IMG/VR virus record: IMGVR_UViG_3300045988_095445 | From: a virus | Reading direction: 5' to 3' (one strand) | DNA length: 15,026 nucleotides | Shown: one piece after another, positions 1 to 15,026 of the stretch | Numbering within the stretch: position 1 is the first letter of the stretch | How the letters are laid out: each line of letters starts with the position of its first letter | Notes under the pieces: generated by a model | What the model was told of the DNA's origin: nothing | The model's input: the letters and a program-made list of their open reading frames with translations, nothing else | The model's database searches: none | Translations under genes and position numbers: made by a program

Positions 1-162
1 ATTTCATGGTATTCTGACAATACTATGATTTCATGGTATTCTGACAATACTATGAAATTAATTGAAAAGGATTTTCATGGTATTCTGACAATACCATGTC
101 ATAGTATTCTGACAATACCATGAAAGTAAATAAAAATCCATTTCATGGTATTCTGACAATAC
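1..162. repeat. Five direct copies of a 22-27 bp iteron/operator-like unit (TTTCATGGTATTCTGACAATAC[C/T]ATG). Each unit is an imperfect palindrome (CATGGTA...TACCATG). Copies 1 and 2 are perfectly tandem.
   Basis: Read directly: 1-27, 28-54, 73-98, 99-122 (variant TCATAGTATTCTGACAATACCATG), 141-162. Confidence 0.8.
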
Positions 163-181
163 AACAAATATAACATATATT

Positions 182-204
182 AGATAACAGAGTTAAGATA
201 ACAG
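182..204. repeat. 2x AGATAACAG direct repeat, 5 nt apart.
   Basis: Copies at 182-190 and 196-204. Confidence 0.5.
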
Positions 205-210
205 TCGCGA

Positions 211-234
211 CTTTTTCATGTATTTGTGAAAAAG
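211..234. promoter_or_regulatory. Perfect 8-bp inverted repeat CTTTTTCA-N8-TGAAAAAG (operator or hairpin).
   Basis: 211-218 is the reverse complement of 227-234. Confidence 0.5.
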
Positions 235-256
235 CGATGAGTAGGAGGATTAAGGC

Positions 257-319
257 ATGGAAGTATTTAAACCGATTAAGGTAGAAAATTATCAATTCAT
301 GAAGAATGGATTAAATTAG
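257..319 (+). CDS. Tiny ORF (20 aa, MEVFKPIKVENYQFMKNGLN) ending at TAG. It extends to 35 aa (TAA at 362-364) if TAG is read as sense. A second 12-aa ORF at 366-404 has SD AGAGGAG.
   Basis: Strong SD TAGGAGG 8 nt before ATG 257. No homology recognised, so this could be a leader peptide or spurious. Confidence 0.25.
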   Translation: MEVFKPIKVENYQFMKNGLN

Positions 320-404
320 TATACTTTGAAGGCAAGGTATATTTTGTAGAATAGAGGAGATTAATATGGCTATGAAGTGGAAGGTTTTAGAAATTTCGAT
401 TTAA

Positions 405-580
405 AAAATCCTAAGAAGAAGGGATTTAGAATTTCAAATTAAAAAAATAGGAGATAAGAGAGAGAATAGGAAGAGAGAGATAGAGAGATCTAATAAAGAT
501 GGATAGAGAAAGAAATAATAATAGAGTTTTAGTAAGAATAATAGAAAAAAAATAATAGAAATTGATAAAATAGGGAAGAG
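405..580 (+). other. Polypurine (A+G about 85%) low-complexity tract with GGAG/AGGAG-like motifs and AATAATAGA x3.
   Basis: Read directly: almost no C/T on the + strand across roughly 175 nt. Confidence 0.7.
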
Positions 581-671
581 GGGTGCCGATCGGGTCTAGA
601 TACGAACCATCACAACACTTGTCACAACGATCGTAAACCTAGCCTTCCGCGATTATAATATATATAAAAAA

Positions 672-697
672 GGAGAGAAGCTACAATACTTCTCTCC
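672..697 (-). terminator. Intrinsic terminator of gene 717-1172 (GGAGAGAAG-loop-CTTCTCTCC followed by a T-run on the - strand).
   Basis: 9-bp stem followed by TTTTTTATATAT on the minus strand. Confidence 0.7.
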
Positions 698-716
698 TTT
701 AATCTTTTTCCTCTTG

Positions 717-1172
717 TTACTTTAAATGCTTCAAAAACTCCATAATACTATCTTCATCAGACTTAGTATTACCCTTAACCTGAGGCACACTCTTTGCGAG
801 AGCATCAGAAATAGAGTCAACAGCAATGTCAATTACTTCATCAAGACTCTTTGCATTGACTACTCGAGCGGAAGTCTTAGCAGTTACAGTCATAGCCTGC
901 ATAAACTGCTTAATATCATTTGCTGTCCACTTAGGATTGCTCTTGCTATAAACCAGCGCAGCTACACGACCAACGTCATCCTCAGTGAGAGACAAATCAT
1001 CAACATTGCCATAAAAAGTAGACTCAATCTCATCCAGAAGAATATCTCGTTCATGGTCTGCGGCGTTAGCCTCGGAGATTCTATTCATAGCATCAGTAAA
1101 TGCCTTTGCAATCTCCTCCTGAGTAGAACCATTCTGCATTGCATCACGAATCATAATCTCATAACTATTCAT
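717..1172 (-). CDS. Hypothetical acidic (D/E-rich) protein, 151 aa.
   Basis: Clean ORF with TAA stop and a downstream terminator. No motif recognised. High negative charge is the basis for the DNA-mimic or anti-restriction suggestion in the findings, which is speculative. Confidence 0.6.
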   Translation of the reverse strand: MNSYEIMIRDAMQNGSTQEEIAKAFTDAMNRISEANAADHERDILLDEIESTFYGNVDDLSLTEDDVGRVAALVYSKSNPKWTANDIKQFMQAMTVTAKTSARVVNAKSLDEVIDIAVDSISDALAKSVPQVKGNTKSDEDSIMEFLKHLK

Positions 1173-1335
1173 AATAAGTTCTTTTAGTTAGAAAAAGCGT
1201 TATGATGCTTCTTAAACTAAAATCCTCCTTTTCTTTATCTTATGTATATATTATATTATATTTTTTATATATTGTCGAACCGATCGGGTCTAGATAAAAA
1301 GATCGCTTTAATGGAATCCCGCGGAAAAGATTTTT

Positions 1336-1712
1336 TCTTTTCAAATAGTTAGCAACATCTTTGCTATTGTTTGCTGTATCTTTAATGGTTTTAATTCTGT
1401 GAATATCACGAAATTTTGAAGAAAACGAGGCATTTTTTGCTTATTTTTAAGTAAATTTGTTAGAAAAAACGCGCATTTTTGCAAGATTTTCATTATATTT
1501 TGCGATAACAAGAGGTAAAAGATCGCGGGCCGATCGGTTTATCTAGCTAAAATCTCTATTTTTGAGCTATTTTTATCATAAAATCGTGTTAAACCGATCG
1601 GTTCCGCGAAAGAAATCTCTGGCCGTATTTGTTTTTCATAGCTATATCTTTGCTATTGCTAGTTGTATTTTAGAAAGTTTTGGTACTGTGAATACTTGAC
1701 AATTTTAAGATT
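1336..1712. repeat. Degenerate ~85-bp direct duplication (copy A about 1336-1425, copy B about 1632-1712) sharing ATCTTTGCTATTG...(41 nt)...TGTGAATA. Copy B carries a plus-strand TTGACA-N16-TATAAA promoter-like site at 1695-1722.
   Basis: Identical 13-mer (1357/1646) and 8-mer (1398/1687) at identical spacing. Confidence 0.6.
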
Positions 1713-1900
1713 TTTATTATAAAAAATTGGACGAGAGAGCCAATATTGTTGGACCGATCGGAACTAGATAAAGGAAGAAAAAAAGTAGGGCCGATCGGTA
1801 TTTGGAAGAGGGCGTTATGAATTTCGGGAAAATCGCTATGAAGTTGCGTTATGGCCAAGTTGCTATGAAAATTTTGCGCTATGGTCCGATCGGGGAAATT

Positions 1901-1972
1901 CGGGCCGAGTCGCCCGCGACCGGCCCGCCCAAAATTTTGCATAAAAAAAATCTCCCCTTATGGGGAGATTTT
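1901..1972 (-). terminator. Double intrinsic terminator: a GC hairpin (1901-1927, CGGGCCG...CGGCCCG) followed by hairpin TCTCCCC-TTAT-GGGGAGA (1951-1969) flanked by A- and T-runs, so it is bidirectional.
   Basis: Perfect stems. Same architecture as the intergenic modules further right. Confidence 0.7.
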
Positions 1973-1975
1973 TCT

Positions 1976-2326
1976 TTAGTTGAGAATTATTGGATATGCC
2001 TTGCGAATAACCACCGTAACCATGGCCGGGGGAGTGTCGCACAAGAAACGGTCATTTCTGATAAAACGACCAATTCCCATATTCTGCCACAAAGTCCGGT
2101 TTACATCCTCGTATCGGAGGGTATTATACTTGGAAAGTTTGATATGCCAATCATAGATAAAGCAACCATCTTCCGGCATGGTGTAATCTGGCGCCCGCTT
2201 ATAATTTCTCGTATGTTCCGCGGCTCTGCGCTCAAGATCATTTGTCGTACCAATCTTGAGAATATAGCGCCCCTTTTTGTCGATGTAATGTCCGACATAT
2301 AGGAACTCTTTTCCTCTTGTCTGCAA
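1976..2326 (-). CDS. GIY-YIG family nuclease, small standalone domain of 116 aa.
   Basis: LYVGHY...YILKIGTTNDLERRAAEH matches GIY-(10)-YIG-(x)-R-x3-E/H, with downstream E and N (YEDVN). The track ORF starts at TTG with no good SD, so the start is uncertain. Confidence 0.65.
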   Translation of the reverse strand: MQTRGKEFLYVGHYIDKKGRYILKIGTTNDLERRAAEHTRNYKRAPDYTMPEDGCFIYDWHIKLSKYNTLRYEDVNRTLWQNMGIGRFIRNDRFLCDTPPAMVTVVIRKAYPIILN

Positions 2327-2351
2327 ACCAACTATAACTTACCTCTTTTCT

Positions 2352-2379
2352 GGTAGGGCCGGGGTAGGCCGACCCTACC
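2352..2379. terminator. GC-rich hairpin GGTAGGG...CCCTACC between gene 2383-2700 and the GIY-YIG gene.
   Basis: 7-bp stem. T-rich on the + side only, so it may act as an attenuator. Confidence 0.35.
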
Positions 2380-2382
2380 CCG

Positions 2383-2700
2383 TTATTTCTTCGGTTTACG
2401 CTTTTGCACAAGCGTCAACTCGAAACTATCCCCACCAATAGAAAACGCAATCTGTCTTTCCTTGTTAGTAATAGACAAGTCAGCGATAGAGAATTGACTG
2501 TTTTTTTCCAAAAACTCTGCCAATTCCGCAATTATACCGCCTTTCGTGGCGTTTGGCTTGCGTTGCCGTGTAGTGAACTTATATGCGGTTGGCTGTTTGC
2601 GCGTTCCAGCATGGGCAAACTTTTGAGCGATTTTCGCCTTTTCTGGCGGTAAATCGTATTCAGTCTTTTTATCAGCCTCTACCGCCTTATCATAGGCCAA
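2383..2700 (-). CDS. Hypothetical basic protein, 105 aa.
   Basis: ORF with TAA stop and SD GAGGAGG upstream. No motif recognised. Confidence 0.55.
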   Translation of the reverse strand: MAYDKAVEADKKTEYDLPPEKAKIAQKFAHAGTRKQPTAYKFTTRQRKPNATKGGIIAELAEFLEKNSQFSIADLSITNKERQIAFSIGGDSFELTLVQKRKPKK

Positions 2701-2805
2701 TAAATCTGCCTCCTCTTCCGGCGTTAATTGCAGGGCTTTATACCTTGCAATCCGTTCAGCGTCACTAATGCGACTGGATATAATATCACCCCCATATTAT
2801 AAGTT

Positions 2806-2830
2806 AGGGCGGGGATTTTCACCCCGCCCT
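2806..2830 (-). terminator. Hairpin AGGGCGGGG-ATTTTCA-CCCCGCCCT. It is nearly identical to the hairpin at 5597-5622.
   Basis: 9-bp perfect stem immediately after the stop of gene 2839-3249. Confidence 0.6.
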
Positions 2831-2838
2831 ATACGGGG

Positions 2839-3249
2839 TTACGCCATCTTAAAGAGGGACTTGCCCTTCTTCTCCGTGCAGACTACTCGACCATCGAATT
2901 TCAACTGCCGCACAAGAGCGGCGACCTTCTGGTTAGAATAGGCCGTCAGATCAGGAATAGCCTTAAAAATTTCCGTGCAGGTCACGCCATCGGTATCGGC
3001 GTCCAGACCAGCCAGATACTCCATAATCTGCTCCTTAAAATTCTCATTCTCCTGCTGGGTGGGAGTCAACTTCTTATCACCGCTGGAGCTATTCTTCTTA
3101 CGCAGAAGCTCCAGCTCATGGTCAATGACAGTAATAGCCACCTCGATGGTAGTGCCATACTTTACCTCGCCGTCAGTCAAGAGGGCCTTAATGTCCTCAA
3201 AACGCTGGGCCTTAGTAGTGCGGATTTTCTTCTCGTCCATAATATACAT
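2839..3249 (-). CDS. Hypothetical protein, 136 aa. It is driven by four tandem promoters.
   Basis: ORF with TAA stop and SD AAAGGA. The C-terminal VTCTEIFKAIPDLTAYSNQKVAALVRQLKFDGRV might be a winged-helix, but that is weak. Confidence 0.6.
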   Translation of the reverse strand: MYIMDEKKIRTTKAQRFEDIKALLTDGEVKYGTTIEVAITVIDHELELLRKKNSSSGDKKLTPTQQENENFKEQIMEYLAGLDADTDGVTCTEIFKAIPDLTAYSNQKVAALVRQLKFDGRVVCTEKKGKSLFKMA

Positions 3250-3283
3250 CCTTTCTGGTTTTTAGGACTGTCCTTGTCCTTTG

Positions 3284-3490
3284 ATTATATTGTACCACAC
3301 TATTTGGTACTTGTCAAGAGGTTTTTCAAACTTTTTTCAAGAACTTTTGCTCTTTACTTGTTTGCCCTCTCAACCTCCCTTATAGTGTAACACACTTTGG
3401 AAAGTTTGTCAAGTCCTTTTTATTTAATTTTCAAGGTACATTGCCTTGTTTTCTGTACCTATTATAGCACATCTTCAAAGGCTTGTCAAG
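3284..3490 (-). promoter_or_regulatory. Three tandem near-consensus sigma-A/sigma-70 promoters on the minus strand, each with extended -10 (TGn).
   Basis: TTGACA-17-TGgTACAAT (3289-3317), TTGACA-17-TGtTACACT (3384-3412) and TTGACA-17-TGcTATAAT (3461-3489). Spacers counted directly. Confidence 0.75.
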
Positions 3491-3560
3491 AGGTTTTTGA
3501 AAGATTTTTGAGAAATTCGCTGTCGCTGTCTGCCGTTCGTTTCTCTCACTTTCTGAATGT

Positions 3561-3760
3561 ATTTTACCACAAGCAAAAGCAGATTGCAAGCGTCAAATTG
3601 CACAAAAATTGGAATTTTGGGAGAAAGTTTTTGTGCAGAATTTTGCACAAAACGGGGCTGAAATTTTTGTGCAACATTTACAAAGAAAAACTCGGGTCGC
3701 GCCGTTCCTGCGCGACCCGCTCAAATTTTGTATAAAAAAAGAAGGGCCGAAGCCCTTCTT
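3561..3760 (-). promoter_or_regulatory. Intergenic module A. On the minus strand it runs: terminator 1 (3741-3758), GC-hairpin terminator 2 (3693-3719), palindrome TTGTGCA-N6-TGCACAA (3631-3650) plus half-sites TTGCACAA (3598) and TTGTGCAA (3666), then promoter TTGCAA-17-TGgTAAAAT (3561-3589).
   Basis: Read directly. Terminator 1 (AAAAGAAGGGCCGAAGCCCTTCTT) is identical to 6509-6531. Confidence 0.7.
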
Positions 3761-3941
3761 AACAGAAAATACAGTTATCCAGAAAATCAAACAGGTGTTC
3801 ATCCTCAATGGGAACATTTACCAGCATATTTCCATCTTCGTCAATATCATCATGACACCATCCTATACGCTCAATAATTTGAATTGCCATGTAAACGGCA
3901 TCTGCACACAGAGAAGAGGTATATACAATTTTTGTTACCAT
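3759..3941 (-). CDS. Small protein, 60 aa (MVTKIVYTSSLCADAVYMAIQIIERIGWCHDDIDEDGNMLVNVPIEDEHLFDFLDNCIFC).
   Basis: The 111-aa track ORF 3759-4094 is a fusion artefact. The real start is ATG 3941, with SD GAGGAGG 6 nt upstream, right after the TAA of the upstream gene. Confidence 0.6.
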   Translation of the reverse strand: MVTKIVYTSSLCADAVYMAIQIIERIGWCHDDIDEDGNMLVNVPIEDEHLFDFLDNCIFC

Positions 3942-3942
3942 T

Positions 3943-4134
3943 TTATTCCTCCTCGAAATCATCAACCCCATATTGTCTCTGATATTCGTCACAGTCAAAC
4001 CATGGCTCACCCAAAGAGCAACAAAGTGATTCCGTGTCAAAATCTGGACAGATAGTATCATAGATTTGTTCTGGATCCATGCCTTCCTCGGCATAATGCG
4101 GGCAACTCCACCGCATACAATGAACCTGAGACAT
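3943..4134 (-). CDS. Small acidic Cys-rich protein, 63 aa (six Cys, possible Zn-binding).
   Basis: ORF with TAA stop and SD AAAGGA. Stop-start adjacent to the 60-aa gene. Confidence 0.55.
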   Translation of the reverse strand: MSQVHCMRWSCPHYAEEGMDPEQIYDTICPDFDTESLCCSLGEPWFDCDEYQRQYGVDDFEEE

Positions 4135-4148
4135 ATTATTTCCTTTCT

Positions 4149-4176
4149 GCCGGGCGGGGCTTTAAGCCCCTACCCG
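4149..4176 (-). terminator. Hairpin CCGGGCGGGGCTT-TAA-AGCCCCTACCCGG.
   Basis: Stem GGGGCT/AGCCCC plus an outer CCGGG/CCCGG pairing, immediately downstream of the exonuclease stop. Confidence 0.5.
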
Positions 4177-4986
4177 GATAGTTGGAATTGAACGCATACT
4201 TGCGGAAAGCTGACGCTGAAAATCTGTCATAGGAGGAAATTCTCTCTTATTCTCATACAGAGCCTTTCTCATGGGCTTATGTTGACGCATACAGTACCAC
4301 ATGATTTCCGCCTCAATGAGAACATCTTCAAGCCCCGTATGACTTTCCTCAAAATCGGTATTTCCAGAGATAAACCGCCACACGATTTCCGCAGTCTTAC
4401 GAGGAACGCCATTGGCCTGGATATATCCATTTTCCTGACAGAATTTCTTATAAGTGGGCATATTGCAGATAACATCTTGTGTCATCTTCATAATGTCCCA
4501 AATTTCCACACTGTCAAACGGGAACCAGTAGCGAAACTTAGAGCAAGTGACCCATCGTTGAATGACCCGCAGAGCGTTATCGTCAAACCGGGCATTATAA
4601 GCAGCCACCTCTTTAATGCCGTATCGCTCGATAGTATCAAGCATAGCCTGCCGGATTTCATAGGTTGTAGCCATCTTACGAGTGCCGGCCCGCAATTCCT
4701 CAACATAGCGGGGGATTTTCCAATTATAATAGGCCGTCCGCATTAAATCCCGCTCGTCATTGAAAATGTCCCGATTTACAAAACTTGCAGTTTCGTAAAT
4801 ATTGCCCTTGGTATCTACTACGGCCCAGCCGCAGTCATATACCAGTACATTTGACATATCCATGCGGACACGCTCAGGAGTGATAATCTCCCCATCTTCC
4901 CCGATTTCAGCGGGAACGGTTTCGGTTAGTGTGTTGGCGGTTTCAGTGTCAACCACCAGCACATAATGTCTGCGTTTATCAATCAT
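4162..4986 (-). CDS. DEDDh-family 3'-5' exonuclease (DnaQ/RNase T-like), 274 aa.
   Basis: Exo I VLVVDTETAN, Exo II VAAYNARFDDNAL and Exo III HTGLEDVLIEAEI (H-x4-D) in canonical order. Confidence 0.75.
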   Translation of the reverse strand: MIDKRRHYVLVVDTETANTLTETVPAEIGEDGEIITPERVRMDMSNVLVYDCGWAVVDTKGNIYETASFVNRDIFNDERDLMRTAYYNWKIPRYVEELRAGTRKMATTYEIRQAMLDTIERYGIKEVAAYNARFDDNALRVIQRWVTCSKFRYWFPFDSVEIWDIMKMTQDVICNMPTYKKFCQENGYIQANGVPRKTAEIVWRFISGNTDFEESHTGLEDVLIEAEIMWYCMRQHKPMRKALYENKREFPPMTDFQRQLSASMRSIPTIRVGA

Positions 4987-5020
4987 AATCTATCAAGTCC
5001 TTTCTTCTCTTGATGGTATT

Positions 5021-5049
5021 ATTATAGCACATTTAAGGCTTGGTGTCAA
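5021..5049 (-). promoter_or_regulatory. Consensus promoter TTGACA-17-TGcTATAAT (minus strand).
   Basis: -35 at 5044-5049 and -10 at 5021-5026, spacer 17. Confidence 0.7.
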
Positions 5050-5211
5050 GAGGAAAAGGAAATTTTGTTGCGATTTATTGCAAGCTACTGGACGATGGAA
5101 TGGCCTATTCCAAAGGCGCTCGCTCGACTTATAACACAAATACCCATTTTCTTCCTTTACTTTCTAAGAGTTCGCGACCTCTTGATTTCTTGGCCTCTCC
5201 CTCCTGACATG

Positions 5212-5380
5212 ATAATAATACCATACTTTTGGGAGAATTGCAAGATGGCAAATTGCACAACTTTTTGCCACCAAAATTGTGCAACATCTACAAAGAAAAA
5301 AATTCGGCGCGCCGCGTGCGTCAGCGCGCCGCTCAAATGACAATAAAAAAATACCCCTCTCATTATTGAGAGGGGTATTT
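5212..5380 (-). promoter_or_regulatory. Intergenic module B: terminator hairpin 5353-5378, GC-hairpin terminator 5305-5331 (identical to 6461-6487), TTGCACAA (5253) and TTGTGCAA (5278), promoter TTGCAA-17-TGgTATTAT (5215-5243).
   Basis: Read directly. Confidence 0.7.
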
Positions 5381-5581
5381 TTAATATCCAATATATTCCC
5401 TGTTGATTAGTTCATCTATTCCGTATACCAGATCATCAAGAGAGATAGGAAAGTCATCATCAATTTCATTATCTTCCATATTCCTGCTAATCTGGCTTAT
5501 GAGGATTGACGCATCTCTCAAGGCTTTTTTCTCTATCGAACCGAGAACAAGCCTATTAACTTTCCGAATTTCCATTTGCAA
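5381..5581 (-). CDS. Small acidic protein, 66 aa.
   Basis: ORF with TAA stop. No promoter of its own, so it is probably co-transcribed with the upstream genes. Confidence 0.45.
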   Translation of the reverse strand: MQMEIRKVNRLVLGSIEKKALRDASILISQISRNMEDNEIDDDFPISLDDLVYGIDELINREYIGY

Positions 5582-5596
5582 AACTCCCTTTCTTTG

Positions 5597-5622
5597 CGGG
5601 GCGGGGATTTTAACCCCGCCCT
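5597..5622 (-). terminator. Hairpin GGGCGGGG-ATTTTAA-CCCCGCCC. It is a near-copy of the 2806-2830 hairpin.
   Basis: 8-bp GC stem after the stop of gene 5628-6089. Confidence 0.55.
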
Positions 5623-5627
5623 CTTAC

Positions 5628-6089
5628 TCAGTTTAGATTGTTGATATATTCGATTATGTCTGTCTCTCCTGGATTTATTGTATCTCCTAAATGCCAACCG
5701 TGCCTAATTTTATCATTATCATCAAAAAGGATAAACGGCGGTTCATAGAAACTACGGAATACACATTTGGCTTTGGTCGTTCCGTATGCTACACAATGGC
5801 ATTTATGAGCCGGGAATTTATACCTTGCAAGCCATTCCTTTTTAGCGGCTGTGACTGCTTTCTTATATTCGGGAGTGCTTTCGGGCGGTAGCCATGTAAT
5901 TACTCTAATTTCCCATCCGTTATTGATTGCCTTTAGAAGCGCATTTCTAAGAGCTTCCATGTCCCACATAGGGGCCGCGTCTCGGAATGGGGTGGGGTCT
6001 CCATTGCGGAGTTTTTCGAGCCAATTAGGGACTGCATACAAGTCCGCGATAGTTCCATCCATGTCAAAGCAGAGCATTTTTTTAGTCAT
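5628..6089 (-). CDS. HAD-superfamily hydrolase, probably a 5'(3')-deoxyribonucleotidase-like (NT5C family) nucleotidase, 153 aa.
   Basis: Motif I FDMDGTIAD (DxDGT), Ser/Thr motif (VITW), Lys (KKEW) and motif IV FDDND. The start overlaps the upstream gene end. Confidence 0.6.
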   Translation of the reverse strand: MTKKMLCFDMDGTIADLYAVPNWLEKLRNGDPTPFRDAAPMWDMEALRNALLKAINNGWEIRVITWLPPESTPEYKKAVTAAKKEWLARYKFPAHKCHCVAYGTTKAKCVFRSFYEPPFILFDDNDKIRHGWHLGDTINPGETDIIEYINNLN

Positions 6090-6095
6090 TGTATA

Positions 6096-6344
6096 TCAAT
6101 CTCCTTTTGTTTTATTATACCACTTGTTGCCTACCTTGTCAACAAGTTTTTCAAAAAAAGTTTTACGCCGACATACCTTATAAGGTATTGACATATAATC
6201 TACATAGATCAGAGGATCTTGTAAAAGCACAGTCTGTATATAAATCTCATAATTAACCGGGGTAGTAGTATGCCCGAATTGTCTATGATAAATTTCAGCT
6301 ACGGTTAAGTATTCGTTAGGCTGAATAAACTTTGAAGGTTTCAT
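6096..6344 (-). CDS. Hypothetical protein, 82 aa. Its 3' end encodes the promoter and SD for the HAD gene.
   Basis: Strong SD GGAGGGG. TGA stop 6 nt before the HAD ATG. Confidence 0.55.
   Translation of the reverse strand: MKPSKFIQPNEYLTVAEIYHRQFGHTTTPVNYEIYIQTVLLQDPLIYVDYMSIPYKVCRRKTFFEKLVDKVGNKWYNKTKGD
6114..6142 (-). promoter_or_regulatory. Consensus promoter TTGACA-17-TGgTATAAT embedded inside the coding sequence of gene 6096-6344. It drives the HAD gene.
   Basis: -35 at 6137-6142, -10 at 6114-6119, spacer 17. Confidence 0.55.
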
Positions 6345-6371
6345 TTAGTATCCCCTCCTTTTTCTGTACTA

Positions 6372-6531
6372 ATAATACCATAATTTAAGGATAATTGCAA
6401 GATGGCAAATTGCACAAGATTTCAAGACAAAAATTGTGTAGAACTTACAAATAAGAAAACTCGGCGCGCCGCGTGCGTCAGCGCGCCGTCGAATTTTTAG
6501 TATATAAAAAAGAAGGGCCGAAGCCCTTCTT
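6372..6531 (-). promoter_or_regulatory. Intergenic module C: terminator 6512-6529 (same as 3741-3758), GC hairpin 6461-6487 (same as 5305-5331), TTGCACAA (6409), TTGTGTAG (6433), promoter TTGCAA-17-TGgTATTAT (6372-6400).
   Basis: Read directly. Confidence 0.7.
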
Positions 6532-6990
6532 TTATCTTTCAGCCATATTTGAAAAATACCTTGCGACTAGTTTAACCATTTCATGAATAGATTCATCATT
6601 GTGCAAATTTTTGTAACAAATGAATCCAATTTGTCCACCATCAGAAAAAATGGGAGTAATAAACATAGATTTCCACGCTGTCGCAGGTTGGCTGATATTA
6701 CTCCATTCATCTGGTGGTATAGAAATTTTGAAAGAACTAGGCCCGCTTAAAAGTTTATCTGAATCGAAGATTGCCGCGGAAATGTGATTAACAGAAAGGG
6801 CATTTCGCATTTCGTGGGCATGGTCAACGAAAAAAGATAGTGGAGAATATTTCTTGAAGGCTATACAGTCGCCATCAAGAAAAATTTCCATAGGGTCGCC
6901 TTCTCTAATTCGCATACTCCTACGAATTTCTCTAGGAATAACAATACGCCCTAGGTCATCAATATGTCGAACAATACCAACAGCTCTCAT
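6532..6990 (-). CDS. spoVT: SpoVT/AbrB-family regulator. It has an N-terminal swapped-hairpin DNA-binding domain and a SpoVT-like (GAF-type) C-terminal domain, 152 aa.
   Basis: GIVRHIDDLGRIVIPREIRRSMRIREGDPMEIFLDGDCIAFKKYSPLS is near-identical in pattern to B. subtilis SpoVT (GIVRRIDDLGRVVIPKEIRRTLRIREGDPLEIFVD...KKYSPIS). The C-terminal ...PIFSDGGQIGFICY...LVARYFSNMAE resembles SpoVT ...PIVANGDPIGAVVIF...FLARQME. Confidence 0.85.
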   Translation of the reverse strand: MRAVGIVRHIDDLGRIVIPREIRRSMRIREGDPMEIFLDGDCIAFKKYSPLSFFVDHAHEMRNALSVNHISAAIFDSDKLLSGPSSFKISIPPDEWSNISQPATAWKSMFITPIFSDGGQIGFICYKNLHNDESIHEMVKLVARYFSNMAER

Positions 6991-6999
6991 TTTTTTATC

Positions 7000-7033
7000 G
7001 CGGGAGCATAGAATACAAGTCCTATACTCCCGC
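7000..7033 (-). terminator. Weak hairpin GCGGGAG-N20-CTCCCGC between genes 7045-7443 and 6532-6990. It is possibly an attenuator.
   Basis: 7-bp stem with a long loop. No promoter lies between the two genes. Confidence 0.3.
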
Positions 7034-7044
7034 GCCTCCTTTCC

Positions 7045-7443
7045 TTAAAGCGATTTCCGCAGTTCGTCTAGTAGAGTAGACAGAGTTTTCATATCGCCGC
7101 CCATTTCCAGCTTGACACAAATCAGGCTTGCATTTTCCTCTACCCACTTTGTCACAGTGGACAGCTCTTCATCCATCGTTTGATTGATGGGGTTGTAAAG
7201 ACTGCACATATTTGACTTGGCGCACTCCGGGTCATAATAGCGGCGGAGCTTATATCCCTTTGCCGTGGCGCGCTCAATAATCTTTGTATTCAGCGCCTCA
7301 ATCTCTTTCCGGCCTTCCTCGATAAAATCCTCAAACTCTTTCATAGCTCCCGCATACTTGGCTCGGATTTCCTCTCGTTTGGCGTTCGCAATCTTGTTGA
7401 CCTCGTCATTGATATAGGCTTCAATCCTCTTAGTAACACGCAT
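7045..7443 (-). CDS. Hypothetical protein, 132 aa.
   Basis: ORF with TAA stop and the promoter just upstream. Confidence 0.55.
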   Translation of the reverse strand: MRVTKRIEAYINDEVNKIANAKREEIRAKYAGAMKEFEDFIEEGRKEIEALNTKIIERATAKGYKLRRYYDPECAKSNMCSLYNPINQTMDEELSTVTKWVEENASLICVKLEMGGDMKTLSTLLDELRKSL

Positions 7444-7501
7444 TTCTAAAACTCCCTTTCTTATTTTAATTTATTTTTGGGGCTGCCCCTTCCATAGTCT
7501 T

Positions 7502-7530
7502 ATTGTACCACAGAAGGGGCAATTTGTCAA
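7502..7530 (-). promoter_or_regulatory. Promoter TTGACA-17-TGgTACAAT.
   Basis: -35 at 7525-7530, -10 at 7502-7507. Confidence 0.7.
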
Positions 7531-7537
7531 CCCCTTT

Positions 7538-7768
7538 TTACAAGGAAAGTAAATCCATCATAGTCATTTCATCAACCGCCTTATCGGCTTCCTCATCGAA
7601 AATACCCTTGATAATATCGGCCGCGTCATCGGGAGTACATATGCCGATCCGCAGGAATTTCCCCAAAGACTGGAGCATTGCCTGTGCTGCTTCTCCTGGG
7701 CAGAACTCCTCCATGGTCTTATGCAGAAGAATAATCCCCTGTCTATCCTGCTCAGTCATTCTATACAT
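7538..7768 (-). CDS. Hypothetical acidic protein, 76 aa.
   Basis: ORF with TAA stop. Confidence 0.5.
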   Translation of the reverse strand: MYRMTEQDRQGIILLHKTMEEFCPGEAAQAMLQSLGKFLRIGICTPDDAADIIKGIFDEEADKAVDEMTMMDLLSL

Positions 7769-7819
7769 AGCAATATTTCCTTTCTGGTTTAATGAGTTTT
7801 CCTTCTCTTTACATTATTG

Positions 7820-7848
7820 ATTATACCACTGTTTAAGCGGTTTGTCAA
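7820..7848 (-). promoter_or_regulatory. Promoter TTGACA-17-TGgTATAAT.
   Basis: -35 at 7843-7848, -10 at 7820-7825. Confidence 0.7.
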
Positions 7849-7852
7849 CCCT

Positions 7853-7990
7853 TTACATCAAATTTTTTGCCAAATATGCGAACATTAGAATTTCTGCGGC
7901 AAACATGATTTCAAGCCGAATACAGCCTTTTTGAGCAGCCGCCATTAACTGCCATGCAAGGCAGGCCACAAACGCAATCAAAACAATCAT
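7853..7990 (-). CDS. Possible 45-aa hydrophobic peptide (MIVLIAFVACLAWQLMAAAQKGCIRLEIMFAAEILMFAYLAKNLM).
   Basis: ORF below the track cutoff. The SD is 22 nt from the ATG and the ORF lies between a terminator and the next promoter, so it may not be expressed. Confidence 0.2.
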   Translation of the reverse strand: MIVLIAFVACLAWQLMAAAQKGCIRLEIMFAAEILMFAYLAKNLM

Positions 7991-8023
7991 TGTGAAGGTA
8001 GTTATATATATACTCCTTTTCTG

Positions 8024-8050
8024 GTTAAGAGGGTTTATACCCTCTTAACC
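8024..8050 (-). terminator. Hairpin GGTTAAGAGGG-TTTATA-CCCTCTTAACC overlapping the stop of gene 8035-8268.
   Basis: 11-bp perfect stem with the TAA stop in the loop. Confidence 0.55.
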
Positions 8051-8268
8051 TCGATAATCTCCATATCGAAATCTTCCCAATATGCGCCCATGAGAAGGTC
8101 ATGCCGCAAGTCCCCTTCATTCTCATAGTCCATATCTTCCAGAATTTGGCTCCACTCGCTTTCGGAATACTGGGCCTTGAGCCAGTCCCATCCCGCATGG
8201 CGTGCGCCAGTTTCAGTATCAGAAACGCCGATAATCTTTTCTCTACTGTCAGCCATTACCAGATACAT
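8035..8268 (-). CDS. Hypothetical acidic Trp-rich protein, 77 aa.
   Basis: ORF with SD AAAAGGAGA and TAA stop. Confidence 0.55.
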   Translation of the reverse strand: MYLVMADSREKIIGVSDTETGARHAGWDWLKAQYSESEWSQILEDMDYENEGDLRHDLLMGAYWEDFDMEIIEVKRV

Positions 8269-8321
8269 AACTCATTCTCCTTTTGTTTCGAGGGCTTTTG
8301 TTCTCCCCTCTTGATGATACA

Positions 8322-8505
8322 AGTATAACAGATAGCAGATAGAAAGTCAAGCAATTTTGGGAAAAAATCTTCCGTCAGATTGCACAACAATTCGAGCCTA
8401 AAATTGTGCAAATTGCCTCTTGATAAAAAATTCCGGCCGCGCCTGTGGTGCACGGCCGGGCGAACGAATAAAAAAAAAGAACCTCCTGAATTTCAGGAGG
8501 TCATT
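8322..8505 (-). promoter_or_regulatory. Intergenic module D: terminator 8481-8504 (ACCTCCTGA-ATT-TCAGGAGGT), GC hairpin 8433-8459, TTGTGCAA (8404), TTGCACAA (8380), promoter TTGACT-17-TGtTATACT (8322-8350).
   Basis: Read directly. Confidence 0.7.
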
Positions 8506-8543
8506 AATTTCTGCATACCAACAACTTCCTTTCTTTTGAGAAG

Positions 8544-8777
8544 TCAATCGGCATTTTCAACAATCTTTAATCCGTTTGCTTGGATAATTTTCATAGCTTC
8601 TTCAAGCGAGGAATCAACCGATCCGCAGTCGATACAGATATATTTTCTGCCATCTTTTACCATAGTAGTAAAATAGTATTCTTGGCCAGAAACAAGGCCC
8701 ATCTACTCTCGCAGTCTTACTGGAATCATGATACGCCCACTTGAATCTAATTTCCTTGAGAAAGTAGTTTCTTGCAT
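8544..8777 (-). pseudogene. AbrB-fold (swapped-hairpin) gene with one in-frame TAG at 8703-8705. It is either an amber-recoded gene (one 77-residue protein) or a nonsense pseudogene.
   Basis: MQETTFSRKLDSSGRIMIPVRLRE-[TAG]-MGLVSGQEYYFTTMVKDGRKYICID... aligns colinearly with AbrB RKVDELGRVVIPIELRR-T-LGIAEKDALEIYVDD, with the TAG occupying one residue position. There is no SD upstream of the ATG. Stop is TGA at 8544. Confidence 0.55.
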
Positions 8778-9014
8778 TTTGATAAATAAATTCTAGTGAC
8801 CTAGGCTCGTGCGAAAAACGACTCCATCACGGGAATCGCCGATTTAGAACAATCGGAAGGAACATTTACCACTCGCAAGGCATTTTCTGGCAGAACTGAG
8901 ACATAGGGCAATTTTACAAGAATCCTAGTTCAAACAGAACTCTAAAATAACCGCGAGTGCTTTCAGCACTTCTAAGGTCATTAGAAAAACTCCTTTCTTT
9001 ATTTTTCTATAATT

Positions 9015-9043
9015 ATTATAATATATTTTTTTGAAAAAATCAA
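9015..9043 (-). promoter_or_regulatory. Promoter TTGATT-17-TATAAT, followed by SD AAAGGAG and an 18-aa ORF (8923-8979) containing hairpin GAAGTGC-TGAAA-GCACTTC, then about 200 nt untranslated.
   Basis: -35 at 9038-9043, -10 at 9015-9020. Leader-peptide-like arrangement upstream of the AbrB-like gene. Confidence 0.45.
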
Positions 9044-9182
9044 TAGGGCCGGCATTACGCCAGCCCTAATCTCTGTAACCAAACCAGATGGTATTTACCA
9101 ATGTGAAGTAGAACTGTGCCATATCCCTTATTTGTCCAAACAGTGGAACCGATAGGATATGTATGCGGTAAACGCTCAATAC

Positions 9183-9398
9183 TCACTTTAGTTCCACCTC
9201 CTCGAAAGCTCCAATTTTTAGCAGATAATTATATAAGGCTCTATCTTGTTTGTCGCCGGTATTAAAATCAAGAGTACGAACACAGCCGGTAACATTGGAA
9301 TTAAGAGGATGATTCAAACACCAACCAGCCATATTACAAATTGTGTCTCCAAACTCCGCAGATTTTTCTACACTTTCAAATTTAATAACAGCAATCAT
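9183..9398 (-). CDS. Hypothetical protein, 71 aa.
   Basis: Strong SD AAAGGAGGAAT. TGA stop. Confidence 0.55.
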   Translation of the reverse strand: MIAVIKFESVEKSAEFGDTICNMAGWCLNHPLNSNVTGCVRTLDFNTGDKQDRALYNYLLKIGAFEEVELK

Positions 9399-9421
9399 AT
9401 TTATTCCTCCTTTTTATCATG

Positions 9422-9450
9422 GGGAGTGGAGGTTTGTGGCCTCCACTCCC
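9422..9450 (-). terminator. Hairpin GGGAGTGGAGG-TTTGTGG-CCTCCACTCCC between co-oriented genes. It may act as an attenuator.
   Basis: 11-bp stem. The next gene's SD follows immediately with no promoter. Confidence 0.5.
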
Positions 9451-9460
9451 GCAAGTTTTC

Positions 9461-9700
9461 TTAATCATCTACATAAATGATTAAATTGTTATCTCTTGCC
9501 TCAATGCCGGTTACCTGAAGTCCTAGAACCCATTCCTTAGATATCTCGATTACGTCTCCTCCCAGAGTTATTCTACCATCAGGTAATTCATGGTAATGAG
9601 CTTGGGTATTCTTATTGATAATTTCAAATCCCTCCCCGTCAAAGAACATAGTATCTTCTGCAAGCGGAGAAAGTAACCAAGCAACCATATCTAAAGTCAT
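9461..9700 (-). CDS. Hypothetical acidic protein, 79 aa.
   Basis: ORF with SD AAAGGAAG and TAA stop. Confidence 0.55.
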   Translation of the reverse strand: MTLDMVAWLLSPLAEDTMFFDGEGFEIINKNTQAHYHELPDGRITLGGDVIEISKEWVLGLQVTGIEARDNNLIIYVDD

Positions 9701-9754
9701 TTTTTTTACTTCCTTTCAAATTCTTTTTGTGGCCTGTCCCTTTGGACAAGTATA

Positions 9755-9955
9755 TAATAACACATGGCAAAAGGAATGTCAAGTAATTTCGGGAGAAAAA
9801 CTTTCGTCGAATTGCACAGACTTTCGGTCATATAATTGTTGAAATTGCCGAATAAATAAAAATTCGGGCCGCGGCGCACGCTGGCGGCCCGGCGAAAAGT
9901 CAATATGGAAAAGTGCATAAAAATGACTGGCAATCTTTGTGTAGATTGCCAGTCA
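9755..9955 (-). promoter_or_regulatory. Intergenic module E: terminator 9925-9953 (11-bp stem), GC hairpin 9865-9891, TTGCACAG (9812), promoter TTGACA-17-TGtTATTAT (9755-9783).
   Basis: Read directly. Confidence 0.7.
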
Positions 9956-9967
9956 AGTATTATTCCT

Positions 9968-10201
9968 TTACAGCTCCATGGTTTCCATGAGATAGCCCGT
10001 GCCCATCGGCACCTCCCGCAGATTGCTGGGACTTATACGCAACTTATATTTCCTATTGATTTTATTCGCCGCACTTGTCTTATCTCTCGCTTGGACAATT
10101 ACTGGTATATGGAGTTTATTTAGAGTGGGCTTATTAAGACTGAAATATCCCATCTCTCTGCGCTTGCGGCCCATGGCGTCGATATAAGTCCCTCTATACA
10201 T
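9968..10201 (-). CDS. Hypothetical basic protein, 77 aa.
   Basis: SD GGAGG 5 nt before the ATG. TAA stop followed by a terminator. Confidence 0.55.
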   Translation of the reverse strand: MYRGTYIDAMGRKRREMGYFSLNKPTLNKLHIPVIVQARDKTSAANKINRKYKLRISPSNLREVPMGTGYLMETMEL

Positions 10202-10212
10202 TTTTCCTCCTA

Positions 10213-10359
10213 TTATTTAGTCATGAGAACGAACATATTATATTCGCTGTGCTGTGGGTTTGGCTCACAGTTATCTGCCACTATATCAGCCCAACTAAGA
10301 ACTGTCCAGAGTAGGAGAGCGGCACAAATGCCGCCTCCTATCCGCTTAATAATTCTCAT
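10213..10359 (-). CDS. Small membrane or secreted peptide, 48 aa (MRIIKRIGGGICAALLLWTVLSWADIVADNCEPNPQHSEYNMFVLMTK).
   Basis: Its ATG overlaps the TGA of the upstream gene (ATGA). The N-terminal hydrophobic segment suggests a membrane location. It is below the track cutoff. Confidence 0.4.
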   Translation of the reverse strand: MRIIKRIGGGICAALLLWTVLSWADIVADNCEPNPQHSEYNMFVLMTK

Positions 10360-10658
10360 TTCCATTTCTTTGCCTCCTGTTCTTTAACCCATTCAGTACC
10401 GATTGTATCTCCGACCATAGCAACCTTATATTCGTCTTCGCTTACAATTCTGGTATGCAGATTGCTATTGATAAACTTTCTATTGATATAAGCCCAGTGT
10501 GGCATATAGGCCACTCGCATGGCATTAAAAGCATCCAGGTCTAAGATGATGCCGTCCTCTACCTCTGCGGAACGCACATTCATCTTATACCGCAAAAGTT
10601 TAATAAATTCACGCTTTCTAAAAGTAGGCCCAACGAACCATTTAATATAATTGTTCAT
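10356..10658 (-). CDS. Hypothetical protein, 100 aa.
   Basis: ORF with SD GGGGAGAAAGGA and TGA stop. Confidence 0.55.
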   Translation of the reverse strand: MNNYIKWFVGPTFRKREFIKLLRYKMNVRSAEVEDGIILDLDAFNAMRVAYMPHWAYINRKFINSNLHTRIVSEDEYKVAMVGDTIGTEWVKEQEAKKWK

Positions 10659-10704
10659 AGTCTTTTATCCTTTCTCCCCGTATAGCCGTTAGGTCAGCTT
10701 CTTT

Positions 10705-10851
10705 TTAATCTACGATTTCTCCACTGGATAAATCCACAATCCAATGATTAGGATTGACTATCTCGTGACTGACCTTCCATCTTGCCATTGAAAGGGTGGA
10801 TGGTTCATAATAGCGCATTTTCTCATTGGCTAAAACTTGTAACTGATACAT
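10705..10851 (-). CDS. Small protein, 48 aa (MYQLQVLANEKMRYYEPSTLSMARWKVSHEIVNPNHWIVDLSSGEIVD).
   Basis: SD AAAGGGG 8 nt upstream. It is the first gene of a four-gene unit. Below the track cutoff. Confidence 0.35.
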   Translation of the reverse strand: MYQLQVLANEKMRYYEPSTLSMARWKVSHEIVNPNHWIVDLSSGEIVD

Positions 10852-10880
10852 ATAGTATGCCCCTTTCTTTTAATTATTAT

Positions 10881-10917
10881 AACCCTGCCTTGCCTTGTGT
10901 TTTGCAAGGCAGGGTTT
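10881..10917 (-). terminator. Hairpin AACCCTGCCTTGC-N-GCAAGGCAGGGTT.
   Basis: 13-bp stem after the stop of gene 10926-11300. Confidence 0.65.
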
Positions 10918-10925
10918 ATAAACTG

Positions 10926-11300
10926 TTATCCTCTAATTTCTTCTTCTTGGGTCTTTGTCGCCCAATCAAAAGAGGTACGAACATCGGAAGGTCTGCGGAA
11001 TTGCTCTGCTTCGGCCTCTGTCCCGCCTAATGCCATAGCATAGGCTTTCCAGTCAACCGTTCCTTTTGCGGTAGTTTCTTTATATACCACCGCTTTCGCC
11101 TTACTTTGCATTTGTACCGTGCCATATAGATAACTTGTTTTGTCCGTAGCCTTAAAAGCCTTACCTAATCTGGAGAATAGCTCTTTAGCCTTAGCCTTAG
11201 CTGCTTTCTCCGCCGCCTCCGCCGCAGACTTAGCCATCTTAGCGGCCATATACTCCATAATAATGGCTCGATCTTCATTGGTAAAATCAATCTTTTTCAT
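10926..11300 (-). CDS. Hypothetical Ala/Lys-rich protein, 124 aa. The true start is the internal ATG at 11300, not 11363.
   Basis: SD AAAGGGAG lies inside the track's N-terminal extension, so the track start is wrong. Contains coiled-coil-like AAKMAKSAAEAAEKAAKAKAKE. Confidence 0.55.
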   Translation of the reverse strand: MKKIDFTNEDRAIIMEYMAAKMAKSAAEAAEKAAKAKAKELFSRLGKAFKATDKTSYLYGTVQMQSKAKAVVYKETTAKGTVDWKAYAMALGGTEAEAEQFRRPSDVRTSFDWATKTQEEEIRG

Positions 11301-11353
11301 ACTCTTTTGACTCCCTTTCTTTTTGTGGTGTGGTTCTCTTTTGTTCTGTCTGT

Positions 11354-11479
11354 ATTGTATCAAACCTTTAGCAGTTTGTCAATACCTTTTTTGAAATTTT
11401 TTTAATTTTCAAAGTGCCGTGCTTTTGTCTCTGTCCTACTGGACAAGTCCAGTTTACCACCAAAATGCTCACTTGTCAA
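11354..11479 (-). promoter_or_regulatory. Two tandem promoters: TTGACA-17-TGaTACAAT (11354-11382) and TTGACA-17-TGgTAAACT (11451-11479).
   Basis: Spacers counted directly. Confidence 0.65.
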
Positions 11480-11504
11480 TAGTTTTTTTGAAATTTCTTT
11501 CTCT

Positions 11505-11570
11505 CTCTTTTGCACAAAATAAATAACATCTTGTTGTGCAGTTTGCACAAATCCTTTACGCGCGCGTATT
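11505..11570 (-). promoter_or_regulatory. Partial module F: TTGCACAA (11510), palindrome TTGTGCA-GTT-TGCACAA (11534-11550) and short GC palindrome TACGCGCGCGTA (11557-11568).
   Basis: Read directly. Confidence 0.55.
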
Positions 11571-11574
11571 CCTT

Positions 11575-11660
11575 TAGGGGGCGTGCTTTCTTGCTTTCGT
11601 ACTTTAACGAGTGAAAGAGGCCAACTACACTTCAATACTTTACCATGTGAAAGAGGGGCG
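11575..11660. repeat. Two ~22-nt direct repeats, TACTTTA(A/C)C(G/C)(A/G)(G/T)GTGAAAGAGG, bracketed by GGGGCGTG at both ends.
   Basis: Copies at about 11599-11621 and 11634-11656. GGGGCGTG at 11576 and 11656. Confidence 0.4.
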
Positions 11661-11753
11661 TGTATTTTGGGAAAAACTGGAAATTTTTTTGTAAAATCGT
11701 TCTGCCACGCCATTTCAAAATCTAAATCGACTTTTCAATCTCAATAACGAAAA

Positions 11754-11778
11754 AGAGAGAAGAACTCACTTCTTCTCT
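11754..11778 (-). terminator. Hairpin GAGAGAAG-N9-CTTCTCTC followed by a T-run. It shares the stem sequence of the 672-697 terminator.
   Basis: 8-bp stem followed by TTTTTCGTTATTG on the minus strand. Confidence 0.6.
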
Positions 11779-12188
11779 CCGCATTTACACTTCTTTTTTA
11801 AATTATATATAATATGATATTCTCCACAGACTTTGCCGTCAAACCATACTAATACTTTATCCATCGTCGGTTGCCTCAAAACTAAAAATCAAATTATATC
11901 CATCCTCTAGTTTAATATTAATCGCATCAGATCTCCACATTGTAGGAATATACTCTAGCCTTGGATAACGATTGTTCTGTCAACAATAGTAAAATCAAAA
12001 CTATCCTAATTCTTCGCTCTACAAACTACTCCGCTATCCAATTATGGAATAAGTCTCTATAGAGGCTTATTCCTATATGATATATAAGACCGTCAACTTC
12101 TTTACTTCCCCAATATAACTTTTCCAATAGAAGCATGGGAAACTTGTGCGGCAAGTTTCCCTAGTCTCACCTCGCAATAATTAATTGC

Positions 12189-12640
12189 TTAAAACCTCCA
12201 AGAAAATTCTAAAATTGCGGGAATTGCAAAATAGATATTTGGAATATTATAATTGCGGGCTGCGTTTACGAGCAAGGTGGCGACCGTTGATGGATCTTGC
12301 ATAAAAACACCACAGCCCCAGGCTCCCGCGATTAAATTTTCCACTCCCTTAACCTCGGCAATTCTCTCTTCCATTATCCTATTGTTTAGAGAAAGAGGAA
12401 CTTTACATCAGCTAATTTTATACTATCGTCTTTTTCAAAGACTATAGATAGCTCTATCAAGATATAGGGCTCGATTCAGTCTCTGCCATAAGTATCATCA
12501 AAAGCAAGAAGAATAGGGTAAAGGTTGCTTTCGTGACACAATGCCTCTTCTACCACCTGGATGTATAATTTAAGATCGCAGTCTTGCTCCGATCGGTTAA
12601 ACCGAATAGACAGGATACGCTATCTTGGTCTTTAAGATAA
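12189..12640 (-). pseudogene. Decayed PARG-like macrodomain (DUF2263/TIGR02452-type) gene. Three collinear fragments are broken by TGA, TAA and a frameshift. The track ORF 12189-12374 is the C-terminal fragment.
   Basis: Fragment ...YIQVVEEALCHESNLYPILLAFDDTYGRD*(TGA) resembles the QEE/LCR-S-LY region. Then IEPYILIELSIVFEKDDSIKL* follows, then (frameshift) MEERIAEVKGVENLIAGAWGCGVF... with the GAWGCGVF diphosphate-loop motif. Family assignment is from memory of the motifs. Confidence 0.45.
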
Positions 12641-12713
12641 AAGGTATTATGGTGGGTTTCTCGCGGTTTTTGCAGTTTCCTTTCTTCCGTGCGGTTGGGC
12701 AGAAGTGGATAAT

Positions 12714-12893
12714 TTAATTATCCCAATCTTCAAATAAAGTGTGTAAACTATTTGTTTCCGCCGCCAATCTCTTTAAATATTCTTTAAGAATTTTATTTTC
12801 TTTAACTTTAATTGCATAATCGCAAGTATTGTCGCAGTCTGGTGTGTACTACCGACCGAATCTATTATAACAATAATCAATACAAGGACACAT
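12714..12893 (-). CDS. Small Cys-rich protein, 59 aa (MCPCIDYCYNRFGR-[TAG]-YTPDCDNTCDYAIKVKENKILKEYLKRLAAETNSLHTLFEDWDN) with one in-frame TAG.
   Basis: The ATG sits 1 nt after the TAA of the upstream gene (TAAAATG). No TAA/TGA until the end, and TAG at codon 15. Below the track cutoff under the standard code. Confidence 0.45.
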
Positions 12894-12894
12894 T

Positions 12895-13248
12895 TTACTC
12901 ATATTTACACCCATTCATTCTACAGTCTATTGTGCATTGCCCTGACGCTCCTTCACAAGGAATAGCATCAGGATAGTATTCAAAATAAGACGAGGTTAAT
13001 AGAACTTCATATCCAAGTTCCCGCAGTATTCTTTCTGCGACATATCTATCTCTTAATTTAATCCATTCTTCTCTATTTACTTTTGTTTCTTCATATATTT
13101 TTCGAGATTCTTCCATATCTATTGTTATGATACCATCGGTGTTAGTTTTAAATACTGAAGGACTTTGTGTATGATAAAATTTTCGAAAGGGATTGTTAAT
13201 ATGAAGAACTTCTTCAGCATATTTGTCAAAATCTCCCGAAAATTTCAT
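12895..13248 (-). CDS. Hypothetical Cys-rich protein, 117 aa (C-terminal CEGASGQCTIDCRMNGC). The true start is ATG 13248, overlapping FolD's TAA (TAATG).
   Basis: The track ORF 12895-13341 is N-terminally over-extended into FolD. It is translationally coupled to FolD. Confidence 0.55.
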   Translation of the reverse strand: MKFSGDFDKYAEEVLHINNPFRKFYHTQSPSVFKTNTDGIITIDMEESRKIYEETKVNREEWIKLRDRYVAERILRELGYEVLLTSSYFEYYPDAIPCEGASGQCTIDCRMNGCKYE

Positions 13249-14033
13249 TATCTTTGCGCCTGTTTCGCTAACTATAAACAATTTTTCATCAACCCCAATC
13301 TTGTTAATAGACCTACTCCTCCGGGGACAGGAGTTGACCATACATTATTTCTTTTTGCGATTTCATCAATTTCTACAAAATCACCAAGAATAATTCCTGC
13401 TTCATTTCTGCGAATACCAACATCTATAACAATAGCGTTAGGACAGGCTTCTCTTGTTAAGCTAAATTTTCCTACCGCAGAGACAATTAAATCTGCTTGC
13501 CTTGTTAAATAGAGTTTTGTATTTATATCTGTTTTGCTATGACATACTGATACGGTCATATTTCTATCCAGTAGAGCTTTAGCCATTGGCTTTCCTACAA
13601 TATCGCTTCTTCCCAAAACAACAGCAGATTTACCTTCGTAGTTAAAACCACATTCATCCAAATAGTCTATAATTCCTCTTACTGTTGCTGGAGTAATATT
13701 GCTCATAGGATTTAAACCATCCGCATCTTTAGAGATAGGTATTTGACTATAATTGAAATCAATTCCATTTGCTACTGGCATTTGAACTATTACCGCATCC
13801 CAGTCTTTCGCATGGCCTAAGAGTAATCTTAACTCTACTGAACTATTCGCTCTAAACACTTCTGCTTCCCAACCAAGAGCATTAAAGTCTTTTATTTTAT
13901 TACGAATATAAATTTGATTTGCGGGATCCTAGGCTGTTGCGTCGATAATCATGAGTGATGGAACATTACCACTAATCTCCCGCAATTTGTTTACCTATTG
14001 TTGAAAATATTCTTTTATATTAATCTATTGCAT
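13248..14033 (-). CDS. folD: FolD (bifunctional methylene-THF dehydrogenase/cyclohydrolase), 261 aa when TAG is read as sense. It has four in-frame TAG codons (14025, 13995, 13929, 13272) and a TAA stop at 13248.
   Basis: The track fragment 13272-13859 shows GKSAVVLGRSDIVGKPMA...VIDVGIRRNE...TPVPGGVGLLT, the canonical FolD C-domain. Upstream in-frame translation continues colinear with the FolD N-terminus (...NVPSLMIIDATA[TAG]DPANQIYIRNKIKDFNALGW) back to ATG 14033 with SD GGAGG. Only TAGs interrupt the frame. Confidence 0.8.
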
Positions 14034-14352
14034 CTGGATCAAGCCTCCAAGGATCACTAGTATCGTAATCAATCATTTCATAGAAAGATATTTCATTTTC
14101 ATTAACTTCTAATACCTAGTGAGGAATACACTATACTTCATAATCAAAATCTTTATTAATATGGTAAGAAGTATATATATGAATAGCAATAGGTCTAGGA
14201 TCATTAACTCCCTAAATATCCCATAAACTTATTGCTTTATTTTGGAAGATTTCCTAAGCATACTATGGAGATATAGCAATACTGATTATTAAGATATTAA
14301 AATAATACTATGCTTTTTCCGGTAAATCTAAATATGGTTCGTCAAAGAACAT
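14020..14352 (-). CDS. Hypothetical protein, 110 aa, with six in-frame TAGs and a TAA stop. It is the first gene of the leftward operon.
   Basis: ATG 14352 with SD AGGAG. 111 codons contain six TAGs and no TAA/TGA. The translation looks protein-like (..DPRPIAIHIYTSYHINKDFDYEV..). Its end overlaps the FolD start. Confidence 0.5.
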
Positions 14353-14389
14353 TGGCAAACAAATCTCCTATCTTATTTTTTATAATTAT

Positions 14390-14454
14390 ATTATAGCATT
14401 TTTAAATAAATTAATCAAATAAGATTTGACAATCTAGTTTTTTTTTGTTATTAT
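14390..14454. promoter_or_regulatory. Divergent back-to-back consensus promoters: minus-strand TTGATT-17-TGcTATAAT (14390-14418) and plus-strand TTGACA-17-TATTAT (14426-14454).
   Basis: Spacers counted directly. The plus -10 abuts ATG 14455, so the real start of the plus gene is ATG 14479. Confidence 0.7.
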
Positions 14455-14478
14455 ATGAGTATAAAAGGAGATGACAGT

Positions 14479-15026
14479 ATGATAAAATTAGATTATACTA
14501 TTGAGTCTCCAGAAGAACGGAAGGCGCTTGTCGAAAAAATAATCGCAGAAAATCCGAACCTTAGTTCGAGTTATTTAGAAATATTAGCAGATTATTTAGT
14601 TCTATGTATGGAAAAGCAAGAGAAGAAAGAAAAGAATATATTAACAGATAATAGAATGGCTACTGTTAATAAAAGAGAATGTTCTTTCGAAGGGCTTGCG
14701 TCATAGATGGAAAATGGCGAGGATGGCATTTATGGTTTAATGTCAGAAAATAAAAATGTTATATTTTAGCCAAAGATTTCTATTACACAGAAAGATTTAG
14801 ATACTATACCATGTTTAAAATAGTTGAGAGAAACCATTAATGTCTGGGAGGGCGCTTTAAAACGCGCTGCTGGGACAAAATAGGCATATATGATGAAAAA
14901 AGCATTAATAGAGATGCGAAAAGATTAGTATATCATTAAGCAAGCATATTAGAAACCTATTATACCATGTAAATTAACGAGATCCGTAAGAACTCATATT
15001 CCTCTTGATGATTAGAGTTATCTTAA
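14479..15026 (+). CDS. Partial gene (more than 180 codons, continuing past the window end). It has seven in-frame TAGs and no TAA/TGA.
   Basis: SD AAGGAG 14465-14470 with ATG 14479. The track ORF stops at TAG 14704. The same frame stays open through TAGs at 14704, 14767, 14821, 14881, 14926, 14950 and 15011 to the window end. Confidence 0.55.

What the first reader, a model, noticed from the sequence alone, without database searches (positions are those of the whole stretch)
586..1893. Seven CCGATCGG palindromes (GATC core) in 1.3 kb of AT-rich non-coding DNA, three as CCGATCGG-NN-CTAGATA; an eighth lies at 12588
An 8-bp palindrome is expected about 0.2 times in 15 kb. Here it occurs eight times, with seven clustered next to iteron-like repeats, an 85-bp duplication and short GC(G)TTATG(A/G) iterations at 1810-1880.

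Clustered GATC-containing palindromes in an AT-rich tract are typical of several features: replication origins with Dam-methylation or SeqA-type control, centromere-like parS arrays, and pac/cos or recombination sites. The composite with CTAGATA suggests a specific protein-binding site rather than bare methylation targets.
Basis: seen in the sequence. Interest (0 to 1): 0.65.

Follow-up and report, generated by a model that had tools for sequence, protein, structure and literature searches.

The report
Conserved 8-bp palindrome array in gut phage
A group of uncultivated human-gut phages keeps five to seven exact copies of the palindrome CCGATCGG in a 1.3-kb promoter-rich stretch next to their replication-initiator/iteron module; this is most likely a set of docking sites for an unidentified dimeric DNA-binding protein, not a bare methylation target or the origin itself.

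Summary
CCGATCGG occurs 8 times in the window (0.13 expected), 7 of them in 586-1893.

In 28 related phage genomes, the syntenic 1.3-kb cluster holds 145 copies (3.45 per kb). The 475 kb around the clusters holds 11 (0.023 per kb). All eight bases are invariant, while the flanks are only 50-65% identical.

The CTAGATA extension is lineage-specific. The eighth copy (12589) lies inside a decayed PARG gene and is probably incidental.

To the left of the cluster, every subgroup carries a TAG-recoded Rep-like gene with iterons; window 1-166 is such an iteron set. Rep and iteron types are swapped between relatives while the palindromes stay unchanged. The origin proper is therefore probably at the iterons.

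All strong promoters in the cluster point leftwards. One site abuts the -35 of the promoter of a conserved 151-aa gene, or lies about 20 bp further upstream. Two other promoters have a site 10 bp upstream of the -35.

No conserved RNA structure, DnaA box, ParB, methyltransferase or terminase gene was found nearby.

Best reading (about 0.4): an operator-like array for an unidentified two-fold symmetric DNA-binding protein at the junction between the early operon and the replication module. This is moderately interesting and its mechanism is unproven.

The parts
586..593 (.). CCGATCGG site 1. It lies between the bidirectional terminator of the 151-aa gene and the converging plus-strand Rep island.
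   Evidence: It is present in all 23 distinct site-1 contexts, with a conserved purine-rich left flank AAAATAGGAAGGTGGCGTG.
1280..1287 (.). CCGATCGG site 2. It abuts the -35 of promoter P1 and is the start of paralogous unit A.
   Evidence: The gap to the -35 is 0-1 nt in four subgroups and 19-22 nt in three others.
1530..1537 (.). CCGATCGG site 3, 10 nt upstream of the -35 of predicted promoter P2. It forms an extended inverted repeat with site 4.
   Evidence: (I24).
1594..1601 (.). CCGATCGG site 4, the start of paralogous unit B.
1754..1761 (.). CCGATCGG site 5, 10 nt upstream of the -35 of predicted promoter P3. It is lineage-specific.
1791..1798 (.). CCGATCGG site 6. It is lineage-specific and forms an inverted pair with site 5.
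   Evidence: (I25).
1886..1893 (.). CCGATCGG site 7, next to the GC-rich hairpin. In the L028/L033/L041/L044 lineages it starts 36 nt after the -10 of a consensus leftward promoter.
1250..1278 (-). Promoter P1 (TCGACA-17-TATAAT) of the 151-aa gene.
   Evidence: It is conserved in all subgroups.
1492..1519 (-). Predicted promoter P2 (TTTACC-16-TATAAT).
   Evidence: A promoter-like site lies in the same region in distant subgroups.
1716..1743 (-). Predicted promoter P3 (TTGGCT-16-TATAAT).
717..1172 (-). Conserved 151-aa acidic all-helical protein gene nested between sites 1 and 2.
   Evidence: It is restricted to this clade, has pI 4.5, and has no Pfam or fold match.
669..700 (.). Bidirectional intrinsic terminator.
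   Evidence: An equivalent hairpin is present in relatives.
1288..1415 (.). Paralogous unit A (about 130 bp, following site 2).
   Evidence: (D5).
1602..1730 (.). Paralogous unit B (about 130 bp, following site 4).
   Evidence: (D5).
1810..1884 (.). Five GC(G)(T)TATG(A/G) short repeats and a TTTCGGGAAAA pseudo-palindrome between sites 6 and 7.
   Evidence: They are partly conserved as GCATATG / TTTCGGGAAAA in distant relatives.
1896..1934 (.). GC-rich hairpin of the early-cassette family (AAATTCGG-hairpin).
   Evidence: D2 family, further copies at 3688, 5300, 8428 and 9860.
1..166 (.). Five 27-nt iterons (ATTTCATGGTATTCTGACAATACYATG). They are the probable initiator-binding part of the origin and are not part of the palindrome array.
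   Evidence: The Rep-like gene lies directly to the left in relative L025, and other Rep/iteron types occur in L022, L026 and L028.
12589..12596 (.). Eighth CCGATCGG, probably incidental, inside a decayed microbial-type PARG gene.

Best explanation
The seven clustered CCGATCGG copies are recognition sites for one two-fold symmetric, sequence-specific DNA-binding protein. That protein is probably phage-encoded and has not been identified.

The sites lie on the DNA upstream of, or just downstream of, the leftward sigma-70-type promoters. These promoters fill the 1.2 kb between the last early genes and a conserved 151-aa gene. The sites work as an operator-like array.

Bound protein would contact or obstruct RNA polymerase at these promoters. 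It would thereby set how much leftward transcription reaches the 151-aa gene and the neighbouring Rep/iteron origin.

Shown:
- the exact 8-mer is under purifying selection;
- it is clustered and local;
- it is independent of the Rep/iteron type;
- it is placed at 0-1, 10 or about 20 bp from -35 hexamers.

Inferred:
- a protein binds it;
- the effect is on transcription;
- the binder has a fold that reads a contiguous 8-bp palindrome in one major groove (ribbon-helix-helix, AbrB-like or restriction-enzyme-like), rather than a classical HTH dimer.
For: Local enrichment:
- 8 copies against 0.13 expected in the window.
- 145 copies in the syntenic clusters of 28 genomes against 11 in 475 kb outside, a roughly 150-fold difference in density.
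- 1 copy in the 136-kb genome of phAss-1.

Selection on the 8-mer:
- It is invariant at orthologous sites (pairwise identity 0.82-1.00), while the 20-nt flanks are 0.50-0.80 identical and the non-coding average is 0.53.
- Sites turn over (gain, loss, doublets) but each genome keeps 5-7 copies. There is at most about one one-mismatch variant per cluster region.

Relation to promoters:
- All promoter-like sites scoring 10 or more of 12 that lie between the palindromes are on the minus strand in eight of the nine representative genomes scanned; L020 has one weak plus-strand match and L173 a plus-strand promoter.
- Site 2 is 0-1 nt from the -35 of the conserved promoter of the 151-aa gene, or 19-22 nt in three other lineages. 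Sites 3 and 5 are 10 nt from predicted -35 hexamers. The gaps therefore step by about one helical turn.
- In four lineages, site 7 starts exactly 36 nt after the -10 of a consensus promoter.

Against an RNA-level role:
- No conserved RNA fold was found for the site-1 element or the units. The use of one identical sequence at all sites argues for a trans-acting reader rather than for pairing.

Strength of the constraint:
- GATC is avoided elsewhere in these genomes (observed/expected 0.45), so keeping these copies implies a strong constraint.
Against: - No binder has been identified.
- The nearby RHH and AbrB/SpoVT-like genes are not present in all cluster-bearing genomes.
- The three genes that always precede the cluster are the wHTH-like gene, the basic 105-137-aa gene and the T5orf172 gene. 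The latter two also occur in a relative without a cluster. None of the three gave a diagnostic fold or family hit.
- The 151-aa protein inside the cluster is acidic and shows no DNA-binding fold.
- Total invariance of a short site resembles restriction, modification or nuclease recognition more than typical operators, which tolerate mismatches.
- Apart from site 2 with P1 and site 7 with the consensus promoter, site-promoter distances differ between lineages. P2 and P3 are consensus matches only.
- The helical-phase argument is post hoc and rests on about six events.
- P1 is already close to consensus, so it needs no activator.
Confidence: 0.4

Rival explanations
1. Accessory element of the replication origin. 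The palindromes belong to the origin next to the Rep/iteron module. They could be binding sites for a conserved replisome organiser or host factor, or GATC-containing sites whose methylation state times initiation, as in P1 oriR or oriC/SeqA.
For: - The cluster is always 0.4-1 kb from a Rep-like HTH gene with iterons. That module's types are swapped between relatives, as is usual for origin modules.
- The spacers are AT-rich (GC 0.30-0.33).
- 11 of the window's 29 GATC lie in 487-1893.
- Leftward promoters could activate the origin transcriptionally (this is inference).
Against: - The sites do not co-vary with Rep or iteron type.
- There are no DnaA boxes.
- All 8 bp are conserved, not just GATC.
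- GATC is under-represented genome-wide (observed/expected 0.45), which is unlike self-methylating Dam+ phages (inference).
- The sites are spread over 1.3 kb with a gene in between, not packed into a 100-250-bp origin core.
- The cluster is a zone of converging transcription.
Confidence: 0.17
2. Centromere-like sites of a plasmid-type replicon, of the parS or KorB kind. A ParB-, KorB- or RHH-type protein binds the dispersed identical palindromes, both to segregate an extrachromosomal phage genome and to silence nearby promoters.
For: - A CopG-like RHH gene, a Rep gene and iterons form a plasmid-like replicon in several lineages.
- Full-length genomes (148-149 kb) appear as separate contigs in MAG bins and are not integrated.
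- The copies are identical palindromes dispersed near the origin, with one abutting a -35, like class I KorB operators (the comparison rests on general knowledge).
Against: - No ParA, ParB, ParM or TubZ gene was recognised among the larger ORFs scanned in the window and in parts of the relatives' flanks.
- The site is 8 bp, not the 13-16 bp of KorB or ParB sites.
- There is no evidence that these phages are maintained as plasmids.
- The RHH gene is absent from many cluster-bearing genomes.
Confidence: 0.12
3. Structure-forming elements acting in RNA or single-stranded DNA. Any two copies of the palindrome can pair, so neighbouring copies (3+4, 5+6) form long hairpins in the leftward leader transcript. 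These could be RNase III-type processing or stability signals, or cruciforms in the DNA.
For: - Regions 1500-1620 and 1740-1810 fold far better than shuffled sequence (z -3.8 to -5.1).
- CGCGG/CCGCG flanks extend the 3+4 inverted repeat in three subgroups, with matched internal-loop sizes.
- In L173 a consensus plus-strand promoter starts a transcript in which TTGCGGAC...GTCCGCAA encloses a site.
- A purine/pyrimidine stem around site 1 pairs in 74.6% of cells, against 67.4% in shuffles.
Against: - RNAalifold finds no consensus structure for the site-1 element or the units (energies about 0).
- Stems enclosing sites are no more frequent than at control positions.
- The site-1 stem scores the same when slid by one column, and it is broken in the window itself.
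- Pairing would not require the same 8-mer at every site in every genome.
- The 3+4 spacing is lost in L026 and L173.
Confidence: 0.1
4. Cleavage, nicking or packaging-recognition sites. A phage enzyme cuts or nicks at the exact 8-mer, or is loaded there, to start replication or packaging, as at a P1-type pac site with GATC repeats. Candidates are the adjacent T5orf172/GIY-YIG-like protein or the terminase.
For: - All-or-none exactness of a short palindrome is typical of nuclease or methyltransferase recognition (inference).
- A T5orf172 (GIY-YIG-related) gene directly precedes the cluster in all cluster-bearing genomes.
- Six contigs end inside this 2-kb region, three of them 133-148 kb long.
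Against: - Contig ends fall in the iterons and in the paralogous units, not at the palindromes. This fits assembly breaks at repeats.
- No terminase gene is nearby.
- T5orf172 and the basic protein also occur without a cluster.
- The T5orf172 match is weak (23 bits).
Confidence: 0.1
5. No dedicated function. The copies would be relics of a small repeated or mobile GC-rich element, or would be carried along by recombination between modules.
For: - Two of the sites start paralogous 130-bp units.
- The region is mosaic between lineages.
Against: - The 8-mers are invariant where the flanks have diverged to 50-65% identity. They are also kept against genome-wide GATC avoidance.
- Sites 1, 3 and 7 are not part of the duplicated units.
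Confidence: 0.05

Closest known systems
KorB operators (OB) of IncP plasmid RK2
   Same: - Several identical short palindromes are dispersed over promoter regions near a replicon.
- One class of OB sites sits immediately upstream of the -35, as site 2 does here.
- A single protein would read all copies.

The description of KorB rests on general knowledge.
   Different: - OB is 13 bp and is read by a ParB-family HTH protein encoded with a partner ATPase. Here the site is 8 bp, and no ParB-like gene was recognised among the ORFs scanned in the window and its neighbourhood.
- The copies here are confined to 1.3 kb.
MetJ met-boxes and other ribbon-helix-helix operators (omega heptads, CopG)
   Same: - An 8-bp palindromic unit of the size that one RHH dimer reads in one major groove.
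- It is repeated several times around promoters.
- RHH genes occur in the adjacent Rep island of some lineages.
   Different: - Met-boxes and omega heptads are contiguous tandem arrays and are degenerate. Here the copies are exact and 22-700 bp apart.
- The local RHH gene is not universal.
P1 oriR and P1 pac (clustered GATC-containing repeats under Dam control)
   Different: - The P1 repeats are 6-7 bp, packed within about 60-160 bp, and only the Dam target matters. Here 8 bp are invariant and spread over 1.3 kb.
- These genomes avoid GATC elsewhere.
- No methyltransferase gene was seen.
17-bp dyad-symmetric intergenic repeats of Cluster O mycobacteriophages, and stoperators of Cluster A
   Same: A highly conserved short motif is present in many copies in phage non-coding DNA and is taken to be the target of one regulator. 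This comparison rests on general knowledge.
   Different: Those motifs are longer and are scattered over the whole genome. The array here is confined to one junction region.
PeSL-type early promoter/stem-loop cassettes of T4-like phages
   Same: The surrounding early region (2-11.7 kb) is built of repeated promoter + hairpin + terminator cassettes. Site 7 sits inside one such cassette.
   Different: PeSLs are defined by the promoter and hairpin and carry no invariant palindrome. The CCGATCGG copies are absent from the other cassettes in the window.

Membership tests
Dam/SeqA-controlled origin (oriC, P1 oriR type) | Conservation limited to the GATC methylation target | tested here: not met
   All eight positions of CCGATCGG are invariant at the 145 exact copies found in the clusters.
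Dam/SeqA-controlled origin (oriC, P1 oriR type) | Initiator boxes (DnaA boxes or iterons) interleaved with the GATC sites in a compact AT-rich core | tested here: not met
   There are no DnaA boxes in 1-2000. The iterons lie at 1-166, at least 350 bp from the nearest palindrome, and a gene lies within the cluster.
Dam/SeqA-controlled origin (oriC, P1 oriR type) | GATC methyltransferase and a hemimethylated-GATC binder in the phage or host | not testable with these tools
   Whole genomes and methylation data are not available. The GATC observed/expected ratio of 0.45 outside the clusters argues indirectly against self-methylation.
Iteron-type origin (initiator + iterons) | The repeat sequence co-varies with the initiator type | tested here: not met
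   This is met for the 27-nt repeats at 1-166, and for the different repeats in L022 and L026 with their different Rep genes. It is not met for CCGATCGG, which is the same with every Rep type.
ParB-parS / KorB-OB centromere-operator | A 13-16-bp palindrome matching the parS or OB consensus | tested here: not met
   The conserved element is 8 bp with no conserved extension.
ParB-parS / KorB-OB centromere-operator | ParB-family gene and partner NTPase at the locus | tested here: inconclusive
   None was recognised among the larger ORFs scanned with Pfam/PHROGs in the window and in parts of the relatives' flanks. The rest of the 100-150-kb genomes was not seen.
ParB-parS / KorB-OB centromere-operator | Several identical copies near the origin, some overlapping promoters | tested here: met
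   There are 5-7 copies within 1.3 kb beside the Rep module. Site 2 abuts a -35.
Transcription-factor operator array | Sites placed at fixed, helically phased distances from promoter elements | tested here: inconclusive
   The gaps to the -35 are 0-1, 10 and 19-22 nt. Site 7 starts 36 nt after the -10 in four lineages. The number of events is small and the promoters are only predicted.
Transcription-factor operator array | An identified cognate DNA-binding protein | tested here: not met
   Candidates were examined without a diagnostic result.
P1-type pac site | Short GATC repeats flanking a cleavage site within about 160 bp, inside or beside the terminase gene | tested here: not met
   The sites span 1.3 kb and no terminase gene was recognised nearby. 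Contig ends do not coincide with the sites.
Structured RNA or RNase III processing hairpins | A secondary structure conserved through compensatory changes | tested here: inconclusive
   There is no alifold consensus. The site-1 stem shows weak covariation that equals the one-column slide control. There is no excess of enclosing stems. The 3+4 and 5+6 hairpins are stable but follow trivially from the palindrome.
Rfam families / tRNA | A match to a curated RNA model | tested here: not met
   No tRNA was found. All Rfam hits are far below their gathering scores.

The most novel reading that the evidence does not exclude
The exact 8-mers are substrates, not merely binding sites. A phage enzyme, for example the adjacent T5orf172/GIY-YIG-like protein with the basic or wHTH partner, would nick, cut or modify CCGATCGG. 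This would trigger or license replication or packaging from the neighbouring plasmid-like Rep/iteron origin. It would be a site-specific 'origin-licensing' array of a kind not described for tailed phages, kept in a genome that otherwise purges GATC.
Probability: 0.1. Interest if true: 0.75.

Novelty: new variant of a known kind. Interest (0 to 1): 0.45.

Why it matters
These TAG-recoded phages of 100-150 kb are common in human gut metagenomes, have no cultured representative, and consist almost entirely of unannotated genes.

An invariant, strongly selected DNA word beside the replication module gives a concrete experimental handle:
- It can be used as bait to fish out its binding protein.
- It marks the probable control point between early transcription and replication.
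- It serves as a signature for recognising members of the clade.

If the sites turn out to be enzyme substrates or centromere-like, that would bear on how these phages replicate or persist in Clostridia hosts. If they are ordinary operators, the result is a useful but routine annotation.

Tried and rejected
- **Similarity to known phages.** Nucleotide similarity to deposited phages gave nothing. Protein similarity gave only distant links, to Enterococcus Herelleviridae-like phages and to phAss-1.
- **Literature.** A search for the 8-mer returned only primers and unrelated uses.
- **RNA models.** tRNA and Rfam scans found nothing above threshold.
- **RNA structure.** Neither strand of the site-1 element or of the 130-bp units shows a conserved fold. 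Hairpins that would display the palindrome in a loop are not enriched over controls. The purine/pyrimidine stem at site 1 is inconclusive.
- **Extended motif.** About half of the copies have a CCGCR/YGCGG flank 1-3 nt away. This second motif is not clearly enriched in the cluster and its spacing varies.
- **The 151-aa protein as binder.** It is acidic and all-helical (pLDDT 78) and has no fold match in PDB or BFVD.
- **The basic 105-137-aa protein.** It has more than 1800 homologues but no Pfam, PDB or fold match. It also occurs in a relative without the cluster.
- **RHH and AbrB/SpoVT-like genes as binders.** They are not universal among cluster-bearing genomes.
- **Analogous arrays in distant relatives.** phAss-1 has none. 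L046 has tandem 11-mers instead.
- **Pairs of the palindrome in all viral contigs.** The scan was swamped by unrelated, probably GC-rich, genomes and was not informative.
- **DnaA boxes.** None.
- **Contig ends as genome termini.** The ends lie in repeats rather than at the sites.
Full report
**1. Observation**

CCGATCGG occurs eight times in the 15,026-bp window. The positions are 586, 1280, 1530, 1594, 1754, 1791, 1886 and 12589. Dinucleotide-preserving shuffles expect 0.13 copies, and no shuffle gave more than one.

Three copies carry the extension NN-CTAGATA, and a fourth carries its inverted form.

The tract is AT-rich (GC 0.30-0.40) but is not all non-coding. A 151-aa gene (717-1172, minus strand) lies between the first two copies. 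It has a near-consensus promoter and a bidirectional terminator.

The '85-bp duplication' is a pair of about 130-bp paralogous units that begin at sites 2 and 4. The iteron-like repeats are five 27-nt copies at 1-166.

**2. What the window is**

No deposited phage matches at the nucleotide level.

The right end of the window reads TAG as a sense codon. This includes a FolD gene confirmed by Pfam, and relatives show the same in their Rep island. The 2-11.7-kb stretch consists of small standard-code genes on the minus strand.

A 274-aa exonuclease-like protein (4162-4986) brought in 27 related IMG/VR contigs with 74-99% identity. Most are 55-164 kb long and most come from one large metagenome dataset. 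A further locus, L046, is a more distant relative (36% identity, 72-kb contig).

The same search found 148-149-kb contigs binned with Oscillospiraceae and Eubacterium MAGs.

The nearest described relative is phAss-1, at about 30% identity. It is a 136-kb 'code 15' gut phage with predicted Clostridia hosts (PMC10607447).

**3. The cluster is conserved and local**

Every related locus that covers the region has 3-7 copies in the same syntenic place, 2.3-4.4 kb downstream of the marker gene. Loci that cover the whole cluster have 4-7 copies, and most have 5-7.

Over 28 genomes there are 145 copies in the clusters (3.45 per kb). The 475 kb around the clusters holds 11 (0.023 per kb), and these reduce to six distinct sites.

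In an alignment of twelve diverse sequences, the 8-mers at sites 1, 2, 3, 4 and 7 show pairwise identity of 0.82-1.00. The 20-nt flanks show 0.50-0.80, and all non-coding columns average 0.53.

Sites 5 and 6 are lineage-specific. Other lineages have gained, lost or doubled copies, yet each genome keeps five to seven.

The CTAGATA extension is not conserved outside the window's lineage.

The distant relative phAss-1 has one copy in 136 kb. Another relative, L046, has a tandem 11-mer array instead.

GATC is under-represented elsewhere in these genomes (observed/expected 0.45 in eight genomes). The clustered copies are therefore kept against the genomic trend.

**4. The eighth copy**

In close relatives, position 12589 lies in the reading frame of an intact 301-aa microbial-type PARG gene (PF10021). 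In the window this gene is decayed. I take this copy to be incidental.

**5. Neighbourhood**

In every subgroup, a short plus-strand, TAG-recoded island lies to the left of site 1. It encodes a Rep-like HTH protein (a weak HTH_36 match), often with a CopG-like RHH protein, and it is followed or interrupted by iterons.

- Window 1-166 is the iteron set of one Rep type.
- L022 has another Rep gene with different iterons.
- L026 has its iterons inside the rep gene.

This swapping of initiator and iterons is what origin modules typically show. The palindromes stay identical throughout. They are therefore not the initiator's sites, and the origin proper is most likely at the iterons.

There are no DnaA boxes in the cluster. 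No ParA, ParB, methyltransferase or terminase gene was recognised among the larger ORFs of the window and parts of the relatives' flanks that were scanned with Pfam and PHROGs.

**6. Relation to promoters**

Nearly all strong sigma-70-like matches between the palindromes are on the minus strand, which is the direction of the early genes. The exceptions are one weak plus-strand match in L020 and the L173 promoter described below.

- The promoter of the 151-aa gene is conserved in all subgroups. Site 2 lies 0-1 nt from its -35 in four subgroups and 19-22 nt upstream in three others.
- In the window's lineage, sites 3 and 5 lie 10 nt upstream of two further predicted -35 hexamers.
- In four distant lineages, a consensus TTGACA-17/18-TATAAT promoter is followed by a GC hairpin, and site 7 starts exactly 36 nt after the -10.

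The gaps of roughly 0, 10 and 20 bp correspond to whole helical turns. This suggests a protein that must face RNA polymerase from one side of the helix. The argument rests on few events and on predicted promoters.

One lineage (L173) instead has a consensus plus-strand promoter that reads into site 4. The promoter layout is therefore plastic while the sites persist.

**7. RNA or structure readings**

Neighbouring copies necessarily pair. Regions 1500-1620 and 1740-1810 fold much better than shuffled sequence (z -3.8 to -5.1), and CGCGG/CCGCG flanks extend the pairing of sites 3 and 4 in three subgroups.

Several results count against a structural role:

- RNAalifold finds no consensus structure for the site-1 element or for the 130-bp units on either strand.
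- Stems enclosing a site are no more frequent than at control positions.
- A purine/pyrimidine stem around site 1 shows weak covariation that equals a one-column slide control. It is also broken in the window itself.

A structural role would not explain why the same 8-mer is used at every site in every genome.

**8. Candidate readers**

- The 151-aa protein inside the cluster is restricted to this clade. It is acidic (pI 4.5) and all-helical, and it has no fold match.
- The RHH and AbrB/SpoVT-like genes are not universal among cluster-bearing genomes.
- Three genes always precede the cluster: a wHTH-like protein of 136 aa, a basic protein of 105-137 aa, and a T5orf172/GIY-YIG-related protein of 116 aa. 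They gave no diagnostic match.
- The basic protein and T5orf172 also occur in a relative without the cluster.

From general structural knowledge, a contiguous 8-bp palindrome is the size read by a ribbon-helix-helix or AbrB-type dimer, or by a restriction-enzyme-like protein. A classical HTH dimer would not fit it.

**9. Verdict**

The motif is a specific recognition element beside a replication module. It is probably not the origin itself, not a Dam/SeqA-type device and not a canonical parS or pac site.

My best reading (about 0.4) is an operator-like array for one two-fold symmetric DNA-binding protein. It would control the leftward promoters at the junction between the early operon and the Rep/iteron module.

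The rivals, in order, are:

- origin accessory element (0.17);
- centromere/KorB-like element (0.12);
- RNA or ssDNA structure (0.10);
- cleavage, nicking or packaging sites (0.10);
- no function (0.05).

This is a new variant of a known kind of feature, found in a poorly known and abundant gut-phage clade. It is of moderate interest and can be tested directly with a pull-down and with long-read methylation and read-end data.

Noticed in passing
window 12100-15026, and the Rep island left of the window in L022, L025, L026, L028 and L041: TAG is read as a sense codon (probably Gln). This holds in the FolD gene (13248-14072, minus), in the ORF starting at 14479 (plus), and in the Rep-like and small genes of relatives. 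The early genes at 2-11.7 kb use the standard code. The clade is related to the 'code 15' gut phage phAss-1.
   Followed up: partly
window 1-166 (weak sixth copy at 213-239); L025, L022, L026 and L028 in window orientation: Five 27-nt iterons, ATTTCATGGTATTCTGACAATACYATG, lie at the window's left end. Relatives show a Rep-like HTH gene, with or without a CopG-like RHH gene, directly to the left. Rep and iteron types are exchanged as a module between otherwise near-identical phages, and one type has its iterons inside the rep gene. GTCCAAAATTTTCTAA boxes flank the Rep genes.
   Followed up: partly
window 1896-11560: The early region is built of repeated cassettes with four parts. (1) Minus-strand TTGACA...TGnTAcAAT promoters at 3288, 3383, 3460, 5020, 6113, 7501, 7820 and 11353. 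(2) GC-rich hairpins whose arms differ in sequence between copies while remaining self-complementary, at 1896, 3688, 5300, 6457, 8428 and 9860. (3) TTGCACAA...TTGTGCAA box pairs at 5249, 6406, 8376 and 9808. (4) Intrinsic terminators. This resembles the promoter/stem-loop cassettes that shuffle early genes in T4-like phages.
   Followed up: partly
window 12100-12900: A microbial-type PARG (macro-domain) gene is intact in L019 (301 aa with TAG read as Gln) but truncated or deleted in the window. The eighth CCGATCGG lies in its frame.
   Followed up: yes
window 1976-2326, 2383-2796, 2839-3249 (all minus strand): A T5orf172/GIY-YIG-related 116-aa protein, a very basic 105-137-aa protein and a wHTH-like 136-aa protein always precede the palindrome cluster. 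The basic protein has more than 1800 metagenomic homologues but no Pfam family. Locus L171 has the first two genes without any cluster.
   Followed up: partly
window 6532-6990 (minus strand): This gene encodes an AbrB/SpoVT-type (MazE_antitoxin domain) protein of 152 aa with an extra C-terminal domain. It is present in only some relatives.
   Followed up: partly
whole window and loci L020-L173: GATC (observed/expected 0.45) and CTAG (0.53) are under-represented outside the cluster, while TCGA is not (1.04). phAss-1 shows the same pattern. This suggests pressure from GATC-specific host restriction.
   Followed up: partly
ends of L019, L021, L029, L035, L040 and L174 (about window 33, 111, inside 717-1172, and left of site 3 / in units A and B): Six independent contigs stop inside this 2-kb region; three of them are 133-148 kb long and the others 55-101 kb. 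The ends fall in iterons or in the paralogous units rather than at the palindromes. They look like assembly breaks at repeats, but a physical terminus has not been excluded.
   Followed up: partly
window 1810-1884 and 1197: Short GC(G)(T)TATG(A/G) repeats (five copies, plus one at 1197) and a TTTCGGGAAAA pseudo-palindrome are partly conserved in distant relatives, as GCATATG and TTTCGGGAAAA. They are further candidate protein-binding motifs of unknown function.
   Followed up: no
window 258-585: This is a purine-rich stretch with many TAG triplets. It is the remnant of a TAG-recoded small ORF that is intact in L022 (171-codon stop-free frame) and in L025. The window copy appears deleted or degenerate.
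   Followed up: partly

What the first reader, a model, noticed from the sequence alone, without database searches (positions are those of the whole stretch)
1840..11580. Repeated ~150-200 bp intergenic module (double terminator + palindromic operators + promoter) flanking nearly every small gene; sub-elements are swapped between copies
Seven intergenic regions share one architecture: about 1840-1975, 3561-3760, 5212-5380, 6372-6531, 8322-8505, 9755-9955 and 11505-11570. On the minus strand each runs as follows: hairpin + T-run, conserved linker (ATAAAAAAA...CAAAT), a second GC-rich hairpin + AATTTTTTTCTTTGTA, TTGTGCA/TGCACAA half-sites or full palindromes, then a promoter.

Identical sub-elements occur in different combinations. 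Terminator 3738-3760 equals 6509-6531. GC hairpin 5305-5331 equals 6461-6487. Hairpin 2806-2830 approximately equals 5597-5622. Stem 672-697 approximately equals 11754-11778.

That mosaicism is what recombination at conserved promoter/stem-loop cassettes would produce, as described for the PeSL modules that shuffle hypervariable early genes in T4-type phages. Here it appears in a Firmicutes-type element. The small ORFs between modules are candidates for swappable accessory or anti-defence cargo.
Basis: seen in the sequence. Interest (0 to 1): 0.8.

Follow-up and report, generated by a model that had tools for sequence, protein, structure and literature searches.

The report
Shuffling terminator-operator-promoter cassettes in gut phage
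The early-gene region of a large uncultured gut phage is built from repeated "terminator, palindromic operator, promoter" cassettes that look like one shared on/off switch for many small genes and that also serve as the points where related phages have deleted, replaced and moved those genes.

Summary
The repeated module is real. Five intergenic regions (M2-M6) carry the full set, read on the minus strand:
- a terminator hairpin
- a 27-nt GC hairpin with a U-run
- a 32-bp palindrome, TTGCACAA-N16-TTGTGCAA
- a sigma-A-type promoter

M1 has only the two hairpins. M7 has only operator and promoters. There are seven modules for about 23 genes, not one per gene.

The GC hairpin shows compensatory changes in 7 of 10 pairs.

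The palindrome recurs 2-7 times in 26 of 28 related IMG/VR phage loci and in far more distant phages. It sits 8-9, 18-19 or 29-30 nt upstream of the -35 box, which is helical phasing. I read it as a protein-binding site; the binding protein is not identified.

- a hyperplastic interval of 642-5379 nt holding 43 ORF families
- clean cassette indels ending inside modules
- one chimeric module
- one short gene-conversion patch

Breakpoint enrichment in the modules is modest, about 2-fold (p=0.02). Plain promoters and intercistronic hairpins are also breakpoints.

Verdict: this is a functional analogue of the T4-type PeSL cassettes in an unrelated phage lineage, probably TAG-recoded and Clostridia-infecting, with an added clade-wide operator. 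It is a new variant of a known kind.

The parts
11510..11541 (-). M7 operator (1 mismatch), overlapped by a second palindrome TTGTGCAAACTGCACAA at 11534-11550. This is the start of the block. There is no hairpin upstream.
11451..11479 (-). M7 promoter TTGACA-17-TAAACT (TG-extended), 30 nt after the operator. A second promoter lies at 11354-11382 (TTGACA-17-TACAAT).
9924..9955 (-). M6 first terminator hairpin (13 bp stem) plus U-run, ending the upstream unit.
9865..9891 (-). M6 GC hairpin (27 nt) plus AAUUUUU.
9812..9843 (-). M6 operator copy with 3 mismatches: TTCAACAA-N16-CTGTGCAA.
9754..9782 (-). M6 promoter TTGACA-17-TATTAT (TG-extended), 29 nt after the operator. The TCCCGAAA box is at 9786-9797.
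8480..8502 (-). M5 first terminator hairpin plus U-run.
8433..8459 (-). M5 GC hairpin (10 bp stem, 7 nt loop) plus AAUUUUUU.
8380..8411 (-). M5 operator, exact TTGCACAA-N16-TTGTGCAA. Similarity to L004-L007 ends inside it.
8322..8350 (-). M5 promoter TTGACT-17-TATACT (TG-extended), 29 nt after the operator. The TCCCAAAA box is at 8354-8365.
6510..6531 (-). M4 first terminator hairpin, identical to that of M2.
6462..6488 (-). M4 GC hairpin, identical to that of M3.
6410..6441 (-). M4 operator (2 mismatches).
6372..6400 (-). M4 promoter TTGCAA-17-TATTAT (TG-extended), 9 nt after the operator.
5347..5382 (-). M3 first terminator hairpin (16 bp stem) plus U-run.
5305..5331 (-). M3 GC hairpin. It differs from the orthologous hairpin of L001 while the flanks are identical, which is a gene-conversion patch.
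5253..5284 (-). M3 operator, exact.
5215..5243 (-). M3 promoter TTGCAA-17-TATTAT (TG-extended), 9 nt after the operator. The TCCCAAAA box lies in its spacer at 5226-5237.
3739..3760 (-). M2 first terminator hairpin.
3693..3719 (-). M2 GC hairpin plus AGUUUUU.
3590..3674 (-). M2 operator cluster. It holds an exact palindrome at 3643-3674, a second palindrome TTGTGCAA-N4-TGCACAA at 3631-3650, the TCCCAAAA box at 3614-3625, and a proximal TTGTGCAA half-site 8 nt from the -35.
3561..3589 (-). M2 promoter TTGCAA-17-TAAAAT (TG-extended).
3289..3489 (-). Three tandem operator-less promoters ahead of the winged-helix gene: consensus or near-consensus ones at 3461-3489 and 3289-3317, and a weaker one (10 of 12 matches) at 3384-3412. 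The copy number of this promoter array varies in relatives.
1946..1973 (-). M1 first terminator hairpin plus U-run. This is the end of the block.
1902..1926 (-). M1 GC hairpin, with no operator or promoter after it. It is the junction of the 882-893 bp two-gene cassette that L004-L007 and L027 have here.
5021..5049 (-). Operator-less consensus promoter of the 274-aa gene. Similar ones lie at 6114-6142, 7502-7530 and 7820-7848. Such promoters are also breakpoints in relatives.
5597..5622 (-). Intercistronic GC hairpin with no U-run, directly before the next ribosome-binding site. Paralogues lie at 2806-2830 and 4152-4175. Position 5597 is a similarity breakpoint in 7 comparisons.
8544..8777 (-). 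Small AbrB/MazE/MraZ-like gene (77 codons) with one in-frame TAG. It is a candidate operator-binding protein.
6532..6990 (-). 152-aa protein with a SpoVT/AbrB-type N-terminal DNA-binding domain. It is a candidate operator-binding protein.
2839..3249 (-). 136-aa protein with a predicted C-terminal winged-helix domain, conserved in all close relatives. It is a candidate operator-binding protein.

Best explanation
Window 1840-11600 is the early, standard-code gene block of a 100-160 kb uncultured gut phage. The phage probably infects Clostridia and reads TAG as glutamine. All genes in the block are transcribed on the minus strand.

The block is cut into insulated transcription units by a repeated cassette with these parts, in order:
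- (i) The intrinsic terminator of the upstream unit.
- (ii) A second, GC-rich intrinsic terminator of fixed geometry (10-bp stem, 7-nt loop, U-run), which shields the next promoter from read-through.
- (iii) 19-22 nt further on, a 32-bp palindrome, TTGCACAA-N16-TTGTGCAA.
- (iv) A host sigma-A promoter with an extended -10, placed 8-9, 18-19 or 29-30 nt after the palindrome. This puts the palindrome centre near -60, -70 or -81, on one face of the helix relative to RNA polymerase.
- (v) A structured leader.

I infer that a dimeric or tetrameric DNA-binding protein sits on the palindrome and touches RNA polymerase, so that all these units are switched together. These promoters are already near consensus. 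Shut-off by over-stabilising the polymerase, as phi29 p4 does at promoter A2c, therefore seems more likely than activation. Candidate binders encoded in the block are the two AbrB/SpoVT-like proteins and a winged-helix protein. None is demonstrated.

The cassettes are repeated in direct orientation. They also act as substrates for recombination, short-patch gene conversion and microhomology-guided deletion, so whole units are lost, replaced or moved while each keeps its own terminator, operator and promoter. This is the T4-type PeSL principle in an unrelated lineage.

Shown by computation: the repeated architecture, the hairpin covariation, the conservation and phasing of the palindrome, and the module-bounded indels, chimera and conversion patch. 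Inferred: promoter and terminator activity, protein binding, the direction of regulation, early timing, and the causal role of the modules in recombination.
For: Architecture and excess over chance.

GC hairpin:
- 19 distinct copies show 98.4% of cells paired, and 7 of 10 pairs have changes on both sides. No shuffle out of 500 reached the observed pairing or covariation score, and slid-register controls pair only 28-42%.
- The hairpin-to-operator distance is 19-22 nt in all 28 distinct copies.

Operator:
- It occurs 2-7 times in 26 of 28 related loci, giving 75 distinct instances with one layout.
- A truncated IMG/VR scan for the bare pattern pulled at least 18 loci that encode distant homologues (28-48% identity) of the 274-aa gene. 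In these the palindrome again sits just upstream of TTGACA/TAGACA-17-TGnTATAAT.
- Over 110 clusters, the operator-to-(-35) distance is 8-9 nt in 48, 18-19 nt in 21 and 29-30 nt in 10. That is 72% of clusters in 6 of 60 possible offsets.
- In the complete genome of the distant relative phAss-1, 9 of 11 half-sites lie in the last 16 kb.

Early, standard-code block:
- Consensus sigma-70-type promoters are present.
- The main conserved block genes have no in-frame TAG, whereas the flanking FolD-like gene has 4.
- phAss-1 is filed in the 'Caudoviricetes code 15 clade'.

Recombination:
- The variable interval spans 642-5379 nt with 43 ORF families.
- The HAD-like gene sits in three different contexts.
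- Clean indels have both ends in modules or promoters.
- Junction sequences, including the L016 chimera, are documented.
- The conversion patch is shown.
- Breakpoints are enriched in modules (10 of 39 against 12.8% expected, p=0.02) and depleted inside genes (15 of 39 against 61% expected, p=0.003).

Candidate DNA-binding proteins.
Against: - There are no expression, termination or binding data. The phage is uncultured.
- Several operator-bearing promoters are followed by strong operator-less promoters ahead of the same genes (M2, M3). Control at the operator alone would therefore not silence those genes.
- Module enrichment among breakpoints is modest, and the counts come from related genomes, so they are not independent.
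- Recombinants that cut genes are removed by selection. Some clustering of breakpoints in spacers is therefore expected without any causal role for the modules.
- The M1 cassette junction shares only 5-6 nt (GGCGG), which is microhomology rather than homologous recombination.
- The two-gene cassette at M1 is as diverged between clades as its flanks, so there is no sign of recent horizontal transfer of a cassette.
- No homologue of the candidate regulators was found in phAss-1, although it has the operator-promoter unit.
- The phasing analysis assumes promoters that were predicted by a consensus score.
Confidence: 0.7

Rival explanations
1. The modules are purely regulatory. They are conserved because they form the cis-elements of one regulon. 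The gene shuffling happens by ordinary illegitimate recombination anywhere, and selection simply keeps those recombinants whose junctions fall between genes. The modules mark the breakpoints but do not cause them.
For: - Breakpoints are as frequent at plain promoters, simple terminators, intercistronic hairpins and gene ends as in the seven modules.
- Module enrichment is only about 2-fold.
- The M1 junction shows 5-6 nt of microhomology.
- The operator is conserved far beyond the range where recombination between copies could matter.
Against: - The chimeric module in L016 has its crossover inside shared sequence, with 58 nt of overlap.
- The 1118-bp indel between L003 and L027 ends in two hairpin-operator modules.
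- A 27-nt conversion patch copied M4's hairpin into M3 with no change to the flanks.
- Two clades show absence of the same cassette with the junction at the same hairpin base.
- All of these require copy-to-copy interaction.
Confidence: 0.2
2. The module is a selfish, non-autonomous mobile element (MITE-like) that has inserted itself into intergenic spacers. The promoter and terminator features are incidental.
For: - There are multiple copies of 150-200 bp confined to spacers.
- Sub-elements are identical between some copies.
Against: - All copies have the orientation of transcription, and each is positioned precisely between a stop codon and the next ribosome-binding site.
- Reading the module ends shows no terminal inverted repeats and no target-site duplications.
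- Copies at orthologous positions are retained across relatives that share only 65-78% nucleotide identity.
- The operator is helically phased with the promoter.
- No transposase was found in the block.
Confidence: 0.03
3. It is an integron-like system. The palindromes or hairpins are attC-like recombination sites for a site-specific recombinase that inserts and excises gene cassettes.
For: - Gene cassettes are bounded by imperfect palindromes and hairpins.
- The same cassette is present or absent in different genomes.
- One gene family occupies three positions.
Against: - The junctions lie at different places in the module: the base of the hairpin, after the U-run, in the left half-site, at the right half-site, and at the -10. 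A site-specific enzyme would cut at one position.
- No integrase or recombinase family was found among the block proteins.
- Each cassette carries its own promoter, unlike integron cassettes.
Confidence: 0.02
4. The repeats result from one recent tandem duplication of a gene-plus-spacer segment, or from an assembly artefact.
For: M3 and M4 share 84% identity over 119 nt.
Against: - The genes between modules belong to different families, with only the AbrB-like family occurring twice.
- The same architecture is present in 28 independently assembled contigs and in MAG contigs.
Confidence: 0.01

Closest known systems
PeSL (promoter-early stem-loop) cassettes of T4-type phages (Arbiol et al. 2010, PMC2839356; Comeau et al. 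2014, PMC4122927)
   Same: - Both are composite motifs of about 100-200 bp made of a strong sigma-70-type early promoter plus a stem-loop terminator.
- Both occur in many copies concentrated in a hyperplastic region full of small ORFans.
- In both, indels and replacements between close relatives are bordered by the motifs and leave chimeric motifs.
- In both, each shuffled unit brings its own promoter and terminator.
   Different: - The phage lineage and host are unrelated: a large gut phage of probable Clostridia with probable TAG=Gln recoding, not a T4-like myovirus of Gram-negative bacteria.
- The stem-loop is a separate GC hairpin of fixed geometry upstream of the promoter, and it is doubled by the upstream unit's own terminator.
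- A 32-bp palindromic operator, helically phased with the promoter and conserved far beyond the family, sits between hairpin and promoter. PeSLs have only an AT-rich tract there.
- Mini-circles have not been looked for.
phi29 protein p4 sites at promoters A2b/A2c/A3
   Same: - Both have an inverted repeat with half-sites about two helical turns apart (phi29: 15-bp spacer; here 16 bp).
- In both, the repeat lies upstream of sigma-A promoters in a Firmicute phage.
- In both, it is positioned on the polymerase face of the helix.
- At near-consensus promoters such a contact represses. At weak promoters it activates.
   Different: - The half-site sequence is different.
- No p4 family match was found among 20 block proteins scanned against Pfam.
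- There are 5-7 sites per genome, spread over many transcription units, rather than one switch region.
SPO1 host-takeover module
   Same: Both are a dense array of small early genes of a large Firmicute phage, each short unit having its own very strong sigma-A promoter and terminator.
   Different: - SPO1 has no shared operator.
- As far as I know, no cassette shuffling at the regulatory elements has been described for SPO1.
Stoperators of cluster A mycobacteriophages
   Same: In both, one repressor-type site is repeated many times in the short intergenic spacers of a phage genome.
   Different: Stoperators are short, asymmetric, oriented with transcription, and act on elongating polymerase throughout the genome. 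Here the site is a 32-bp palindrome upstream of promoters, confined to one block.
Integron gene cassettes with attC sites
   Same: Both have small promoter-proximal gene cassettes bounded by imperfect palindromes, with presence/absence variation.
   Different: - No integrase was found.
- The junctions are heterogeneous.
- Each cassette has its own promoter and terminators.

Membership tests
PeSL regulatory cassettes (T4-type phages) | The motif contains a strong sigma-70-like early promoter. | tested here: met
   Met in silico only. TG-extended promoters with 9-12 of 12 consensus matches are present in M2-M7. Promoter activity was not measured.
PeSL regulatory cassettes (T4-type phages) | The motif contains a stable stem-loop that acts as a terminator or attenuator for upstream transcription. 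| tested here: met
   Met in silico only. The GC hairpin plus U-run has 7 of 10 covarying pairs. Fold z-scores are -4.8 to -8.5. Termination was not measured.
PeSL regulatory cassettes (T4-type phages) | There are many copies, concentrated in hyperplastic regions upstream of ORFans. | tested here: met
   There are 5-7 copies within 9.7 kb and none in up to 10 kb of flank in the relatives. The anchor-to-anchor interval varies from 642 to 5379 nt and holds 43 ORF families. Most cargo has no Pfam or PHROG match.
PeSL regulatory cassettes (T4-type phages) | Indels and replacements between closely related phages are bordered by the motifs, leaving a single chimeric motif. | tested here: met
   See the L016 chimera, the L003/L027 1118-bp indel, the M1 cassette indel and the window/L004 replacement. 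Enrichment is modest.
PeSL regulatory cassettes (T4-type phages) | Recombination between neighbouring motifs yields encapsidated mini-circles. | not testable with these tools
   This needs PCR or read-level data from phage DNA.
PeSL regulatory cassettes (T4-type phages) | The motifs occur in T4-like myovirus genomes. | tested here: not met
   The nearest catalogued relatives are phAss-1 ('Caudoviricetes code 15 clade', described as siphovirus-like in PMC10607447) and Enterococcus phages of about 140 kb. Close copies sit in Oscillospiraceae and Eubacterium MAG bins.
phi29 p4-type transcriptional switch | An inverted repeat with half-sites about two turns apart lies upstream of sigma-A promoters, in helical phase with them. 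| tested here: met
   The spacer is an invariant 16 bp. Distances to the -35 are 8-9, 18-19 or 29-30 nt in 79 of 110 clusters.
phi29 p4-type transcriptional switch | A p4-family protein is encoded by the phage. | tested here: not met
   No p4 family hit was found among 20 block proteins scanned against Pfam. The rest of the genome is not in the window.
Integron attC cassettes | An integron integrase lies next to the array. | tested here: not met
   No recombinase family was found among the block proteins. Only the window's block was scanned.
Integron attC cassettes | Recombination occurs at one fixed position of the repeat. | tested here: not met
   The junctions lie at five different places in the module.
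MITE-like mobile element | The element has terminal inverted repeats and target-site duplications, and inserts in either orientation. | tested here: not met
   All copies are co-oriented with transcription. Reading the module ends and junctions shows no terminal inverted repeats or target-site duplications. No formal search for either was run.
Cluster A stoperators | The sites are short, asymmetric, co-oriented with transcription and spread genome-wide. | tested here: not met
   The site here is a 32-bp palindrome upstream of promoters and confined to one block.

The most novel reading that the evidence does not exclude
The palindrome TTGCACAA-N16-TTGTGCAA defines an early-gene regulon shared by a broad, undescribed group of gut phages related to the 'code 15' (TAG=Gln) clade. 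Its regulator is the small AbrB-like protein encoded in the block.

That gene is the clearest case in the block of a conserved gene with an in-frame TAG, and it has exactly one. The TAG sits at any of three alternative glutamine codons in 21 of 27 relatives. Full-length regulator would therefore be made only once the phage's suppressor tRNA is active. On this reading, the switch of genetic code directly times the shut-off (or switch) of the early promoters.
Probability: 0.12. Interest if true: 0.85.

Novelty: new variant of a known kind. Interest (0 to 1): 0.6.

Why it matters
PeSL-type 'mobile regulatory cassettes' have been described only for T4-like phages of Gram-negative bacteria. A library search found the term only in the two defining papers and in papers citing them. 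Finding the same principle built from different parts in an unrelated, uncultured gut phage lineage suggests it is a general, convergent way for large lytic phages to keep a pool of exchangeable early accessory genes.

The added 32-bp operator is conserved more deeply than the proteins around it and is helically phased with the promoters. That has three practical consequences:
- It gives a concrete, testable handle on early-gene regulation in phages that cannot yet be grown.
- It is a sequence tag for locating the early or host-takeover region in metagenomic phage contigs.
- It yields a set of compact, insulated terminator-operator-promoter parts for Firmicute synthetic biology.

The paper describing the only catalogued relative does not mention promoters, terminators or repeats.

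Tried and rejected
- Megablast of the block against 50,697 phage records found no match.
- Scans for tRNA/tmRNA and Rfam families at E<=1 found nothing relevant, so the hairpins are not a known RNA family.
- A full-text search for the half-site sequences returned only primer lists and was uninformative.
- A gene-adjacency conservation table per junction was confounded by ATG-only ORF calling, spurious ORFs inside modules and AbrB paralogy. I did not use it as evidence.
I used it only for the loci that also encode homologues of block proteins.
- I tested whether the two-gene cassette at M1 was recently transferred between clades. It is as diverged as its flanks, so it was not. Loss at the same junction, possibly independently in the two clades, is the simpler reading.
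- I tried to pick the operator-binding protein by co-occurrence. tblastn of the winged-helix and small AbrB-like proteins against catalogued phages gave one hit and no hit respectively, and neither was found in phAss-1. The result is inconclusive.
- The fold search for the winged-helix protein gave only weak matches (best E 5e-3), good for the domain class only.
- Tandem duplication, MITE, integron and assembly-artefact readings were considered and rejected. See the rival explanations.

Full report
WHAT THE WINDOW IS

The window has three parts. A block at about 1840-11600 has 40-50% G+C. Its flanks have 27-38%. All credible genes of the block lie on the minus strand, so I read everything on that strand.

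There are about 23 small genes. Few match a known family:
- a T5orf172 domain protein (1976-2326)
- a 274-aa protein of PHROG 20187, annotated as an exodeoxyribonuclease in an Enterococcus phage (4162-4986)
- a HAD/deoxyribonucleotidase-like protein (5628-6089)
- a 152-aa protein with a SpoVT/AbrB N-terminal domain (6532-6990; PDB 2w1t, E 1.5e-21)
- a 77-codon AbrB/MazE/MraZ-like gene (8544-8777)

These assignments rest. There are no tRNA genes and no Rfam matches.

The flanks contain genes interrupted by TAG. The FolD-like gene has four in-frame TAGs under a TAG-sense reading. The two I examined align with ordinary residues in relatives.

Yes, in its core.

On the minus strand, M2 (3561-3760), M3 (5212-5380), M4 (6372-6531), M5 (8322-8505) and M6 (9755-9955) each read as follows:
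- a hairpin plus U-run
- a short linker
- a 27-nt GC hairpin plus (A/G)(A/G)UUUUU
- a 19-22 nt gap
- TTGCACAA-N16-TTGTGCAA
- a TG-extended sigma-70-type promoter

The palindrome occurs 5 times at 2 mismatches or fewer, with none in 200 shuffles. M6 has a copy with 3 mismatches. Terminator-like and promoter-like sites are about 3-fold and 1.7-fold over shuffles, and the eight best promoters are all on the minus strand of the block. Each module folds into two tandem hairpins, with z-scores of -4.8 to -8.5.

Three corrections are needed:
- M1 (1840-1975) has only the two hairpins, and M7 (11505-11570) has only operator and promoters. They are the end and the start of the block.
- Seven modules bound about 23 genes, so it is not 'nearly every gene'.
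- There are also about nine strong promoters without an operator, at 3289-3489 (three), 5021-5049, 6114-6142, 7502-7530, 7820-7848 and 11354-11382, plus a weaker one at 9015-9043.

RELATIVES

The 274-aa protein retrieved 28 IMG/VR loci from contigs of 12-164 kb, most of them 55 kb or longer. Two contigs of about 148 kb sit in Oscillospiraceae and Eubacterium MAG bins. The spread of nucleotide similarity is as follows:
- L001 is 96% identical and collinear with the window.
- L004-L007 are about 95% identical, with replaced segments.
- L002, L003 and L027 are 77-87% identical.
- L008-L026 are 65-78% identical.

Catalogued phages are only distant relatives. Enterococcus phages of about 140 kb share 38% protein identity, and phAss-1 shares 30%. 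phAss-1 is filed under 'Caudoviricetes code 15 clade'. Its paper predicts Clostridia/Eubacteriales hosts and never mentions promoters, terminators or repeats (PMC10607447).

ANATOMY ACROSS RELATIVES

The palindrome is present 2-7 times in every locus except the partial L023 and the distant L028. There are 95 instances, 75 of them distinct, with one layout.

The GC hairpin always has a 10-bp stem and a 7-nt loop, and it lies 19-22 nt before the palindrome. Across 19 distinct copies, 98.4% of cells pair and 7 of 10 pairs show changes on both sides. No shuffle out of 500 reached the observed pairing or covariation score, and slid-register controls pair only 28-42%. It is therefore a selected structure. 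With its U-run, it is most simply read as an intrinsic terminator.

The palindrome is much older than this family. A truncated IMG/VR scan for the bare pattern pulled at least 18 loci that encode 28-48%-identical homologues of the 274-aa protein. There the palindrome again sits directly before TTGACA/TAGACA-17-TGnTATAAT.

I clustered the instances at 75% identity into 110 clusters and measured the gap from the palindrome to the -35:
- 8-9 nt in 48 clusters
- 18-19 nt in 21 clusters
- 29-30 nt in 10 clusters

That is 72% of clusters in 6 of 60 possible offsets, spaced by about one helical turn. In the window the gaps are 9 nt (M3, M4), 8 nt (the proximal half-site of M2), 29 nt (M5, M6) and 30 nt (M7). 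The centre of the palindrome therefore lies near -60, -70 or -81.

The extended consensus is TTGCACAAA(t)(t)...(a)(a)TTTGTGCAA, with AT-rich spacer ends. In the window's family a TCCCRAAA box follows 17-20 nt after the palindrome, wherever the promoter lies.

In the complete phAss-1 genome, 9 of 11 half-sites lie in the last 16 kb, next to the homologue of the 274-aa gene. In the relatives with 10-kb flanks, no palindrome lies outside the G+C-richer block.

EVIDENCE FOR SHUFFLING AT THE MODULES

1. Between two conserved anchors, the stop of the small AbrB-like gene and the start of the 274-aa gene, the interval ranges from 642 to 5379 nt. It holds 43 ORF families over 27 loci, with 0-3 palindromes and 1-9 strong promoters.

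2. The HAD-like gene sits before the 274-aa gene in the window, after it in L010-type genomes, and after the T5orf172 gene in L008.

3. Clean events between close relatives are documented:
   - An 882-893 bp two-gene cassette is present in L004-L007 and L027 and absent in the window, L001, L002 and L003. In both clades the junction lies at the first 5-6 nt (GGCGG) of the M1 GC hairpin.
   - An 1118-bp unit (promoter, two genes, terminator, GC hairpin, operator) is present in L027 and absent in L003, with both ends in hairpin-operator modules.
   - L016 has one module made of the hairpin and palindrome of one L010 module and the promoter of another, joined at TTGTGCAA. This removes 1743 bp.
   - Window-versus-L004 identity ends after the left half-site of M5.
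   - Deletions between two plain promoters also occur: 3314 bp in L025, and 183 bp in L017, which removes one of the three tandem promoters.

4. Gene conversion is visible. M3 of the window and M3 of L001 are identical on both sides, but they differ at about 12 of the 27 hairpin positions. The window's M3 hairpin equals M4's hairpin in both genomes.

5. In window coordinates there are 39 distinct similarity breakpoints against the relatives. Ten fall in the seven modules (12.8% expected, p=0.02). Fifteen fall deep inside genes (61% expected, p=0.003). Fourteen fall at gene ends, plain promoters or the intercistronic hairpins.

The enrichment is real but modest, and the comparisons are not independent.

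The two-gene cassette at M1 is as diverged between clades as its flanks. Old presence followed by losses at the same junction, possibly independent in the two clades, is more likely than recent transfer.

HOW IT MOST LIKELY WORKS

The following are shown by computation:
- a repeated, co-oriented cassette
- a hairpin under structural selection
- a palindrome of fixed spacer that is helically phased with consensus-type promoters and confined to one block
- copy-to-copy exchange among the cassettes

The rest is inferred.

The block is the early region. It has host-type promoters and standard-code genes in a phage whose flanking genes need TAG read-through. The phAss-1 paper's introduction states that recoded stops are found mainly in late genes.

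Each unit is insulated by the upstream unit's terminator plus its own GC terminator.

A dimeric or tetrameric protein binds the palindrome and contacts RNA polymerase from one face of the helix. These promoters are already close to consensus. I therefore consider repression by over-stabilisation, as phi29 p4 does at promoter A2c (my own knowledge), somewhat more likely than activation. The geometry alone would also fit a class-I activator.

Three candidate binders are encoded in the block. None is demonstrated.
- the 152-aa SpoVT/AbrB-like protein
- the 77-aa AbrB-like protein
- the 136-aa protein whose AlphaFold model (pLDDT 84) has a C-terminal winged-helix domain matching ArsR, MarR, Fur and Z-alpha domains at weak E-values

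Because the cassettes are direct repeats, recombination, short-patch conversion and microhomology events between them remove, replace or move whole units without breaking genes or regulation.

COMPARISON WITH WHAT IS KNOWN

The closest known system is the PeSL cassette of T4-type phages. I read its definition in PMC2839356 and PMC4122927.

Four defining features are met here in silico:
- a strong early promoter
- a stem-loop terminator
- concentration in a hyperplastic ORFan region
- indels bordered by the motifs, with chimeric motifs left behind

Mini-circles cannot be tested with these tools. The lineage criterion is not met. The element therefore works like a PeSL but is not a member of that family. 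Its distinctive addition is the phased 32-bp operator with its fixed-geometry GC hairpin.

It resembles phi29 p4 sites in geometry only. It fails the tests for integron attC sites, MITEs and mycobacteriophage stoperators.

Within the searchable library, the PeSL concept appears only in the T4-type papers and in papers citing them.

NOVELTY AND CAVEATS

This is a new variant of a known kind.

The caveats are these:
- Nothing here measures transcription, termination, binding or recombination.
- Promoters were called by a consensus score.
- The instance counts include related sequences, even after clustering.
- The IMG/VR pattern scan was truncated.
- Host assignment rests on MAG binning and on a distant relative's prediction.
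- The operator-less promoters that follow some modules (M2, M3) are not explained by a simple one-operator switch.

Noticed in passing
window 8544-8777 (minus strand): The small AbrB/MazE/MraZ-like gene carries exactly one in-frame TAG, at codon 25. In relatives the single TAG lies at codon 25, 32 or 40, and each of these positions is Gln in the other genomes. 21 of 27 loci have one TAG. The main conserved block genes (274-aa exonuclease-like, HAD-like, T5orf172, winged-helix and others) have none, although a few other ORF families in the same scan also showed in-frame stops and were not examined. This suggests TAG=Gln decoding, and possibly translation of this DNA-binding protein only once suppression is active.
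   Followed up: partly
window 13248-14033 and 14020-14352 (minus strand): The FolD-like gene is intact only if TAG is read as sense (4 in-frame TAGs; the two examined align with ordinary residues in relatives). The neighbouring ORF has 6. The distant relative phAss-1 is classified in the 'Caudoviricetes code 15 clade' and carries Sup-CTA tRNAs. The window's phage is therefore probably TAG-recoded outside the block.
   Followed up: partly
window 1-166: There are five copies of a 27-nt repeat, ATTTCATGGTATTCTGACAATACTATG, spaced 24-44 nt apart. The contigs of L001 and L003 both end in this array. It could be an iteron-type origin, a packaging or terminal repeat, or simply an assembly break.
   Followed up: no
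window 586-602, 1280-1296, 1754-1770, and 1350-1405 / 1639-1694: The motif CCGATCGG(GTCTAGATA) recurs, and a unit of about 290 bp is duplicated at 77% identity. Both lie in an apparently non-coding stretch of about 600 bp just downstream of the block. Their function is unknown.
   Followed up: no
window 1800-1890 (minus strand, directly after M1): There are five short repeats of CATAGCG/CATAACG at spacings of 11-20 nt, where the other modules have the operator.
   Followed up: no
window 2806-2830, 4152-4175, 5597-5622: There are three paralogous GC hairpins (GGGCGGGG...CCCCGCCC) with no U-run, each placed directly before the ribosome-binding site of the next gene. They may be RNA processing or stabilising sites. 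Position 5597 is a similarity breakpoint in 7 comparisons.
   Followed up: partly
window 3289-3489; L010 11828-12012 versus L017: Three tandem operator-less promoters precede the winged-helix gene; two are consensus or near-consensus and the middle one matches 10 of 12. The number of copies in this array differs between relatives (three or four), and one 183-bp copy is missing in L017.
   Followed up: partly
window 1840-11600 versus flanks; same in L002-L027: In every relative the operator-bearing block is 8-15 percentage points richer in G+C than its flanks. This is unexplained. It could reflect codon or recoding constraints, or a different history for the early genes.
   Followed up: partly
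window 5050-5214 (minus strand): About 165 nt separate the M3 operator-bearing promoter from the next consensus promoter at 5021-5049, and they contain no convincing ORF. The module promoter may drive a non-coding leader or a small RNA.
   Followed up: no
window 3614-3625, 5226-5237, 8354-8365, 9786-9797: A TCCCRAAA box lies 17-20 nt after the palindrome, whether the -35 is before or after it. In phAss-1 a similar TCCCGA box lies inside the spacer, directly before TTGTGCAA. It may be a second recognition element.
   Followed up: partly

What the first reader, a model, noticed from the sequence alone, without database searches (positions are those of the whole stretch)
1901..9891. GC-rich hairpins with compensatory (covarying) stems inside conserved flanks
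Five copies of the second hairpin sit between conserved flanks: AAAA(C/T)TCGG on one side and C(T/C)CAAAT...ATAAAAAAA on the other. The copies are at 1901-1927, 3693-3719, 5305-5331 (= 6461-6487), 8433-8459 and 9865-9891.

Their stem sequences differ, yet each forms a perfect 7-10 bp stem: CGGGCCG/CGGCCCG, CGGGTCGCGC/GCGCGACCCG, CGGCGCGC/GCGCGCCG, CCGGCCG/CGGCCGG and CGGGCCGC/GCGGCCCG. Each has an 11-13 nt loop.

A conserved structure with a divergent sequence implies selection on the fold. The simplest role is a second intrinsic terminator, since a U-run follows on the minus strand. The unusually large loops and strict flank conservation leave room for a protein-binding or RNA-processing site.
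Basis: seen in the sequence. Interest (0 to 1): 0.55.

Follow-up and report, generated by a model that had tools for sequence, protein, structure and literature searches.

The report
Conserved 27-nt hairpin heading phage early-operon cassettes
Six copies of a very stable 27-base hairpin, kept through compensating mutations in about 220 copies in related gut phages, begin a roughly 110-base terminator-plus-promoter cassette between early operons; it most likely works as a back-up transcription stop, but its fixed geometry suggests something also reads it specifically.

Summary
The window holds six copies, five of them distinct, all exactly 27 nt and all on the minus (gene) strand. Shuffled sequence gives none.

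A covariance model built from them finds 179 more hits in 39 related sequences, plus 44 in more distant phage contigs. Every hit lies on the gene strand. In whole IMG/VR contigs, exact-pattern matches fall only in the ~20-kb early region.

- **Covariation:** it is strong. 93% of cells pair, against 71.5% when shuffled, and no shuffle in 500 reaches the observed value. Pairs 2, 4, 5 and 8 swap freely, while pairs 1, 3, 6 and 7 never change.
- **Folding strand:** G·T outnumbers A·C 36 to 6 on the gene strand, so the sense strand folds, most plausibly as RNA.
- **Context:** each window copy sits 11-51 nt (family-wide range) after a canonical terminator. It is followed by A-R-T-T-T, two inverted TTGCACAA/TTGTGCAA boxes, and a TnTCCCRAAA motif 71-72 nt from the hairpin base, then a sigma-70-type promoter.

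"Second terminator" fits five of the six window copies. It does not explain the invariant bases, the fixed length and spacing, the U-poor c1 type, or relatives in which promoters abut the hairpin.

The closest known analogue is the PeSL terminator/promoter cassette of T4-like phages. I rate it a new variant of a known kind, of moderate interest.

The parts
1896..1927 (-). Hairpin c1 (1901-1927, CGGGCCGGTCGCGGGCGACTCGGCCCG) plus AATTT tail. It has no U-run and abuts CCGATCGG.
   Evidence: 50.9 bits. The fold gives a 7-bp outer stem, a bulged U and a 4-bp inner stem. The identical 27-mer occurs in 20 aligned copies across clades.
3688..3719 (-). Hairpin c2 (3693-3719, 10-bp stem, 7-nt loop) plus AGTTT(TTC) tail.
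   Evidence: 59.3 bits.
5300..5331 (-). Hairpin c3 (5305-5331) plus AATTT(TTTT) tail. Its 27-mer is identical to c4.
   Evidence: The L001 orthologue, with the same flanks, differs at 10 of 27 positions, which indicates short-patch conversion.
6457..6488 (-). Hairpin c4 (6462-6488) plus AGTTT(TC) tail.
   Evidence: 57.3 bits.
8428..8459 (-). Hairpin c5 (8433-8459, CCGGCCGTGC/GCGCGGCCGG with one G·U) plus AATTT(TTT) tail.
   Evidence: 50.6 bits.
9860..9891 (-). Hairpin c6 (9865-9891, 8-bp stem plus 2 inner pairs) plus AATTT(TT) tail.
   Evidence: 55.7 bits.
1946..1973 (-). Primary terminator T1 preceding c1 on the gene strand. It is bidirectional: A-run, hairpin, T-run.
3739..3760 (-). Primary terminator T1 preceding c2.
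5347..5382 (-). Primary terminator T1 preceding c3.
6510..6531 (-). Primary terminator T1 preceding c4. It has the same sequence as the one before c2.
   Evidence: Sequence; fold.
8480..8502 (-). Primary terminator T1 preceding c5.
9924..9955 (-). Primary terminator T1 preceding c6.
1822..1831 (-). TnTCCCRAAA motif, 72 nt after the c1 hairpin base.
   Evidence: The family-wide position is +70 to +72 in 120 of 126 contexts.
3615..3624 (-). TnTCCCRAAA motif, 71 nt after c2.
5227..5236 (-). TnTCCCRAAA motif, 71 nt after c3. It lies in the spacer of the promoter TTGCAA-17-TATTAT (about 5243-5215).
6384..6393 (-). Motif variant TATCCTTAAA, 71 nt after c4. It lies in the spacer of promoter 6400-6372.
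8355..8364 (-). TnTCCCRAAA motif, 71 nt after c5, just upstream of promoter 8350-8322.
9787..9796 (-). TnTCCCRAAA motif, 71 nt after c6, just upstream of promoter 9782-9754.
3598..3674 (-). Four TTGCACAA/TTGTGCAA boxes downstream of c2 (3667-3674, 3643-3650, 3631-3637, 3598-3605), followed by promoter TTGCAA-17-TAAAAT (3589-3561).
5253..5284 (-). Inverted boxes TTGCACAA (5277-5284) and TTGTGCAA (5253-5260), starts 24 bp apart, downstream of c3.
6410..6441 (-). Box pair downstream of c4: degenerate CTACACAA (about 6434-6441) and TTGTGCAA (6410-6417).
8380..8411 (-). Inverted boxes TTGCACAA (8404-8411) and TTGTGCAA (8380-8387) downstream of c5.
9812..9843 (-). Box pair downstream of c6: TTCAACAA (9836-9843) and CTGTGCAA (9812-9819).

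Best explanation
**What it is.** The hairpin is the first element of a conserved cassette of about 110 bp that marks the boundary between early operons of a TAG-recoding gut phage. The order on the gene strand is:
1. primary terminator T1;
2. a variable spacer;
3. the 27-nt hairpin;
4. A-R-U-U-U(U);
5. two inverted TTGCACAA/TTGTGCAA boxes;
6. TnTCCCRAAA;
7. a sigma-70-type promoter.

**How it most likely works.** It folds in the sense transcript as a very stable RNA hairpin of about -20 kcal/mol. In the window's lineage it most likely acts as a back-up intrinsic terminator, or insulator. It would stop polymerases that read through T1 before they run into the operator and promoter of the next operon.

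**How it is inherited.** It travels with that promoter as one unit. The repeated cassettes also serve as junctions where gene modules are inserted, deleted or converted, as with PeSLs.

**Shown and inferred.**
- Shown: the fold is under selection, it is strand-specific, and it belongs to the downstream cassette.
- Inferred: that it causes termination or insulation.
- Open: the invariant base pairs and the exact spacing imply an additional specific reader that I could not identify.
For: **Structure under selection.**
- 93.1% of cells pair against 71.5% shuffled, with 179 cells changed on both sides against 62, and 0 of 500 shuffles as high.
- RNAalifold recovers only this helix in the 135-nt unit.

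**The sense strand folds.**
- All 179 + 44 model hits lie on the gene strand.
- G·T outnumbers A·C 36 to 6 in pairs 1-9. G·T occurs in old multi-copy families, A·C in singletons.

**Terminator-like features.**
- 95 of 126 distinct contexts have a canonical terminator within 80 nt upstream and the boxes downstream.
- Four window copies top the terminator scan.
- TTT after the stem is invariant. In the window's class, 64 of 85 contexts have at least 5 T in 9 nt.
- Mean hairpin energy is -19.7 kcal/mol, against -16.5 for T1.

**It belongs to the promoter cassette.** The distance to T1 varies from 11 to 51 nt. The distance to the box is 18-22 nt and to TnTCCCRAAA 70-72 nt, in 120 of 126 contexts.

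**Restricted to the early module.** An exact-pattern scan of all IMG/VR places copies only in the ~20-kb early region of contigs of 80-180 kb.

**Recombination junctions.**
- A module of about 0.9 kb in L004, L005 and L027 is bounded by two hairpins, exactly at c1.
- c3 was converted to the c4 sequence.
- Alignment break-points within 15 nt of a hairpin number 117, against 45 expected.

**Precedent.** The stem-loops of PeSLs are documented terminators or attenuators inside early-promoter cassettes (PMC2839356).
Against: - A canonical T1 is almost always present, so a second terminator is redundant.
- The stem is separated from the Ts by a conserved A-R. Outside the window's class only three Ts are conserved.
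- The c1 type has no U-run, yet it is the most conserved copy.
- Termination does not need a fixed 27-nt length, with a rare 37-nt variant.
- Termination does not need invariant C1:G27, G3:C25, C6:G22 and G7:C21 while neighbouring pairs swap freely. Nor does it need a loop biased to R-CG-NN-CG.
- Termination does not need a distance to TnTCCCRAAA held to within one base even when the interior is rearranged.
- In 18 contexts, and in all three phAss-1 copies, a consensus promoter ends 2-4 nt before the hairpin (10-17 nt in two more distant copies). In 16 contexts an antisense promoter ends 7-8 nt after it. A simple terminator would be pointless there.
- There are no expression data.
Confidence: 0.42

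Rival explanations
1. The hairpin is a specific recognition site. The folded sense strand, as RNA or as an extruded or non-template DNA hairpin, would be bound by a phage (or host) factor that controls the early cassette. Candidates are a shut-off or antitermination factor, a processing nuclease, or a regulator bridging the hairpin base and the TnTCCCRAAA motif.
For: - Pairs 1, 3, 6 and 7 are invariant among 92 distinct sequences, while pairs 2, 4 and 5 swap C:G, G:C and U:A freely.
- The loop is biased to R-CG-NN-CG, with a possible bulged purine and a C:G-closed tetraloop.
- The A-R-T-T-T flank is invariant.
- The length is quantised at 27 nt, rarely 37.
- The distance from the hairpin's 3' base to TnTCCCRAAA is 70-72 nt in 120 of 126 contexts. 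This is tighter than the hairpin-to-box distance, and it holds for 37-nt variants and in phAss-1.
- The c1 type lacks a U-run but is identical across clades.
Against: - No candidate reader was identified. The early proteins are ORFans apart from an AbrB/MazE-like protein and a T5orf172 protein.
- The loop sequence is not strictly conserved: 37 different loops occur among 55 hairpins.
- Invariance could partly reflect common descent of the cassettes.
- A specific role does not exclude termination.
Confidence: 0.25
2. The hairpin is a 5'-terminal stabilising hairpin. It would be the first structure of transcripts that start at a promoter ending a few bases away. Being a near-palindrome, it would serve either strand, protecting the RNA from 5' decay. 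On this view the window's copies are relics or have been re-used.
For: - 18 of 126 contexts have TTGACA-17-TATAAT ending 2-4 nt before the hairpin.
- 16 of 126 have an antisense consensus promoter ending 7-8 nt after it.
- Distant clades and phAss-1 show face-to-face promoters around the hairpin.
- 5' hairpins are established mRNA stabilisers in Firmicutes (general knowledge).
Against: - None of the six window copies has a recognisable promoter ending upstream.
- 55 of 126 contexts have no promoter element next to the hairpin, yet the hairpin is conserved and covaries there.
- With a 2-nt gap, the predicted start lies 4-5 nt inside the 5' arm, which would truncate the stem.
- Wobble asymmetry favours the sense strand only.
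Confidence: 0.12
3. The hairpin is a recombination site or mobile palindromic unit. It would be the cross-over point, site-specific or through palindrome-driven template switching, by which cassette-plus-gene modules move. This resembles PeSL exchange or integron attC sites, where structure is conserved and sequence is free.
For: - A 0.9-kb indel is bounded exactly by two hairpins.
- c3 was converted to c4 with the flanks untouched.
- Break-points are enriched near hairpins.
- A conserved unit at 11655-11752 has the same downstream motif at about the same distance but no hairpin.
Against: - No recombinase, HUH or RAYT-type gene was seen in the window.
- Orthologous hairpins are stable, not hypervariable.
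- The break-point enrichment is crude, because alignments tend to end in intergenic DNA anyway.
- This does not explain the sense-strand wobble bias or the fixed spacing to the promoter motif.
Confidence: 0.08
4. The hairpin is an N4/LUZ7-type hairpin promoter. A phage RNA polymerase would recognise the extruded DNA hairpin and start at the conserved G/A/R, 13-15 nt from the hairpin centre.
For: - It sits where a promoter is expected: after a terminator, co-oriented with the genes, and only in the early region.
- The conserved purines at +1 and +2 lie 14-15 nt from the hairpin centre. This matches the geometry reported for LUZ7 early and middle hairpin promoters (PMC9163698).
- A GC-rich palindrome in AT-rich flanks favours extrusion (general knowledge).
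Against: - The stem and loop (8-10 bp, 7 nt) are far larger than the N4 type (at least 4-7 bp, 3-nt loop).
- G·T on the sense strand means A·C mismatches on the template-strand hairpin, which is the strand N4 polymerase reads.
- The region is saturated with perfect sigma-70-type promoters on the gene strand.
- No phage RNA polymerase is known in the phAss-1 group: the paper does not mention one and the GenBank annotation is uninformative.
Confidence: 0.05

Closest known systems
PeSL (promoter-early stem-loop) cassettes of T4-like phages (Arbiol et al. 2010, PMC2839356; Comeau et al. 2014, PMC4122927)
   Same: - Both are repeated intergenic motifs of about 100 bp that combine a GC-rich stem-loop with a sigma-70-type early promoter.
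- Both are clustered in a plastic early region full of ORFans.
- In both, the stem-loop is read as a terminator or attenuator for upstream transcription.
- In both, cassettes coincide with indel or replacement junctions between close relatives.
   Different: - The phage lineage and host are unrelated: a TAG-recoding phage, probably of Clostridia.
- PeSL stems are short G-run/C-run hairpins placed inside or over the promoter. Here a fixed 27-nt hairpin lies 60 nt upstream of the -35, after a separate canonical terminator.
- This hairpin has invariant base pairs, an A-R-T-T-T flank and an exact 70-72-nt spacing to a further motif.
- The resemblance is analogy, not homology.
Intrinsic (Rho-independent) terminators, including tandem terminators
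   Same: Both have a GC-rich sense-strand hairpin followed by Ts, downstream of an operon end. Five of the six window copies pass a simple terminator scan or nearly do.
   Different: - A conserved 2-nt A-R spacer precedes the Ts, and only three Ts are invariant.
- The geometry is fixed and some pairs are invariant, unlike the neighbouring ordinary terminators (16-38 nt).
- The c1 type lacks a U-run.
Hairpin promoters of N4-like phages (N4, LUZ7; PMC9163698)
   Same: Both are structure-conserved, sequence-variable hairpins at the head of early transcription units. A purine lies about 14 nt from the hairpin centre.
   Different: - The stem and loop are much larger.
- The wobble pattern favours the non-template/sense strand.
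- Host-type promoters are present.
- No virion RNA polymerase has been identified.
Host-takeover module of SPO1-like phages (many strong early promoters and terminators around small ORFan genes; my own knowledge, mentioned in PMC7414437 and PMC10531801)
   Same: Both are dense arrays of small early genes, each unit with consensus sigma-A promoters and terminators, near a genome end. The exonuclease in the window has 38% identity to large Enterococcus phages.
   Different: No comparable fixed hairpin family is described there. The covariance model finds nothing convincing in Enterococcus phage H1.
REP/BIME extragenic palindromes and integron attC sites
   Same: All are extragenic, GC-rich imperfect palindromes after genes. 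Structure is conserved while sequence varies, and attC sites are associated with cassette exchange.
   Different: - It is not a host repeat. The genome scan gave multi-copy hits only on ~148-kb phage-like contigs.
- There is no GTAG or R/L core boxes.
- No RAYT or integrase gene was seen.
- The length is fixed.

Membership tests
Intrinsic terminator | Stable GC-rich hairpin on the transcribed (sense) strand | tested here: met
   (mean -19.7 kcal/mol). All copies lie on the gene strand.
Intrinsic terminator | U-tract beginning 0-2 nt after the stem, with at least about 5 U in 8 | tested here: inconclusive
   The feature is met for c2-c5 and nearly for c6, but not for c1. Across the family only TTT after a conserved A-R is invariant. 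T counts in the first 8 nt are 3 (17 contexts), 4 (47), 5 (40) and 6 (22).
Intrinsic terminator | RNA 3' ends or termination demonstrated | not testable with these tools
   No transcript data are available.
PeSL-type composite terminator/promoter cassette | A stem-loop and a sigma-70-like early promoter in one conserved intergenic motif, repeated in a plastic early region | tested here: met
PeSL-type composite terminator/promoter cassette | Cassettes coincide with insertion, deletion or replacement junctions between close relatives | tested here: met
   indel bounded by two hairpins; conversion; 117 against 45 break-points within 15 nt; a crude control.
PeSL-type composite terminator/promoter cassette | Stem-loop placed between -35 and -10, or over the -10, of its promoter; T4-like phage lineage | tested here: not met
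   The hairpin lies about 60 nt upstream of the -35. Only -35-like remnants lie 5-8 nt away, in 37 of 126 contexts. The phage belongs to the code-15 clade. It is therefore an analogue, not a member.
N4-type hairpin promoter | Short hairpin (about 5-7 bp stem, 3-nt loop) read on the template strand by a phage RNA polymerase | tested here: not met
   The stem is 8-10 bp and the loop 7 nt. Wobble asymmetry favours the sense strand. The presence of a phage RNA polymerase could not be tested.
5'-terminal mRNA stabiliser hairpin | Hairpin within a few nt of a transcription start | tested here: not met
   No promoter ends upstream of any window copy. The feature is met in 18 + 16 of 126 contexts in relatives and in phAss-1.
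REP/BIME-like host repeat | Many copies in a bacterial chromosome, with a conserved GTAG-type flank | tested here: not met
   single chance-like hits in high-GC genomes. Multi-copy hits occur only on ~148-kb phage-like contigs.
Any curated Rfam family | Score at or above the gathering threshold | tested here: not met
   nothing reaches its threshold. The best overlapping hits have E-values of 0.4-0.9.
RNase III processing site of phage early RNA (T7, SP82 type) | About two helical turns of dsRNA, usually with an internal loop | tested here: not met
   At most 10-11 bp. Cleavage itself is not testable.

The most novel reading that the evidence does not exclude
The 27-nt hairpin and the TnTCCCRAAA motif, held exactly 70-72 nt apart, would be the two halves of a dedicated control element. 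A so-far unidentified phage factor would read the folded sense strand (RNA or extruded DNA) together with the motif. It would switch a whole set of early operons on or off, or start or anti-terminate their transcription. This would be a new structure-specific regulatory system in TAG-recoding Clostridia phages.
Probability: 0.22. Interest if true: 0.75.

Novelty: new variant of a known kind. Interest (0 to 1): 0.5.

Why it matters
- **Annotation.** The hairpin gives a sequence and structure signature, plus a working covariance model, for the boundaries of early operons in a large, uncultured clade of TAG-recoding gut phages. This covers contigs of 80-180 kb and relatives of phAss-1, where almost every early gene is an ORFan.
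- **Generality of the PeSL design.** If the hairpin is only an insulating terminator, PeSL-like terminator/promoter cassettes have arisen independently in Firmicute phages and again sit at module-shuffling junctions.
- **A possible new regulatory input.** If the invariant pairs and the exact spacing reflect a specific reader, this is a handle on how these phages time or shut off early transcription, which is currently unknown.
- **A practical part.** The hairpin is also a compact and very stable element that could be tested as a terminator or insulator in Gram-positive synthetic biology.

Tried and rejected
- **Rfam.** An E-value scan of the window found no family near its threshold.
- **GenBank phages.** Megablast of the whole window found no match.
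- **A larger structured RNA.** RNAalifold on the 135-nt unit from 30 diverse copies predicts only the 27-nt helix.
  - A closing stem between the 5' flank and TnTCCCRAAA was rejected because the register differs between copies.
  - The TTGCACAA/TTGTGCAA boxes as an RNA stem were rejected because mismatches in c4 and c6 are not compensated.
- **Hypervariable or diversified hairpin.** Orthologous hairpins are 96-98% identical where their flanks are 87-97% identical.
- **Cruciform extrusion restoring a 17-bp promoter spacer.** Where a -35 lies 6-7 nt from the hairpin, no -10 appears at the required place in the sequences inspected.
- **Host REP-like repeat or CRISPR-repeat mimic.** The genome scan shows no arrays and no host multi-copy family.
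- **Presence in cultured relatives.** Enterococcus phage H1 has no convincing copy. phAss-1 has three diverged copies with the same architecture.
- **Looking for a phage RNA polymerase or a candidate reader.** Pfam and PHROGs hits on the early proteins give only MazE/AbrB-like, T5orf172 and FolD matches. The phAss-1 GenBank annotation is almost entirely "hypothetical".
- **Literature.** Papers on SP82 RNase III sites gave no usable sequence detail.

Full report
**Setting**

From about 700 to 11,700 the window carries small genes on the minus strand. They have many consensus or near-consensus sigma-70-type promoters (TTGACA-17-TATAAT, often with TG) and hairpin/T-run terminators on that strand.

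Most proteins have no family. The exceptions are:
- a MazE/AbrB-like protein;
- a T5orf172-domain protein;
- a FolD-like protein;
- an exonuclease with 30-38% identity to large Enterococcus phages and to gut phage phAss-1.

A plus-strand ORF from 14455 has seven in-frame stops, all TAG. phAss-1 is classified in the "Caudoviricetes code 15 clade" and its host is predicted to be a member of the Clostridia. The window is therefore the early, standard-code region of a TAG-recoding phage of a Firmicute.

**Checking the observation**

The hairpins are at 1901-1927, 3693-3719, 5305-5331, 6462-6488, 8433-8459 and 9865-9891. All are exactly 27 nt.
- A pattern with only the shared positions (CSGNNCG-N13-CGNNCSG-ARTTT) matches six times, always on the minus strand. 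It matched 0 times in 200 shuffles.
- GC-rich hairpins with stems of at least 7 bp number 8, against 0.05 per shuffle.
- Folded as minus-strand RNA together with the preceding terminator, each region has a z-score between -4.7 and -8.5.
- On that strand, G·U pairs lengthen four stems to 10 bp with 7-nt loops.
- Rfam has no family for this element, and the window has no megablast match in GenBank phages.

**Relatives and covariation**

The exonuclease retrieved 28 IMG/VR loci, with 36-99% amino-acid identity, from contigs that mostly range from 55 to 164 kb.

A covariance model built from the six window copies gave 179 hits in 39 sequences, every one on the gene strand. It gave 44 more in other contigs found by pattern.

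On the 150-row alignment (92 distinct rows, 56 distinct 27-mers):
- 93.1% of cells pair, against 71.5% in shuffles.
- 179 cells show a change on both sides, against 62 expected, with 0 of 500 shuffles as high.
- Sliding the 3' partners drops pairing to 31-42%.
- Pairs 2, 4, 5 and 8 alternate among C:G, G:C, U:A and A:U with almost no unpaired cells.
- Pairs 1, 3, 6 and 7 are C:G, G:C, C:G and G:C in 90-92 of 92 rows.
- The loop is biased to R-CG-NN-CG. The 3' flank is A-R-T-T-T with TTT invariant, and the 5' flank is T-S-R-G.

In pairs 1-9, G·T occurs 36 times and A·C 6 times on the gene strand. The G·T pairs sit in old, multi-copy families and the A·C pairs in singletons. So it is the sense strand that must fold. 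RNA is the simplest reading. A non-template DNA hairpin, or a mutational bias, cannot be excluded.

Orthologous hairpins are as conserved as their flanks or more so. There is one exception: window c3 now carries the c4 sequence, while its L001 orthologue, with identical flanks, differs at 10 of 27 positions. That is a short conversion tract.

**Anatomy of the surroundings**

Among 126 distinct contexts, 95 have a canonical terminator (T1) within 80 nt upstream and TTGCACAA/TTGTGCAA boxes downstream.

| Measure | Value |
|---|---|
| T1 hairpin length | 16-38 nt |
| T1 to the 27-nt hairpin | 11-51 nt |
| Hairpin end to first box | 18-22 nt |
| Box start to box start | 23-25 nt |
| Hairpin 3' base to TnTCCCRAAA | 70-72 nt in 120 of 126 contexts |

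All six window copies keep the last distance. So do the rare 37-nt variants and phAss-1.

In most cassettes the TnTCCCRAAA motif lies in the spacer of a sigma-70-type promoter, with the -35 at about +61 and the -10 at about +84. In others it lies just upstream of the -35.

The hairpin therefore belongs to the downstream promoter cassette, not to the upstream terminator. RNAalifold on the whole 135-nt unit finds no further conserved structure, so the interior is best read as DNA-level regulatory sequence.

An exact-pattern scan of all IMG/VR places copies only within the ~20-kb early region of whole contigs. A scan of 185,579 species genomes finds multi-copy hits only on ~148-kb phage-like contigs binned with Oscillospiraceae and Eubacterium MAGs.

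**Features that complicate the terminator reading**

- In the window's class the tail is T-rich: 64 of 85 contexts have at least 5 T in 9 nt.
- The c1 type, which abuts a CCGATCGG palindrome, has only 3-4 T. It is nevertheless the most conserved hairpin.
- In 18 contexts a 12/12 or near-consensus promoter ends 2-4 nt before the hairpin.
- In 16 contexts an antisense promoter, complete with box, -35 and TG-extended -10, ends 7-8 nt after it.
- A further 37 contexts keep only a -35-like hexamer 5-8 nt away.
- Distant clades and phAss-1 show face-to-face promoters around the hairpin.
- The six window copies have no such promoter upstream.

**Interpretation**

I commit to the following reading. 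The hairpin is the head of a composite terminator/promoter cassette. In the window it acts as a back-up intrinsic terminator, or insulator, for read-through from T1.

Where a promoter abuts it, transcripts would start inside or at the edge of the stem. They would either escape termination or gain a 5' hairpin. This step is inference.

The invariant pairs, the A-R spacer, the fixed length and the ±1-nt spacing to TnTCCCRAAA are not explained by termination. They are the basis for the main rival, a specific reader of the folded strand.

**Role in genome plasticity**

- L004, L005 and L027 carry an extra module of about 0.9 kb inserted exactly at c1 and bounded by two hairpins.
- The number and spacing of hairpins differ between close relatives (listing).
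- Alignment break-points within 15 nt of a hairpin number 117, against 45 expected, with a maximum of 65 in 200 randomisations. This control is crude, because alignments tend to end in intergenic DNA.

The pattern matches the behaviour described for PeSLs in T4-like phages. Their stem-loops were shown to terminate transcription, and their cassettes mediate modular shuffling (PMC2839356 and PMC4122927). PeSL stems lie inside the promoter and the phages are unrelated, so this is an analogue, not a member.

N4/LUZ7 hairpin promoters (PMC9163698) share the idea of a structure-defined element at the head of early units, and a purine about 14 nt from the hairpin centre. The size of the stem and loop, the strand bias and the abundance of host-type promoters argue against that reading.

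**Verdict**

This is a real, strongly covarying and previously uncatalogued hairpin family. The "second terminator" reading is plausible for the window but incomplete for the family. I rate it a new variant of a known kind, with moderate interest (0.5).

Noticed in passing
window 1-166: Five copies of a 27-nt direct repeat (ATTTCATGGTATTCTGACAATACTATG) lie at the left end of the window. They could be iterons or a terminal or packaging region.
   Followed up: partly
window 585-1897: Seven CCGATCGG palindromes lie in a largely non-coding stretch of about 1.3 kb (only the 717-1172 gene lies in it). Several are followed by (G)TCTAGATA or ATCTAG. The c1 hairpin abuts the last one, and the same junction is conserved across clades.
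   Followed up: partly
window 3289-3600 (minus strand): Four tandem near-consensus sigma-70-type promoters sit upstream of the 136-aa gene 2839-3249, whose C-terminus looks winged-helix-like. The same tandem array is present in L010.
   Followed up: partly
window 3598-3674, 5253-5284, 6410-6441, 8380-8411, 9812-9843: Inverted TTGCACAA / TTGTGCAA boxes, starts 24 bp apart, lie 18-22 nt downstream of each non-c1 hairpin. They are probably an operator. Mismatches are not compensated, so they are not an RNA stem.
   Followed up: partly
window 1822-1831, 3615-3624, 5227-5236, 6384-6393, 8355-8364, 9787-9796: A TnTCCCRAAA motif lies exactly 70-72 nt from the hairpin's 3' base in 120 of 126 contexts, whatever lies in between. 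The reason for this spacing is unexplained.
   Followed up: partly
window 11655-11752 (minus strand): A conserved unit after terminator 11754-11780 carries the same TTTTTCCCAAAAT motif at about the same distance but no hairpin. It is 75-80% identical across distant clades and overlaps a doubtful 103-aa ORF.
   Followed up: partly
window 2352-2382, 2805-2830, 4145-4175, 5595-5620, 7005-7035, 8025-8050, 9420-9450: A different set of GC-rich hairpins without T-runs lies between genes inside the operons. One example, GGGCGGGGATTTTCACCCCGCCC, occurs twice in near-identical form.
   Followed up: no
window 14455-15024 (plus strand): An ORF has seven in-frame stops, all TAG. This indicates TAG recoding in this gene, while the early minus-strand genes use the standard code.
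   Followed up: yes
window 5305-5331 vs 6462-6488; L001 9656-9682: c3 and c4 share an identical 27-mer although their flanks differ. The L001 orthologue of c3 has a different hairpin. This is a short-patch gene conversion confined to the hairpin.
   Followed up: yes
L004 13030-13970, L005 12845-13786, L027 13026-13979: An extra cassette-plus-gene module of about 0.9 kb, relative to the window, is inserted exactly at the c1 hairpin and bounded by two hairpins.
   Followed up: yes
L022 3139-3175, L026 4609-4645, L077 and L093: Rare 37-nt versions of the hairpin, 10 nt longer, keep the A-R-T-T-T tail and the ~71-nt distance to the downstream motif.
   Followed up: partly
L105 (phAss-1, OQ749652) 2930-3150, 5120-5280, 6800-6970: The GenBank phage phAss-1 has three diverged GC-rich hairpins. 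Each sits 2-3 nt after a TTGACA-17-TAAAAT/TATAAT promoter, and two are faced by an antisense promoter. CCCG(C/A) lies at +70 in the two copies checked.
   Followed up: partly
window 11556-11567: A perfect palindrome ACGCGCGCGT lies just upstream of three TTGTGCAA-type boxes, in a cassette that lacks the 27-nt hairpin.
   Followed up: no

Follow-up and report, generated by a model that had tools for sequence, protein, structure and literature searches.

Recoded gut phages and the setting of the window

As has been proposed previously for recoded phages of the gut (Borges et al., bioRxiv 10.1101/2021.08.26.457843), early genes may stay in the standard code while late genes are recoded, a model that Peters et al. 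(PMC9523058), who validated recoding by proteomics, term 'the current hypothesis'. The phage considered here is a clear new example of this already published pattern. [quoted passage not shown] Like the recoded gut phages described so far (10.1101/2021.08.26.457843; crAss-like phages, PMC7886860; PMC9523058), it reads TAG as glutamine (code 15) with a suppressor tRNA of its own, carries in-frame TAG in part of its genes, keeps its early genes compatible with the host code and recodes structural, lysis and homing-endonuclease genes; Firmicutes are also the predicted host phylum for several of the described clades. Unlike them, it has an SPbeta/EF1-like virion module, its suppressor ends a tRNA array of ~20 kb rather than lying beside a lysis cassette, and its virion arm has half of its glutamine codons as TAG while five virion genes, among them that for the capsid, have no TAG ('capsid' does not occur as a word in the main text of 10.1101/2021.08.26.457843). 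The 'code-change module' of a release factor 2 (RF2) and an aminoacyl-tRNA synthetase is a further difference, as a search by GGQ motif only found no RF2, anti-RF1 factor or dedicated synthetase in the ~84% of the genome.

Among individual phages, phAss-1 of the proposed genus Phassvirus (Babkin et al. 2023, PMC10607447; genome ~136 kb) shares the human gut origin, the reassignment of TAG to glutamine, tRNA-Sup(CTA), a set of ~30 tRNAs, a giant tape-measure protein and the presence of TAG in the genes for the large terminase subunit (TerL), portal and tail. That study points to a wider monophyletic group in which some members suppress TAG, and it contains no description of an early-region partition, of promoters or of TAG-free major proteins. 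The phages of that study have two or three suppressor tRNAs, compared to the one seen here, and they are called rare, in contrast to the very common phage of the window. Membership in Phassvirus, whose members share 80–86% nucleotide identity with each other, was rejected, as megablast of the window against a phage collection that includes OQ749652 gave no match and TerL is 44% identical to that of phAss-1. TerL is 48–50% identical to that of a standard-code SPbeta-like group with genomes of 134–142 kb (Enterococcus phage EF1, H1, VRE9_4 and Geobacillus virus E3), with which the virion arm also shares the Pfam families YonB, YonD_N and YonG_N; more distant IMG/VR relatives have 0–1% TAG.

Judged by its structural genes, the phage appears to be a long-tailed, SPbeta/EF1-like phage infecting gut Clostridia. 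A Clostridia host is pointed to by the binning of whole-phage contigs into Oscillospiraceae and Eubacterium metagenome-assembled genomes, by strong Shine-Dalgarno (SD) sites and by an endolysin with an SLH domain, and, to our knowledge, Clostridia use the standard code. The window is the divergence point between the two transcription arms of the phage, which are assumed to converge at their ends on a circular genome map. One gene near this point (117 aa; 12895–13248) is listed in 1447 index blocks and was syntenic at every locus read. In large virulent phages, numerous small genes, each preceded by a consensus host promoter and followed by a terminator, lie at a map end, as in the pre-early/early region of T5 and the host-takeover modules of SPO1; the leftward cassettes of the window share this arrangement, with their codons additionally limited to those compatible with both codes.

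TAG as a glutamine codon and its tRNA

Conserved domains and comparison with relatives show that TAG is a sense codon in this phage and that it stands for glutamine (code 15). Proteins remain open through their TAGs, with 5–111 per gene in TerL, portal and other virion proteins; TerL (13 TAGs) aligns with the terminases of other phages across 93% of its length and the portal protein matches a PHROG family almost end to end. In the FolD-like protein of the window, the Pfam domains THF_DHG_CYH (residues 5–105) and THF_DHG_CYH_C (residues 111–259) give a match that covers all four TAGs. At positions occupied by TAG, relatives below 80% identity have glutamine (36%), lysine (11%) and glutamate (9%), a profile like that at CAA positions (36%, 12% and 10%, respectively). 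A swap of the glutamine type is also seen between two alleles of an AbrB-like gene, in which TAG and CAA are exchanged at codons 25 and 32.

A tRNA(CUA) was identified with ARAGORN in four relatives that are 97–100% identical, with an Rfam tRNA score of 59.8 bits and a glutamine-like acceptor stem, in which acceptor pairs 2–6 and the G73 discriminator are in common with the phage tRNA-Gln(UUG). It is present as a single copy ~30 kb downstream of the window, on the early strand, at the distal end of an array of ~30 tRNAs (~20 kb). A promoter-like sequence, TTGACA-17-TGaTATAAT, is positioned 440 nt upstream and matches the host-type consensus perfectly, and the four small genes around the tRNA are free of TAG. 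The suppressor and its promoter, which the sequence-only reading asked to be located, are both placed in this way in near-identical genomes.

Distribution of TAG in the window and genome

The early-type cassette region (1976..11400, minus strand) consists of 22 small genes with a third-position GC content (GC3) of 0.44, a coding fraction of ~69% and long spacers that hold promoters and terminators. The 22 curated minus-strand genes (1976–11300, 2158 codons) end in TAA (17) or TGA (five) and never in TAG, and in frame they hold one TAG compared to 28 CAA and 30 CAG. Out of frame, TAG is frequent in the same genes (57 of 4316 triplets, which predicts ~28 in frame), so composition does not explain its absence in frame. 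Open reading frames called in the standard code trivially lack in-frame TAG, which makes that count circular by itself; non-trivial support comes from the lack of any TAG stop and from a strand tiled by genes with strong SD sites. Nor does a sense reading of TAG lengthen any cassette gene except the AbrB-like one. Among the 98 distinct proteins of early cassettes in 11 related contigs, TAG occurs five times compared to 299 CAA/CAG, with three of the TAGs in alleles of one AbrB-like gene. The earlier statement that the genes of this region end in TAA or TGA and avoid TAG, with an AbrB-like gene without an SD site as the single exception, was borne out in both parts.

This AbrB-like gene (8544..8777, minus strand, 77 aa), the sole early gene with a TAG, has it at codon 25 (8703–8705). 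Its similarities are weak, with scores of 19 bits to MazE_antitoxin (cut-off 24.7), 21.4 to MraZ (cut-off 23) and 17.6 to TIGR01439 (below the cut-off of 28.3), and the AbrB/MazE/MraZ matches extend across the TAG. Relatives also have a second allele, in which codon 25 is CAA and codon 32 is TAG, such that the two diverged alleles carry one TAG apiece at different glutamine codons. The 200-nt leader of the gene has one difference among 12 sequences. A second regulator of the SpoVT/AbrB type (6532..6990, minus strand, 152 aa), with domain matches that pass thresholds, is free of TAG.

Promoters were scored out of 12 as matches to a sigma-A-type consensus. Eight promoters of the TGn type at 11–12/12 occur in the cassette region, compared to about seven in ~100 kb elsewhere. 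All are on the minus strand, at 3289..3317 (TTGACA-17-TGnTACAAT, 11/12, repeat families D3/D5), 3461–3489, 5021–5049, 6114–6142, 7502–7530, 7820–7848, 9754–9782 and 11354–11382. Cassettes end, on the same strand, at GC-rich intrinsic-terminator hairpins with a T tail belonging to repeat family D1 (8433..8459, with others at 3693–3719, 5305–5331 and 6462–6488) and at a hairpin not scored in that family (9044–9068).

To the right of the cassettes, four genes (670 codons) hold 17 TAG compared to 15 CAA/CAG, an enrichment over the early set (Fisher p = 7e-9). On the minus strand, the gene that opens the leftward arm (14020..14352, 110 aa) has six TAGs and one CAA/CAG, the FolD-like gene (13248..14033, 261 aa) has TAG at codons 3, 13, 35 and 254, and the 117-aa gene (12895..13248) has none. 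The ATG of the last overlaps the TAA of FolD (TAATG), which marks this TAA, rather than the upstream TAG, as the FolD stop. The rightward virion arm opens with a gene (14479..15026, plus strand) that has seven TAGs in the 182 codons within the window and, in relatives, encodes 348 aa with 11 TAGs; the protein matches PHROG 5767 'sigma factor' (E = 1.5e-37), has no Pfam or NCBIfam match and gives an AlphaFold model with a pLDDT of 75.5. The description of the right-hand operons as TAG-dense holds as enrichment, but not for the TAG-free 117-aa gene, nor for 11.7–12.9 kb, and the rate of one TAG per 15–20 codons given for 12.7–15 kb applies to 14020–14352 only (overall, one per 39 codons). The stretch at 11713..12895 (minus strand) was rejected as a TAG-dense operon, as it is what remains of two decayed genes, encoding a PARG-like macrodomain protein and PTH2, that are intact in relatives.

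A divergent pair of promoter-like sequences (14390..14454) separates the 110-aa gene from the virion arm, with TTGACA-17-TGtTATTAT (14426–14454, plus strand, 11/12) directed toward the virion arm and TTGATT-17-TGnTATAAT (14390–14418, minus strand, 10/12) toward the 110-aa gene and FolD. The TAG-rich 348-aa gene, and the 110-aa gene with FolD, are directly behind near-consensus host-type promoters. A random spread of TAG genes, including behind early promoters, had been named as contrary to the lock on late genes; TAG is not randomly placed, but some TAG-containing genes do lie behind promoters of the host type.

Across the genome, the virion arm has 293 TAG compared to 289 CAA/CAG (50% of glutamine codons), the early cassettes 1 compared to 52 and the rest of the early-strand arm 70 compared to 506, with the TAGs of the latter mostly in endolysin, tail-fibre-like and homing-endonuclease genes. 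Genes for early functions, replication and metabolism are almost devoid of TAG, with none among the glutamine codons of early-strand genes such as GyrA-like (0/24), vault-like (0/29), NAMPT-like (0/14) and a 434-aa protein (0/19), while the endolysin, among TAG-free neighbours, has nine in 23. The tape-measure gene (2901 aa) has 111, and a useful yield of this protein would call for near-complete reassignment late in infection. As in the model of Borges et al., the cassettes are TAG-free but for one codon, the neighbours of tRNA(CUA) are TAG-free and structural and lysis genes are TAG-rich, with five virion exceptions. The TAG map thus shows the expected clustering in virion and lysis genes, except that five genes within the TAG-dense operon have none in 37 pooled glutamine codons (P = 5.6e-12). 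These are the YonB-like capsid gene, a gene of 229 aa, that of a 463-aa structural protein and two more, and the four besides the capsid gene presumably encode abundant virion proteins. In every recoded relative the capsid gene has zero or one TAG, and relatives span a graded series of TAG shares, between 0 and 50%. Along genes, the share is 0.53–0.57 in the first three deciles compared to 0.39–0.50 afterwards, a weak 5' enrichment (permutation of first-TAG position, p ~0.12). GC3 is 0.44 in the cassettes compared to 0.22–0.27 elsewhere, and 0.22–0.24 in TAG-rich genes.

Timing, decoding cost and ancestry

The partition is probably best explained by an early-standard/late-recoded dependence on the phage tRNA(CUA), combined with a second pressure on abundant proteins. 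The leftward cassettes are confined to codons with one meaning under the standard code and code 15, TAG serving as neither sense nor stop, and a naive host could express them correctly from their sigma-A promoters and strong SD sites. In such a host RF1 would still terminate at TAG, and full-length products of TAG-containing genes would await the accumulation of enough tRNA(CUA) to beat RF1, making these genes dependent on a phage-made tRNA. Dependent products would include minor virion proteins, terminase, portal, tape measure, tail fibres, endolysin and homing endonucleases and, within the window, FolD and the 110-aa and 348-aa proteins, while the second pressure would keep the most abundant proteins free of TAG, including the capsid protein of the late operon. 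Any delay would stem from tRNA accumulation rather than from a late promoter and, since the promoter of the suppressor is perfect and of the early type, the lock may be short. Of the temporal lock as first put forward, the sense reading of TAG, the tRNA(CUA), the cassette promoters and the genome-wide partition stand; the TAG-free virion genes and the TAG-rich genes at host-type promoters do not fit it.

Decoding cost offers an unlikely, though substantial, alternative to timing. TAG decoding would carry a slight cost, since RF1 competes and only one suppressor gene is present, and TAG would be purged according to expression level while drift and AT-biased mutation (CAG to TAG) load weakly expressed genes, with no lock; cassettes, with consensus promoters and strong SD sites, and major virion proteins, made in bulk, would be TAG-free because they are highly expressed. 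The five TAG-free genes in a 50%-TAG operon, the capsid gene of the recoded relatives, the 0 to 50% gradient (which fits gradual drift), the low GC3 of TAG-rich genes and the weak 5' enrichment all agree with this. However, AT-rich early-strand genes of presumably moderate expression lack TAG despite many glutamines (the GyrA-like and vault-like genes), virion proteins no higher in copy number are at ~50% TAG, the endolysin is TAG-rich beside TAG-free neighbours, and the expression levels invoked are ones we infer.

Far less probable is an explanation by ancestry and composition, under which the cassettes are GC-richer mobile modules, each carrying a promoter and terminator of its own and swapped among standard-code and recoded relatives, and lack TAG through recent acquisition rather than through selection against it. 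Their higher GC3, the differing cassette content of near-identical genomes and the recurrence of promoter and terminator modules as repeats are in its favour, but TAG avoidance spans ~60 kb of conserved AT-rich same-strand genes, off-frame TAG is frequent in the cassettes, and none of the 22 cassette genes stops at TAG, where roughly a fifth of standard-code genes would be expected to. That there is no recoding, with pseudogenes or misassembly behind the right-hand frames and the partition an artefact of how reading frames are defined, has practically no probability left. The standard code does fragment the right-hand genes and 11.7–12.9 kb is genuinely degraded, but hundreds of assemblies independently contain the identical TAGs, and this reading is refuted by domains continuous across TAGs, the glutamine-like substitution profile and the tRNA(CUA).

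Within the favoured combination of timing and abundance, a rather doubtful extension is that the code switch is wired into the regulatory circuit as well, beyond late structural genes, as the AbrB-like protein and the 348-aa PHROG 'sigma factor' would be regulators in need of the suppressor. If so, the level of tRNA(CUA) would signal the closing of early promoters and the opening of late transcription, and TAG density in the late operon would also set stoichiometry, with major proteins TAG-free and minor ones TAG-rich. Several observations sit uneasily with a plain lock. The five TAG-free virion genes are not predicted by a purely temporal rule, the 5' enrichment of TAG expected of an efficient gate is weak, and FolD has no obvious late function.

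TAG as glutamine and its counts in the window

The minus strand carries nearly all of the credible genes of the window, from 1976 to 14352, and their Shine-Dalgarno (SD) sites are strong (e.g., AGGAGG and AAAGGAG), while a single plus-strand gene (348 aa in relatives; at most a candidate sigma factor, by its match to PHROG 5767, annotated 'sigma factor', at E = 1.5e-37) starts at 14479 and runs past the right window edge. From the alignment, domain and tRNA evidence, TAG is read as a sense codon in this phage, with the meaning glutamine. The FolD frame (13248-14033) contains four in-frame TAGs and, as the Pfam FolD catalytic domain covers residues 5-105 and the NAD(P)-binding domain residues 111-259, the domains span all four; its stop is a TAA overlapping the ATG of the next gene (TAATG). 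Aligned to relatives at 80-95% identity, the TAG codons of virion genes stand opposite TAG (75) or Gln (58), and in relatives below 80% identity they stand opposite Q (36%), K (11%), and E (9%), against 36%, 12%, and 10% for CAA codons in the same comparison. The phage suppressor tRNA, tRNA(CUA), which scores 59.8 bits as a tRNA in Rfam, has acceptor pairs 2-6 and the G73 discriminator in common with the phage tRNA-Gln(UUG).

The early cassettes, small minus-strand genes, had been described by the sequence-only reading as ending in TAA or TGA and lacking TAG, with an AbrB-like gene devoid of an SD as the exception, and curated counts agree. The 22 genes at 1976-11300 (2158 codons in total) stop at TAA (17) or TGA (5) and never at TAG, with one in-frame TAG versus 58 CAA/CAG. 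Off-frame TAG is frequent in the same genes (57 of 4316 triplets in the two other frames), so its in-frame absence does not come from base composition. The right-hand set, comprising the 117-aa gene (12895-13248), FolD, the 110-aa gene, and codons 1-182 of the 348-aa gene, has 17 TAG versus 15 CAA/CAG (Fisher p = 7e-9). Across 98 distinct early-cassette proteins from 11 related contigs there are 5 TAG versus 299 CAA/CAG, and the AbrB-like gene accounts for three of these TAGs. The proposed density of one TAG per 15-20 codons in the right-hand genes holds for the 110-aa gene only, but not for the 348-aa gene (one per 26 codons), FolD (one per 65), or the 117-aa gene (none). Nor is 11713-12895 part of a TAG-dense operon; it holds what is left, after frameshifts and partial deletion, of a PARG-like macrodomain gene and a PTH2 gene. 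Both are intact in relatives (related-contig locus L004, 10580-11769), where PARG_cat_microb encodes 255 aa and the PTH2 peptidyl-tRNA hydrolase gene after it 145 aa, and the window genome is missing ~1 kb at this site, with only frameshifted fragments remaining. That a phage with a recoded stop codon should encode a peptidyl-tRNA hydrolase may merit attention.

The AbrB-like gene, whose domain matches fall below curated thresholds, occurs as two alleles with many synonymous differences and a single TAG each. In one, codon 25 is TAG and codon 32 is CAA; in the other the two are exchanged. Its leader of ~200 nt (8778-8990, minus strand), running from a cassette promoter to the start codon, has one difference among 12 sequences, and the coding region differs at ~20 mostly synonymous sites within its first 100 nt; the leader may be structured or protein-bound, or may mark a recombination boundary. 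For this one gene in two alleles, the differing TAG position, the missing SD, and the near-invariant leader are suggestive of a suppressor-dependent regulator.

Two further TAG-containing ORFs were rejected. The ORF at 8844-8981, a second candidate within the early region and one with a good SD, was discarded as a conserved gene since 1-nt indels and a 30-nt duplication shift its frame in relatives. The plus-strand 226-aa ORF at 1817-2497 (2 TAGs) of public annotations, called in several contigs as a gene of 161-280 aa with 2-3 TAGs, was rejected as a probable antisense artefact of gene calling with code 15 (TAG read as Gln); the minus-strand genes opposite, at 1976-2326 (T5orf172-like, by a T5orf172 match) and 2383-2700, look like genuine proteins. 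Automatic gene calls on such contigs err both ways, with the standard code truncating FolD and the AbrB-like gene and code 15 creating a spurious antisense gene.

TAG across the genome

A walked contig (IMG/VR 3300045988_084596; 146,360 bp, 99.4% identical to the window over the overlap) and a further stretch from one metagenome contig cover ~84% of the genome, for which genes were called with our own simple code-15 caller, in which TAG contributed nothing to the score. The genome has two arms, with a divergent start at window ~14.4 kb and convergent ends. The rightward arm, with 26 genes over ~39 kb, forms the virion module and opens with the 348-aa gene, a YonG-like protein, the terminase (48-50% identical to those of Enterococcus phage EF1/H1 and Geobacillus virus E3, and 44% to that of phAss-1), and the portal, followed farther along by genes for a YonB-like capsid protein, a tape-measure protein of 2901 aa, and the tail. 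This arm contains 293 TAG versus 289 CAA/CAG, with 111 TAGs in the tape-measure gene by itself. The leftward arm (>80 kb) holds FolD and the window cassettes, further small genes, a tRNA array (~20 kb; 29 tRNAs and a tmRNA), and then metabolic, topoisomerase, and replication genes.

Outside of the window the leftward arm has 70 TAG versus 506 CAA/CAG, and these TAGs are concentrated in the endolysin (Phage_lysozyme2, Amidase_2, and SLH domains; 9 TAG), the adjacent NAGPA-SPOR protein, a tail-fibre-like cluster, and four to five homing-endonuclease-like genes. Long AT-rich genes of the same arm go without TAG, including a GyrA-like gene (0 of 24 Gln codons), a vault-like gene (0 of 29), and the gene for a 434-aa protein (0 of 19). 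TAG-bearing genes are therefore not scattered at random, as the sequence-only reading had anticipated, and the distribution of TAG tracks gene function more than position. Strand-specific mutation bias was rejected as the cause, given that TAG-rich genes lie on both strands (FolD, the endolysin, and the homing endonucleases) and that the coding strands are G-rich in both arms.

In loci read from related contigs, the homing-endonuclease-like genes (L066 11687-12634, 13788-14309, and 20648-21046; L077 12558-13469; L227 11432-12169) are dispersed across the tRNA array and metabolic genes, with 3-10 TAG each amid TAG-free neighbours; one has a LAGLIDADG motif and several have a common N-terminus, 'L.GQRFGKL...C.C.CGN'. 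The highest TAG share seen, 11 of 12 Gln codons, occurs in a 212-aa HTH-type gene (L066 2273-2911, minus strand of the locus) that lies just left of the window in some relatives but is lacking in the genome of the window itself. L077 13506-17882, which comes immediately after the suppressor-tRNA region, holds two TAG-free genes that form an unusual pair for a phage. One encodes a DUF2828/DUF7788 protein of 507 aa that matches vWA weakly, and the other a protein of 813 aa with the repeat and shoulder domains of the major vault protein.

Promoters, suppressor tRNA and the proposed temporal lock

Eight promoters in the window score 11-12/12, with TGn and a spacer of 17 nt. They fall between 3289 and 11382, always on the minus strand, and compare with only ~7 of that quality in the other ~100 kb examined; a family of GC-rich hairpin terminators lies alongside the cassette promoters. 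By these consensus matches, the cassettes look like a set of host-RNA-polymerase transcription units. Some cassette spacers have long near-identical modules in common (5213-5331 and 6370-6488, 119 nt, 84% identity; 3735-3760 and 6506-6531, 26 nt, 100% identity), which unite a terminator hairpin and promoter elements and suggest that cassettes are shuffled by recombination at these sites.

The suppressor tRNA and its promoter, the location of which had been proposed as a check, were both found. tRNA(CUA) lies at ~84,660 of contig 084596 on the early-gene strand, ~30 kb downstream of window position 1 and close to the distal end of the tRNA array. A perfect match to the extended sigma-A promoter consensus (TTGACA-17-TGaTATAAT) stands 440 nt upstream, and only one TAG-free 108-aa gene lies between. 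Such a promoter belongs to the early type, so that a delay, if there is one, would have to come from accumulation of the tRNA. A crude test for release-factor-like genes found no GGQ-type motif in any frame across ~84% of the genome. The phage tmRNA was seen within the tRNA array of relatives (L072 9155-9485 and L076 7487-7802; Rfam RF00023, 70.9 bits versus a gathering score of 47), with the tag peptide DNDYFENYLAA in one relative (ARAGORN).

The interpretation of the window as TAG-free early genes beside late genes locked until a suppressor is made is the already published model of Borges et al. (bioRxiv 10.1101/2021.08.26.457843), in which standard-code-compatible early genes are followed by the suppressor tRNA and then by recoded structural and lysis genes, and which allows for a recoded homing endonuclease within the early genes. 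Peters et al. describe it as the current hypothesis, with proteomic support in crAss-like phages (PMC9523058). TAG-to-Gln recoding is also known in the broad lineage of this phage, as the phAss-1 group (~136 kb) has a tRNA-Sup(CTA), a giant tape measure, and TAG-to-Gln recoding, and its authors report further TAG-suppressing members in a wider monophyletic group (PMC10607447). From sequence comparison this phage is not a Phassvirus, because there is no nucleotide match and its TerL is 44% identical.

The partition is real and not random, but four features fit a plain lock by TAG poorly, one of them being the early-type promoter of the suppressor. In the intergenic region 14359-14478, two host-type promoters close to consensus diverge, with TTGACA-17-TGtTATTAT facing the 348-aa gene and TTGATT-17-TGnTATAAT facing the 110-aa gene and FolD, and TAG-rich genes therefore do stand behind early-type promoters. 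Further, five genes of the virion operon lack TAG: those for the YonB-like capsid (0 of 13 Gln codons), the preceding 229-aa protein, a virion structural protein of 463 aa, and two proteins of 177-179 aa. None of their 37 Gln codons taken together is TAG, for which P = 5.6e-12 given the TAG share of the operon itself. Judging by what these genes are and where they lie, we infer that they encode abundant virion components. The capsid gene has zero or one TAG in every recoded relative. Among capsid-centred loci of relatives (L015-L064) the TAG share of Gln codons in the virion module is graded (about 0-1%, 11-13%, 17-25%, and 50%), with the gene preceding the capsid TAG-free throughout; these relatives may represent stages of code change inside one phage family. 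The fourth feature is that clustering of TAG toward 5' ends, set aside as a gating signature, is a weak trend (permutation p ~0.12).

These four features fit a mixed picture, in which TAG would be avoided both by genes whose products are required ahead of the suppressor and by genes needed in very large amounts, and in all other genes heavy TAG use would have arisen through drift or selection. Given 111 TAGs in one essential gene, TAG would be almost fully read as sense late in infection. The TAG-free virion genes and the graded relatives go beyond the published model and could tell 'temporal lock' from 'translation-cost' accounts of partial recoding. The window is an unusually clean natural case of dual-code-compatible early genes beside strongly recoded late genes, with promoter, terminator, and suppressor-tRNA positions mapped well enough for experiment design.

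Occurrence of the phage and the left end of the window

The phage is very common in human-gut assemblies. Positions 3643-18668 of a human-gut scaffold in ENA (ERZ28626606 MEHT18-1 scaffold_6; 143,126 bp) are the window at 100% identity, the 117-aa gene is listed in the index for 1447 blocks of the assembly collection, and contigs with these phage genes repeatedly reach 135-149 kb. Whole-phage contigs were binned with Oscillospiraceae and Eubacterium MAGs, and the predicted hosts are Clostridia. Compared at the nucleotide level with GenBank phages, the whole window gave no match, no tRNA genes were found in it, and an Rfam scan of it, conserved AbrB leader included, matched no family. Window G+C is 40-46% in the middle and 29-35% at each end. 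At the left end (1-166) there are five irregularly spaced copies (89-100% identical) of the 27-nt unit ATTTCATGGTATTCTGACAATACTATG, each with an inverted repeat within, in what looks like an operator or iteron array; just left of it in the parent contig lie three plus-strand genes, one of them small and of RHH type.

What the first reader, a model, noticed from the sequence alone, without database searches (positions are those of the whole stretch)
3598..11550. TTGTGCA-N(3-6)-TGCACAA palindromes and TTGCACAA/TTGTGCAA half-sites in every module: a shared operator for one global regulator?
Perfect palindromes occur at 3631-3650 (TTGTGCAgaatttTGCACAA) and 11534-11550 (TTGTGCAgttTGCACAA). Paired half-sites in opposite orientation, 17-25 bp apart, occur at 5253/5278, 6409/6433, 8380/8404 and 9812/9835.

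They sit immediately upstream of, or overlapping, the -35 of the module promoters. This is the arrangement expected for a dimeric HTH repressor or activator that co-regulates all cassettes.

Candidate regulators encoded here are the SpoVT/AbrB homolog and the small basic proteins at 2383-2700 and 9968-10201. The regulator could also be encoded elsewhere in the genome.
Basis: seen in the sequence. Interest (0 to 1): 0.6.

Follow-up and report, generated by a model that had tools for sequence, protein, structure and literature searches.

The report
Host-type upstream element in phage promoters
The repeated TTGTGCAA sites are real: they form a fixed-position element just upstream of a subset of early promoters in a gut Clostridia phage, but the same element also sits in front of ordinary bacterial and conjugative-element genes, so its reader is most likely a still unidentified host factor, not a regulator encoded in this window.

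Summary
TTGTGCA occurs 15 times against 1.6 expected, and 10 of the 12 perfect 8-mers lie in the non-coding third of the island.

All genes and promoters are on the minus strand. Six junctions share one cassette: a 27-nt GC hairpin terminator, TTGCACAA, 15-16 nt, TTGTGCAA, then 8-9 or 29-30 nt to the -35 of a sigma-70-type promoter. The eight best-consensus promoters lack the motif, so it is not in every module.

The window comes from a TAG-recoded (code 15) Clostridia phage related to phAss-1. In the complete phAss-1 genome, 10 of 11 copies lie in one terminal block of about 10 kb.

An unbiased viral scan shows motif-to-(-35) gaps peaking at 8-9, 18-19 and 29-30 nt, which is helical phasing. 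The inverted repeat shows no compensatory changes, whereas the GC hairpin does.

The decisive result is that the same composite precedes host genes (rpsB, glnA-III, nrdD, crt/bcd, surface proteins) and ICE-like genes, almost only in Lachnospirales/Oscillospirales. phAss-1 lacks every candidate regulator of this window.

Best reading: a host-read upstream activating element built into PeSL-like terminator/promoter cassettes, where gene shuffling breakpoints fall. The reader protein remains unknown.

The parts
3693..3719 (-). 27-nt GC hairpin (10-bp stem, 7-nt loop) followed by a T-run on the minus strand; second terminator of the upstream operon, junction 1
3667..3674 (-). distal site, reads TTGCACAA on the transcribed (minus) strand, junction 1
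3631..3650 (.). 20-bp perfect palindrome TTGTGCAgaatttTGCACAA (two extra sites; 3643-3650 is a perfect 8-mer)
3598..3605 (-). promoter-proximal TTGTGCAA, 8 nt upstream of the -35
3561..3589 (-). motif-linked promoter (-35 TTGCAA 3584-3589, 17-nt spacer, TG-extended -10 TAAAAT 3561-3566). It is the first of four tandem promoters before the wHTH gene 2839-3249.
   Evidence: downstream promoters
5305..5331 (-). 27-nt GC hairpin terminator, junction 2 (identical to 6462-6488)
5277..5284 (-). distal site (TTGCACAA on the minus strand)
5253..5260 (-). proximal TTGTGCAA, 9 nt upstream of the -35
5215..5243 (-). motif-linked promoter (-35 TTGCAA 5238-5243, -10 TATTAT 5215-5220; TCCCAAAA 5227-5234 lies in the spacer)
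6462..6488 (-). 27-nt GC hairpin terminator, junction 3
6434..6441 (-). degenerate distal site (CTACACAA on the minus strand, 2 mismatches)
6410..6417 (-). proximal TTGTGCAA, 9 nt upstream of the -35
6372..6400 (-). motif-linked promoter (-35 TTGCAA 6395-6400, -10 TATTAT 6372-6377)
8433..8459 (-). 27-nt GC hairpin terminator, junction 4
8404..8411 (-). distal site (TTGCACAA on the minus strand)
8380..8387 (-). proximal TTGTGCAA, 29 nt upstream of the -35. It is also the breakpoint of a 2.8-kb gene replacement relative to L124.
8322..8350 (-). motif-linked promoter (-35 TTGACT 8345-8350, -10 TATACT 8322-8327; TCCCAAAA 8355-8362 lies just upstream)
9865..9891 (-). 27-nt GC hairpin terminator, junction 5
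9836..9843 (-). degenerate distal site (TTCAACAA on the minus strand, 2 mismatches)
9812..9819 (-). proximal site CTGTGCAA (1 mismatch), 29 nt upstream of the -35
9754..9782 (-). motif-linked promoter (-35 TTGACA 9777-9782, -10 TATTAT 9754-9759)
11534..11550 (.). 17-bp perfect palindrome TTGTGCAA-A-CTGCACAA (minus-strand reading). The same 8-N1-8 arrangement recurs in relatives.
11510..11517 (-). proximal TTGTGCAA, 30 nt upstream of the -35
11451..11479 (-). motif-linked promoter (-35 TTGACA 11474-11479, -10 TAAACT 11451-11456), followed by the motif-less consensus promoter 11354-11382

Best explanation
TTTGTGCAA is an upstream promoter element, not an operator for a regulator encoded in this window.

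Layout. The element points towards the -35. An optional inverted partner, TTGCACAA, lies 15-16 nt further upstream.

Where it is used. It sits in front of sigma-A-type promoters in gut Clostridia (Lachnospirales/Oscillospirales), in their ICE-like elements and in their phages.

Proposed reader (inferred). A host-encoded DNA-binding factor, or a cofactor bound to RNA polymerase. It sits on one face of the helix about 48, 58 or 69 bp upstream of the start site and helps recruit host RNA polymerase.

Role in this phage. The phage is a code-15, phAss-1-like phage. It builds the element into about 100-bp composite cassettes. Each cassette has a GC hairpin terminator, the dyad, a TCCCRAAA box and a promoter, and it separates short, almost TAG-free operons of small early or host-takeover-type genes.

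Second role. Because the cassettes are repeated, they also act as homology joints where genes are inserted, deleted or swapped between related phages, as PeSL cassettes do in T4-like phages.

Shown: the motif statistics, its position and phasing, its conservation, its confinement to one genome block, its presence at host and ICE promoters, and breakpoints at cassettes.

Inferred: that it is protein-bound, that the protein is host-encoded, that the effect is activation, and that the genes are early.
For: Enrichment.
- The motif is enriched and intergenic.
- It is the most frequent 8-mer (135 copies) in 146 kb from 10 divergent phage loci. The centre is strictly TG/CA; TTGTACAA occurs 9 times and TTGCGCAA 4 times.

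Conservation.
- In the orthologous junction of 10 relatives, the invariant columns are the hairpin base, TTGCACAA, TTGTGCA, TCC..AAA and the promoter hexamers.
- The inverted repeat has 0 of 8 pairs with compensatory change. The GC hairpin has 4 of 10.

Position and phasing.
- An unbiased viral scan gave 94 non-redundant sites. Gaps to the -35 peak at 8-9 nt (37 sites), 18-19 nt (15) and 29-30 nt (13); apart from 5 sites at 24 nt, the other gap values hold at most 3 each.
- The inverted partner lies at N15-16 or N26-27. There are no direct repeats.

Distribution.
- In the complete phAss-1 genome, 10 of 11 copies are in the terminal block 126.7-135 kb plus position 407. The promoter layout is the same as here.
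- A genome scan for the 21-base composite gave 73 loci against about 1 expected. Almost all are Clostridia.
- 52 of those loci lack any phage-island homolog. Of their 57 sites, 45 have a downstream same-strand gene and 40 have a properly spaced -10.

Host and ICE context.
- Downstream genes include ribosomal protein S2, glutamine synthetase III, NrdD, a divergent enoyl-CoA hydratase / acyl-CoA dehydrogenase pair and a MatE transporter.
- The Coprococcus catus isolate locus has chromosomal neighbours.
- In ICE-like loci the element-specific palindromes vary while the dyad stays constant.

Regulators and shuffling.
- phAss-1 has no detectable homolog of any candidate regulator of the window.
- Shuffling breakpoints fall at cassette elements, and many island genes are present in only 2-9 of 27 relatives.
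Against: - No protein has been identified and no binding or expression data exist.
- Perfect composites in bacterial genomes are rare: about 50 in 185,579 genomes. A large host regulon is therefore not demonstrated.
- Many hits are in MAGs, where phage or ICE contigs can be mis-binned. Only a subset is securely chromosomal.
- A cultured Lachnospiraceae phage (Enterocloster phage PMBT24) does not use the motif.
- L041 shows some out-of-phase gaps of 23 and 33 nt.
- The wHTH gene is tightly linked to the largest site clusters in many phages, so a phage-encoded reader remains possible.
- Activation versus repression is inferred from geometry only.
Confidence: 0.5

Rival explanations
1. Phage-encoded regulator. 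The 133-aa winged-helix protein (2839-3249, minus strand) binds the sites. It autoregulates its own four-promoter region and co-regulates the motif-linked early operons, either as an activator or as a shut-off repressor.
For: - The gene lies directly downstream of the densest site cluster (3598-3674) and of four tandem promoters.
- It is present in 27 of 27 relatives.
- It is present in divergent motif-rich phages: L011, L041 and L083, 14 of 120 loci found by the DNA pattern alone, and 16 of 73 genome-scan loci.
- The AF2 model has pLDDT 87. Its C-terminal ~68 residues match winged-helix DNA-binding domains (ArsR, MarR, PerR and TubR types) at rmsd 1.5-3 A.
Against: - There is no detectable homolog in the complete phAss-1 genome, which uses the motif. 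The syntenic 141-aa phAss-1 protein is not significantly similar (hhalign E about 0.1).
- The motif precedes host and ICE genes in loci without this protein.
- Other core island genes (the 274-aa and 153-aa proteins) are linked to the motif at least as often, so the linkage may only reflect a shared early region.
- The Foldseek E-values are weak (6e-3 and above).
Confidence: 0.2
2. AbrB/SpoVT-type regulator. The SpoVT-like protein (6532-6990) or the 77-aa AbrB-like protein (8544-8777) binds the sites. Because the 77-aa gene carries an in-frame TAG, it could be made only after suppressor tRNA appears and then shut off early promoters.
For: - Both proteins have SpoVT-AbrB domains (PF04014, E 3.9e-8 and 1.4e-3; phrog_4681).
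- The 77-aa gene is in 26 of 27 relatives.
- It carries the island's only in-frame TAG (8703-8705), which aligns with Gln in relatives.
Against: - The SpoVT-like gene is absent from 11 of 27 relatives that keep the motif.
- Neither protein is detectable in phAss-1.
- The sites lie upstream of the core promoter, not over it.
- The motif is present at host and ICE promoters.
Confidence: 0.07
3. Intrinsic RNA polymerase element. The 8-mer is read directly by host RNA polymerase, through alpha-CTD or sigma-A, possibly with a small non-DNA-binding cofactor of the Spx type. No classical transcription factor is involved.
For: - The element has a fixed orientation and about 10.5-bp phasing relative to the -35.
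- It occurs in front of unrelated housekeeping, ICE and phage genes.
- The flanks carry little information beyond tTTGTGCAAa.
- The B. subtilis trxB Spx/alpha-CTD element reads TTGAGCAAAAAAA. Its essential G and C lie at -44/-43, so 7 of 8 bases match (PMC2801614).
Against: - It is not A/T-rich like UP elements.
- The Spx element lies 3-4 bp closer to the -35.
- Most strong promoters, in this window and presumably in hosts, lack it.
- It is rare in bacterial genomes.
Confidence: 0.15
4. The repeats have no transcriptional role. They are only homology linkers, or sites for a recombinase, that shuffle gene cassettes, or they form an RNA/DNA hairpin.
For: - Breakpoints between relatives fall at cassette elements, including the proximal site 8380-8387.
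- Copies inside one genome are very similar: 5213-5331 versus 6370-6488 are 84% identical, with identical hairpins.
Against: - The 8-mer is conserved across phages, ICE-like elements and host promoters whose flanks are unrelated.
- Its position is phased relative to the -35.
- The inverted repeat shows no compensatory change.
- No integrase or recombinase gene is present in the window.
- No Rfam family matches.
Confidence: 0.05

Closest known systems
PeSL (promoter-early stem-loop) cassettes of T4-like phages (PMC2839356, PMC4122927)
   Same: - They are composite cassettes of about 100 bp.
- They combine a stem-loop terminator with a strong sigma-70-type early promoter.
- They are repeated between small orphan genes in a plastic region.
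- Insertions, deletions and replacements between related phages have their breakpoints at the cassettes.
   Different: - The phage lineage and host differ: a code-15 siphovirus-like phage of Clostridia, not a T4-like myovirus of Gram-negatives.
- The hairpin is a fixed 27-nt CGG..CCG stem-loop placed upstream of the promoter.
- The cassette carries a specific GC-containing dyad (TTGCACAA-N15/16-TTGTGCAA) in place of the AT-rich upstream region.
- That dyad is shared with host and ICE promoters.
- Mini-circles were not tested.
Host-takeover module of Bacillus phage SPO1 (own knowledge: Stewart et al. 1998, Gene 222:?; about 24 small early genes in short operons with strong sigma-A promoters and terminators, in the terminal redundancy)
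   Same: - It is a block of about 10 kb of small genes in short operons.
- Each operon has strong host-type promoters, strong Shine-Dalgarno sequences and terminators.
- The block lies at a genome end in the complete relative phAss-1.
   Different: - No homology was tested or found.
- SPO1 early promoters are not known to carry a TTGTGCAA-type upstream element.
- Timing has not been measured here.
Spx / alpha-CTD upstream element of B. subtilis trxA, trxB and nfrA (AGCA at -45 to -42; PMC2801614)
   Same: - It is a short element containing G and C just upstream of the -35.
- It is read in one orientation by a polymerase-bound factor.
- trxB reads TTGAGCAA, against TTGTGCAA here.
   Different: - One base differs.
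- It lies 3-4 bp closer to the -35.
- It is followed by an A-tract.
- It has no inverted partner.
- It controls a thiol-stress regulon in Bacilli.
- Nothing here shows that Spx is involved.
Class I / class III activator-dependent promoters (CRP/FNR paradigm; own knowledge)
   Same: - Sites lie upstream of an intact core promoter.
- They are displaced in steps of one helical turn.
- A second site on the same face is optional.
   Different: The site is an asymmetric 8-10-mer, not a 16-22-bp two-fold palindrome. The protein is unknown.
Rex operator (TTGTGAA-N4-TTCACAA; own knowledge)
   Same: It shares the TTGTG...CACAA ends. Rex controls crt/bcd-type genes in Clostridia, and one host hit lies between crt-like and bcd-like genes.
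   Different: - The half-site has an extra base (TTGTGCAA).
- The dominant arrangement is the opposite orientation with N15-16.
- The 17-bp palindrome is 1 bp shorter than a Rex box.

Membership tests
PeSL-type composite terminator/promoter cassette | Strong sigma-70-like promoter inside the repeated unit | tested here: met
   Six motif-linked promoters have TTGNNN-17-(TG)TANNNT hexamers.
PeSL-type composite terminator/promoter cassette | Adjacent stem-loop that can terminate upstream transcription | tested here: met
   A 27-nt GC hairpin plus T-run is present in 5 of 6 junctions. Compensatory changes occur in 4 of 10 stem pairs. Termination itself was not assayed.
PeSL-type composite terminator/promoter cassette | Repeated between small, variable orphan genes | tested here: met
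   About 25 small genes are present and most have no Pfam or PHROG hit. Many are found in only 2-9 of 27 relatives.
PeSL-type composite terminator/promoter cassette | Indel and replacement breakpoints between related genomes lie at the cassettes | tested here: met
   Window versus L124: positions 5595-8380 are replaced, with breakpoints at hairpin 5599-5622 and at site 8380-8387. L124 and L147 carry a 0.9-kb insert flanked by copies of hairpin 1896-1929.
PeSL-type composite terminator/promoter cassette | Occurs in T4-like myoviruses; mini-circle formation | tested here: not met
   The relatives are phAss-1-like code-15 Caudoviricetes predicted to infect Clostridia (PMC10607447). Mini-circles cannot be tested here. 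The cassettes are therefore an analogue, not a member.
Operator of an element-encoded dimeric repressor (lambda CI/Cro type) | Palindromic operator overlapping the core promoter | tested here: not met
   The sites end 8-9, 18-19 or 29-30 nt upstream of the -35. The core is asymmetric.
Operator of an element-encoded dimeric repressor (lambda CI/Cro type) | The cognate regulator gene is co-inherited with the sites and the sites are confined to the element | tested here: not met
   phAss-1 has the sites but none of the candidate regulators. The sites also precede host and ICE genes.
Activator site of class I/III type | Position upstream of the core promoter on one helical face | tested here: met
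   Gap peaks lie at 8-9, 18-19 and 29-30 nt in 94 non-redundant sites. The partner lies at N15-16 or N26-27.
Activator site of class I/III type | Identified activator protein and dependence of transcription on it | not testable with these tools
   No expression or binding data are available.
UP element (alpha-CTD) | A/T-rich sequence between -38 and -59 | tested here: not met
   The element is a specific GC-containing 8-mer, and its centre dinucleotide is strictly TG/CA.
Spx/alpha-CTD -44 element | AGCA at -45 to -42 followed by an A-tract | tested here: inconclusive
   The element has TGCA within TTGTGCAA(a), about 3-4 bp further upstream. It is 7 of 8 identical to trxB TTGAGCAA. Involvement of Spx cannot be tested.
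Integron attC / cassette recombination site | Integrase gene nearby; imperfect hairpin conserved in structure rather than sequence | tested here: not met
   No recombinase domain was found in the window proteins scanned (20 against Pfam, 10 against PHROGs). The inverted repeat is sequence-conserved with 0 compensatory pairs.
Known RNA family | Match to an Rfam covariance model | tested here: not met
   There are 0 matches at gathering score and no tRNA.

The most novel reading that the evidence does not exclude
The TTGCACAA-N15/16-TTGTGCAA dyad marks an undescribed, lineage-wide transcription system of gut Lachnospirales/Oscillospirales. An unknown global activator or RNA-polymerase cofactor would read a fixed-phase element at about -48, with optional copies one or two turns upstream. 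Phages and conjugative elements would copy this element to get immediate high expression on entry. In these phages it would also serve as the homology joint for early-gene cassette exchange.
Probability: 0.35. Interest if true: 0.75.

Novelty: new variant of a known kind. Interest (0 to 1): 0.6.

Why it matters
If the reading is right, three things follow.

- **A new promoter element for hard-to-engineer bacteria.** It defines a portable upstream promoter element for gut Clostridia. Almost no promoter architecture beyond -35/-10 is known for these organisms. It also points to an unidentified host factor that could be fished out with a 31-bp bait.

- **How the phages start their programme.** It explains how a widespread group of TAG-recoded gut phages launches its early, almost TAG-free genes with host machinery alone.

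- **PeSL-type shuffling is broader than thought.** It shows that shuffling through terminator/promoter cassettes, described for T4-like phages, also operates in an unrelated phage lineage of Gram-positive anaerobes.

For genome annotation, the 8-mer plus its spacing rule is a cheap marker of early promoters and cassette borders in these phages.

Tried and rejected
- **No close cultured relative.** Megablast of the whole window against the phage collection found nothing. An 81-nt cassette query found only one metagenomic record.
- **Cultured phage without the motif.** Enterocloster phage PMBT24 has 7 copies in 100 kb and none is at a promoter.
- **No literature record.** Searches for the literal motif, alone and together with Clostridia, operator and promoter terms, returned only primers or unrelated uses. 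A Lachnospiraceae transcription-start-site study does not mention it. The phAss-1 paper says nothing about promoters.
- **RNA or DNA hairpin reading of the inverted repeat: rejected.** There are no compensatory changes and no Rfam hit.
- **Hidden second half-site making a 16-17-bp palindrome: rejected.** The flanks carry almost no information in 39-45 non-redundant genome sites. Perfect 8-N1-8 palindromes do occur occasionally.
- **Remote homology between the wHTH family and the syntenic phAss-1 141-aa protein: not significant.** hhalign E is 0.08-0.1. For the neighbouring gene, blastp E is 0.022.
- **PDB sequence search with the wHTH profile:** nothing significant.
- **Sigma-54, DnaA-box, Rex, TnrA/GlnR and CRP/FNR consensus comparisons, done by eye from memory:** none fits in both sequence and spacing.
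- **Autoregulated host regulator next to host sites:** only one PadR gene downstream and recurrent RHH genes in ICE-like loci were found. No consistent candidate emerged.

Full report
**What the window is**

The centre of the window (about 700-11,700) holds roughly 25 small genes, all on the minus strand. They form short operons with strong Shine-Dalgarno sequences. There are many near-perfect sigma-70-type promoters (TTGACA-17-TGnTATAAT) and intrinsic terminators on that strand.

The flanks are more AT-rich. They encode genes with many in-frame TAG codons: 17 in about 580 codons. The island has a single TAG in 2,411 codons.

A 274-aa island protein retrieved 27 related viral contigs of 11.8-164 kb (most 80-164 kb), at 74-99% identity. 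It also gave a distant hit in phage phAss-1 (OQ749652.1), classified in the 'Caudoviricetes code 15 clade'. That phage is a 136-kb gut phage that reads TAG as a sense codon and is predicted to infect Clostridia (PMC10607447).

The window is therefore the almost TAG-free, host-promoter-driven gene block of a code-15 Clostridia phage. That these genes are expressed early is an inference. It rests on the promoter type, the lack of TAG codons and the terminal position of the equivalent block in phAss-1.

**The observation**

TTGTGCA occurs 15 times against 1.6 expected.

Of the 12 perfect 8-mers TTGTGCAA/TTGCACAA, ten lie in the 3.7 kb of intergenic DNA of the island. The expectation there is 0.16, and the enrichment over coding DNA has p = 5e-4. 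The two coding copies are 2404-2411 and 6599-6606.

Two of the 'partner' half-sites are degenerate (6434-6441 and 9836-9843), and 9812-9819 has one mismatch.

**Anatomy**

Read on the transcribed (minus) strand, six junctions share one layout:
- the terminator of the upstream operon;
- a 27-nt GC hairpin (CGGnnCGC...GCGnnCCG) plus a T-run, absent only at 11.5 kb;
- 18-21 nt of spacer;
- TTGCACAA, the distal site;
- 15-16 nt of spacer;
- TTGTGCAA, the proximal site;
- 8-9 nt (sites 3598, 5253, 6410) or 29-30 nt (sites 8380, 9812, 11510) of spacer;
- the -35 of a promoter with TTGCAA, TTGACT or TTGACA and a non-consensus -10.

A TCCCRAAA box lies a constant 17-18 nt after the proximal site in the two junctions checked by hand (5253 and 8380). 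It falls inside the promoter spacer in one register and just upstream of the -35 in the other.

The eight best-consensus promoters of the island have no site within 100 nt. Several of them lie downstream of a motif-linked promoter, in tandem with it.

So the motif marks one promoter class. It does not mark every module, and it never overlaps the -35.

**Is the motif selected?**

All 27 relatives carry it, at 4-15 copies per 12-21-kb locus.

In an alignment of the orthologous junction from ten relatives, the mean column identity is 49%. The invariant columns fall on the hairpin base, TTGCACAA, TTGTGCA, TCC..AAA and the hexamers of both promoters.

On that alignment the GC hairpin shows compensatory changes in 4 of 10 pairs (14 cells, 97% paired), as expected for a terminator. 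The TTGCACAA/TTGTGCAA repeat has 6 invariant pairs and no compensatory change, and its variants simply break pairing. The repeat is therefore constrained in sequence, as a protein site would be, and not in structure.

A pattern scan of viral contigs found unrelated-looking phage contigs with 9-21 copies in 5-13 kb, in the same layout.

In 146 kb from ten divergent phage loci it is the single most frequent 8-mer, with 135 copies. The centre is strictly TG/CA: TTGTACAA occurs 9 times and TTGCGCAA 4 times.

In the complete phAss-1 genome, 10 of 11 copies lie in the terminal block (126.7-134.9 kb plus position 407). They have the same promoter layout as in the window.

**Position rule**

I scanned all viral contigs for TTGTGCAA-N(0-30)-TTGACA-N(16-18)-TATAAT, with the first gap left free. 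This gave 94 non-redundant sites. The gap distribution was 37 sites at 8-9 nt, 15 at 18-19 nt, 13 at 29-30 nt and 5 at 24 nt. No other gap value had more than 3.

An inverted partner with at most 1 mismatch lies at N15-16 in 12 sites and at N26-27 in 11. There are no direct repeats.

The independent set from the window's family gave the same classes.

This 10.5-bp phasing, upstream of an intact core promoter and in a fixed orientation, is the geometry of a factor that must face RNA polymerase. It is not the geometry of an occluding repressor. That is an inference.

The flanks of the 8-mer add little information beyond tTTGTGCAAa.

**Who reads it?**

The window's candidates were examined first.
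- The 133-aa protein at 2839-3249 is the best local candidate. It lies behind the largest site cluster and four tandem promoters.
- It is present in all 27 relatives and in divergent motif-rich phages.
- It belongs to a large family without Pfam annotation, with 4,213 representative clusters.
- Its AF2 model (pLDDT 87) has a C-terminal winged helix resembling ArsR, MarR, PerR and TubR domains.
- Two AbrB/SpoVT-type proteins are also encoded in the island.

Three results argue against any of them being the cognate reader.

1. phAss-1 uses the motif but has no detectable homolog of the wHTH, of either AbrB-type protein or of the 105-aa basic protein. The syntenic phAss-1 gene pair resembles the wHTH/basic pair only weakly, with E of 0.02-0.1.
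2. ORF 9968-10201 is in only 5 of 27 relatives and the SpoVT-like gene in 16 of 27.
3. A scan of one genome per bacterial and archaeal species for TTGCACAA-N15/16-TTGTGCAA-N8/9-TTGAC gave 73 loci against about 1 expected by my estimate. These were almost all Clostridia.
   - The taxa were Lachnospiraceae, Oscillospiraceae, Acutalibacteraceae, Ruminococcus and Coprococcus, including cultured isolates.
   - Sixteen loci encode a wHTH homolog, and 21 carry some homolog of a window-island protein, so these look phage-like.
   - The other 52 loci have no phage-island homolog. Of their 57 sites, 45 have a same-strand gene within 300 nt. Forty have a correctly spaced -10, although the pattern did not ask for one.
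   - Downstream genes include ribosomal protein S2, glutamine synthetase type III, NrdD, a divergent enoyl-CoA hydratase / acyl-CoA dehydrogenase pair sharing one dyad, a MatE transporter and many signal-peptide surface proteins.
   - The site in the Coprococcus catus isolate lies among ordinary chromosomal genes.
   - In ICE-like loci the dyad sits between a divergent ribbon-helix-helix-like gene (judged by eye) and a conserved element gene. The element-specific palindromes around it differ from element to element while the dyad stays the same.

The simplest reading is that the dyad is read by something all these contexts share: the host transcription machinery or a host-encoded factor.

I could not identify that factor. 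The nearest described analogue I found is the Spx/alpha-CTD element of B. subtilis trxB. It reads TTGAGCAAAAAAA, with AGCA at -45 to -42 and an essential G and C (PMC2801614). It matches 7 of 8 bases but lies 3-4 bp closer to the -35. This is a lead only.

**Second role: cassette joints**

Comparison with close relatives shows gene replacements and insertions whose ends fall at cassette elements.
- Window 5595-8380 (seven genes) is replaced by about 560 bp in L124. The breakpoints lie at hairpin 5599-5622 and inside the proximal site 8380-8387.
- L124 and L147 carry a 0.9-kb insertion flanked by copies of the GC hairpin at 1896-1929.
- In L122, junction sequence 6370-6511 stands in front of the 274-aa gene.

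Many island genes occur in only 2-9 of 27 relatives. Cassette copies within the window are up to 84% identical over 119 nt, with identical hairpins and terminators.

This is the behaviour described for PeSL cassettes of T4-like phages: a strong early promoter plus a stem-loop terminator that flanks orphan genes and mediates modular shuffling (PMC2839356, PMC4122927). Here it appears in an unrelated phage lineage and with an added specific upstream dyad.

**Verdict**

The motif is a shared, selected, promoter-linked protein site. It is wrong on 'every module', on overlap with the -35, and on the proposed phage-encoded regulators.

The best explanation is a host-read upstream activating element embedded in PeSL-like terminator/promoter cassettes of the early block of a code-15 Clostridia phage (confidence 0.5).

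The main rival is the linked winged-helix protein as reader (0.2).

The element itself appears undescribed in the literature I could search. I rate the finding as a new variant of a known kind, with interest 0.6.

Noticed in passing
window 12895-15026 and 8703-8705: TAG is used as a sense codon in the flanking genes (13248-14072-, 14020-14358-, 14455-15026+; 17 in-frame TAG). The island has only one, in the AbrB-like gene 8544-8777. That TAG aligns with Gln in L128 and L146. L130 has a TAG at another position where L146 has Gln. A TAG-gated DNA-binding protein inside an otherwise TAG-free block could be a timing device.
   Followed up: partly
window 1-166: There are five copies of a 27-nt repeat, ATTTCATGGTATTCTGACAATACTATG. 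By eye, each contains an inverted repeat (CATGGTATT..AATACCATG). They look like iterons or operators at the edge of the island.
   Followed up: no
window 586-1893 and 12589: The palindrome CCGATCGG occurs 8 times against 0.13 expected, often as CCGATCGGnTCTAGATA. Seven copies lie between 586 and 1893. Six of these are in the non-coding stretch 1200-1970, which also holds a 56-nt direct repeat (1350-1405 / 1639-1694). By eye it also holds five GCKYTATGR repeats (about 1812-1880) and a junction-type GC hairpin (1896-1934) without TTGTGCAA sites.
   Followed up: no
window 2807-2830, 4152-4175, 5599-5622: A second hairpin family, GGGCGGGGATTTTMACCCCGCCC, lies between genes inside operons and has no T-run. 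The copy at 5599-5622 is one breakpoint of the 2.8-kb replacement relative to L124.
   Followed up: partly
window 3615-3622, 5227-5234, 8355-8362, 9787-9794 (minus strand): A TCCCRAAA box (8 copies against 1.75 expected) lies 17-18 nt downstream of the proximal TTGTGCAA in the two junctions checked by hand. It sits either in the -35/-10 spacer or 4-5 nt upstream of the -35. The core hexamers therefore occupy two registers about 21 bp apart on one conserved scaffold. Its function is unknown.
   Followed up: partly
window 3289-3589; L149 7100-7380: Four tandem promoters precede the winged-helix gene 2839-3249 (-35 hexamers starting at 3589, 3489, 3412 and 3317). By eye, phAss-1 has three tandem promoters behind its own site cluster, before a pair of genes of similar size and predicted make-up.
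   Followed up: partly
window 2839-3249 (minus strand): The 133-aa winged-helix protein belongs to a large uncharacterised family: 4,213 representative clusters at E<=1e-3, with no Pfam or PHROG model. The domain sometimes occurs inside much longer proteins (P0120, P0159, P0200).
   Followed up: partly
L168, L175, L177, L182, L198, L212, L213, L214, L225: ICE-like loci of Clostridia carry the same dyad between a divergent ~65-77-aa gene that looks ribbon-helix-helix-like by eye (no domain search run) and a conserved element gene. Element-specific palindromes (for example ACTCACGCGAGTAT and TTGCGCAAYGTGC) are interleaved with the dyad and differ between elements.
   Followed up: partly
window 3735-3760 and 6506-6531; 5305-5331 and 6462-6488: There are two identical 26-nt terminators and two identical 27-nt GC hairpins in different junctions. 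The 119-nt junction copies 5213-5331 and 6370-6488 are 84% identical. This is evidence of recent duplication or gene conversion between cassettes.
   Followed up: partly
window 1976-2326, 4162-4986, 5628-6089 (minus strand): Three core island genes are shared with distant motif-bearing phages. One is a T5orf172-domain protein. One is a 274-aa protein about 38% identical to a stretch annotated as exodeoxyribonuclease in Enterococcus phage H1 (phrog_20187). One is a 5'-3' deoxyribonucleotidase-like protein (phrog_2643).
   Followed up: partly

What the first reader, a model, noticed from the sequence alone, without database searches (positions are those of the whole stretch)
6532..6990. SpoVT homolog (sporulation stage V regulator) carried on a phage-like element
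It is near-identical in motif pattern to B. subtilis SpoVT in both the AbrB N-domain and the GAF-like C-domain. A mobile element encoding a forespore-specific regulator implies a spore-forming host. It also suggests manipulation of sporulation or transition-state regulons, for example phage entrapment in spores or hijacking of AbrB/SpoVT-controlled genes.
Basis: established knowledge. Interest (0 to 1): 0.6.

Follow-up and report, generated by a model that had tools for sequence, protein, structure and literature searches.

The report
Shortened SpoVT-like regulator in gut phage
A large tailed phage carries an early-expressed, trimmed-down relative of the bacterial spore-development regulator SpoVT; the homology is real, but this exact protein is already in GenBank under that name, phage spoVT genes have been reported before, and its role in sporulation is still untested.

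Summary

The C-domain is not "near-identical". It is 19-25% identical, lacks about 22-25 residues and falls far below the curated SpoVT cutoff (94 vs 236 bits). The protein belongs to a separate clade of 145-159 aa proteins (bootstrap 97/100). That clade was found on 85-200 kb viral contigs and not among the best 80 hits in bacterial species-representative genomes.

The element is a genuine phage of about 145-150 kb, with a portal protein and SPbeta-type Yon genes, and it reads TAG as a sense codon.

The gene lies behind a consensus sigma-A promoter, not a forespore promoter. In sibling genomes it is intact, frameshifted or absent, so it is accessory.

The protein is 100% identical to GenBank DAN98126.1 ("stage V sporulation protein T [Caudoviricetes sp.]"). 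spoVT homologs in gut phages were reported in mBio 2023. The host was not identified, and sporulation hijacking remains inference.

The parts
6532..6990 (-). SpoVT-like gene, 152 aa (ATG 6990, TAA 6532-6534); 100% identical to GenBank DAN98126.1
6844..6990 (-). N-terminal AbrB/SpoVT swapped-hairpin DNA-binding domain (residues 1-49); R8, R15, R23 invariant, R24 nearly invariant
   Evidence: mean top-residue frequency 0.84 within the short clade
6535..6843 (-). C-terminal loop-trimmed ('minimal') GAF domain homologous to SpoVT_C (residues 50-152). It keeps the D76-x-D78 and P113..G118..G122 signatures, has a clade-specific (F/Y)P..P(D/E)xW96 motif, and lacks about 22-25 residues of the canonical domain
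6999..7039 (-). Shine-Dalgarno GGAGG (7035-7039) directly followed by a 15-bp hairpin (6999-7034), then 8 A-rich nt and the ATG: a discontinuous ribosome-binding site or other RNA-level control element
   Evidence: Fold energy -26.1 kcal/mol, z -5.3. Invariant in L001-L004. Same layout with an unrelated stem sequence in L009/L010
7045..7443 (-). Upstream ORF of 132 aa with no confident family, apparently co-transcribed; conserved only in the closest relatives, so not a conserved partner
7502..7530 (-). Near-consensus extended -10 sigma-A-type promoter (TTGACA-17-TACAAT preceded by TG) driving the two-gene unit
6456..6533 (-). Two tandem intrinsic-terminator hairpins immediately after the stop codon (GAAGGGC-TTCG-GCCCTTC plus T-run; CGGCGCGC...GCGCGCCG plus T-run)
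   Evidence: second hairpin, 6488-6462; both hairpins fold, -37.9 kcal/mol

Best explanation
The gene encodes a phage-lineage paralog of the sporulation regulator SpoVT. It has an almost unchanged AbrB/SpoVT-type swapped-hairpin DNA-binding domain fused to a loop-trimmed GAF domain. That domain keeps the two long helices and the core beta-sheet, which in SpoVT and other GAF proteins mediate oligomerisation. It has lost a small helix and a roughly 25-residue excursion of the canonical domain.

The gene is transcribed by host sigma-A RNA polymerase as part of the phage's early, host-takeover-type gene block. It is dispensable for the phage, because sibling genomes carry it intact, frameshifted or not at all.

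The most likely mode of action is that the protein oligomerises and occupies the same kind of operators as the host's AbrB/SpoVT-family regulators. It would do so outside the normal sigma-G (forespore) timing and probably without whatever signal the full GAF domain senses. This would shift host transition-state or sporulation gene expression in the phage's favour.

Shown here: homology of both domains, the fold, clade separation, the phage context, promoter type and accessory status. Inferred: oligomerisation, DNA targets, independence from a ligand, and any effect on sporulation.
For: Identity of the protein:
- Best PDB sequence hit is SpoVT, E 1.5e-21.
- Foldseek matches 2w1t_A with TM 0.71.
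- C-domain-only hhalign gives 97.3% probability.
- The signature motifs are retained.

Distinct clade on viral contigs:
- The short forms split from canonical SpoVT with bootstrap 97/100.
- About 40 loci on 85-200 kb viral contigs encode 146-159 aa forms.
- None of the best 80 hits in GTDB genomes is a short form.
- Conserved, co-oriented synteny with a HAD-type nucleotidase and the P274, P136 and P105 genes.

Genuine phage: portal protein and YonB/YonD/YonG genes on a sibling genome; NCBI labels the record Caudoviricetes.

Early sigma-A expression: consensus promoter at 7530-7502. Distant homologs have their own TTGACA...TGnTAnAAT promoter directly upstream.

Accessory gene: a 1-nt deletion in L001-L004; the cassette is absent in L167.

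The DNA-binding domain is under strong constraint towards the host-like sequence (top-residue frequency 0.84 vs 0.43 for the C-domain). This fits recognition of host-type operators.

Literature: SpoVT needs tetramerisation, its GAF ligand is unknown, and it is sigma-G dependent (PMC5061766). spoVT and abrB homologs are enriched in gut phages of spore-formers, and phage spo0A homologs are likewise truncated to the DNA-binding part (PMC10294663).
Against: - No functional data of any kind.
- The host is unidentified, so a sporulating host is not shown.
- No consensus binding site is known for SpoVT (PMC5061766), so host or phage targets cannot be predicted.
- Conserved synteny across about 40 phages could equally indicate a role in the phage's own programme.
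- The nearest cultured-phage relatives of a conserved neighbouring gene infect Enterococcus, which does not sporulate.
- The statement about trimmed loops and lost ligand control rests on comparing two AlphaFold models, not on experimental structures.
Confidence: 0.45

Rival explanations
1. It regulates the phage, not the host: an AbrB-type repressor or activator that times phage early or middle transcription by binding phage promoters.
For: It sits in the early region among many promoter/terminator cassettes. It is conserved in position across about 40 related phages. Small AbrB-type regulators are common in phage genomes (phrog_4681).
Against: The gene is frameshifted in four independent assemblies and its cassette is absent from a sibling genome 94-99% identical in the flanks. 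An essential timing regulator is therefore unlikely. The only strongly enriched candidate operator (TTGCACAA/TTGTGCAA, 12 found vs 0.58 expected) is equally enriched in the genome lacking the gene, and it is absent from distant phages that have the gene.
Confidence: 0.22
2. It is a dominant-negative subunit. Through the conserved swapped-hairpin domain and/or the retained GAF helices it forms mixed oligomers with host AbrB/Abh/SpoVT and inactivates them, instead of binding DNA as a homo-oligomer.
For: The N-domain is about 71% identical to SpoVT and about 52% identical to AbrB. The long GAF helices are retained while the loops are trimmed. A clade-specific conserved (F/Y)P..P(D/E)xW motif could be a new interaction surface.
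Against: The DNA-contacting arginines are invariant or nearly so across the clade. That would not be needed for a pure poison subunit. Nothing tested here bears on hetero-oligomers.
Confidence: 0.15
3. It is the antitoxin of a type II toxin-antitoxin pair (MazE/AbrB-fold antitoxin), as the PHROG label suggests.
For: PF04014 MazE_antitoxin hit; phrog_4681 and phrog_36746 are labelled 'antitoxin'.
Against: Those hits cover only residues 1-62, which is the shared fold. There is no toxin-family domain in either neighbour. The upstream ORF is not a conserved partner. The downstream gene lies beyond two terminators and has its own promoter. The C-terminal half is a folded GAF domain, not a short toxin-binding tail.
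Confidence: 0.04
4. It is a decaying remnant of a host spoVT captured by chance, with no function.
For: Shortened C-domain; frameshifted or absent alleles in siblings.
Against: It belongs to a deep, diverse clade (33-66% identity) with conserved length, motifs and synteny. The fold is predicted with high confidence, pLDDT 92-97 in the C-domain. The identical protein was seen on 251 contigs. All three substitutions downstream of the frameshift are synonymous in the original frame.
Confidence: 0.03

Closest known systems
SpoVT of endospore-forming Bacillota (B. subtilis SpoVT, PDB 2w1t/2w1r; TIGR02851; PF04014+PF15714)
   Same: Same two-domain architecture: a swapped-hairpin DNA-binding domain with the same arginines, plus a GAF-like C-domain with the D-x-D and P-I-I-x-(D/E)-G-(D/E)-x-I-G signatures. 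It is the best sequence and structure match.
   Different: 152 vs about 178-185 aa. It lacks a small helix and a roughly 25-residue excursion of the GAF domain. It scores 94 vs the required 236 bits and has no PF15714 hit. It forms a separate clade. It is encoded by a phage and sits behind a sigma-A-type promoter, whereas SpoVT is sigma-G dependent (PMC5061766).
AbrB / Abh transition-state regulators
   Same: Homologous N-terminal DNA-binding domain (E about 5e-12; 52% identity) and tetramer-dependent DNA binding as a family trait (PMC5061766).
   Different: AbrB and Abh are proteins of about 94 aa with a small C-terminal oligomerisation domain (my knowledge of the family, not tested here). 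This protein has a GAF-type C-domain and is closer to SpoVT in the N-domain as well.
Phage-carried homologs of sporulation regulators (Schwartz et al., mBio 2023, PMC10294663): spo0A, sigF/sigG, spoVT, abrB
   Same: Same category: a sporulation transcription-factor homolog on a phage. That paper lists spoVT (K04769) explicitly. Its phage spo0A homologs are also trimmed versions that keep the DNA-binding part.
   Different: That work identifies spoVT only at KEGG-ortholog level. The shortened GAF domain, the clade on large viral contigs, its synteny and its promoter type are, as far as I could find, not described.
Small phage AbrB-type proteins (phrog_4681; e.g. Bacillus phage phBC6A51, Paenibacillus and Brevibacillus phage 'AbrB family' regulators)
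   Same: Share the N-terminal domain (47-65% identity over residues 1-50/65).
   Different: Those are single-domain proteins of about 80-110 aa. None of the 63 phage records covers 80% or more of this protein.
GAF domain of CodY and other small-molecule-sensing GAF domains
   Different: Only 6-20% identity. Here the domain is reduced to about 100 residues with the loops trimmed. Whether any pocket remains is unknown.

Membership tests
SpoVT (stage V sporulation protein T) | N-terminal AbrB-type swapped-hairpin DNA-binding domain with conserved Arg residues | tested here: met
   PF04014 33.6 bits, TIGR01439 39.5 bits, SpoVT N-domain 2ro5 E 7e-19; R8, R15, R23 invariant and R24 nearly invariant
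SpoVT (stage V sporulation protein T) | C-terminal GAF-like domain homologous to SpoVT_C | tested here: met
SpoVT (stage V sporulation protein T) | Scores as an equivalog: TIGR02851 at or above 235.9 bits, PF15714 detectable, full-length domain of about 178-185 aa | tested here: not met
   94.2 bits, aligned only over residues 2-82; no PF15714 hit; about 22-25 residues missing
SpoVT (stage V sporulation protein T) | Forespore-specific, sigma-G-dependent expression | tested here: not met
   Sequence level only. A consensus extended -10 sigma-A promoter lies at 7530-7502 and there is no strict sigma-G/F consensus upstream. Homologs have sigma-A-type promoters. The sigma-G dependence of SpoVT comes from PMC5061766
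SpoVT (stage V sporulation protein T) | Chromosomal gene of an endospore-forming bacterium | tested here: not met
   Encoded on a phage genome; no short-clade member among the best 80 GTDB hits
SpoVT (stage V sporulation protein T) | Tetramerisation and DNA binding; control of sigma-G regulon genes | not testable with these tools
   Needs biochemistry and genetics
AbrB/Abh transition-state regulators | Short protein of about 94 aa with an AbrB-type C-terminal oligomerisation domain | tested here: not met
   152 aa with a GAF-fold C-domain. The N-domain is closer to SpoVT (E 1.5e-21) than to AbrB (about 5e-12). The AbrB length and domain layout are from my knowledge of the family
MazE/AbrB-fold type II antitoxins | Adjacent, co-transcribed cognate toxin gene | tested here: not met
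   No toxin-family hit in the neighbours; the upstream ORF is not conserved with it; the downstream gene is separated by two terminators
GAF-domain ligand sensors | GAF fold | tested here: met
GAF-domain ligand sensors | Intact ligand-binding pocket or a known ligand | tested here: inconclusive
   Model comparison shows trimmed loops. No ligand is known even for SpoVT itself (PMC5061766)
Phage-carried sporulation-regulator homologs (PMC10294663) | Homolog of a sporulation transcription factor encoded on a bona fide phage genome | tested here: met
   homology; phage: IMG/VR contig, Caudoviricetes record, portal protein
Phage-carried sporulation-regulator homologs (PMC10294663) | Host is a spore-forming bacterium | tested here: inconclusive
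   Bacterial relatives are all Bacillota, but FolD and portal searches returned only unnamed phage-size contigs

The most novel reading that the evidence does not exclude
A 'minimal-GAF' SpoVT lineage, found so far only on viral contigs and conserved across a broad clade of 85-200 kb phages (the window's own lineage reads TAG as sense), acts as a signal-independent mimic or poison of the host AbrB/SpoVT regulators. Expressed from the first minutes of infection, it would let these phages block or reprogram sporulation or germination in gut Bacillota. As a natural loop-deletion series it would also show what the never-identified SpoVT GAF ligand pocket is for.
Probability: 0.2. Interest if true: 0.65.

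Novelty: new variant of a known kind. Interest (0 to 1): 0.35.

Why it matters
Spore formation governs persistence and transmission of many gut Bacillota, and phages are suspected of tampering with it. A SpoVT-like regulator that is widespread on phages, expressed early, and stripped of part of its sensor domain is a concrete, clonable candidate for such tampering. It also gives a natural handle on the unresolved question of what the SpoVT GAF domain senses.

The basic fact is not new. The identical protein is already in GenBank, annotated as SpoVT of a Caudoviricetes phage, and spoVT homologs in gut phages were reported in 2023. The added value here is three points: the shortened architecture, the separate clade on viral contigs, and the sigma-A rather than forespore-type promoter.

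Tried and rejected
- **DNA match to cultured phages:** a megablast of the whole window against 50,697 phage records found nothing.
- **Genetic code from ORF coverage:** six-frame ORF coverage under alternative codes did not discriminate in this AT-rich DNA. I replaced it with homology-based evidence.
- **Suppressor tRNA:** no tRNA in the window or its close relatives' loci, so the suppressor must lie elsewhere in the genome or was not captured.
- **Rfam:** no family at gathering threshold.
- **Host inference:** the phage FolD and portal proteins returned only unnamed contigs of 152 kb or less. P274 gave only distant (about 38%) Enterococcus-phage relatives.
- **Candidate operator:** I tested whether the enriched TTGCACAA...TTGTGCAA inverted repeats in the promoter modules are this protein's operator. 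I rejected this because the motif does not co-vary with the gene's presence.
- **Toxin-antitoxin reading:** rejected, because there is no toxin and no conserved partner.
- **Recent capture of host spoVT:** rejected, because of the deep separate clade.
- **Sigma-G/F promoter scan:** found nothing, but the expected count is about 0.01, so the absence alone says little.
- **C-domain single-sequence search:** reached only the immediate subclade, 11 hits.

Full report
**1. The observation**

The ORF listing reports a 152-aa ORF at 6532-6990 on the minus strand. It starts with ATG, ends with TAA and contains no in-frame TAG.

The N-terminal 50 residues are a textbook AbrB/SpoVT swapped-hairpin domain:
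- Pfam MazE_antitoxin scores 33.6 bits and NCBIfam AbrB-domain TIGR01439 scores 39.5 bits, both above their cutoffs.
- The best solved-structure match is B. subtilis SpoVT (2w1t, E 1.5e-21). The alignment runs through residue 82, which is into the second domain.
- AbrB and Abh score about ten orders of magnitude worse.
- From that alignment I count 37/52 identities in the N-domain.

The C-terminal half is much weaker by sequence:
- Pfam gives a sub-threshold GAF_2 hit (E 0.05) and no SpoVT_C hit.
- The curated SpoVT equivalog model TIGR02851 scores 94 bits against a 236-bit cutoff.

**2. Is the C-terminal half really SpoVT-like?**

Yes, but it is divergent and shorter.

The large protein search returned two tiers. 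The first is a set of 145-156 aa proteins carrying only PF04014. Below it are thousands of canonical proteins of about 180 aa carrying PF04014 plus PF15714, at 34-43% identity and up to 100% query coverage.

In a joint alignment the short proteins align end to end with canonical SpoVT, except for a gap of about 20-25 residues in the C-domain.

I cut off the DNA-binding domain and compared C-domain profiles only. That gave 97.3% probability, E 1.7e-11 and 19% identity.

An AlphaFold2 model built on the alignment is confident: mean pLDDT 90, and 92-97 across the C-domain.
- Foldseek's top hit is full-length SpoVT 2w1t_A (E 3.5e-10, TM 0.71), followed by AbrB N-domains and generic GAF domains.

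I modelled a canonical SpoVT from the hit list (P0086) with the same pipeline and laid both DSSP strings on one alignment.
- The phage protein keeps the long N-terminal GAF helix, the core strands and the C-terminal helix.
- It lacks the small helix after beta-2 and the roughly 25-residue excursion between beta-3 and beta-4.
- Helix alpha-2 is shortened.

The SpoVT_C signature positions (D76-x-D78; P113-I-I-x-D/E-G-D/E-x-I-G122) are shared. The canonical invariant A-V-S-G and S...E motifs are replaced by a clade-specific (F/Y)-P...P-(D/E)-x-W.

A single-sequence search with the C-domain alone found only 11 proteins among 1.84 billion representatives, and none was a canonical SpoVT. So 'near-identical motif pattern' is true of the N-domain only. 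For context, even genuine SpoVT homologs share only 20-30% identity in this domain, and no ligand has been found (PMC5061766).

**3. A separate clade found on viral contigs**

A neighbour-joining tree with pairwise gap deletion, so that the deletion itself is not a character, splits the 27 short forms from the 26 canonical forms with 97/100 bootstrap support.

Scanning IMG/VR with a short-clade profile found 417 relatives. One is a 100% identical copy on a 98 kb viral contig (L008). About 40 loci encode 146-159 aa forms, mostly on viral contigs of 85-200 kb.

The same scan of 185,579 species-representative genomes returned only hits of 40% identity or less over most of the protein's length, all in Bacillota. 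Classifying the best 80 by ORF length gave 69 canonical, 10 over-extended, and one 161-aa ORF with the canonical motif pattern. None was a short-clade member and none showed the phage synteny.

Within the phages the gene lies in a conserved, co-oriented block. The block contains a HAD-type nucleotidase (window 5628-6089), a 274-aa phrog_20187 protein (4162-4986), and 136-aa and 105-aa proteins.

**4. The element is a real phage, and this protein is already public**

The query's 90% cluster contains P0255. This is GenBank DAN98126.1, 'MAG TPA: stage V sporulation protein T [Caudoviricetes sp.]'. It has been seen on 251 contigs of up to 149.8 kb and is 152/152 identical to the window's protein.

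I walked from the phage FolD gene on a sibling genome (L167). Across a divergent junction lie YonB, YonD_N and YonG_N domain proteins, a portal protein (phrog_2739, E 1.5e-80) and a 'sigma factor' family protein (phrog_5767). The N-terminus of that last protein is window 14455-15026 on the plus strand.

Portal homologs at 63% identity or more all sit on contigs of 152 kb or less. That fits a genome of about 145-150 kb and gives no sign of chromosomal integration.

The conserved P274 protein has homologs of about 38% identity in the 134-142 kb Enterococcus phages and in the gut phage Phass-1.

Schwartz et al. (mBio 2023, PMC10294663) already list spoVT (K04769) and abrB among regulatory sporulation homologs enriched in phages of spore-forming hosts. 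They propose manipulation of sporulation.

**5. Expression signals and dispensability**

On the minus strand a near-consensus extended -10 sigma-A promoter (TTGACA-17-TACAAT with a TG, 7530-7502) precedes a 132-aa ORF (7045-7443) and then the SpoVT-like gene. Two strong terminator hairpins follow the stop codon.

Seven exact TTGACA/T...TGnTAnAAT promoters occur on this strand of the window. In more distant phages the homolog has such a promoter directly upstream.

I found no strict sigma-G or sigma-F consensus, but that absence is weak evidence on its own.

Between the Shine-Dalgarno sequence and the ATG lies a 15-bp hairpin (-26.1 kcal/mol, z -5.3). L009 and L010, at 54% protein identity, have the same layout with an unrelated stem sequence. 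So the structure is conserved rather than the sequence.

The gene is accessory:
- Four independent assemblies about 95% identical to the window share a 1-nt deletion at codon 118. All three downstream substitutions are synonymous in the original frame.
- In L167 the whole block of about 2.8 kb (window about 5600-8380) is replaced by about 0.56 kb.

**6. Mechanism and rivals**

The combination of features points to a host-directed mimic of AbrB/SpoVT-type regulators. The features are a host-like DNA-binding domain under strong constraint (top-residue frequency 0.84 vs 0.43 for the C-domain), retained oligomerisation helices, trimmed sensor loops, early sigma-A expression, and dispensability. 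Such a mimic would act outside the forespore timing of genuine SpoVT. This is inference, and I give it about 0.45.

The phage-regulator rival was tested through the one strongly enriched motif, TTGCACAA/TTGTGCAA (12 found vs 0.58 expected). The motif is equally enriched in the sibling that lacks the gene, and it is absent from distant phages that have the gene. That weakens this rival but does not eliminate it.

A dominant-negative subunit is possible and untested.

A toxin-antitoxin role is rejected. There is no toxin and no conserved partner, terminators separate the downstream gene, and the C-terminal half is a folded GAF domain.

A decaying remnant is rejected because of the clade's depth and conservation.

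**7. Side observation that affects reading the window**

TAG is a sense codon in this phage.
- The FolD alignments to solved structures run without a break through all four in-frame TAGs.
- Late genes on the sibling genome carry 8-14 in-frame TAGs each and no in-frame TGA or TAA.
- My TAG-to-Q translation of FolD is 99% identical to the database's own call.

Most early-block genes, including the SpoVT-like gene, have no in-frame TAG.

**8. Verdict**

This is a genuine but already catalogued phage-borne SpoVT homolog. What is added here is that it represents a distinct, shortened lineage found on viral contigs, and that it has early, vegetative-type expression signals. The proposed effect on sporulation and the spore-forming host remain unproven.

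Noticed in passing
window 13245-14055 (-), 8544-8777 (-), 14455-15026 (+); L167:532-9555: TAG is read as a sense codon (probably Gln, as in genetic code 15). FolD has 4 in-frame TAGs inside conserved core. Late genes on the sibling genome (portal, a 581-aa protein, YonG-like, sigma-factor-like) have 8-14 each and no in-frame TGA or TAA. Most early-block genes have none. No suppressor tRNA was found in the loci available.
   Followed up: partly
window 8544-8777 (-): A second, small AbrB/MraZ-like ORF of 77 aa (MQETTFSRKLDSSGRIMIPVRLRE[TAG]MGLVSGQEYYF...) appears only when TAG is translated. Its Pfam hits are just below threshold (MraZ 21.4 vs 23 bits; MazE 19 vs 24.7). It is conserved in about 10 related phage loci.
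   Followed up: partly
L001-L004:10001-10546 (equivalent to window about 6640); L167:16227-16784: The SpoVT-like gene is polymorphic within one phage species. It is intact in the window and on 251 contigs, carries a 1-nt deletion (GATGGTGG to GATGGGG) in four independent assemblies, and is absent together with about 2.8 kb of neighbouring cassettes in L167.
   Followed up: yes
window 3593-3740, 5213-5338, 6370-6490, 8376-8466, 9808-9898, 11505-11555 (minus strand modules): Repeated intergenic modules consist of tandem terminator hairpins, an inverted repeat TTGCACAA-N16-TTGTGCAA and a promoter. The 8-mer occurs 12 times vs 0.58 expected. It is also enriched in related phages, including one without the SpoVT-like gene. 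Its binding factor is unknown. The repeats may also serve as recombination points for cassette exchange.
   Followed up: partly
window 6999-7039 (-); L009 and L010 about 7960-8000: A Shine-Dalgarno sequence is followed directly by a stable 13-15 bp hairpin, then 8-10 A-rich nt and the ATG of the SpoVT-like gene. The structure is conserved in 54%-identical homologs although the stem sequence is unrelated. It may be a discontinuous RBS or a processing or translation-control element.
   Followed up: partly
window 1173-1975 (and 586, 12589): The palindrome CCGATCGG occurs 8 times vs 0.13 expected. Six copies are clustered in a 0.8 kb stretch with no convincing ORF. This could be an origin, iteron, partition or protein-binding array.
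   Followed up: no
window about 11926-12693 (-): The PARG-like macrodomain gene is intact (255 aa) in sibling genomes but broken across frames and partly deleted in the window (75% identity with 12 gaps). The adjacent PTH2-like gene also appears disrupted.
   Followed up: partly
window 14455-15026 (+): This is the N-terminus of a 348-aa protein matching phage 'sigma factor' family phrog_5767 (E 1.5e-38, measured on the sibling copy). It is transcribed divergently from the early block and heads the SPbeta-like Yon/portal late module.
   Followed up: partly
window 4162-4986 (-), 5628-6089 (-), 1976-2326 (-): Conserved neighbours are a 274-aa phrog_20187 protein (annotated exodeoxyribonuclease in Enterococcus phage H1), a HAD-type 5'-3' deoxyribonucleotidase-like protein, and a T5orf172-domain protein. 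The first two co-occur with the SpoVT-like gene in about 47-49 viral loci.
   Followed up: partly

What the first reader, a model, noticed from the sequence alone, without database searches (positions are those of the whole stretch)
8544..8980. AbrB-fold gene with an in-frame TAG at a conserved residue position, no SD, preceded by a promoter + 18-aa leader ORF + 200-nt UTR
The swapped-hairpin domain is intact across the TAG, and exactly one residue is replaced. This could be a nonsense pseudogene of a second SpoVT/AbrB paralog. It could also be a deliberately amber-gated regulator, made only when the suppressor is present.

The long structured leader (hairpin GAAGTGC-TGAAA-GCACTTC inside an 18-aa ORF) suggests attenuation-type control.
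Basis: partly seen in the sequence, partly recalled or inferred. Interest (0 to 1): 0.55.

Follow-up and report, generated by a model that had tools for sequence, protein, structure and literature searches.

The report
Amber-coded AbrB-like gene in recoded phage
The "stop codon" inside this small AbrB-type regulator gene is not a defect: the window comes from a gut phage that reads TAG as glutamine, so the protein can be completed only once the phage's own amber-suppressor tRNA is present.

Summary
The in-frame TAG is real: minus strand, CDS 8777-8544, codon 25 = 8705-8703. The AbrB assignment holds.

The gene is not a pseudogene. Thirty IMG/VR loci and seven further contigs carry intact orthologs. 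dN/dS is about 0.04-0.05 on both sides of the TAG. The TAG sits at a nearly invariant Gln that is CAA or CAG in many relatives. Other lineages carry their single TAG at Gln codon 32 or 40 instead.

The window belongs to a TAG=Gln (code 15) phage:
- three genes at 13.2-15 kb hold 17 in-frame TAGs;
- none of 24 complete genes ends in TAG;
- window TAGs align to Gln in 9 of 18 cases;
- close relatives encode a tRNA(CUA) at the far end of a tRNA cluster that starts about 18 kb downstream.

The cassette is the only TAG-bearing unit in an otherwise TAG-free, early-type block: 8 TAG / 48 Gln codons against 0 / 709 in 19 neighbouring families.

The "18-aa leader ORF" is really a conserved 38-codon Cys-rich gene that reads through its own TAG; the window's copy is frameshifted. 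Two other hairpins upstream of the gene covary.

Deliberate amber gating is plausible but unproven.

The parts
9044..9068 (-). Intrinsic-terminator-like hairpin that ends the upstream gene and insulates the cassette
   Evidence: 11-bp stem plus T-run. A terminator-like hairpin occupies the same position in the related loci.
9015..9043 (-). Cassette promoter, TTGATT-17-TATAAT (sigma70-like)
   Evidence: The TTGnnT / A+T-rich spacer / TATAAT layout is conserved in all lineages. It resembles the promoter of the TAG-rich operon at 14418-14390.
8844..8981 (-). Small Cys-rich ORF with a strong SD (GGAG 8993-8990), ATG 8981 and an in-frame TAG at codon 19 (8927-8925). Relatives have 38-39 codons (MTLEVLKALAVILEFCLNqDSCKNCPMAQFCQKMPCEW) ending at the TAA that corresponds to window 8868-8866. 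The window's copy is frameshifted by a 1-nt deletion in A-run 8915-8912 and runs to the TAA at 8846-8844.
   Evidence: L006 and L009 differ mostly at synonymous sites. The TAG aligns to CAA (Gln) in L009/L010 and in the second clade of related contigs (62-64% AbrB identity). Other lineages carry TAG at codons 7, 14, 29 or 32.
8839..8856 (-). Hairpin H1 (CCGATT / AATCGG)
   Evidence: in the MFE and the centroid; all 4 scored pairs show changes on both sides across 11 lineages.
8814..8838 (-). Hairpin H2 (CGATTCC / GGAGTCG) followed by TTTTT; terminator- or attenuator-like
   Evidence: 7 bp, 96% of cells paired, 3 pairs with changes on both sides. The simple terminator scan did not call it.
8791..8804 (-). 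Conserved motif CTAGGTCAcTAGAA, 13-27 nt upstream of the AbrB start. It is complementary to the small-ORF start region TTCTAATGACCT (8986-8975).
   Evidence: present once, at the same place, in 29 of 30 loci. The long-range pairing appears in the MFE of the 246-nt leader (z = -2.6). Covariation is inconclusive.
8544..8777 (-). AbrB/MazE-fold gene, 77 codons, no SD, TGA stop
   Evidence: Orthologs are listed. dN/dS is 0.04-0.05 in both halves.
8703..8705 (-). In-frame TAG, codon 25, read as Gln
   Evidence: CAA or CAG sits at this codon in L001-5, L009-24 and L027-30. TAG sits there in L006-8, L025-26, L098-104 and the window. Q25 is nearly invariant.
8433..8502 (-). Two tandem intrinsic terminators that close the cassette
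   Evidence: In most other lineages a 45-codon gene follows here instead.

Best explanation
The window is part of a roughly 100-160 kb gut phage that has reassigned TAG from stop to glutamine (genetic code 15). The feature is a small, self-contained two-gene cassette inside the phage's early-type block. That block is TAG-free and rich in strong host-type promoters.

The cassette order is: own promoter, then a 38-codon Cys-rich ORF with a strong SD, then two conserved hairpins (the second followed by a U-run), then a conserved 14-nt motif, then an SD-less 77-codon AbrB/MazE-fold protein, then terminators.

The TAG at codon 25 is an ordinary Gln sense codon for this phage. It is decoded by a phage-encoded tRNA(CUA), whose gene lies at the far end of a large tRNA cluster that starts about 18 kb downstream of the AbrB-like gene on the same strand.

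The consequence is that the full-length protein can accumulate only after the code switch. Before that, ribosomes stop after 24 residues, which is half a swapped-hairpin domain and presumably inert.

Shown here:
- TAG/Gln interchange at this and other codons;
- purifying selection across the TAG;
- recoding in the neighbouring late-type genes;
- a suppressor tRNA in close relatives;
- TAG exclusion from the neighbouring gene families;
- the conserved cassette anatomy.

Inferred, not shown:
- that the protein binds DNA as a dimer, as AbrB does;
- when the cassette is transcribed;
- that the suppressor is charged with Gln.
For: - **Recoding in the window.** The 21 other minus-strand genes between 717 and 13341 have 0 in-frame TAG. 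The FolD gene (13248-14033), the gene at 14020-14358 and the plus-strand gene from 14479 have 4, 6 and 7. None of the 24 complete genes ends in TAG.
- **FolD.** Its Pfam domains match across the TAGs.
- **Amino acid encoded.** Window TAGs align to Gln in 9 of 18 positions in the weakly recoded relative L009.
- **Focal gene orthologs.** TAG is at codon 25 in some lineages, 32 in others and 40 in others. It is always at a position that is Gln elsewhere, and no gene has more than one.
- **Selection.** Window vs L001 gives dN/dS 0.04 for codons 1-24 and 0.05 for codons 26-52. Window vs L006 gives 11 synonymous and 0 non-synonymous differences.
- **Neighbour census**, unique ortholog sequences over 30 loci: the AbrB-like gene has 8 TAG / 48 CAA+CAG. 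Nineteen neighbouring families have 0 / 709. Fisher p = 5e-10, not corrected for shared ancestry.
- **Suppressor.** A tRNA(CUA) was found on the same contigs as L002, L003, L004, L007, L008, L009, L011, L014, L017, L018, L020 and L028. It folds as a cloverleaf with U1.U72, G73 and an encoded CCA.
- **Fold.**
- **Published framework.** Early genes stay standard-code compatible and late genes are recoded (bioRxiv 10.1101/2021.08.26.457843; PMC10607447).
Against: - No tRNA gene lies in the window itself. The suppressor is shown only in relatives, although many of their genes are 97-100% identical to the window's.
- The amino acid inserted at TAG is inferred from alignments and from tRNA identity features. 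It has not been measured.
- The AbrB assignment rests on sub-threshold Pfam scores, a pLDDT-68 monomer model and moderate E-values.
- The time of expression is unknown.
Confidence: 0.85

Rival explanations
1. Selected amber gate (timer). The cassette is transcribed early by host RNA polymerase. At least one TAG is kept by selection so that the regulator is made only when the suppressor tRNA has accumulated. This couples a transcriptional decision, such as early shut-off, to the code switch. The TAG in the upstream small ORF adds a second layer through polarity or the H2 terminator.
For: - The cassette has a host-type sigma70 promoter and sits in the TAG-free early block.
- It is the only unit there that repeatedly carries TAG: AbrB codons 25, 32 and 40, and small-ORF codons 7, 14, 19, 29 and 32.
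- In the two clades that have a Gln codon at 25, a TAG sits at 32 or 40 instead. No gene has more than one.
- The window allele is a recombinant patch that swaps the TAG32 haplotype for the TAG25 haplotype and so keeps exactly one TAG.
- The suppressor gene lies at the far end of the downstream tRNA cluster.
Against: - Five or six recoded lineages (L011-13, L019/23, L021, L030) and L009/10 have no TAG in the gene. Four of these lineages have none in either ORF.
- Codon 25 moves among TAG, CAG and CAA, as expected for neutral synonymous drift once TAG is tolerated.
- The promoter resembles that of the TAG-rich operon at 14418 rather than the consensus early promoters. The cassette may simply be transcribed late.
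- The enrichment statistics are not phylogenetically corrected.
Confidence: 0.3
2. Nonsense pseudogene of a second AbrB/SpoVT paralog, in plain decay.
For: Under the standard code the ORF is cut after 24 codons. The cassette's small ORF is frameshifted in the window.
Against: - Intact orthologs occur in 37 loci, with no frameshift and no TAA or TGA stop.
- dN/dS is about 0.04-0.05 on both sides of the TAG.
- The TAG aligns to Gln codons, and the genome uses TAG as sense in FolD and other genes.
Confidence: 0.02
3. Two products by termination and restart. Without suppression, ribosomes stop at TAG25 and restart at the adjacent ATG26. This would yield a 52-residue C-terminal protein with its own function. 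With suppression, the full-length protein is made.
For: - TAG is directly followed by ATG in the window (GAG TAG ATG).
- Standard-code gene callers predict the 52-53-residue ORF in several lineages (P0032, P0038, P0042-44).
Against: - Residue 26 is L or V in some homologs.
- TAG32 and TAG40 are not followed by start codons.
- The predicted restart product lacks half of the swapped-hairpin domain.
Confidence: 0.05
4. MazE-type antitoxin of a toxin-antitoxin pair rather than a transcription regulator.
For: The best PHROG family (4681) is annotated as 'antitoxin', and there are weak Pfam MazE/MraZ hits.
Against: - No toxin-like partner is present. The window has only terminators downstream.
- Other lineages have an unrelated 45-codon ORF with its own promoter.
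- The best solved relatives are AbrB and Abh.
Confidence: 0.08

Closest known systems
TAG-to-Gln (code 15) recoded gut phages: crAss-like, Lak, the 'gemstone' clades and phAss-1 (bioRxiv 10.1101/2021.08.26.457843; PMC10607447; PMC9523058)
   Same: - In-frame TAG at Gln positions in many genes.
- A phage-encoded tRNA(CUA) within a large tRNA cluster.
- A TAG-free block of early-type genes.
- TAG patterns that differ between orthologs of close relatives.
   Different: - The phage group is only distantly related to phAss-1 (30% identity on one protein). It has no close GenBank record.
- The TAG here is in a small putative regulator inside the standard-code block, not in structural or lysis genes.
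B. subtilis AbrB / Abh / SpoVT N-terminal swapped-hairpin DNA-binding domain
   Same: The motif R8-K-[LV]-D-x-x-G-R15-[IV]-x-I-P-x-x-L-R23 aligns position for position. The top structural matches are to these proteins.
   Different: - The C-terminal half (GRKYICIDCG...LEEAM.IIQ..G.K) has no detected relative.
- AbrB R24 is Glu or Asp here, and AbrB T25 is the Gln encoded by TAG.
- DNA binding has not been tested.
Leader-peptide transcription attenuators (trp, his type)
   Same: A short upstream ORF with a strong SD is followed by a stem-loop plus U-run in front of the regulated gene.
   Different: - The upstream ORF is conserved as a protein, with mostly synonymous changes.
- No alternative antiterminator pairing was found.
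- H1 and H2 are adjacent and cannot compete with each other.
Laboratory amber mutants grown on suppressor hosts; natural readthrough proteins such as Qbeta A1
   Same: Completion of the protein depends on a suppressor tRNA that reads a stop codon.
   Different: Here the suppressor is supplied by the phage itself, and TAG is used genome-wide as a regular codon.

Membership tests
Code-15 (TAG=Gln) recoded phage | Many conserved genes carry in-frame TAG and are intact only if TAG is read as sense | tested here: met
   Three window genes hold 17 TAGs. FolD Pfam domains match across the TAGs. Coverage by ORFs of at least 100 codons rises from 0.34-0.67 to 0.58-0.79 in the loci when TAG is read as sense.
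Code-15 (TAG=Gln) recoded phage | TAG positions align to Gln in orthologs | tested here: met
   Nine of 18 window TAGs align to Q in L009. Focal codons 25, 32 and 40 and small-ORF codons 19, 29 and 32 alternate with CAA or CAG.
Code-15 (TAG=Gln) recoded phage | TAG is not used as a terminator | tested here: met
   The 24 complete genes in the hand-curated list of 25 end in TAA (18) or TGA (6).
Code-15 (TAG=Gln) recoded phage | A suppressor tRNA with anticodon CUA is encoded by the phage | tested here: met
   It is not in the window. It was found on the contigs of 12 relatives that carry the cassette and folds as a cloverleaf. Charging with Gln cannot be tested with these tools.
AbrB/MazE/SpoVT swapped-hairpin superfamily | N-terminal domain sequence signature | tested here: met
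   Family profile vs PDB: AbrB E=4.2e-5, Abh 2.8e-4, SpoVT 0.025. PHROG 4681 E=1.7e-7. Pfam MraZ scores 21.4 bits (cut-off 23) and MazE 19 bits (cut-off 24.7), both below cut-off.
AbrB/MazE/SpoVT swapped-hairpin superfamily | Predicted fold matches solved members | tested here: inconclusive
   The AF2 monomer has pLDDT 68 and pTM 0.39. Foldseek top hits are 1yfb, 2k1n, 2ro5 and 2w1t, but with E 7e-3 to 0.1 and TM 0.4-0.5. The fold is an obligate dimer and was not modelled as one.
AbrB/MazE/SpoVT swapped-hairpin superfamily | Dimerisation and DNA binding | not testable with these tools
   Needs biochemistry.
Leader-peptide transcription attenuator | Mutually exclusive terminator and antiterminator structures controlled by ribosome position | tested here: not met
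H1 and H2 both form in the MFE and the centroid. No competing pairing was seen.
Leader-peptide transcription attenuator | Terminator hairpin plus U-run between the leader ORF and the gene | tested here: inconclusive
   H2 is 7 bp plus TTTTT and covaries. The U-run is weaker in the second clade of related contigs (AATTTT). The simple terminator scan did not call it.
Type II toxin-antitoxin (MazE-like antitoxin) | Adjacent cognate toxin gene | tested here: not met
   Terminators lie downstream in the window. An unrelated 45-codon ORF with its own promoter lies there elsewhere.
Nonsense pseudogene | Further disabling lesions and relaxed constraint in orthologs | tested here: not met
   There are no frameshifts or other stops. 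dN/dS is 0.04-0.05.

The most novel reading that the evidence does not exclude
The cassette is a code-switch sensor. It is transcribed from a host-type promoter from the start of infection. Both of its ORFs stay untranslatable until the phage's tRNA(CUA) accumulates. The AbrB-like protein then reprograms transcription, for example by binding the TTGCACAA-N16-TTGTGCAA palindromes that sit in the early terminator-promoter modules. In this reading a change of genetic code is read out directly by a transcription factor, and selection keeps one TAG in the gene, relocating it when it is lost.
Probability: 0.2. Interest if true: 0.75.

Novelty: new member of a known kind. Interest (0 to 1): 0.42.

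Why it matters
Stop-codon recoding in phages is thought to time late gene expression, but concrete regulatory links between the code switch and the transcription programme are lacking.

This cassette is a compact, testable candidate. It is a putative DNA-binding protein, preceded by a small Cys-rich protein, and the synthesis of both depends on the suppressor tRNA. It is embedded in an otherwise standard-code early region, and the TAG position varies naturally (codon 25, 32, 40 or none) across lineages.

On the practical side, the case shows that standard-code annotation splits or drops such genes. The public protein collection holds the 52-53-residue fragments.

Tried and rejected
- **Megablast of the whole window against GenBank phages:** no match.
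- **tblastn of the AbrB-like protein against the same collection:** no match.
- **Rfam on the window:** nothing.
- **tRNA scans of the window and of the 30 cassette loci:** nothing. The suppressor was reached only after walking about 40 kb downstream in three steps.
- **A degenerate pattern for the suppressor tRNA:** abandoned, because suppressors of related phages are too dissimilar.
- **Greedy gene calling with TAG as sense:** produced spurious opposite-strand ORFs. It was replaced by a curated gene list plus an ortholog census.
- **RNAalifold on a MAFFT alignment of the spacer:** missed the hairpins because of loop-length differences. I scored hand-registered arms instead, which biases the count towards pairing.
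- **Long-range helix between the small-ORF start and the motif before the AbrB start:** it is predicted in the MFE, but covariation is no better than shuffles. It is kept only as a lead.
- **N-terminal extension of the AbrB ORF, as in database proteins P0005, P0006 and P0012:** rejected. There is no in-frame start in the window, and relatives in the second clade of contigs have an in-frame TAA there.
- **First structure job:** The 96%-identical P0001 was used instead.

Full report
**1. What is at the coordinates**

The feature lies on the minus strand. An ORF starts at ATG 8777-8775 and ends at TGA 8546-8544, 77 codons in all. It has a single in-frame TAG at codon 25 (8705-8703). Its sequence is MQETTFSRKLDSSGRIMIPVRLRE[TAG]MGLVSGQEYYF…

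The N-terminal part matches the AbrB/MazE/SpoVT swapped-hairpin family across the TAG.
- Pfam MraZ (21.4 bits) and MazE (19 bits) are just under their cut-offs.
- PHROG 4681 gives E=1.7e-7 over residues 1-58.
- A profile of 26 homologs hits B. subtilis AbrB (E=4.2e-5), Abh and SpoVT in the PDB, position for position. The TAG codon aligns to AbrB T25, right after the R23/R24 pair.
- An AlphaFold model (pLDDT 68) has AbrB, SpoVT and MazE as its best Foldseek matches, at weak E-values.

No Shine-Dalgarno sequence precedes the ATG, whereas most neighbouring genes have a GGAG-type one.

The unit is bounded on both sides.
- An upstream terminator lies at 9068-9044.
- A sigma70-like promoter, TTGATT-17-TATAAT, lies at 9043-9015.
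- Two downstream terminators lie at 8502-8480 and 8459-8433.

**2. The window is from a TAG-recoded phage**

In a hand-curated list of 25 genes, the 21 other minus-strand genes between 717 and 13341 have no in-frame TAG. Three genes do: a FolD gene (13248-14033), the gene at 14020-14358 and the plus-strand gene from 14479 carry 4, 6 and 7. In those three, TAG outnumbers CAA+CAG by 17 to 13. None of the 24 complete genes ends in TAG.

Further support:
- The FolD Pfam domains align across the TAGs.
- Related IMG/VR contigs of 96-164 kb were fetched with the AbrB-like protein.
- In the least recoded relative, L009, the window's 18 TAG positions align to Gln nine times. The rest align to E, K, G, D or T.
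- In most loci, coverage by long ORFs rises sharply when TAG is read as sense.

**3. The suppressor tRNA**

No tRNA lies in the window or in the 20-kb loci around the cassette.

The distant GenBank relative phAss-1 (NCBI 'Caudoviricetes code 15 clade'; PMC10607447) places its tRNA cluster downstream of the small-gene block. Guided by that layout, I walked downstream along the same contigs.
- A cluster of 25-36 tRNA genes, with a tmRNA in some contigs, begins about 18 kb downstream of the AbrB-like gene on the same strand.
- It contains a tRNA with anticodon CUA on the contigs of L002, L003, L004, L007, L008, L009, L011, L014, L017, L018, L020 and L028.
- On the contig of L008 the tRNA(CUA) lies about 37 kb downstream of the gene, by contig coordinates.
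- The tRNA folds as a cloverleaf with a CUCUAAA anticodon loop, an unpaired U1.U72, G73 and an encoded CCA. From what is known of E. coli GlnRS identity elements, this is compatible with charging by Gln, but that was not tested here.

**4. The gene is functional, and the TAG is a Gln codon**

Across 30 IMG/VR loci and seven contigs from other collections there is no frameshift and no TAA or TGA stop in the gene.

Codon 25 is a nearly invariant Gln in the protein family. At the DNA level its state varies.
- TAG: window, L006-8, L025-26, and three more diverged lineages (L098-100, L101, L102-104).
- CAA or CAG: all other loci.

The other positions are as follows.
- L001-5 have CAA at codon 25 and TAG at codon 32, where the window has CAA.
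- A large part of a second clade (62-64% identity) has TAG at codon 40, which is Gln in its sisters.
- L009-13, L019, L021, L023 and L030 have no TAG.
- No gene has more than one.

Selection is strongly purifying on both sides of the TAG.
- Window vs L001: dN/dS 0.04 for codons 1-24 and 0.05 for codons 26-52.
- Window vs L006: 11 synonymous and 0 non-synonymous differences.

This excludes the pseudogene reading.

The window allele is a mosaic. Codons 7-32 differ at 24 nucleotides from L001 and L004, which are otherwise nearly identical across this gene, and at only 6 from L006. TAG25 and TAG32 are therefore alternative haplotypes of one short patch.

**5. The cassette stands out from its neighbours**

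The census uses orthologs of the window's genes over the 30 loci, counting unique sequences.

| Gene family | TAG | CAA+CAG |
|---|---|---|
| 19 neighbouring families | 0 | 709 |
| AbrB-like gene | 8 | 48 |
| Gene 6096-6344 | 3 | 9 |
| Gene 12895-13341 | 1 | 113 |

Fisher's test for the AbrB-like gene against the 19 families gives p = 5e-10, not corrected for shared ancestry.

The surrounding block has eight near-perfect TTGACA-17-TGnTAYAAT promoters and many terminators. This is the look of an early region driven by host RNA polymerase.

The cassette's promoter differs from these. It resembles the promoter of the TAG-rich operon at 14418-14390 and that of gene 717-1172. The time of transcription therefore cannot be read from the sequence.

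**6. The 'leader'**

The 18-codon ORF is an artefact of reading TAG as stop. In relatives the ORF is 38-39 codons long: MTLEVLKALAVILEFC[LM]NQDSCKNCPMAQFCQKMPCEW.
- It has a strong SD.
- It is conserved in every lineage, with mostly synonymous differences.
- It has its own TAGs at Gln positions: codon 19 in the window's clade, and codons 32, 29, 7 and 14 elsewhere.
- The window's copy lacks one A in the run 8915-8912 and so shifts frame.
- Other contigs carry different indels, which may be real or may be assembly errors.

The 88-nt spacer does hold two adjacent hairpins that are present in the MFE and the centroid.
- H1 lies at 8856-8839.
- H2 lies at 8838-8819 and is followed by TTTTT.
- In 11 lineages, 96.7% of cells are paired, and seven pairs show changes on both sides. 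None of 500 shuffles reached these values. The arms were registered by hand, which favours pairing.

A 14-nt motif, CTAGGTCAcTAGAA (8804-8791), is conserved 13-27 nt before the start codon in 29 of 30 loci. It is complementary to the start region of the small ORF. The long-range helix is predicted (z = -2.6), but covariation does not support it.

No antiterminator alternative was found, so classical attenuation is not supported. H2 could still act as a partial terminator.

**7. How it most likely works**

TAG is a regular Gln codon for this phage, so the AbrB-like protein and the small protein can be completed only when the phage tRNA(CUA) is available. The cassette therefore behaves as a post-switch unit inside a standard-code block (confidence 0.85).

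It remains open whether the TAG is kept on purpose as a timer (about 0.3) or is merely tolerated because the cassette is not needed early.
- For a timer: the host-type promoter, the recurrence of TAG at several positions in both ORFs, and the pattern of one TAG per gene with relocation.
- Against: several recoded lineages have no TAG, and codon 25 drifts among the three codons.

A toxin-antitoxin role is unlikely because there is no partner gene. A restart product from ATG26 is unlikely because the feature is not conserved.

**8. Relation to what is known**

Stop-codon recoding with early genes in the standard code and late genes recoded is published (bioRxiv 10.1101/2021.08.26.457843; PMC9523058; PMC10607447). 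This finding is a new instance of that pattern, in a phage group with no close GenBank record.

What is specific here is that the recoded gene is a putative transcription regulator with a recoded upstream small ORF and a conserved structured spacer. I rate it as a new member of a known kind, of moderate interest. It would rise to high interest if the code-switch-sensor reading were confirmed.

Noticed in passing
window 1-166: Five copies of a 27-nt unit (ATTTCATGGTATTCTGACAATACTATG) in direct and inverted arrangement. They look like iterons, possibly an origin, a packaging site or a protein-binding array at the end of the early block.
   Followed up: no
window 3643-3674, 5253-5284, 8380-8411 (exact); 6410-6441, 9812-9843, 11510-11550 (degenerate): The palindrome TTGCACAA-N16-TTGTGCAA occurs three times exactly, with 0 expected by chance. 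It always lies between a GC-rich terminator and the next promoter. One copy sits directly downstream of the focal cassette, and the palindrome is also seen in L021. It is a candidate operator for an unknown regulator.
   Followed up: partly
window, minus strand: 11382, 9782, 7848, 7530, 6142, 5049, 3489, 3317: Eight promoters match 11-12 of 12 consensus positions and have an extended -10. Each is paired with a family of near-identical GC-rich terminators. This gives a modular early region of many one- or two-gene units.
   Followed up: partly
window 8844-8981; L001/L002, L005, L012/L013, L016, L103/L104: The conserved 38-codon Cys-rich ORF is disrupted by different small indels in many independent contigs, mostly at short homopolymers. 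Even so, it is under amino-acid-level conservation across all lineages. This could be recurrent loss, phase variation or assembly error.
   Followed up: partly
window 8682-8759 (AbrB codons 7-32): A hyper-divergent patch: 24 differences in 78 nt against L001/L004, almost all synonymous, in an otherwise near-identical background. The patch matches the L006 clade, so this is a short recombination tract that carries the TAG25 allele.
   Followed up: yes
L051 1652-1742, L089 19029-19119 and equivalents: In the second clade and in L009, the amber-suppressor tRNA is 91 nt long with a 16-nt extra arm. The window's clade has a 75-76-nt version. All have U1.U72 and G73.
   Followed up: partly
L047 6063-6378, L052, L054, L056, L059, L089; L051-L062 near 9902-9975: The phage tRNA cluster includes a tmRNA gene (tag DN[DN]YF[DE]..AA). 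It also includes tRNAs that ARAGORN calls with irregular anticodons (tgtt, taaa, tt).
   Followed up: no
window 13248-14033 and 12189-12374: A phage FolD (methylene-THF dehydrogenase/cyclohydrolase) gene has four in-frame TAGs in the window, but most of its 22 unique ortholog sequences across the loci have none. A 61-codon ORF looks like the C-terminal piece of a macro domain, with no obvious N-terminal part.
   Followed up: no
window 6532-6990: A second, TAG-free AbrB/SpoVT paralog (152 aa) has a clear Pfam MazE hit and PHROG 4681 E=2e-20. It is conserved about 1.2 kb downstream of the cassette in other lineages.
   Followed up: partly

Follow-up and report, generated by a model that had tools for sequence, protein, structure and literature searches.

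Our analysis shows that positions 11766-12673, minus strand, of the 15,026-nt stretch of viral DNA examined here (the window; IMG/VR record IMGVR_UViG_3300045988_095445) are what remains, in non-functional form, of an accessory cassette of four genes that closes a FolD operon on its 3' side. In comparison with the intact cassette of a close relative (L005), 626 of about 1526 nt have been lost through 18 deletions, and the decayed zone carries in addition 10 substitutions and no insertions, whereas the 2357 nt upstream are 99.5% identical and free of indels. The finding alone would be an ordinary pseudogene, mainly of use for annotation; the unusual part is the mode of destruction, by many deletions of ~12 nt recurring in many phage lineages. 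We are highly confident of the explanation as a whole, namely a dead PARG-PTH2 cassette, with a putative accessory role against ADP-ribosylation, that was lost in a non-ordinary manner. The features of the locus are the following:

12714..12914, minus strand: intact small Cys-rich ORF directly upstream of the remnant, with one in-frame TAG, marking the sharp upstream edge of the decay
12674..12713, minus strand: kept leader, in which the ribosome-binding stretch GGAAGAAAGGAAA that belonged to the lost PARG start codon survives
12181..12673, minus strand: remnant of a bacterial-type PARG gene (PF10021/TIGR02452), 493 of 768 nt kept, ATG and first 41 codons deleted
12674/12673, 12565/12564, 12552/12551, 12488/12487, 12445/12444, 12404/12403, 12365/12364, 12228/12227 and 12191/12190, minus strand: PARG deletion junctions
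about 12488-12550, minus strand: PARG fragment EEALCHESNLYPILLAFDDTY
about 12404-12443, minus strand: PARG fragment IVFEKDDSIKLADV
12189..12374, minus strand: largest surviving ORF, 61 aa (MEERIAEVKGVENLIAGAWGCGVF...), C-terminal macrodomain segment with frameshifted tail
inside the 61-aa ORF 12189-12374, minus strand: PARG fragment GAWGCGVF
12006..12190, minus strand: remnant of a PTH2 peptidyl-tRNA hydrolase gene, ATG deleted
11857..12005, minus strand: remnant of a small lipoprotein-like ORF (ORF3), with a 14-nt deletion in the signal peptide/lipobox region and a 42-nt deletion
11766..11879, minus strand: remnant of a small Cys-rich ORF (ORF4), in which in-frame deletions of 21 and 24 nt take part of the CxxC motif
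11754..11780, minus strand: intrinsic-terminator hairpin at the operon end; the deletion-riddled zone halts just before it

A sequence-only reading of the window had interpreted 12189-12640 as what is left of a decaying PARG-like macrodomain gene, in a phage with TAG recoding, and had indicated a profile search with the concatenated fragments and the search for an intact copy in related elements as the ways to verify it. Both gave a positive outcome. The 142-aa concatenated fragments matched NCBIfam TIGR02452 with E=3.7e-13 (49.6 bits, against a curated cut-off of 50) and the intact 245-aa homologue P0001 with E=1.7e-37 and 66% identity, while the score of the fragments alone with PARG_cat_microb (Pfam PF10021) was 14-15 bits, below the threshold of 23.5. 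Intact orthologues were found at the syntenic site, and the DNA segments kept in the window are ~99% identical to them. A chance resemblance is ruled out by the E-values of the profile and homologue searches, together with the synteny at DNA level; at the level of sequence the likeness of the fragments to PARG is far beyond chance and the PARG ancestry of the remnant is certain, even if what remains of the gene cannot be counted as a protein of the family.

The details of that proposal needed some revision. The remnant does occupy the region indicated, but its true span is 12181-12673. The three collinear fragments described are all present, on the minus strand, as EEALCHESNLY, VFEKDD and GAWGCGVF; the catalytic QEE region, however, is not preserved in the form described. 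The Q assigned to it is not that of the catalytic motif, the string QVVEE being the HPGG codons (CAT CCA GGT GGT) read out of frame. The codons for YFLGGSSAQ were taken out by the 26-nt deletion at 12552/12551 and, with them, most of the GG-X8-QEE catalytic loop, so that the signature GGG-X6-8-QEE is absent in the window and the EE alone is left, out of frame with the preceding HPGG. As for the breakage, which had been ascribed to TGA, TAA and a frameshift, the gene is indeed broken and its frames are shifted, but the lesions are nine deletions inside PARG (128, 11, 26, 13, 11, 46, 18, 13 and 12 nt in comparison with L005) and not point nonsense mutations. The first deletion takes out the ATG, seven of the nine are frame-shifting, and these shifts account for the TGA and TAA stops found in the remnant. 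A continuous PARG ORF of ~250 aa with a start codon is absent in the window, and the longest stop-free stretch of the zone measures 72 codons in the standard code.

Near-identical contigs of human-gut phages, with an upstream flank of ~99.5% identity, hold the intact cassette at the same position. It encodes, in this order, a 255-aa bacterial-type PARG, a 145-aa PTH2, a small lipoprotein-like ORF and a 52-aa Cys-rich ORF, followed by the terminator; PARG and PTH2 are translationally overlapping, their stop and start codons sharing nucleotides. To our knowledge, no operon that joins PARG to PTH2 through overlapping stop and start codons has been characterised. Intact syntenic orthologues, in the order FolD, small ORFs, PARG and PTH2, were found in L001, L003-L009 and L011-L023. 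The intact PARGs score 87-93 bits with PF10021 (best 92.8) and match solved bacterial PARGs (5ZDA, E=2e-22; 3SIG, E=1.7e-20) with the QEE motif aligned, and the intact PTH2 covers profile positions 1-115 of PF01981 with 80.5 bits. Between the two phage clades in which the cassette occurs dN/dS is 0.13 for PARG and 0.03 for PTH2, indicating purifying selection on the intact copies. The intact module is, thus, a conserved and selected operon that pairs an ADP-ribose hydrolase with a peptidyl-tRNA hydrolase in uncultured gut phages. A protein-level search of GenBank phages found only distant PARG homologues, in the Lak megaphages (~40% identity), in two phages of Bacillus megaterium and in another three records; a search of PHROGs returned no family for the phage PARG, and the phage PTH2 falls in phrog_1866, a family without an assigned function.

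The genes downstream of PARG share its fate. The PTH2 remnant, which the sequence-only reading does not mention, has lost its ATG to a 12-nt deletion and its C-terminal half to a 198-nt deletion, and four further deletions of 11-13 nt fall in it; a full-length PF01981 match and an intact ORF are therefore absent, and the recognisable pieces kept are GKLAAQVSHAS, LYWGSKEV, DLFHNWIAE and VVCRAK. With neither start codon left and most of the catalytic loop missing, no enzyme can be produced from the cassette of the window. As in a unitary pseudogene, close relatives hold an intact syntenic homologue, the lesions are not rescued by any known decoding and the parent gene is under purifying selection. 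We found no non-coding RNA or tRNA in the decayed region. Searches for the window's own allele, by exact junction in IMG/VR and by exact protein match, returned nothing.

Recoding of stop codons deserved attention, because an in-frame TAG serves as a sense codon in the neighbouring genes: FolD contains 4, the ORF 14023-14379 contains 7 and the ORF 14410-15024 contains another 7, all 18 of them conserved in L001, to which the small ORF 12714-12914 adds one. These conserved TAGs in the neighbouring ORFs are the real support for TAG recoding in this phage; a search for a suppressor tRNA within the window found none. The breakage of PARG by stops other than TAG, which had been put forward as an internal control for the recoding, is a weak one, as the out-of-frame segments contain, over the three frames, 20 TAG, 24 TAA and 15 TGA, TAG being as frequent as the other two; what stands is that TAG taken as sense leaves the gene broken. 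Reading TAG, TGA or TAA as sense, over the whole window and in the zone, restored no ORF. That PARG could still be functional via stop-codon recoding and/or programmed frameshifting has, therefore, a practically negligible probability: the start codon, 41 codons and most of the catalytic loop are deleted, seven deletions shift the frame in PARG alone, TAA and TGA occur in every frame, the longest open stretch with TAG as sense reaches 85 codons, and the intact orthologues contain no TAG at all.

Several contigs have low coverage (e.g., cov 2.7-10 for L034 and L035), and one could suspect that the deletions are assembly or sequencing artefacts, the real phage having an intact gene. This is very improbable. 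Lesions of the same kind are found in the SPAdes, MEGAHIT, Logan and IMG/VR contigs from which the decayed lineages were drawn, and identical deletions are common to independent samples (d13@3697 in the window, L006, L031 and L038; d10@3493 in L031, L038 and L040), while the flanks have no indels at 99.5-99.8% identity; the recurrence of the lesions across assemblers and samples, next to such flanks, led us to reject an assembly artefact. Moreover, the fragment proteins recur on up to 10 contigs and the junctions carry biological signatures, namely microhomology and a preference for T.

A residual function of the C-terminal segment (the 61-aa ORF 12189-12374), or of its DNA, would be compatible with a pseudogene verdict for the rest. 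In favour of it, a segment of roughly 120 nt is spared in both clades: deletions avoid positions 3560-3680 of L005 in 9-10 of 11 clade-1 lineages, the homologous 3520-3680 is undeleted in 4 of 4 clade-2 lineages, where ~5 hits were expected, and an ATG-initiated ORF over it survives in most of the decayed alleles. On the other hand, a macrodomain piece of 60 aa would probably not fold, the cold spot was delimited post hoc, though clade 2 replicates it, two lineages (L032 and L033) delete within it, and the searches matched it to no family or RNA; such a function is, in our opinion, improbable.

The window is not an isolated case, as we counted 139 distinct deletions in 15 decayed lineages of the two phage clades, all within the same 1.5-kb zone. 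The decayed lineages carry about 137 deletion instances versus about 276 substitutions in the zone, and about 14 deletions of at least 8 nt versus 2937 substitutions outside it; in the 13 heavily decayed lineages there is ~1 deletion per 2 substitutions, >100x the rate in the flanking DNA. Extreme examples are L027, with 4 deletions and 0 substitutions in 814 nt, and L010, with 14 deletions and 6 substitutions. The sizes peak at 12±1 nt (13 events of 9 nt, 2 of 10, 14 of 11, 28 of 12 and 13 of 13 nt), with a second hump at 21-26 nt, and deletions of 3-7 nt never occur. A T precedes the 5' breakpoint, on the sense strand, in 28 of 41 unambiguous junctions (P=2e-7), and a T/G junction is found in 24 of 77 deletions versus 5.5% expected (P=2e-12). 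This T at -1 is the sole signal, as positions -2 to -6 and the 3' side do not rise above background: neither a base preference at the 3' boundary nor a PAM-like motif at a constant distance from the deletions was found. Among motifs within the deleted sequence, just TGT and GTAT are enriched, because of the T/G boundary. Microhomology at the junctions averages 1.9 nt versus 0.76 nt at random.

The same sites are hit repeatedly. Despite ~25% divergence, 5 of 24 short deletions of clade 2 share start and length with a clade-1 deletion at the homologous site, and overlapping pairs of deletions number 77 versus 48.6±6.8 expected (P=0.0003). Clustering in hot spots is modest (P=0.02 without shared boundaries, P=0.01-0.04 in another test) and not significant in clade 2; as a proof of targeting it was set aside for this reason. 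In lineages whose genes are still intact the deletions are mostly in frame (5/5 coding deletions in L001 and 8/9 in L032), and some deletions are nested among lineages, from L006 (3 deletions) through L031 (5) to L038 (12). GC content was dismissed as the driver, the correlation being too weak (rho=-0.37, P=0.047 in one clade and no correlation in the other), and a model in which translation protects and untranslated DNA is deleted fitted poorly, as L005 3130-3400 is deletion-poor even without an ATG. Our literature search found no published equivalent of this pattern.

The manner of the loss probably differs from ordinary neutral decay, and we take the decay to reflect either repeated selection to shed sequence or an enzymatic deletion process restricted to the locus. 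It is conceivable, with some reserve, that a deletion process not described so far acts here, removing 12±1 nt, or about twice as much, after a T of the sense strand, with little or no microhomology, at the same sites across clades and at >100x the per-substitution rate of the flanks. It could be the footprint of an enzyme, such as an excision-, primer- or topoisomerase-linked event in phage DNA, or the scar of a guided host immunity by which phages are driven to shed sequence from a dispensable anti-defence module. Selection could act if each deletion removed sequence seen by a nucleic-acid-guided host immunity (CRISPR type III/VI or primed type I), in which case such deletions would be tolerated only in a dispensable operon tail. 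The excess of deletions in the zone, the in-frame deletions in still-intact genes and the overlapping deletions at the same sites agree with this possibility, and CRISPR targeting of non-essential phage regions has been reported to select microhomology-mediated deletions (PMC10132644), with which our case shares the restriction to dispensable DNA, the short junction homology and the repeated strikes on the same region; our case differs in that the decayed lineages carry 4-18 small deletions each instead of one large one, with a narrow 12-nt mode and 5' breakpoints after T. Selection alone leaves the size and the T unexplained, the clustering is modest and absent in clade 2, no PAM-like motif exists beyond one T, and one 20-mer at the most-hit site gave, versus 185,579 reference genomes, two chance matches and no prophage or spacer. 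We consider immune selection of this kind doubtful.

A strand-polar enzymatic process that repeatedly cuts out, or skips, ~12 nt after a T would account for the sharp size peak, the second hump without 3-7-nt events, the T at the 5' side with no preference at the 3' side, the low microhomology and the identical deletions across clades. This process might be tied to repair, replication or transcription, and could be either concentrated here or visible only here, if selection purges its products elsewhere. We regard it with equal doubt, as its confinement to 1.5 kb with sharp edges is not explained unless selection confines it, and GC content explains little. We know of no enzyme that matches a 12-nt, T-anchored signature; by likeness only, it resembles the 12-13-mer excision of UvrABC, the length of a primer and the T/G cleavage of gyrase. 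Plain neutral decay, under a general deletion bias once the cassette had become useless, is unlikely, although the limits of the zone are exactly those of dispensable genes at the operon end, where deletions are therefore without polar effects, the nesting of L006, L031 and L038 indicates a stepwise accumulation, and the absence of 1-7-nt indels is compatible with short divergence times. It is contradicted by the deletion/substitution ratio, >100x that of flanks which include long non-coding leaders, by L027 and L010, by the in-frame deletions accumulating in lineages with still-intact genes and by the exact recurrence across clades. With ordinary prokaryotic pseudogenes (PMC522871) the remnant shares a disabled known gene at its ancestral position, probably an acquired accessory gene that turned dispensable; indels and substitutions near 1:2, quantised sizes with no 3-7-nt indels, recurrence in two clades and in-frame deletions in still-intact copies set it apart. 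The ~12-nt, T-anchored deletions that recur in the same 1.5 kb in dozens of independent lineages are a natural experiment, which could bring to light a specific enzyme activity that makes deletions in infected cells, or else the mark that host immunity leaves, through selection, on phage DNA that is dispensable.

The intact cassette seems to be an accessory and dispensable module, lost in many lineages, which most likely guards the infection in two ways, through the reversal of ADP-ribosylation on nucleic acids or proteins and through the recycling of tRNAs that have become blocked. The intact orthologues align with bacterial-type PARGs (DUF2263; 3SIG of Thermomonospora curvata and 5ZDA, DR_B0099, of Deinococcus radiodurans) across the macrodomain core, and share the PGG-X8-QEE catalytic loop (PGG-YFLGGSSA-QEE compared with the 5ZDA motif) and the GAWGCGVF diphosphate-binding loop, even though the phage proteins have PGG instead of GGG; the copy in the window has neither a start codon nor a continuous frame, and has lost most of the Gly-rich loop together with its Q. 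Likewise, the intact PTH2 matches the full-length PF01981 profile and the copy in the window does not. It has been recently demonstrated that bacterial-type PARGs reverse RNA ADP-ribosylation, hydrolysing it at the 2'-OH and at ADP-ribosylated phosphate ends; members of the family also hydrolyse poly(ADP-ribose) (PMC11833690). Together with the selected PARG-PTH2 pairing, this makes the module a concrete candidate for a counter-defence system acting on the translation apparatus, and a counter-defence role of the intact phage PARG is plausible. The logic proposed for it is that of phage-borne orphan enzymes such as the anti-DarTG1 antitoxin-like enzymes of T4-like phages (PMC11825919), in which a phage hydrolase strips the ADP-ribose mark set by a host toxin; these belong to a NADAR/DarG-like family, whereas ours is a PARG-type macrodomain and the copy in the window is dead.

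The remnant shows that a PARG-PTH2 module was once present in this TAG-recoded gut-phage lineage, and that modules of this kind come and go. With the TAG-recoded (code 15) Clostridia gut phages of about 135-150 kb, such as the proposed Phassvirus (PMC10607447), the window shares the origin from human gut and the in-frame TAGs in a subset of genes, but megablast gave no match of the window to any GenBank phage record. The contigs related to the window are roughly 130-165 kb long, and encode the SPbeta-type YonB, YonD and YonG families.

Three-frame translation of the minus strand, which is the coding strand in this part of the window, gave three PARG fragments, EEALCHESNLYPILLAFDDTY, IVFEKDDSIKLADV and MEERIAEVKGVENLIAGAWGCGVFMQDPSTVATLLVNAARNYNIPNIYFAIP, and the longest minus-strand ORF in 11750-12900 counted 61 aa in the standard code. 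The profile search proposed in the sequence-only reading was run with the concatenated fragments, which matched NCBIfam TIGR02452 with E = 3.7e-13 and 49.6 bits (cut-off 50) and, weakly, the Pfam PARG models. Searching 5.8 billion proteins brought up an intact homologue of 245 aa, P0001 (E = 1.7e-37, 66% identity), together with dozens of relatives in the form of short fragments. The resemblance noticed by eye is thus real and far beyond chance.

The intact copy, which that reading had suggested looking for in related elements, was found on L001, the Logan contig encoding P0001. Its gene order is FolD, a 115-aa ORF, PARG (PF10021), an overlapping PTH2 peptidyl-tRNA hydrolase (PF01981) and small early-type ORFs, while genes upstream match the Pfam families YonB, YonD and YonG, named for SPbeta prophage proteins. 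Moreover, IMG/VR and metagenomes of the human gut yielded 28 further loci; their contigs reach 164 kb, and a full-length PARG is present at most of these loci. The flanks of the window were 92-96% identical to L001; the identity to L005, an intact IMG/VR locus, was 99.5% over 2357 nt upstream, with zero indels. The layout of the intact cassette in L005 is as follows.

Features of the intact cassette (L005 coordinates)
3001-3768, PARG
3753-4190, PTH2
3' end at 4395, lipoprotein-like ORF
4373-4531, 52-aa Cys-rich ORF
4517-4543, intrinsic terminator

Judged from their sequences, the intact PARG (92.8 bits against PF10021) and PTH2 (80.5 bits against PF01981) are genuine members of their families. 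Among solved PARG structures, P0001 matches 5ZDA from Deinococcus radiodurans (E = 2e-22) and 3SIG from Thermomonospora curvata (E = 1.7e-20), and both GAWGCGVF and the PGG-X8-QEE loop are aligned. Between the two phage clades carrying the cassette, dN/dS was 0.13 for PARG and 0.03 for PTH2, which argues that the intact copies are functional, selected genes. Insertions at gene junctions of the cassette occur in some relatives that are otherwise intact: L016 has 316 nt between PARG and PTH2 (~3746), and L007 and L018 have 138 nt following PTH2 (coordinate 4193 of L020, the clade-2 reference). In GenBank, a PARG homologue occurs in only 20 phage records, none reaching 60% identity: 15 are Prevotella Lak megaphages (~40%), two are phages of Bacillus megaterium and three are others. 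PHROGs contains no family for this phage PARG.

Aligned globally to L005, the window showed 18 deletions, totalling 626 nt, between L005 2998 and 4478, of 128, 11, 26, 13, 11, 46, 18, 13, 12, 13, 11, 12, 13, 198, 14, 42, 21 and 24 nt; the retained 900 nt of the zone showed 10 substitutions and no insertions. The region is therefore a pseudogenised PARG-PTH2-ORF3-ORF4 cassette.

Cassette remnants in the window (genes from the alignment to L005)
12181-12673, minus strand, PARG remnant
12006-12190, minus strand, PTH2 remnant
11857-12005, minus strand, ORF3 remnant
11766-11879, minus strand, ORF4 remnant
11754-11780, minus strand, terminator

The PARG ATG and 41 codons were lost with the first deletion, the Q of QEE and the greater part of the Gly-rich loop with the 26-nt deletion, and the PTH2 ATG with a 12-nt deletion. 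The initial description of a decaying PARG-like gene holds for identity and decay, but its details and extent had to be revised: the supposed QEE ('QVVEE') consists of out-of-frame HPGG codons, and PARG is the first of four wrecked genes, PTH2 and the two small ORFs downstream being pseudogenised by the same type of deletion. If TAG is taken as a sense codon, stop-free stretches in the zone reach at most 85 codons, and the genes are not rescued by any recoding. As a feature, the remnant is ordinary: the enzyme family is known, and the phage lineage with this pseudogene is uncharacterised. What gives it moderate interest is the intact PARG-PTH2 operon and the fact that the deletions are recurrent, quantised and T-anchored.

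When their contigs were fetched and aligned, the short database fragment proteins proved to stem from further decayed alleles of the cassette, in clusters of dozens of lengths, some on up to 10 contigs. All loci were aligned to the intact references of both clades (L005-type and L020-type, ~75% identical), giving 155 deletion instances over 15 decayed lineages from the two clades; they represent 139 different deletions, none of them outside the span from the start of PARG to the terminator (L005 2985-4516; L020 2985-4530). The mode of the sizes was 12±1 nt, with a second hump at 21-26 nt (21 events) and a tail up to 258 nt.

Deletion events by size, up to 15 nt
1 nt: 1 event
2 nt: 1 event
3-7 nt: 0 events
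8 nt: 2 events
9 nt: 13 events
10 nt: 2 events
11 nt: 14 events
12 nt: 28 events
13 nt: 13 events
14 nt: 3 events
15 nt: 2 events

In the 13 heavily decayed lineages, ~137 deletions stood against ~276 substitutions, about one deletion per two substitutions (L027, 4 and 0; L010, 14 and 6), whereas outside the zone the same comparisons gave ~14 deletions of at least 8 nt against 2937 substitutions, the indels being mostly of 1-7 nt. Independent samples and assemblers shared some deletions, such as 13 nt at L005 3697 (window, L006, L031, L038) and 10 nt at 3493 (L031, L038, L040), and the sets were partly nested (3 in L006, 5 in L031, 12 in L038), which argues for stepwise accumulation and disfavours an assembly artefact.

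Microhomology at the junctions averaged 1.9 nt, compared to 0.76 nt for random placement. On the sense strand, the last base retained on the 5' side was T in 28 of 41 unambiguous junctions (P = 2e-7), and the first retained on the 3' side was a purine in 31 of 41. Among 77 short deletions, the left junction was T|G in 24 (5.5% expected, P = 2e-12), and this boundary test gave no base preference at the 3' boundary. For five of the 24 short deletions of clade 2, clade 1 has a deletion of identical start and length at the homologous position, and the PTH2 start codon was removed by six different deletions, that of PARG by several. Copies with genes still open carried in-frame deletions only (5 of 5 coding deletions in L001); in L032, eight of nine were in-frame and the ninth took out the ATG. 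No frame preference was observed among the window's own deletions. A stretch of ~120-160 nt was spared in both clades (L005 3560-3680, L020 3520-3680), the cassette being shredded elsewhere; it corresponds to the 61-aa ORF of the window (12189-12374, minus strand), encoding GVENLIAGAWGCGVF...NIPNIYFA, and may be under residual constraint.

In its rate, size spectrum, breakpoint bias and cross-clade recurrence, this decay does not fit the neutral expectation. Two causes, about equally likely and not mutually exclusive, can be considered. One would be selection for losing sequence from an operon tail that is dispensable; here CRISPR-type immunity is the obvious candidate. Deletions are selected when non-essential phage DNA is targeted (PMC10132644); a 20-mer from the most-hit deletion site gave chance matches only against reference genomes. 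The other would be an enzymatic deletion mechanism that is strand-polar and proceeds in steps of ~12 nt. UvrABC excision products are 12-13-mers, bacterial primers measure ~11±1 nt and gyrase cleaves at T|G; each of these resembles the deletion signature and is a lead only.

The intact cassette is probably an accessory module. Phage-borne enzymes reversing the action of ADP-ribosylating defence toxins are known (PMC11825919), and a PTH2 freeing blocked tRNAs would complement such an activity; on these grounds, the most likely role of the cassette would be to shield nucleic acids or the translation machinery in the course of infection. The intact PARG-PTH2 operon offers a testable candidate counter-defence module.

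The pseudogene had also been proposed as an internal control for TAG recoding, to which it adds little, as out-of-frame segments hold all three stop codons. The real evidence is in the in-frame TAGs of FolD (4) and neighbouring ORFs, namely 14023-14379 (7), 14410-15024 (7) and the small Cys-rich 12714-12914 (1). These four ORFs lie to the right of the remnant, and in-frame TAG is confined to this end of the window (12714-15026), ORFs at 700-11700 having none. The TAGs of the first three are conserved codon for codon in L001, where the genes are called through TAG. The intact PARG and PTH2 have no TAG in 400 codons, consistent with a module acquired from a standard-code genome.

Elsewhere in the window, positions 1-166 hold five direct and inverted copies of a 27-nt unit, ATTTCATGGTATTCTGACAATACTATG, in an iteron- or operator-like array. 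A promoter module close to the sigma-70 consensus (TTGACA, 17 nt, TGnTAnAAT) is repeated upstream of small early-type ORFs.

Copies of the promoter module
3289-3323, minus strand
3384-3418, minus strand
7502-7536, minus strand
7820-7854, minus strand
11354-11388, minus strand

Positions 5340-5413 gave a weak, sub-threshold Rfam match to the PyrG leader (E = 0.06). GC-rich hairpins with a conserved upstream sequence occur at 1896-1934, 3688-3726, 5300-5338, 8428-8466 and 9860-9898, and two copies of the family extend to a 119-nt repeat of 84% identity (5213-5331 and 6370-6488); within long non-coding stretches, these hairpins may act as repeated modules, either terminators or leaders.
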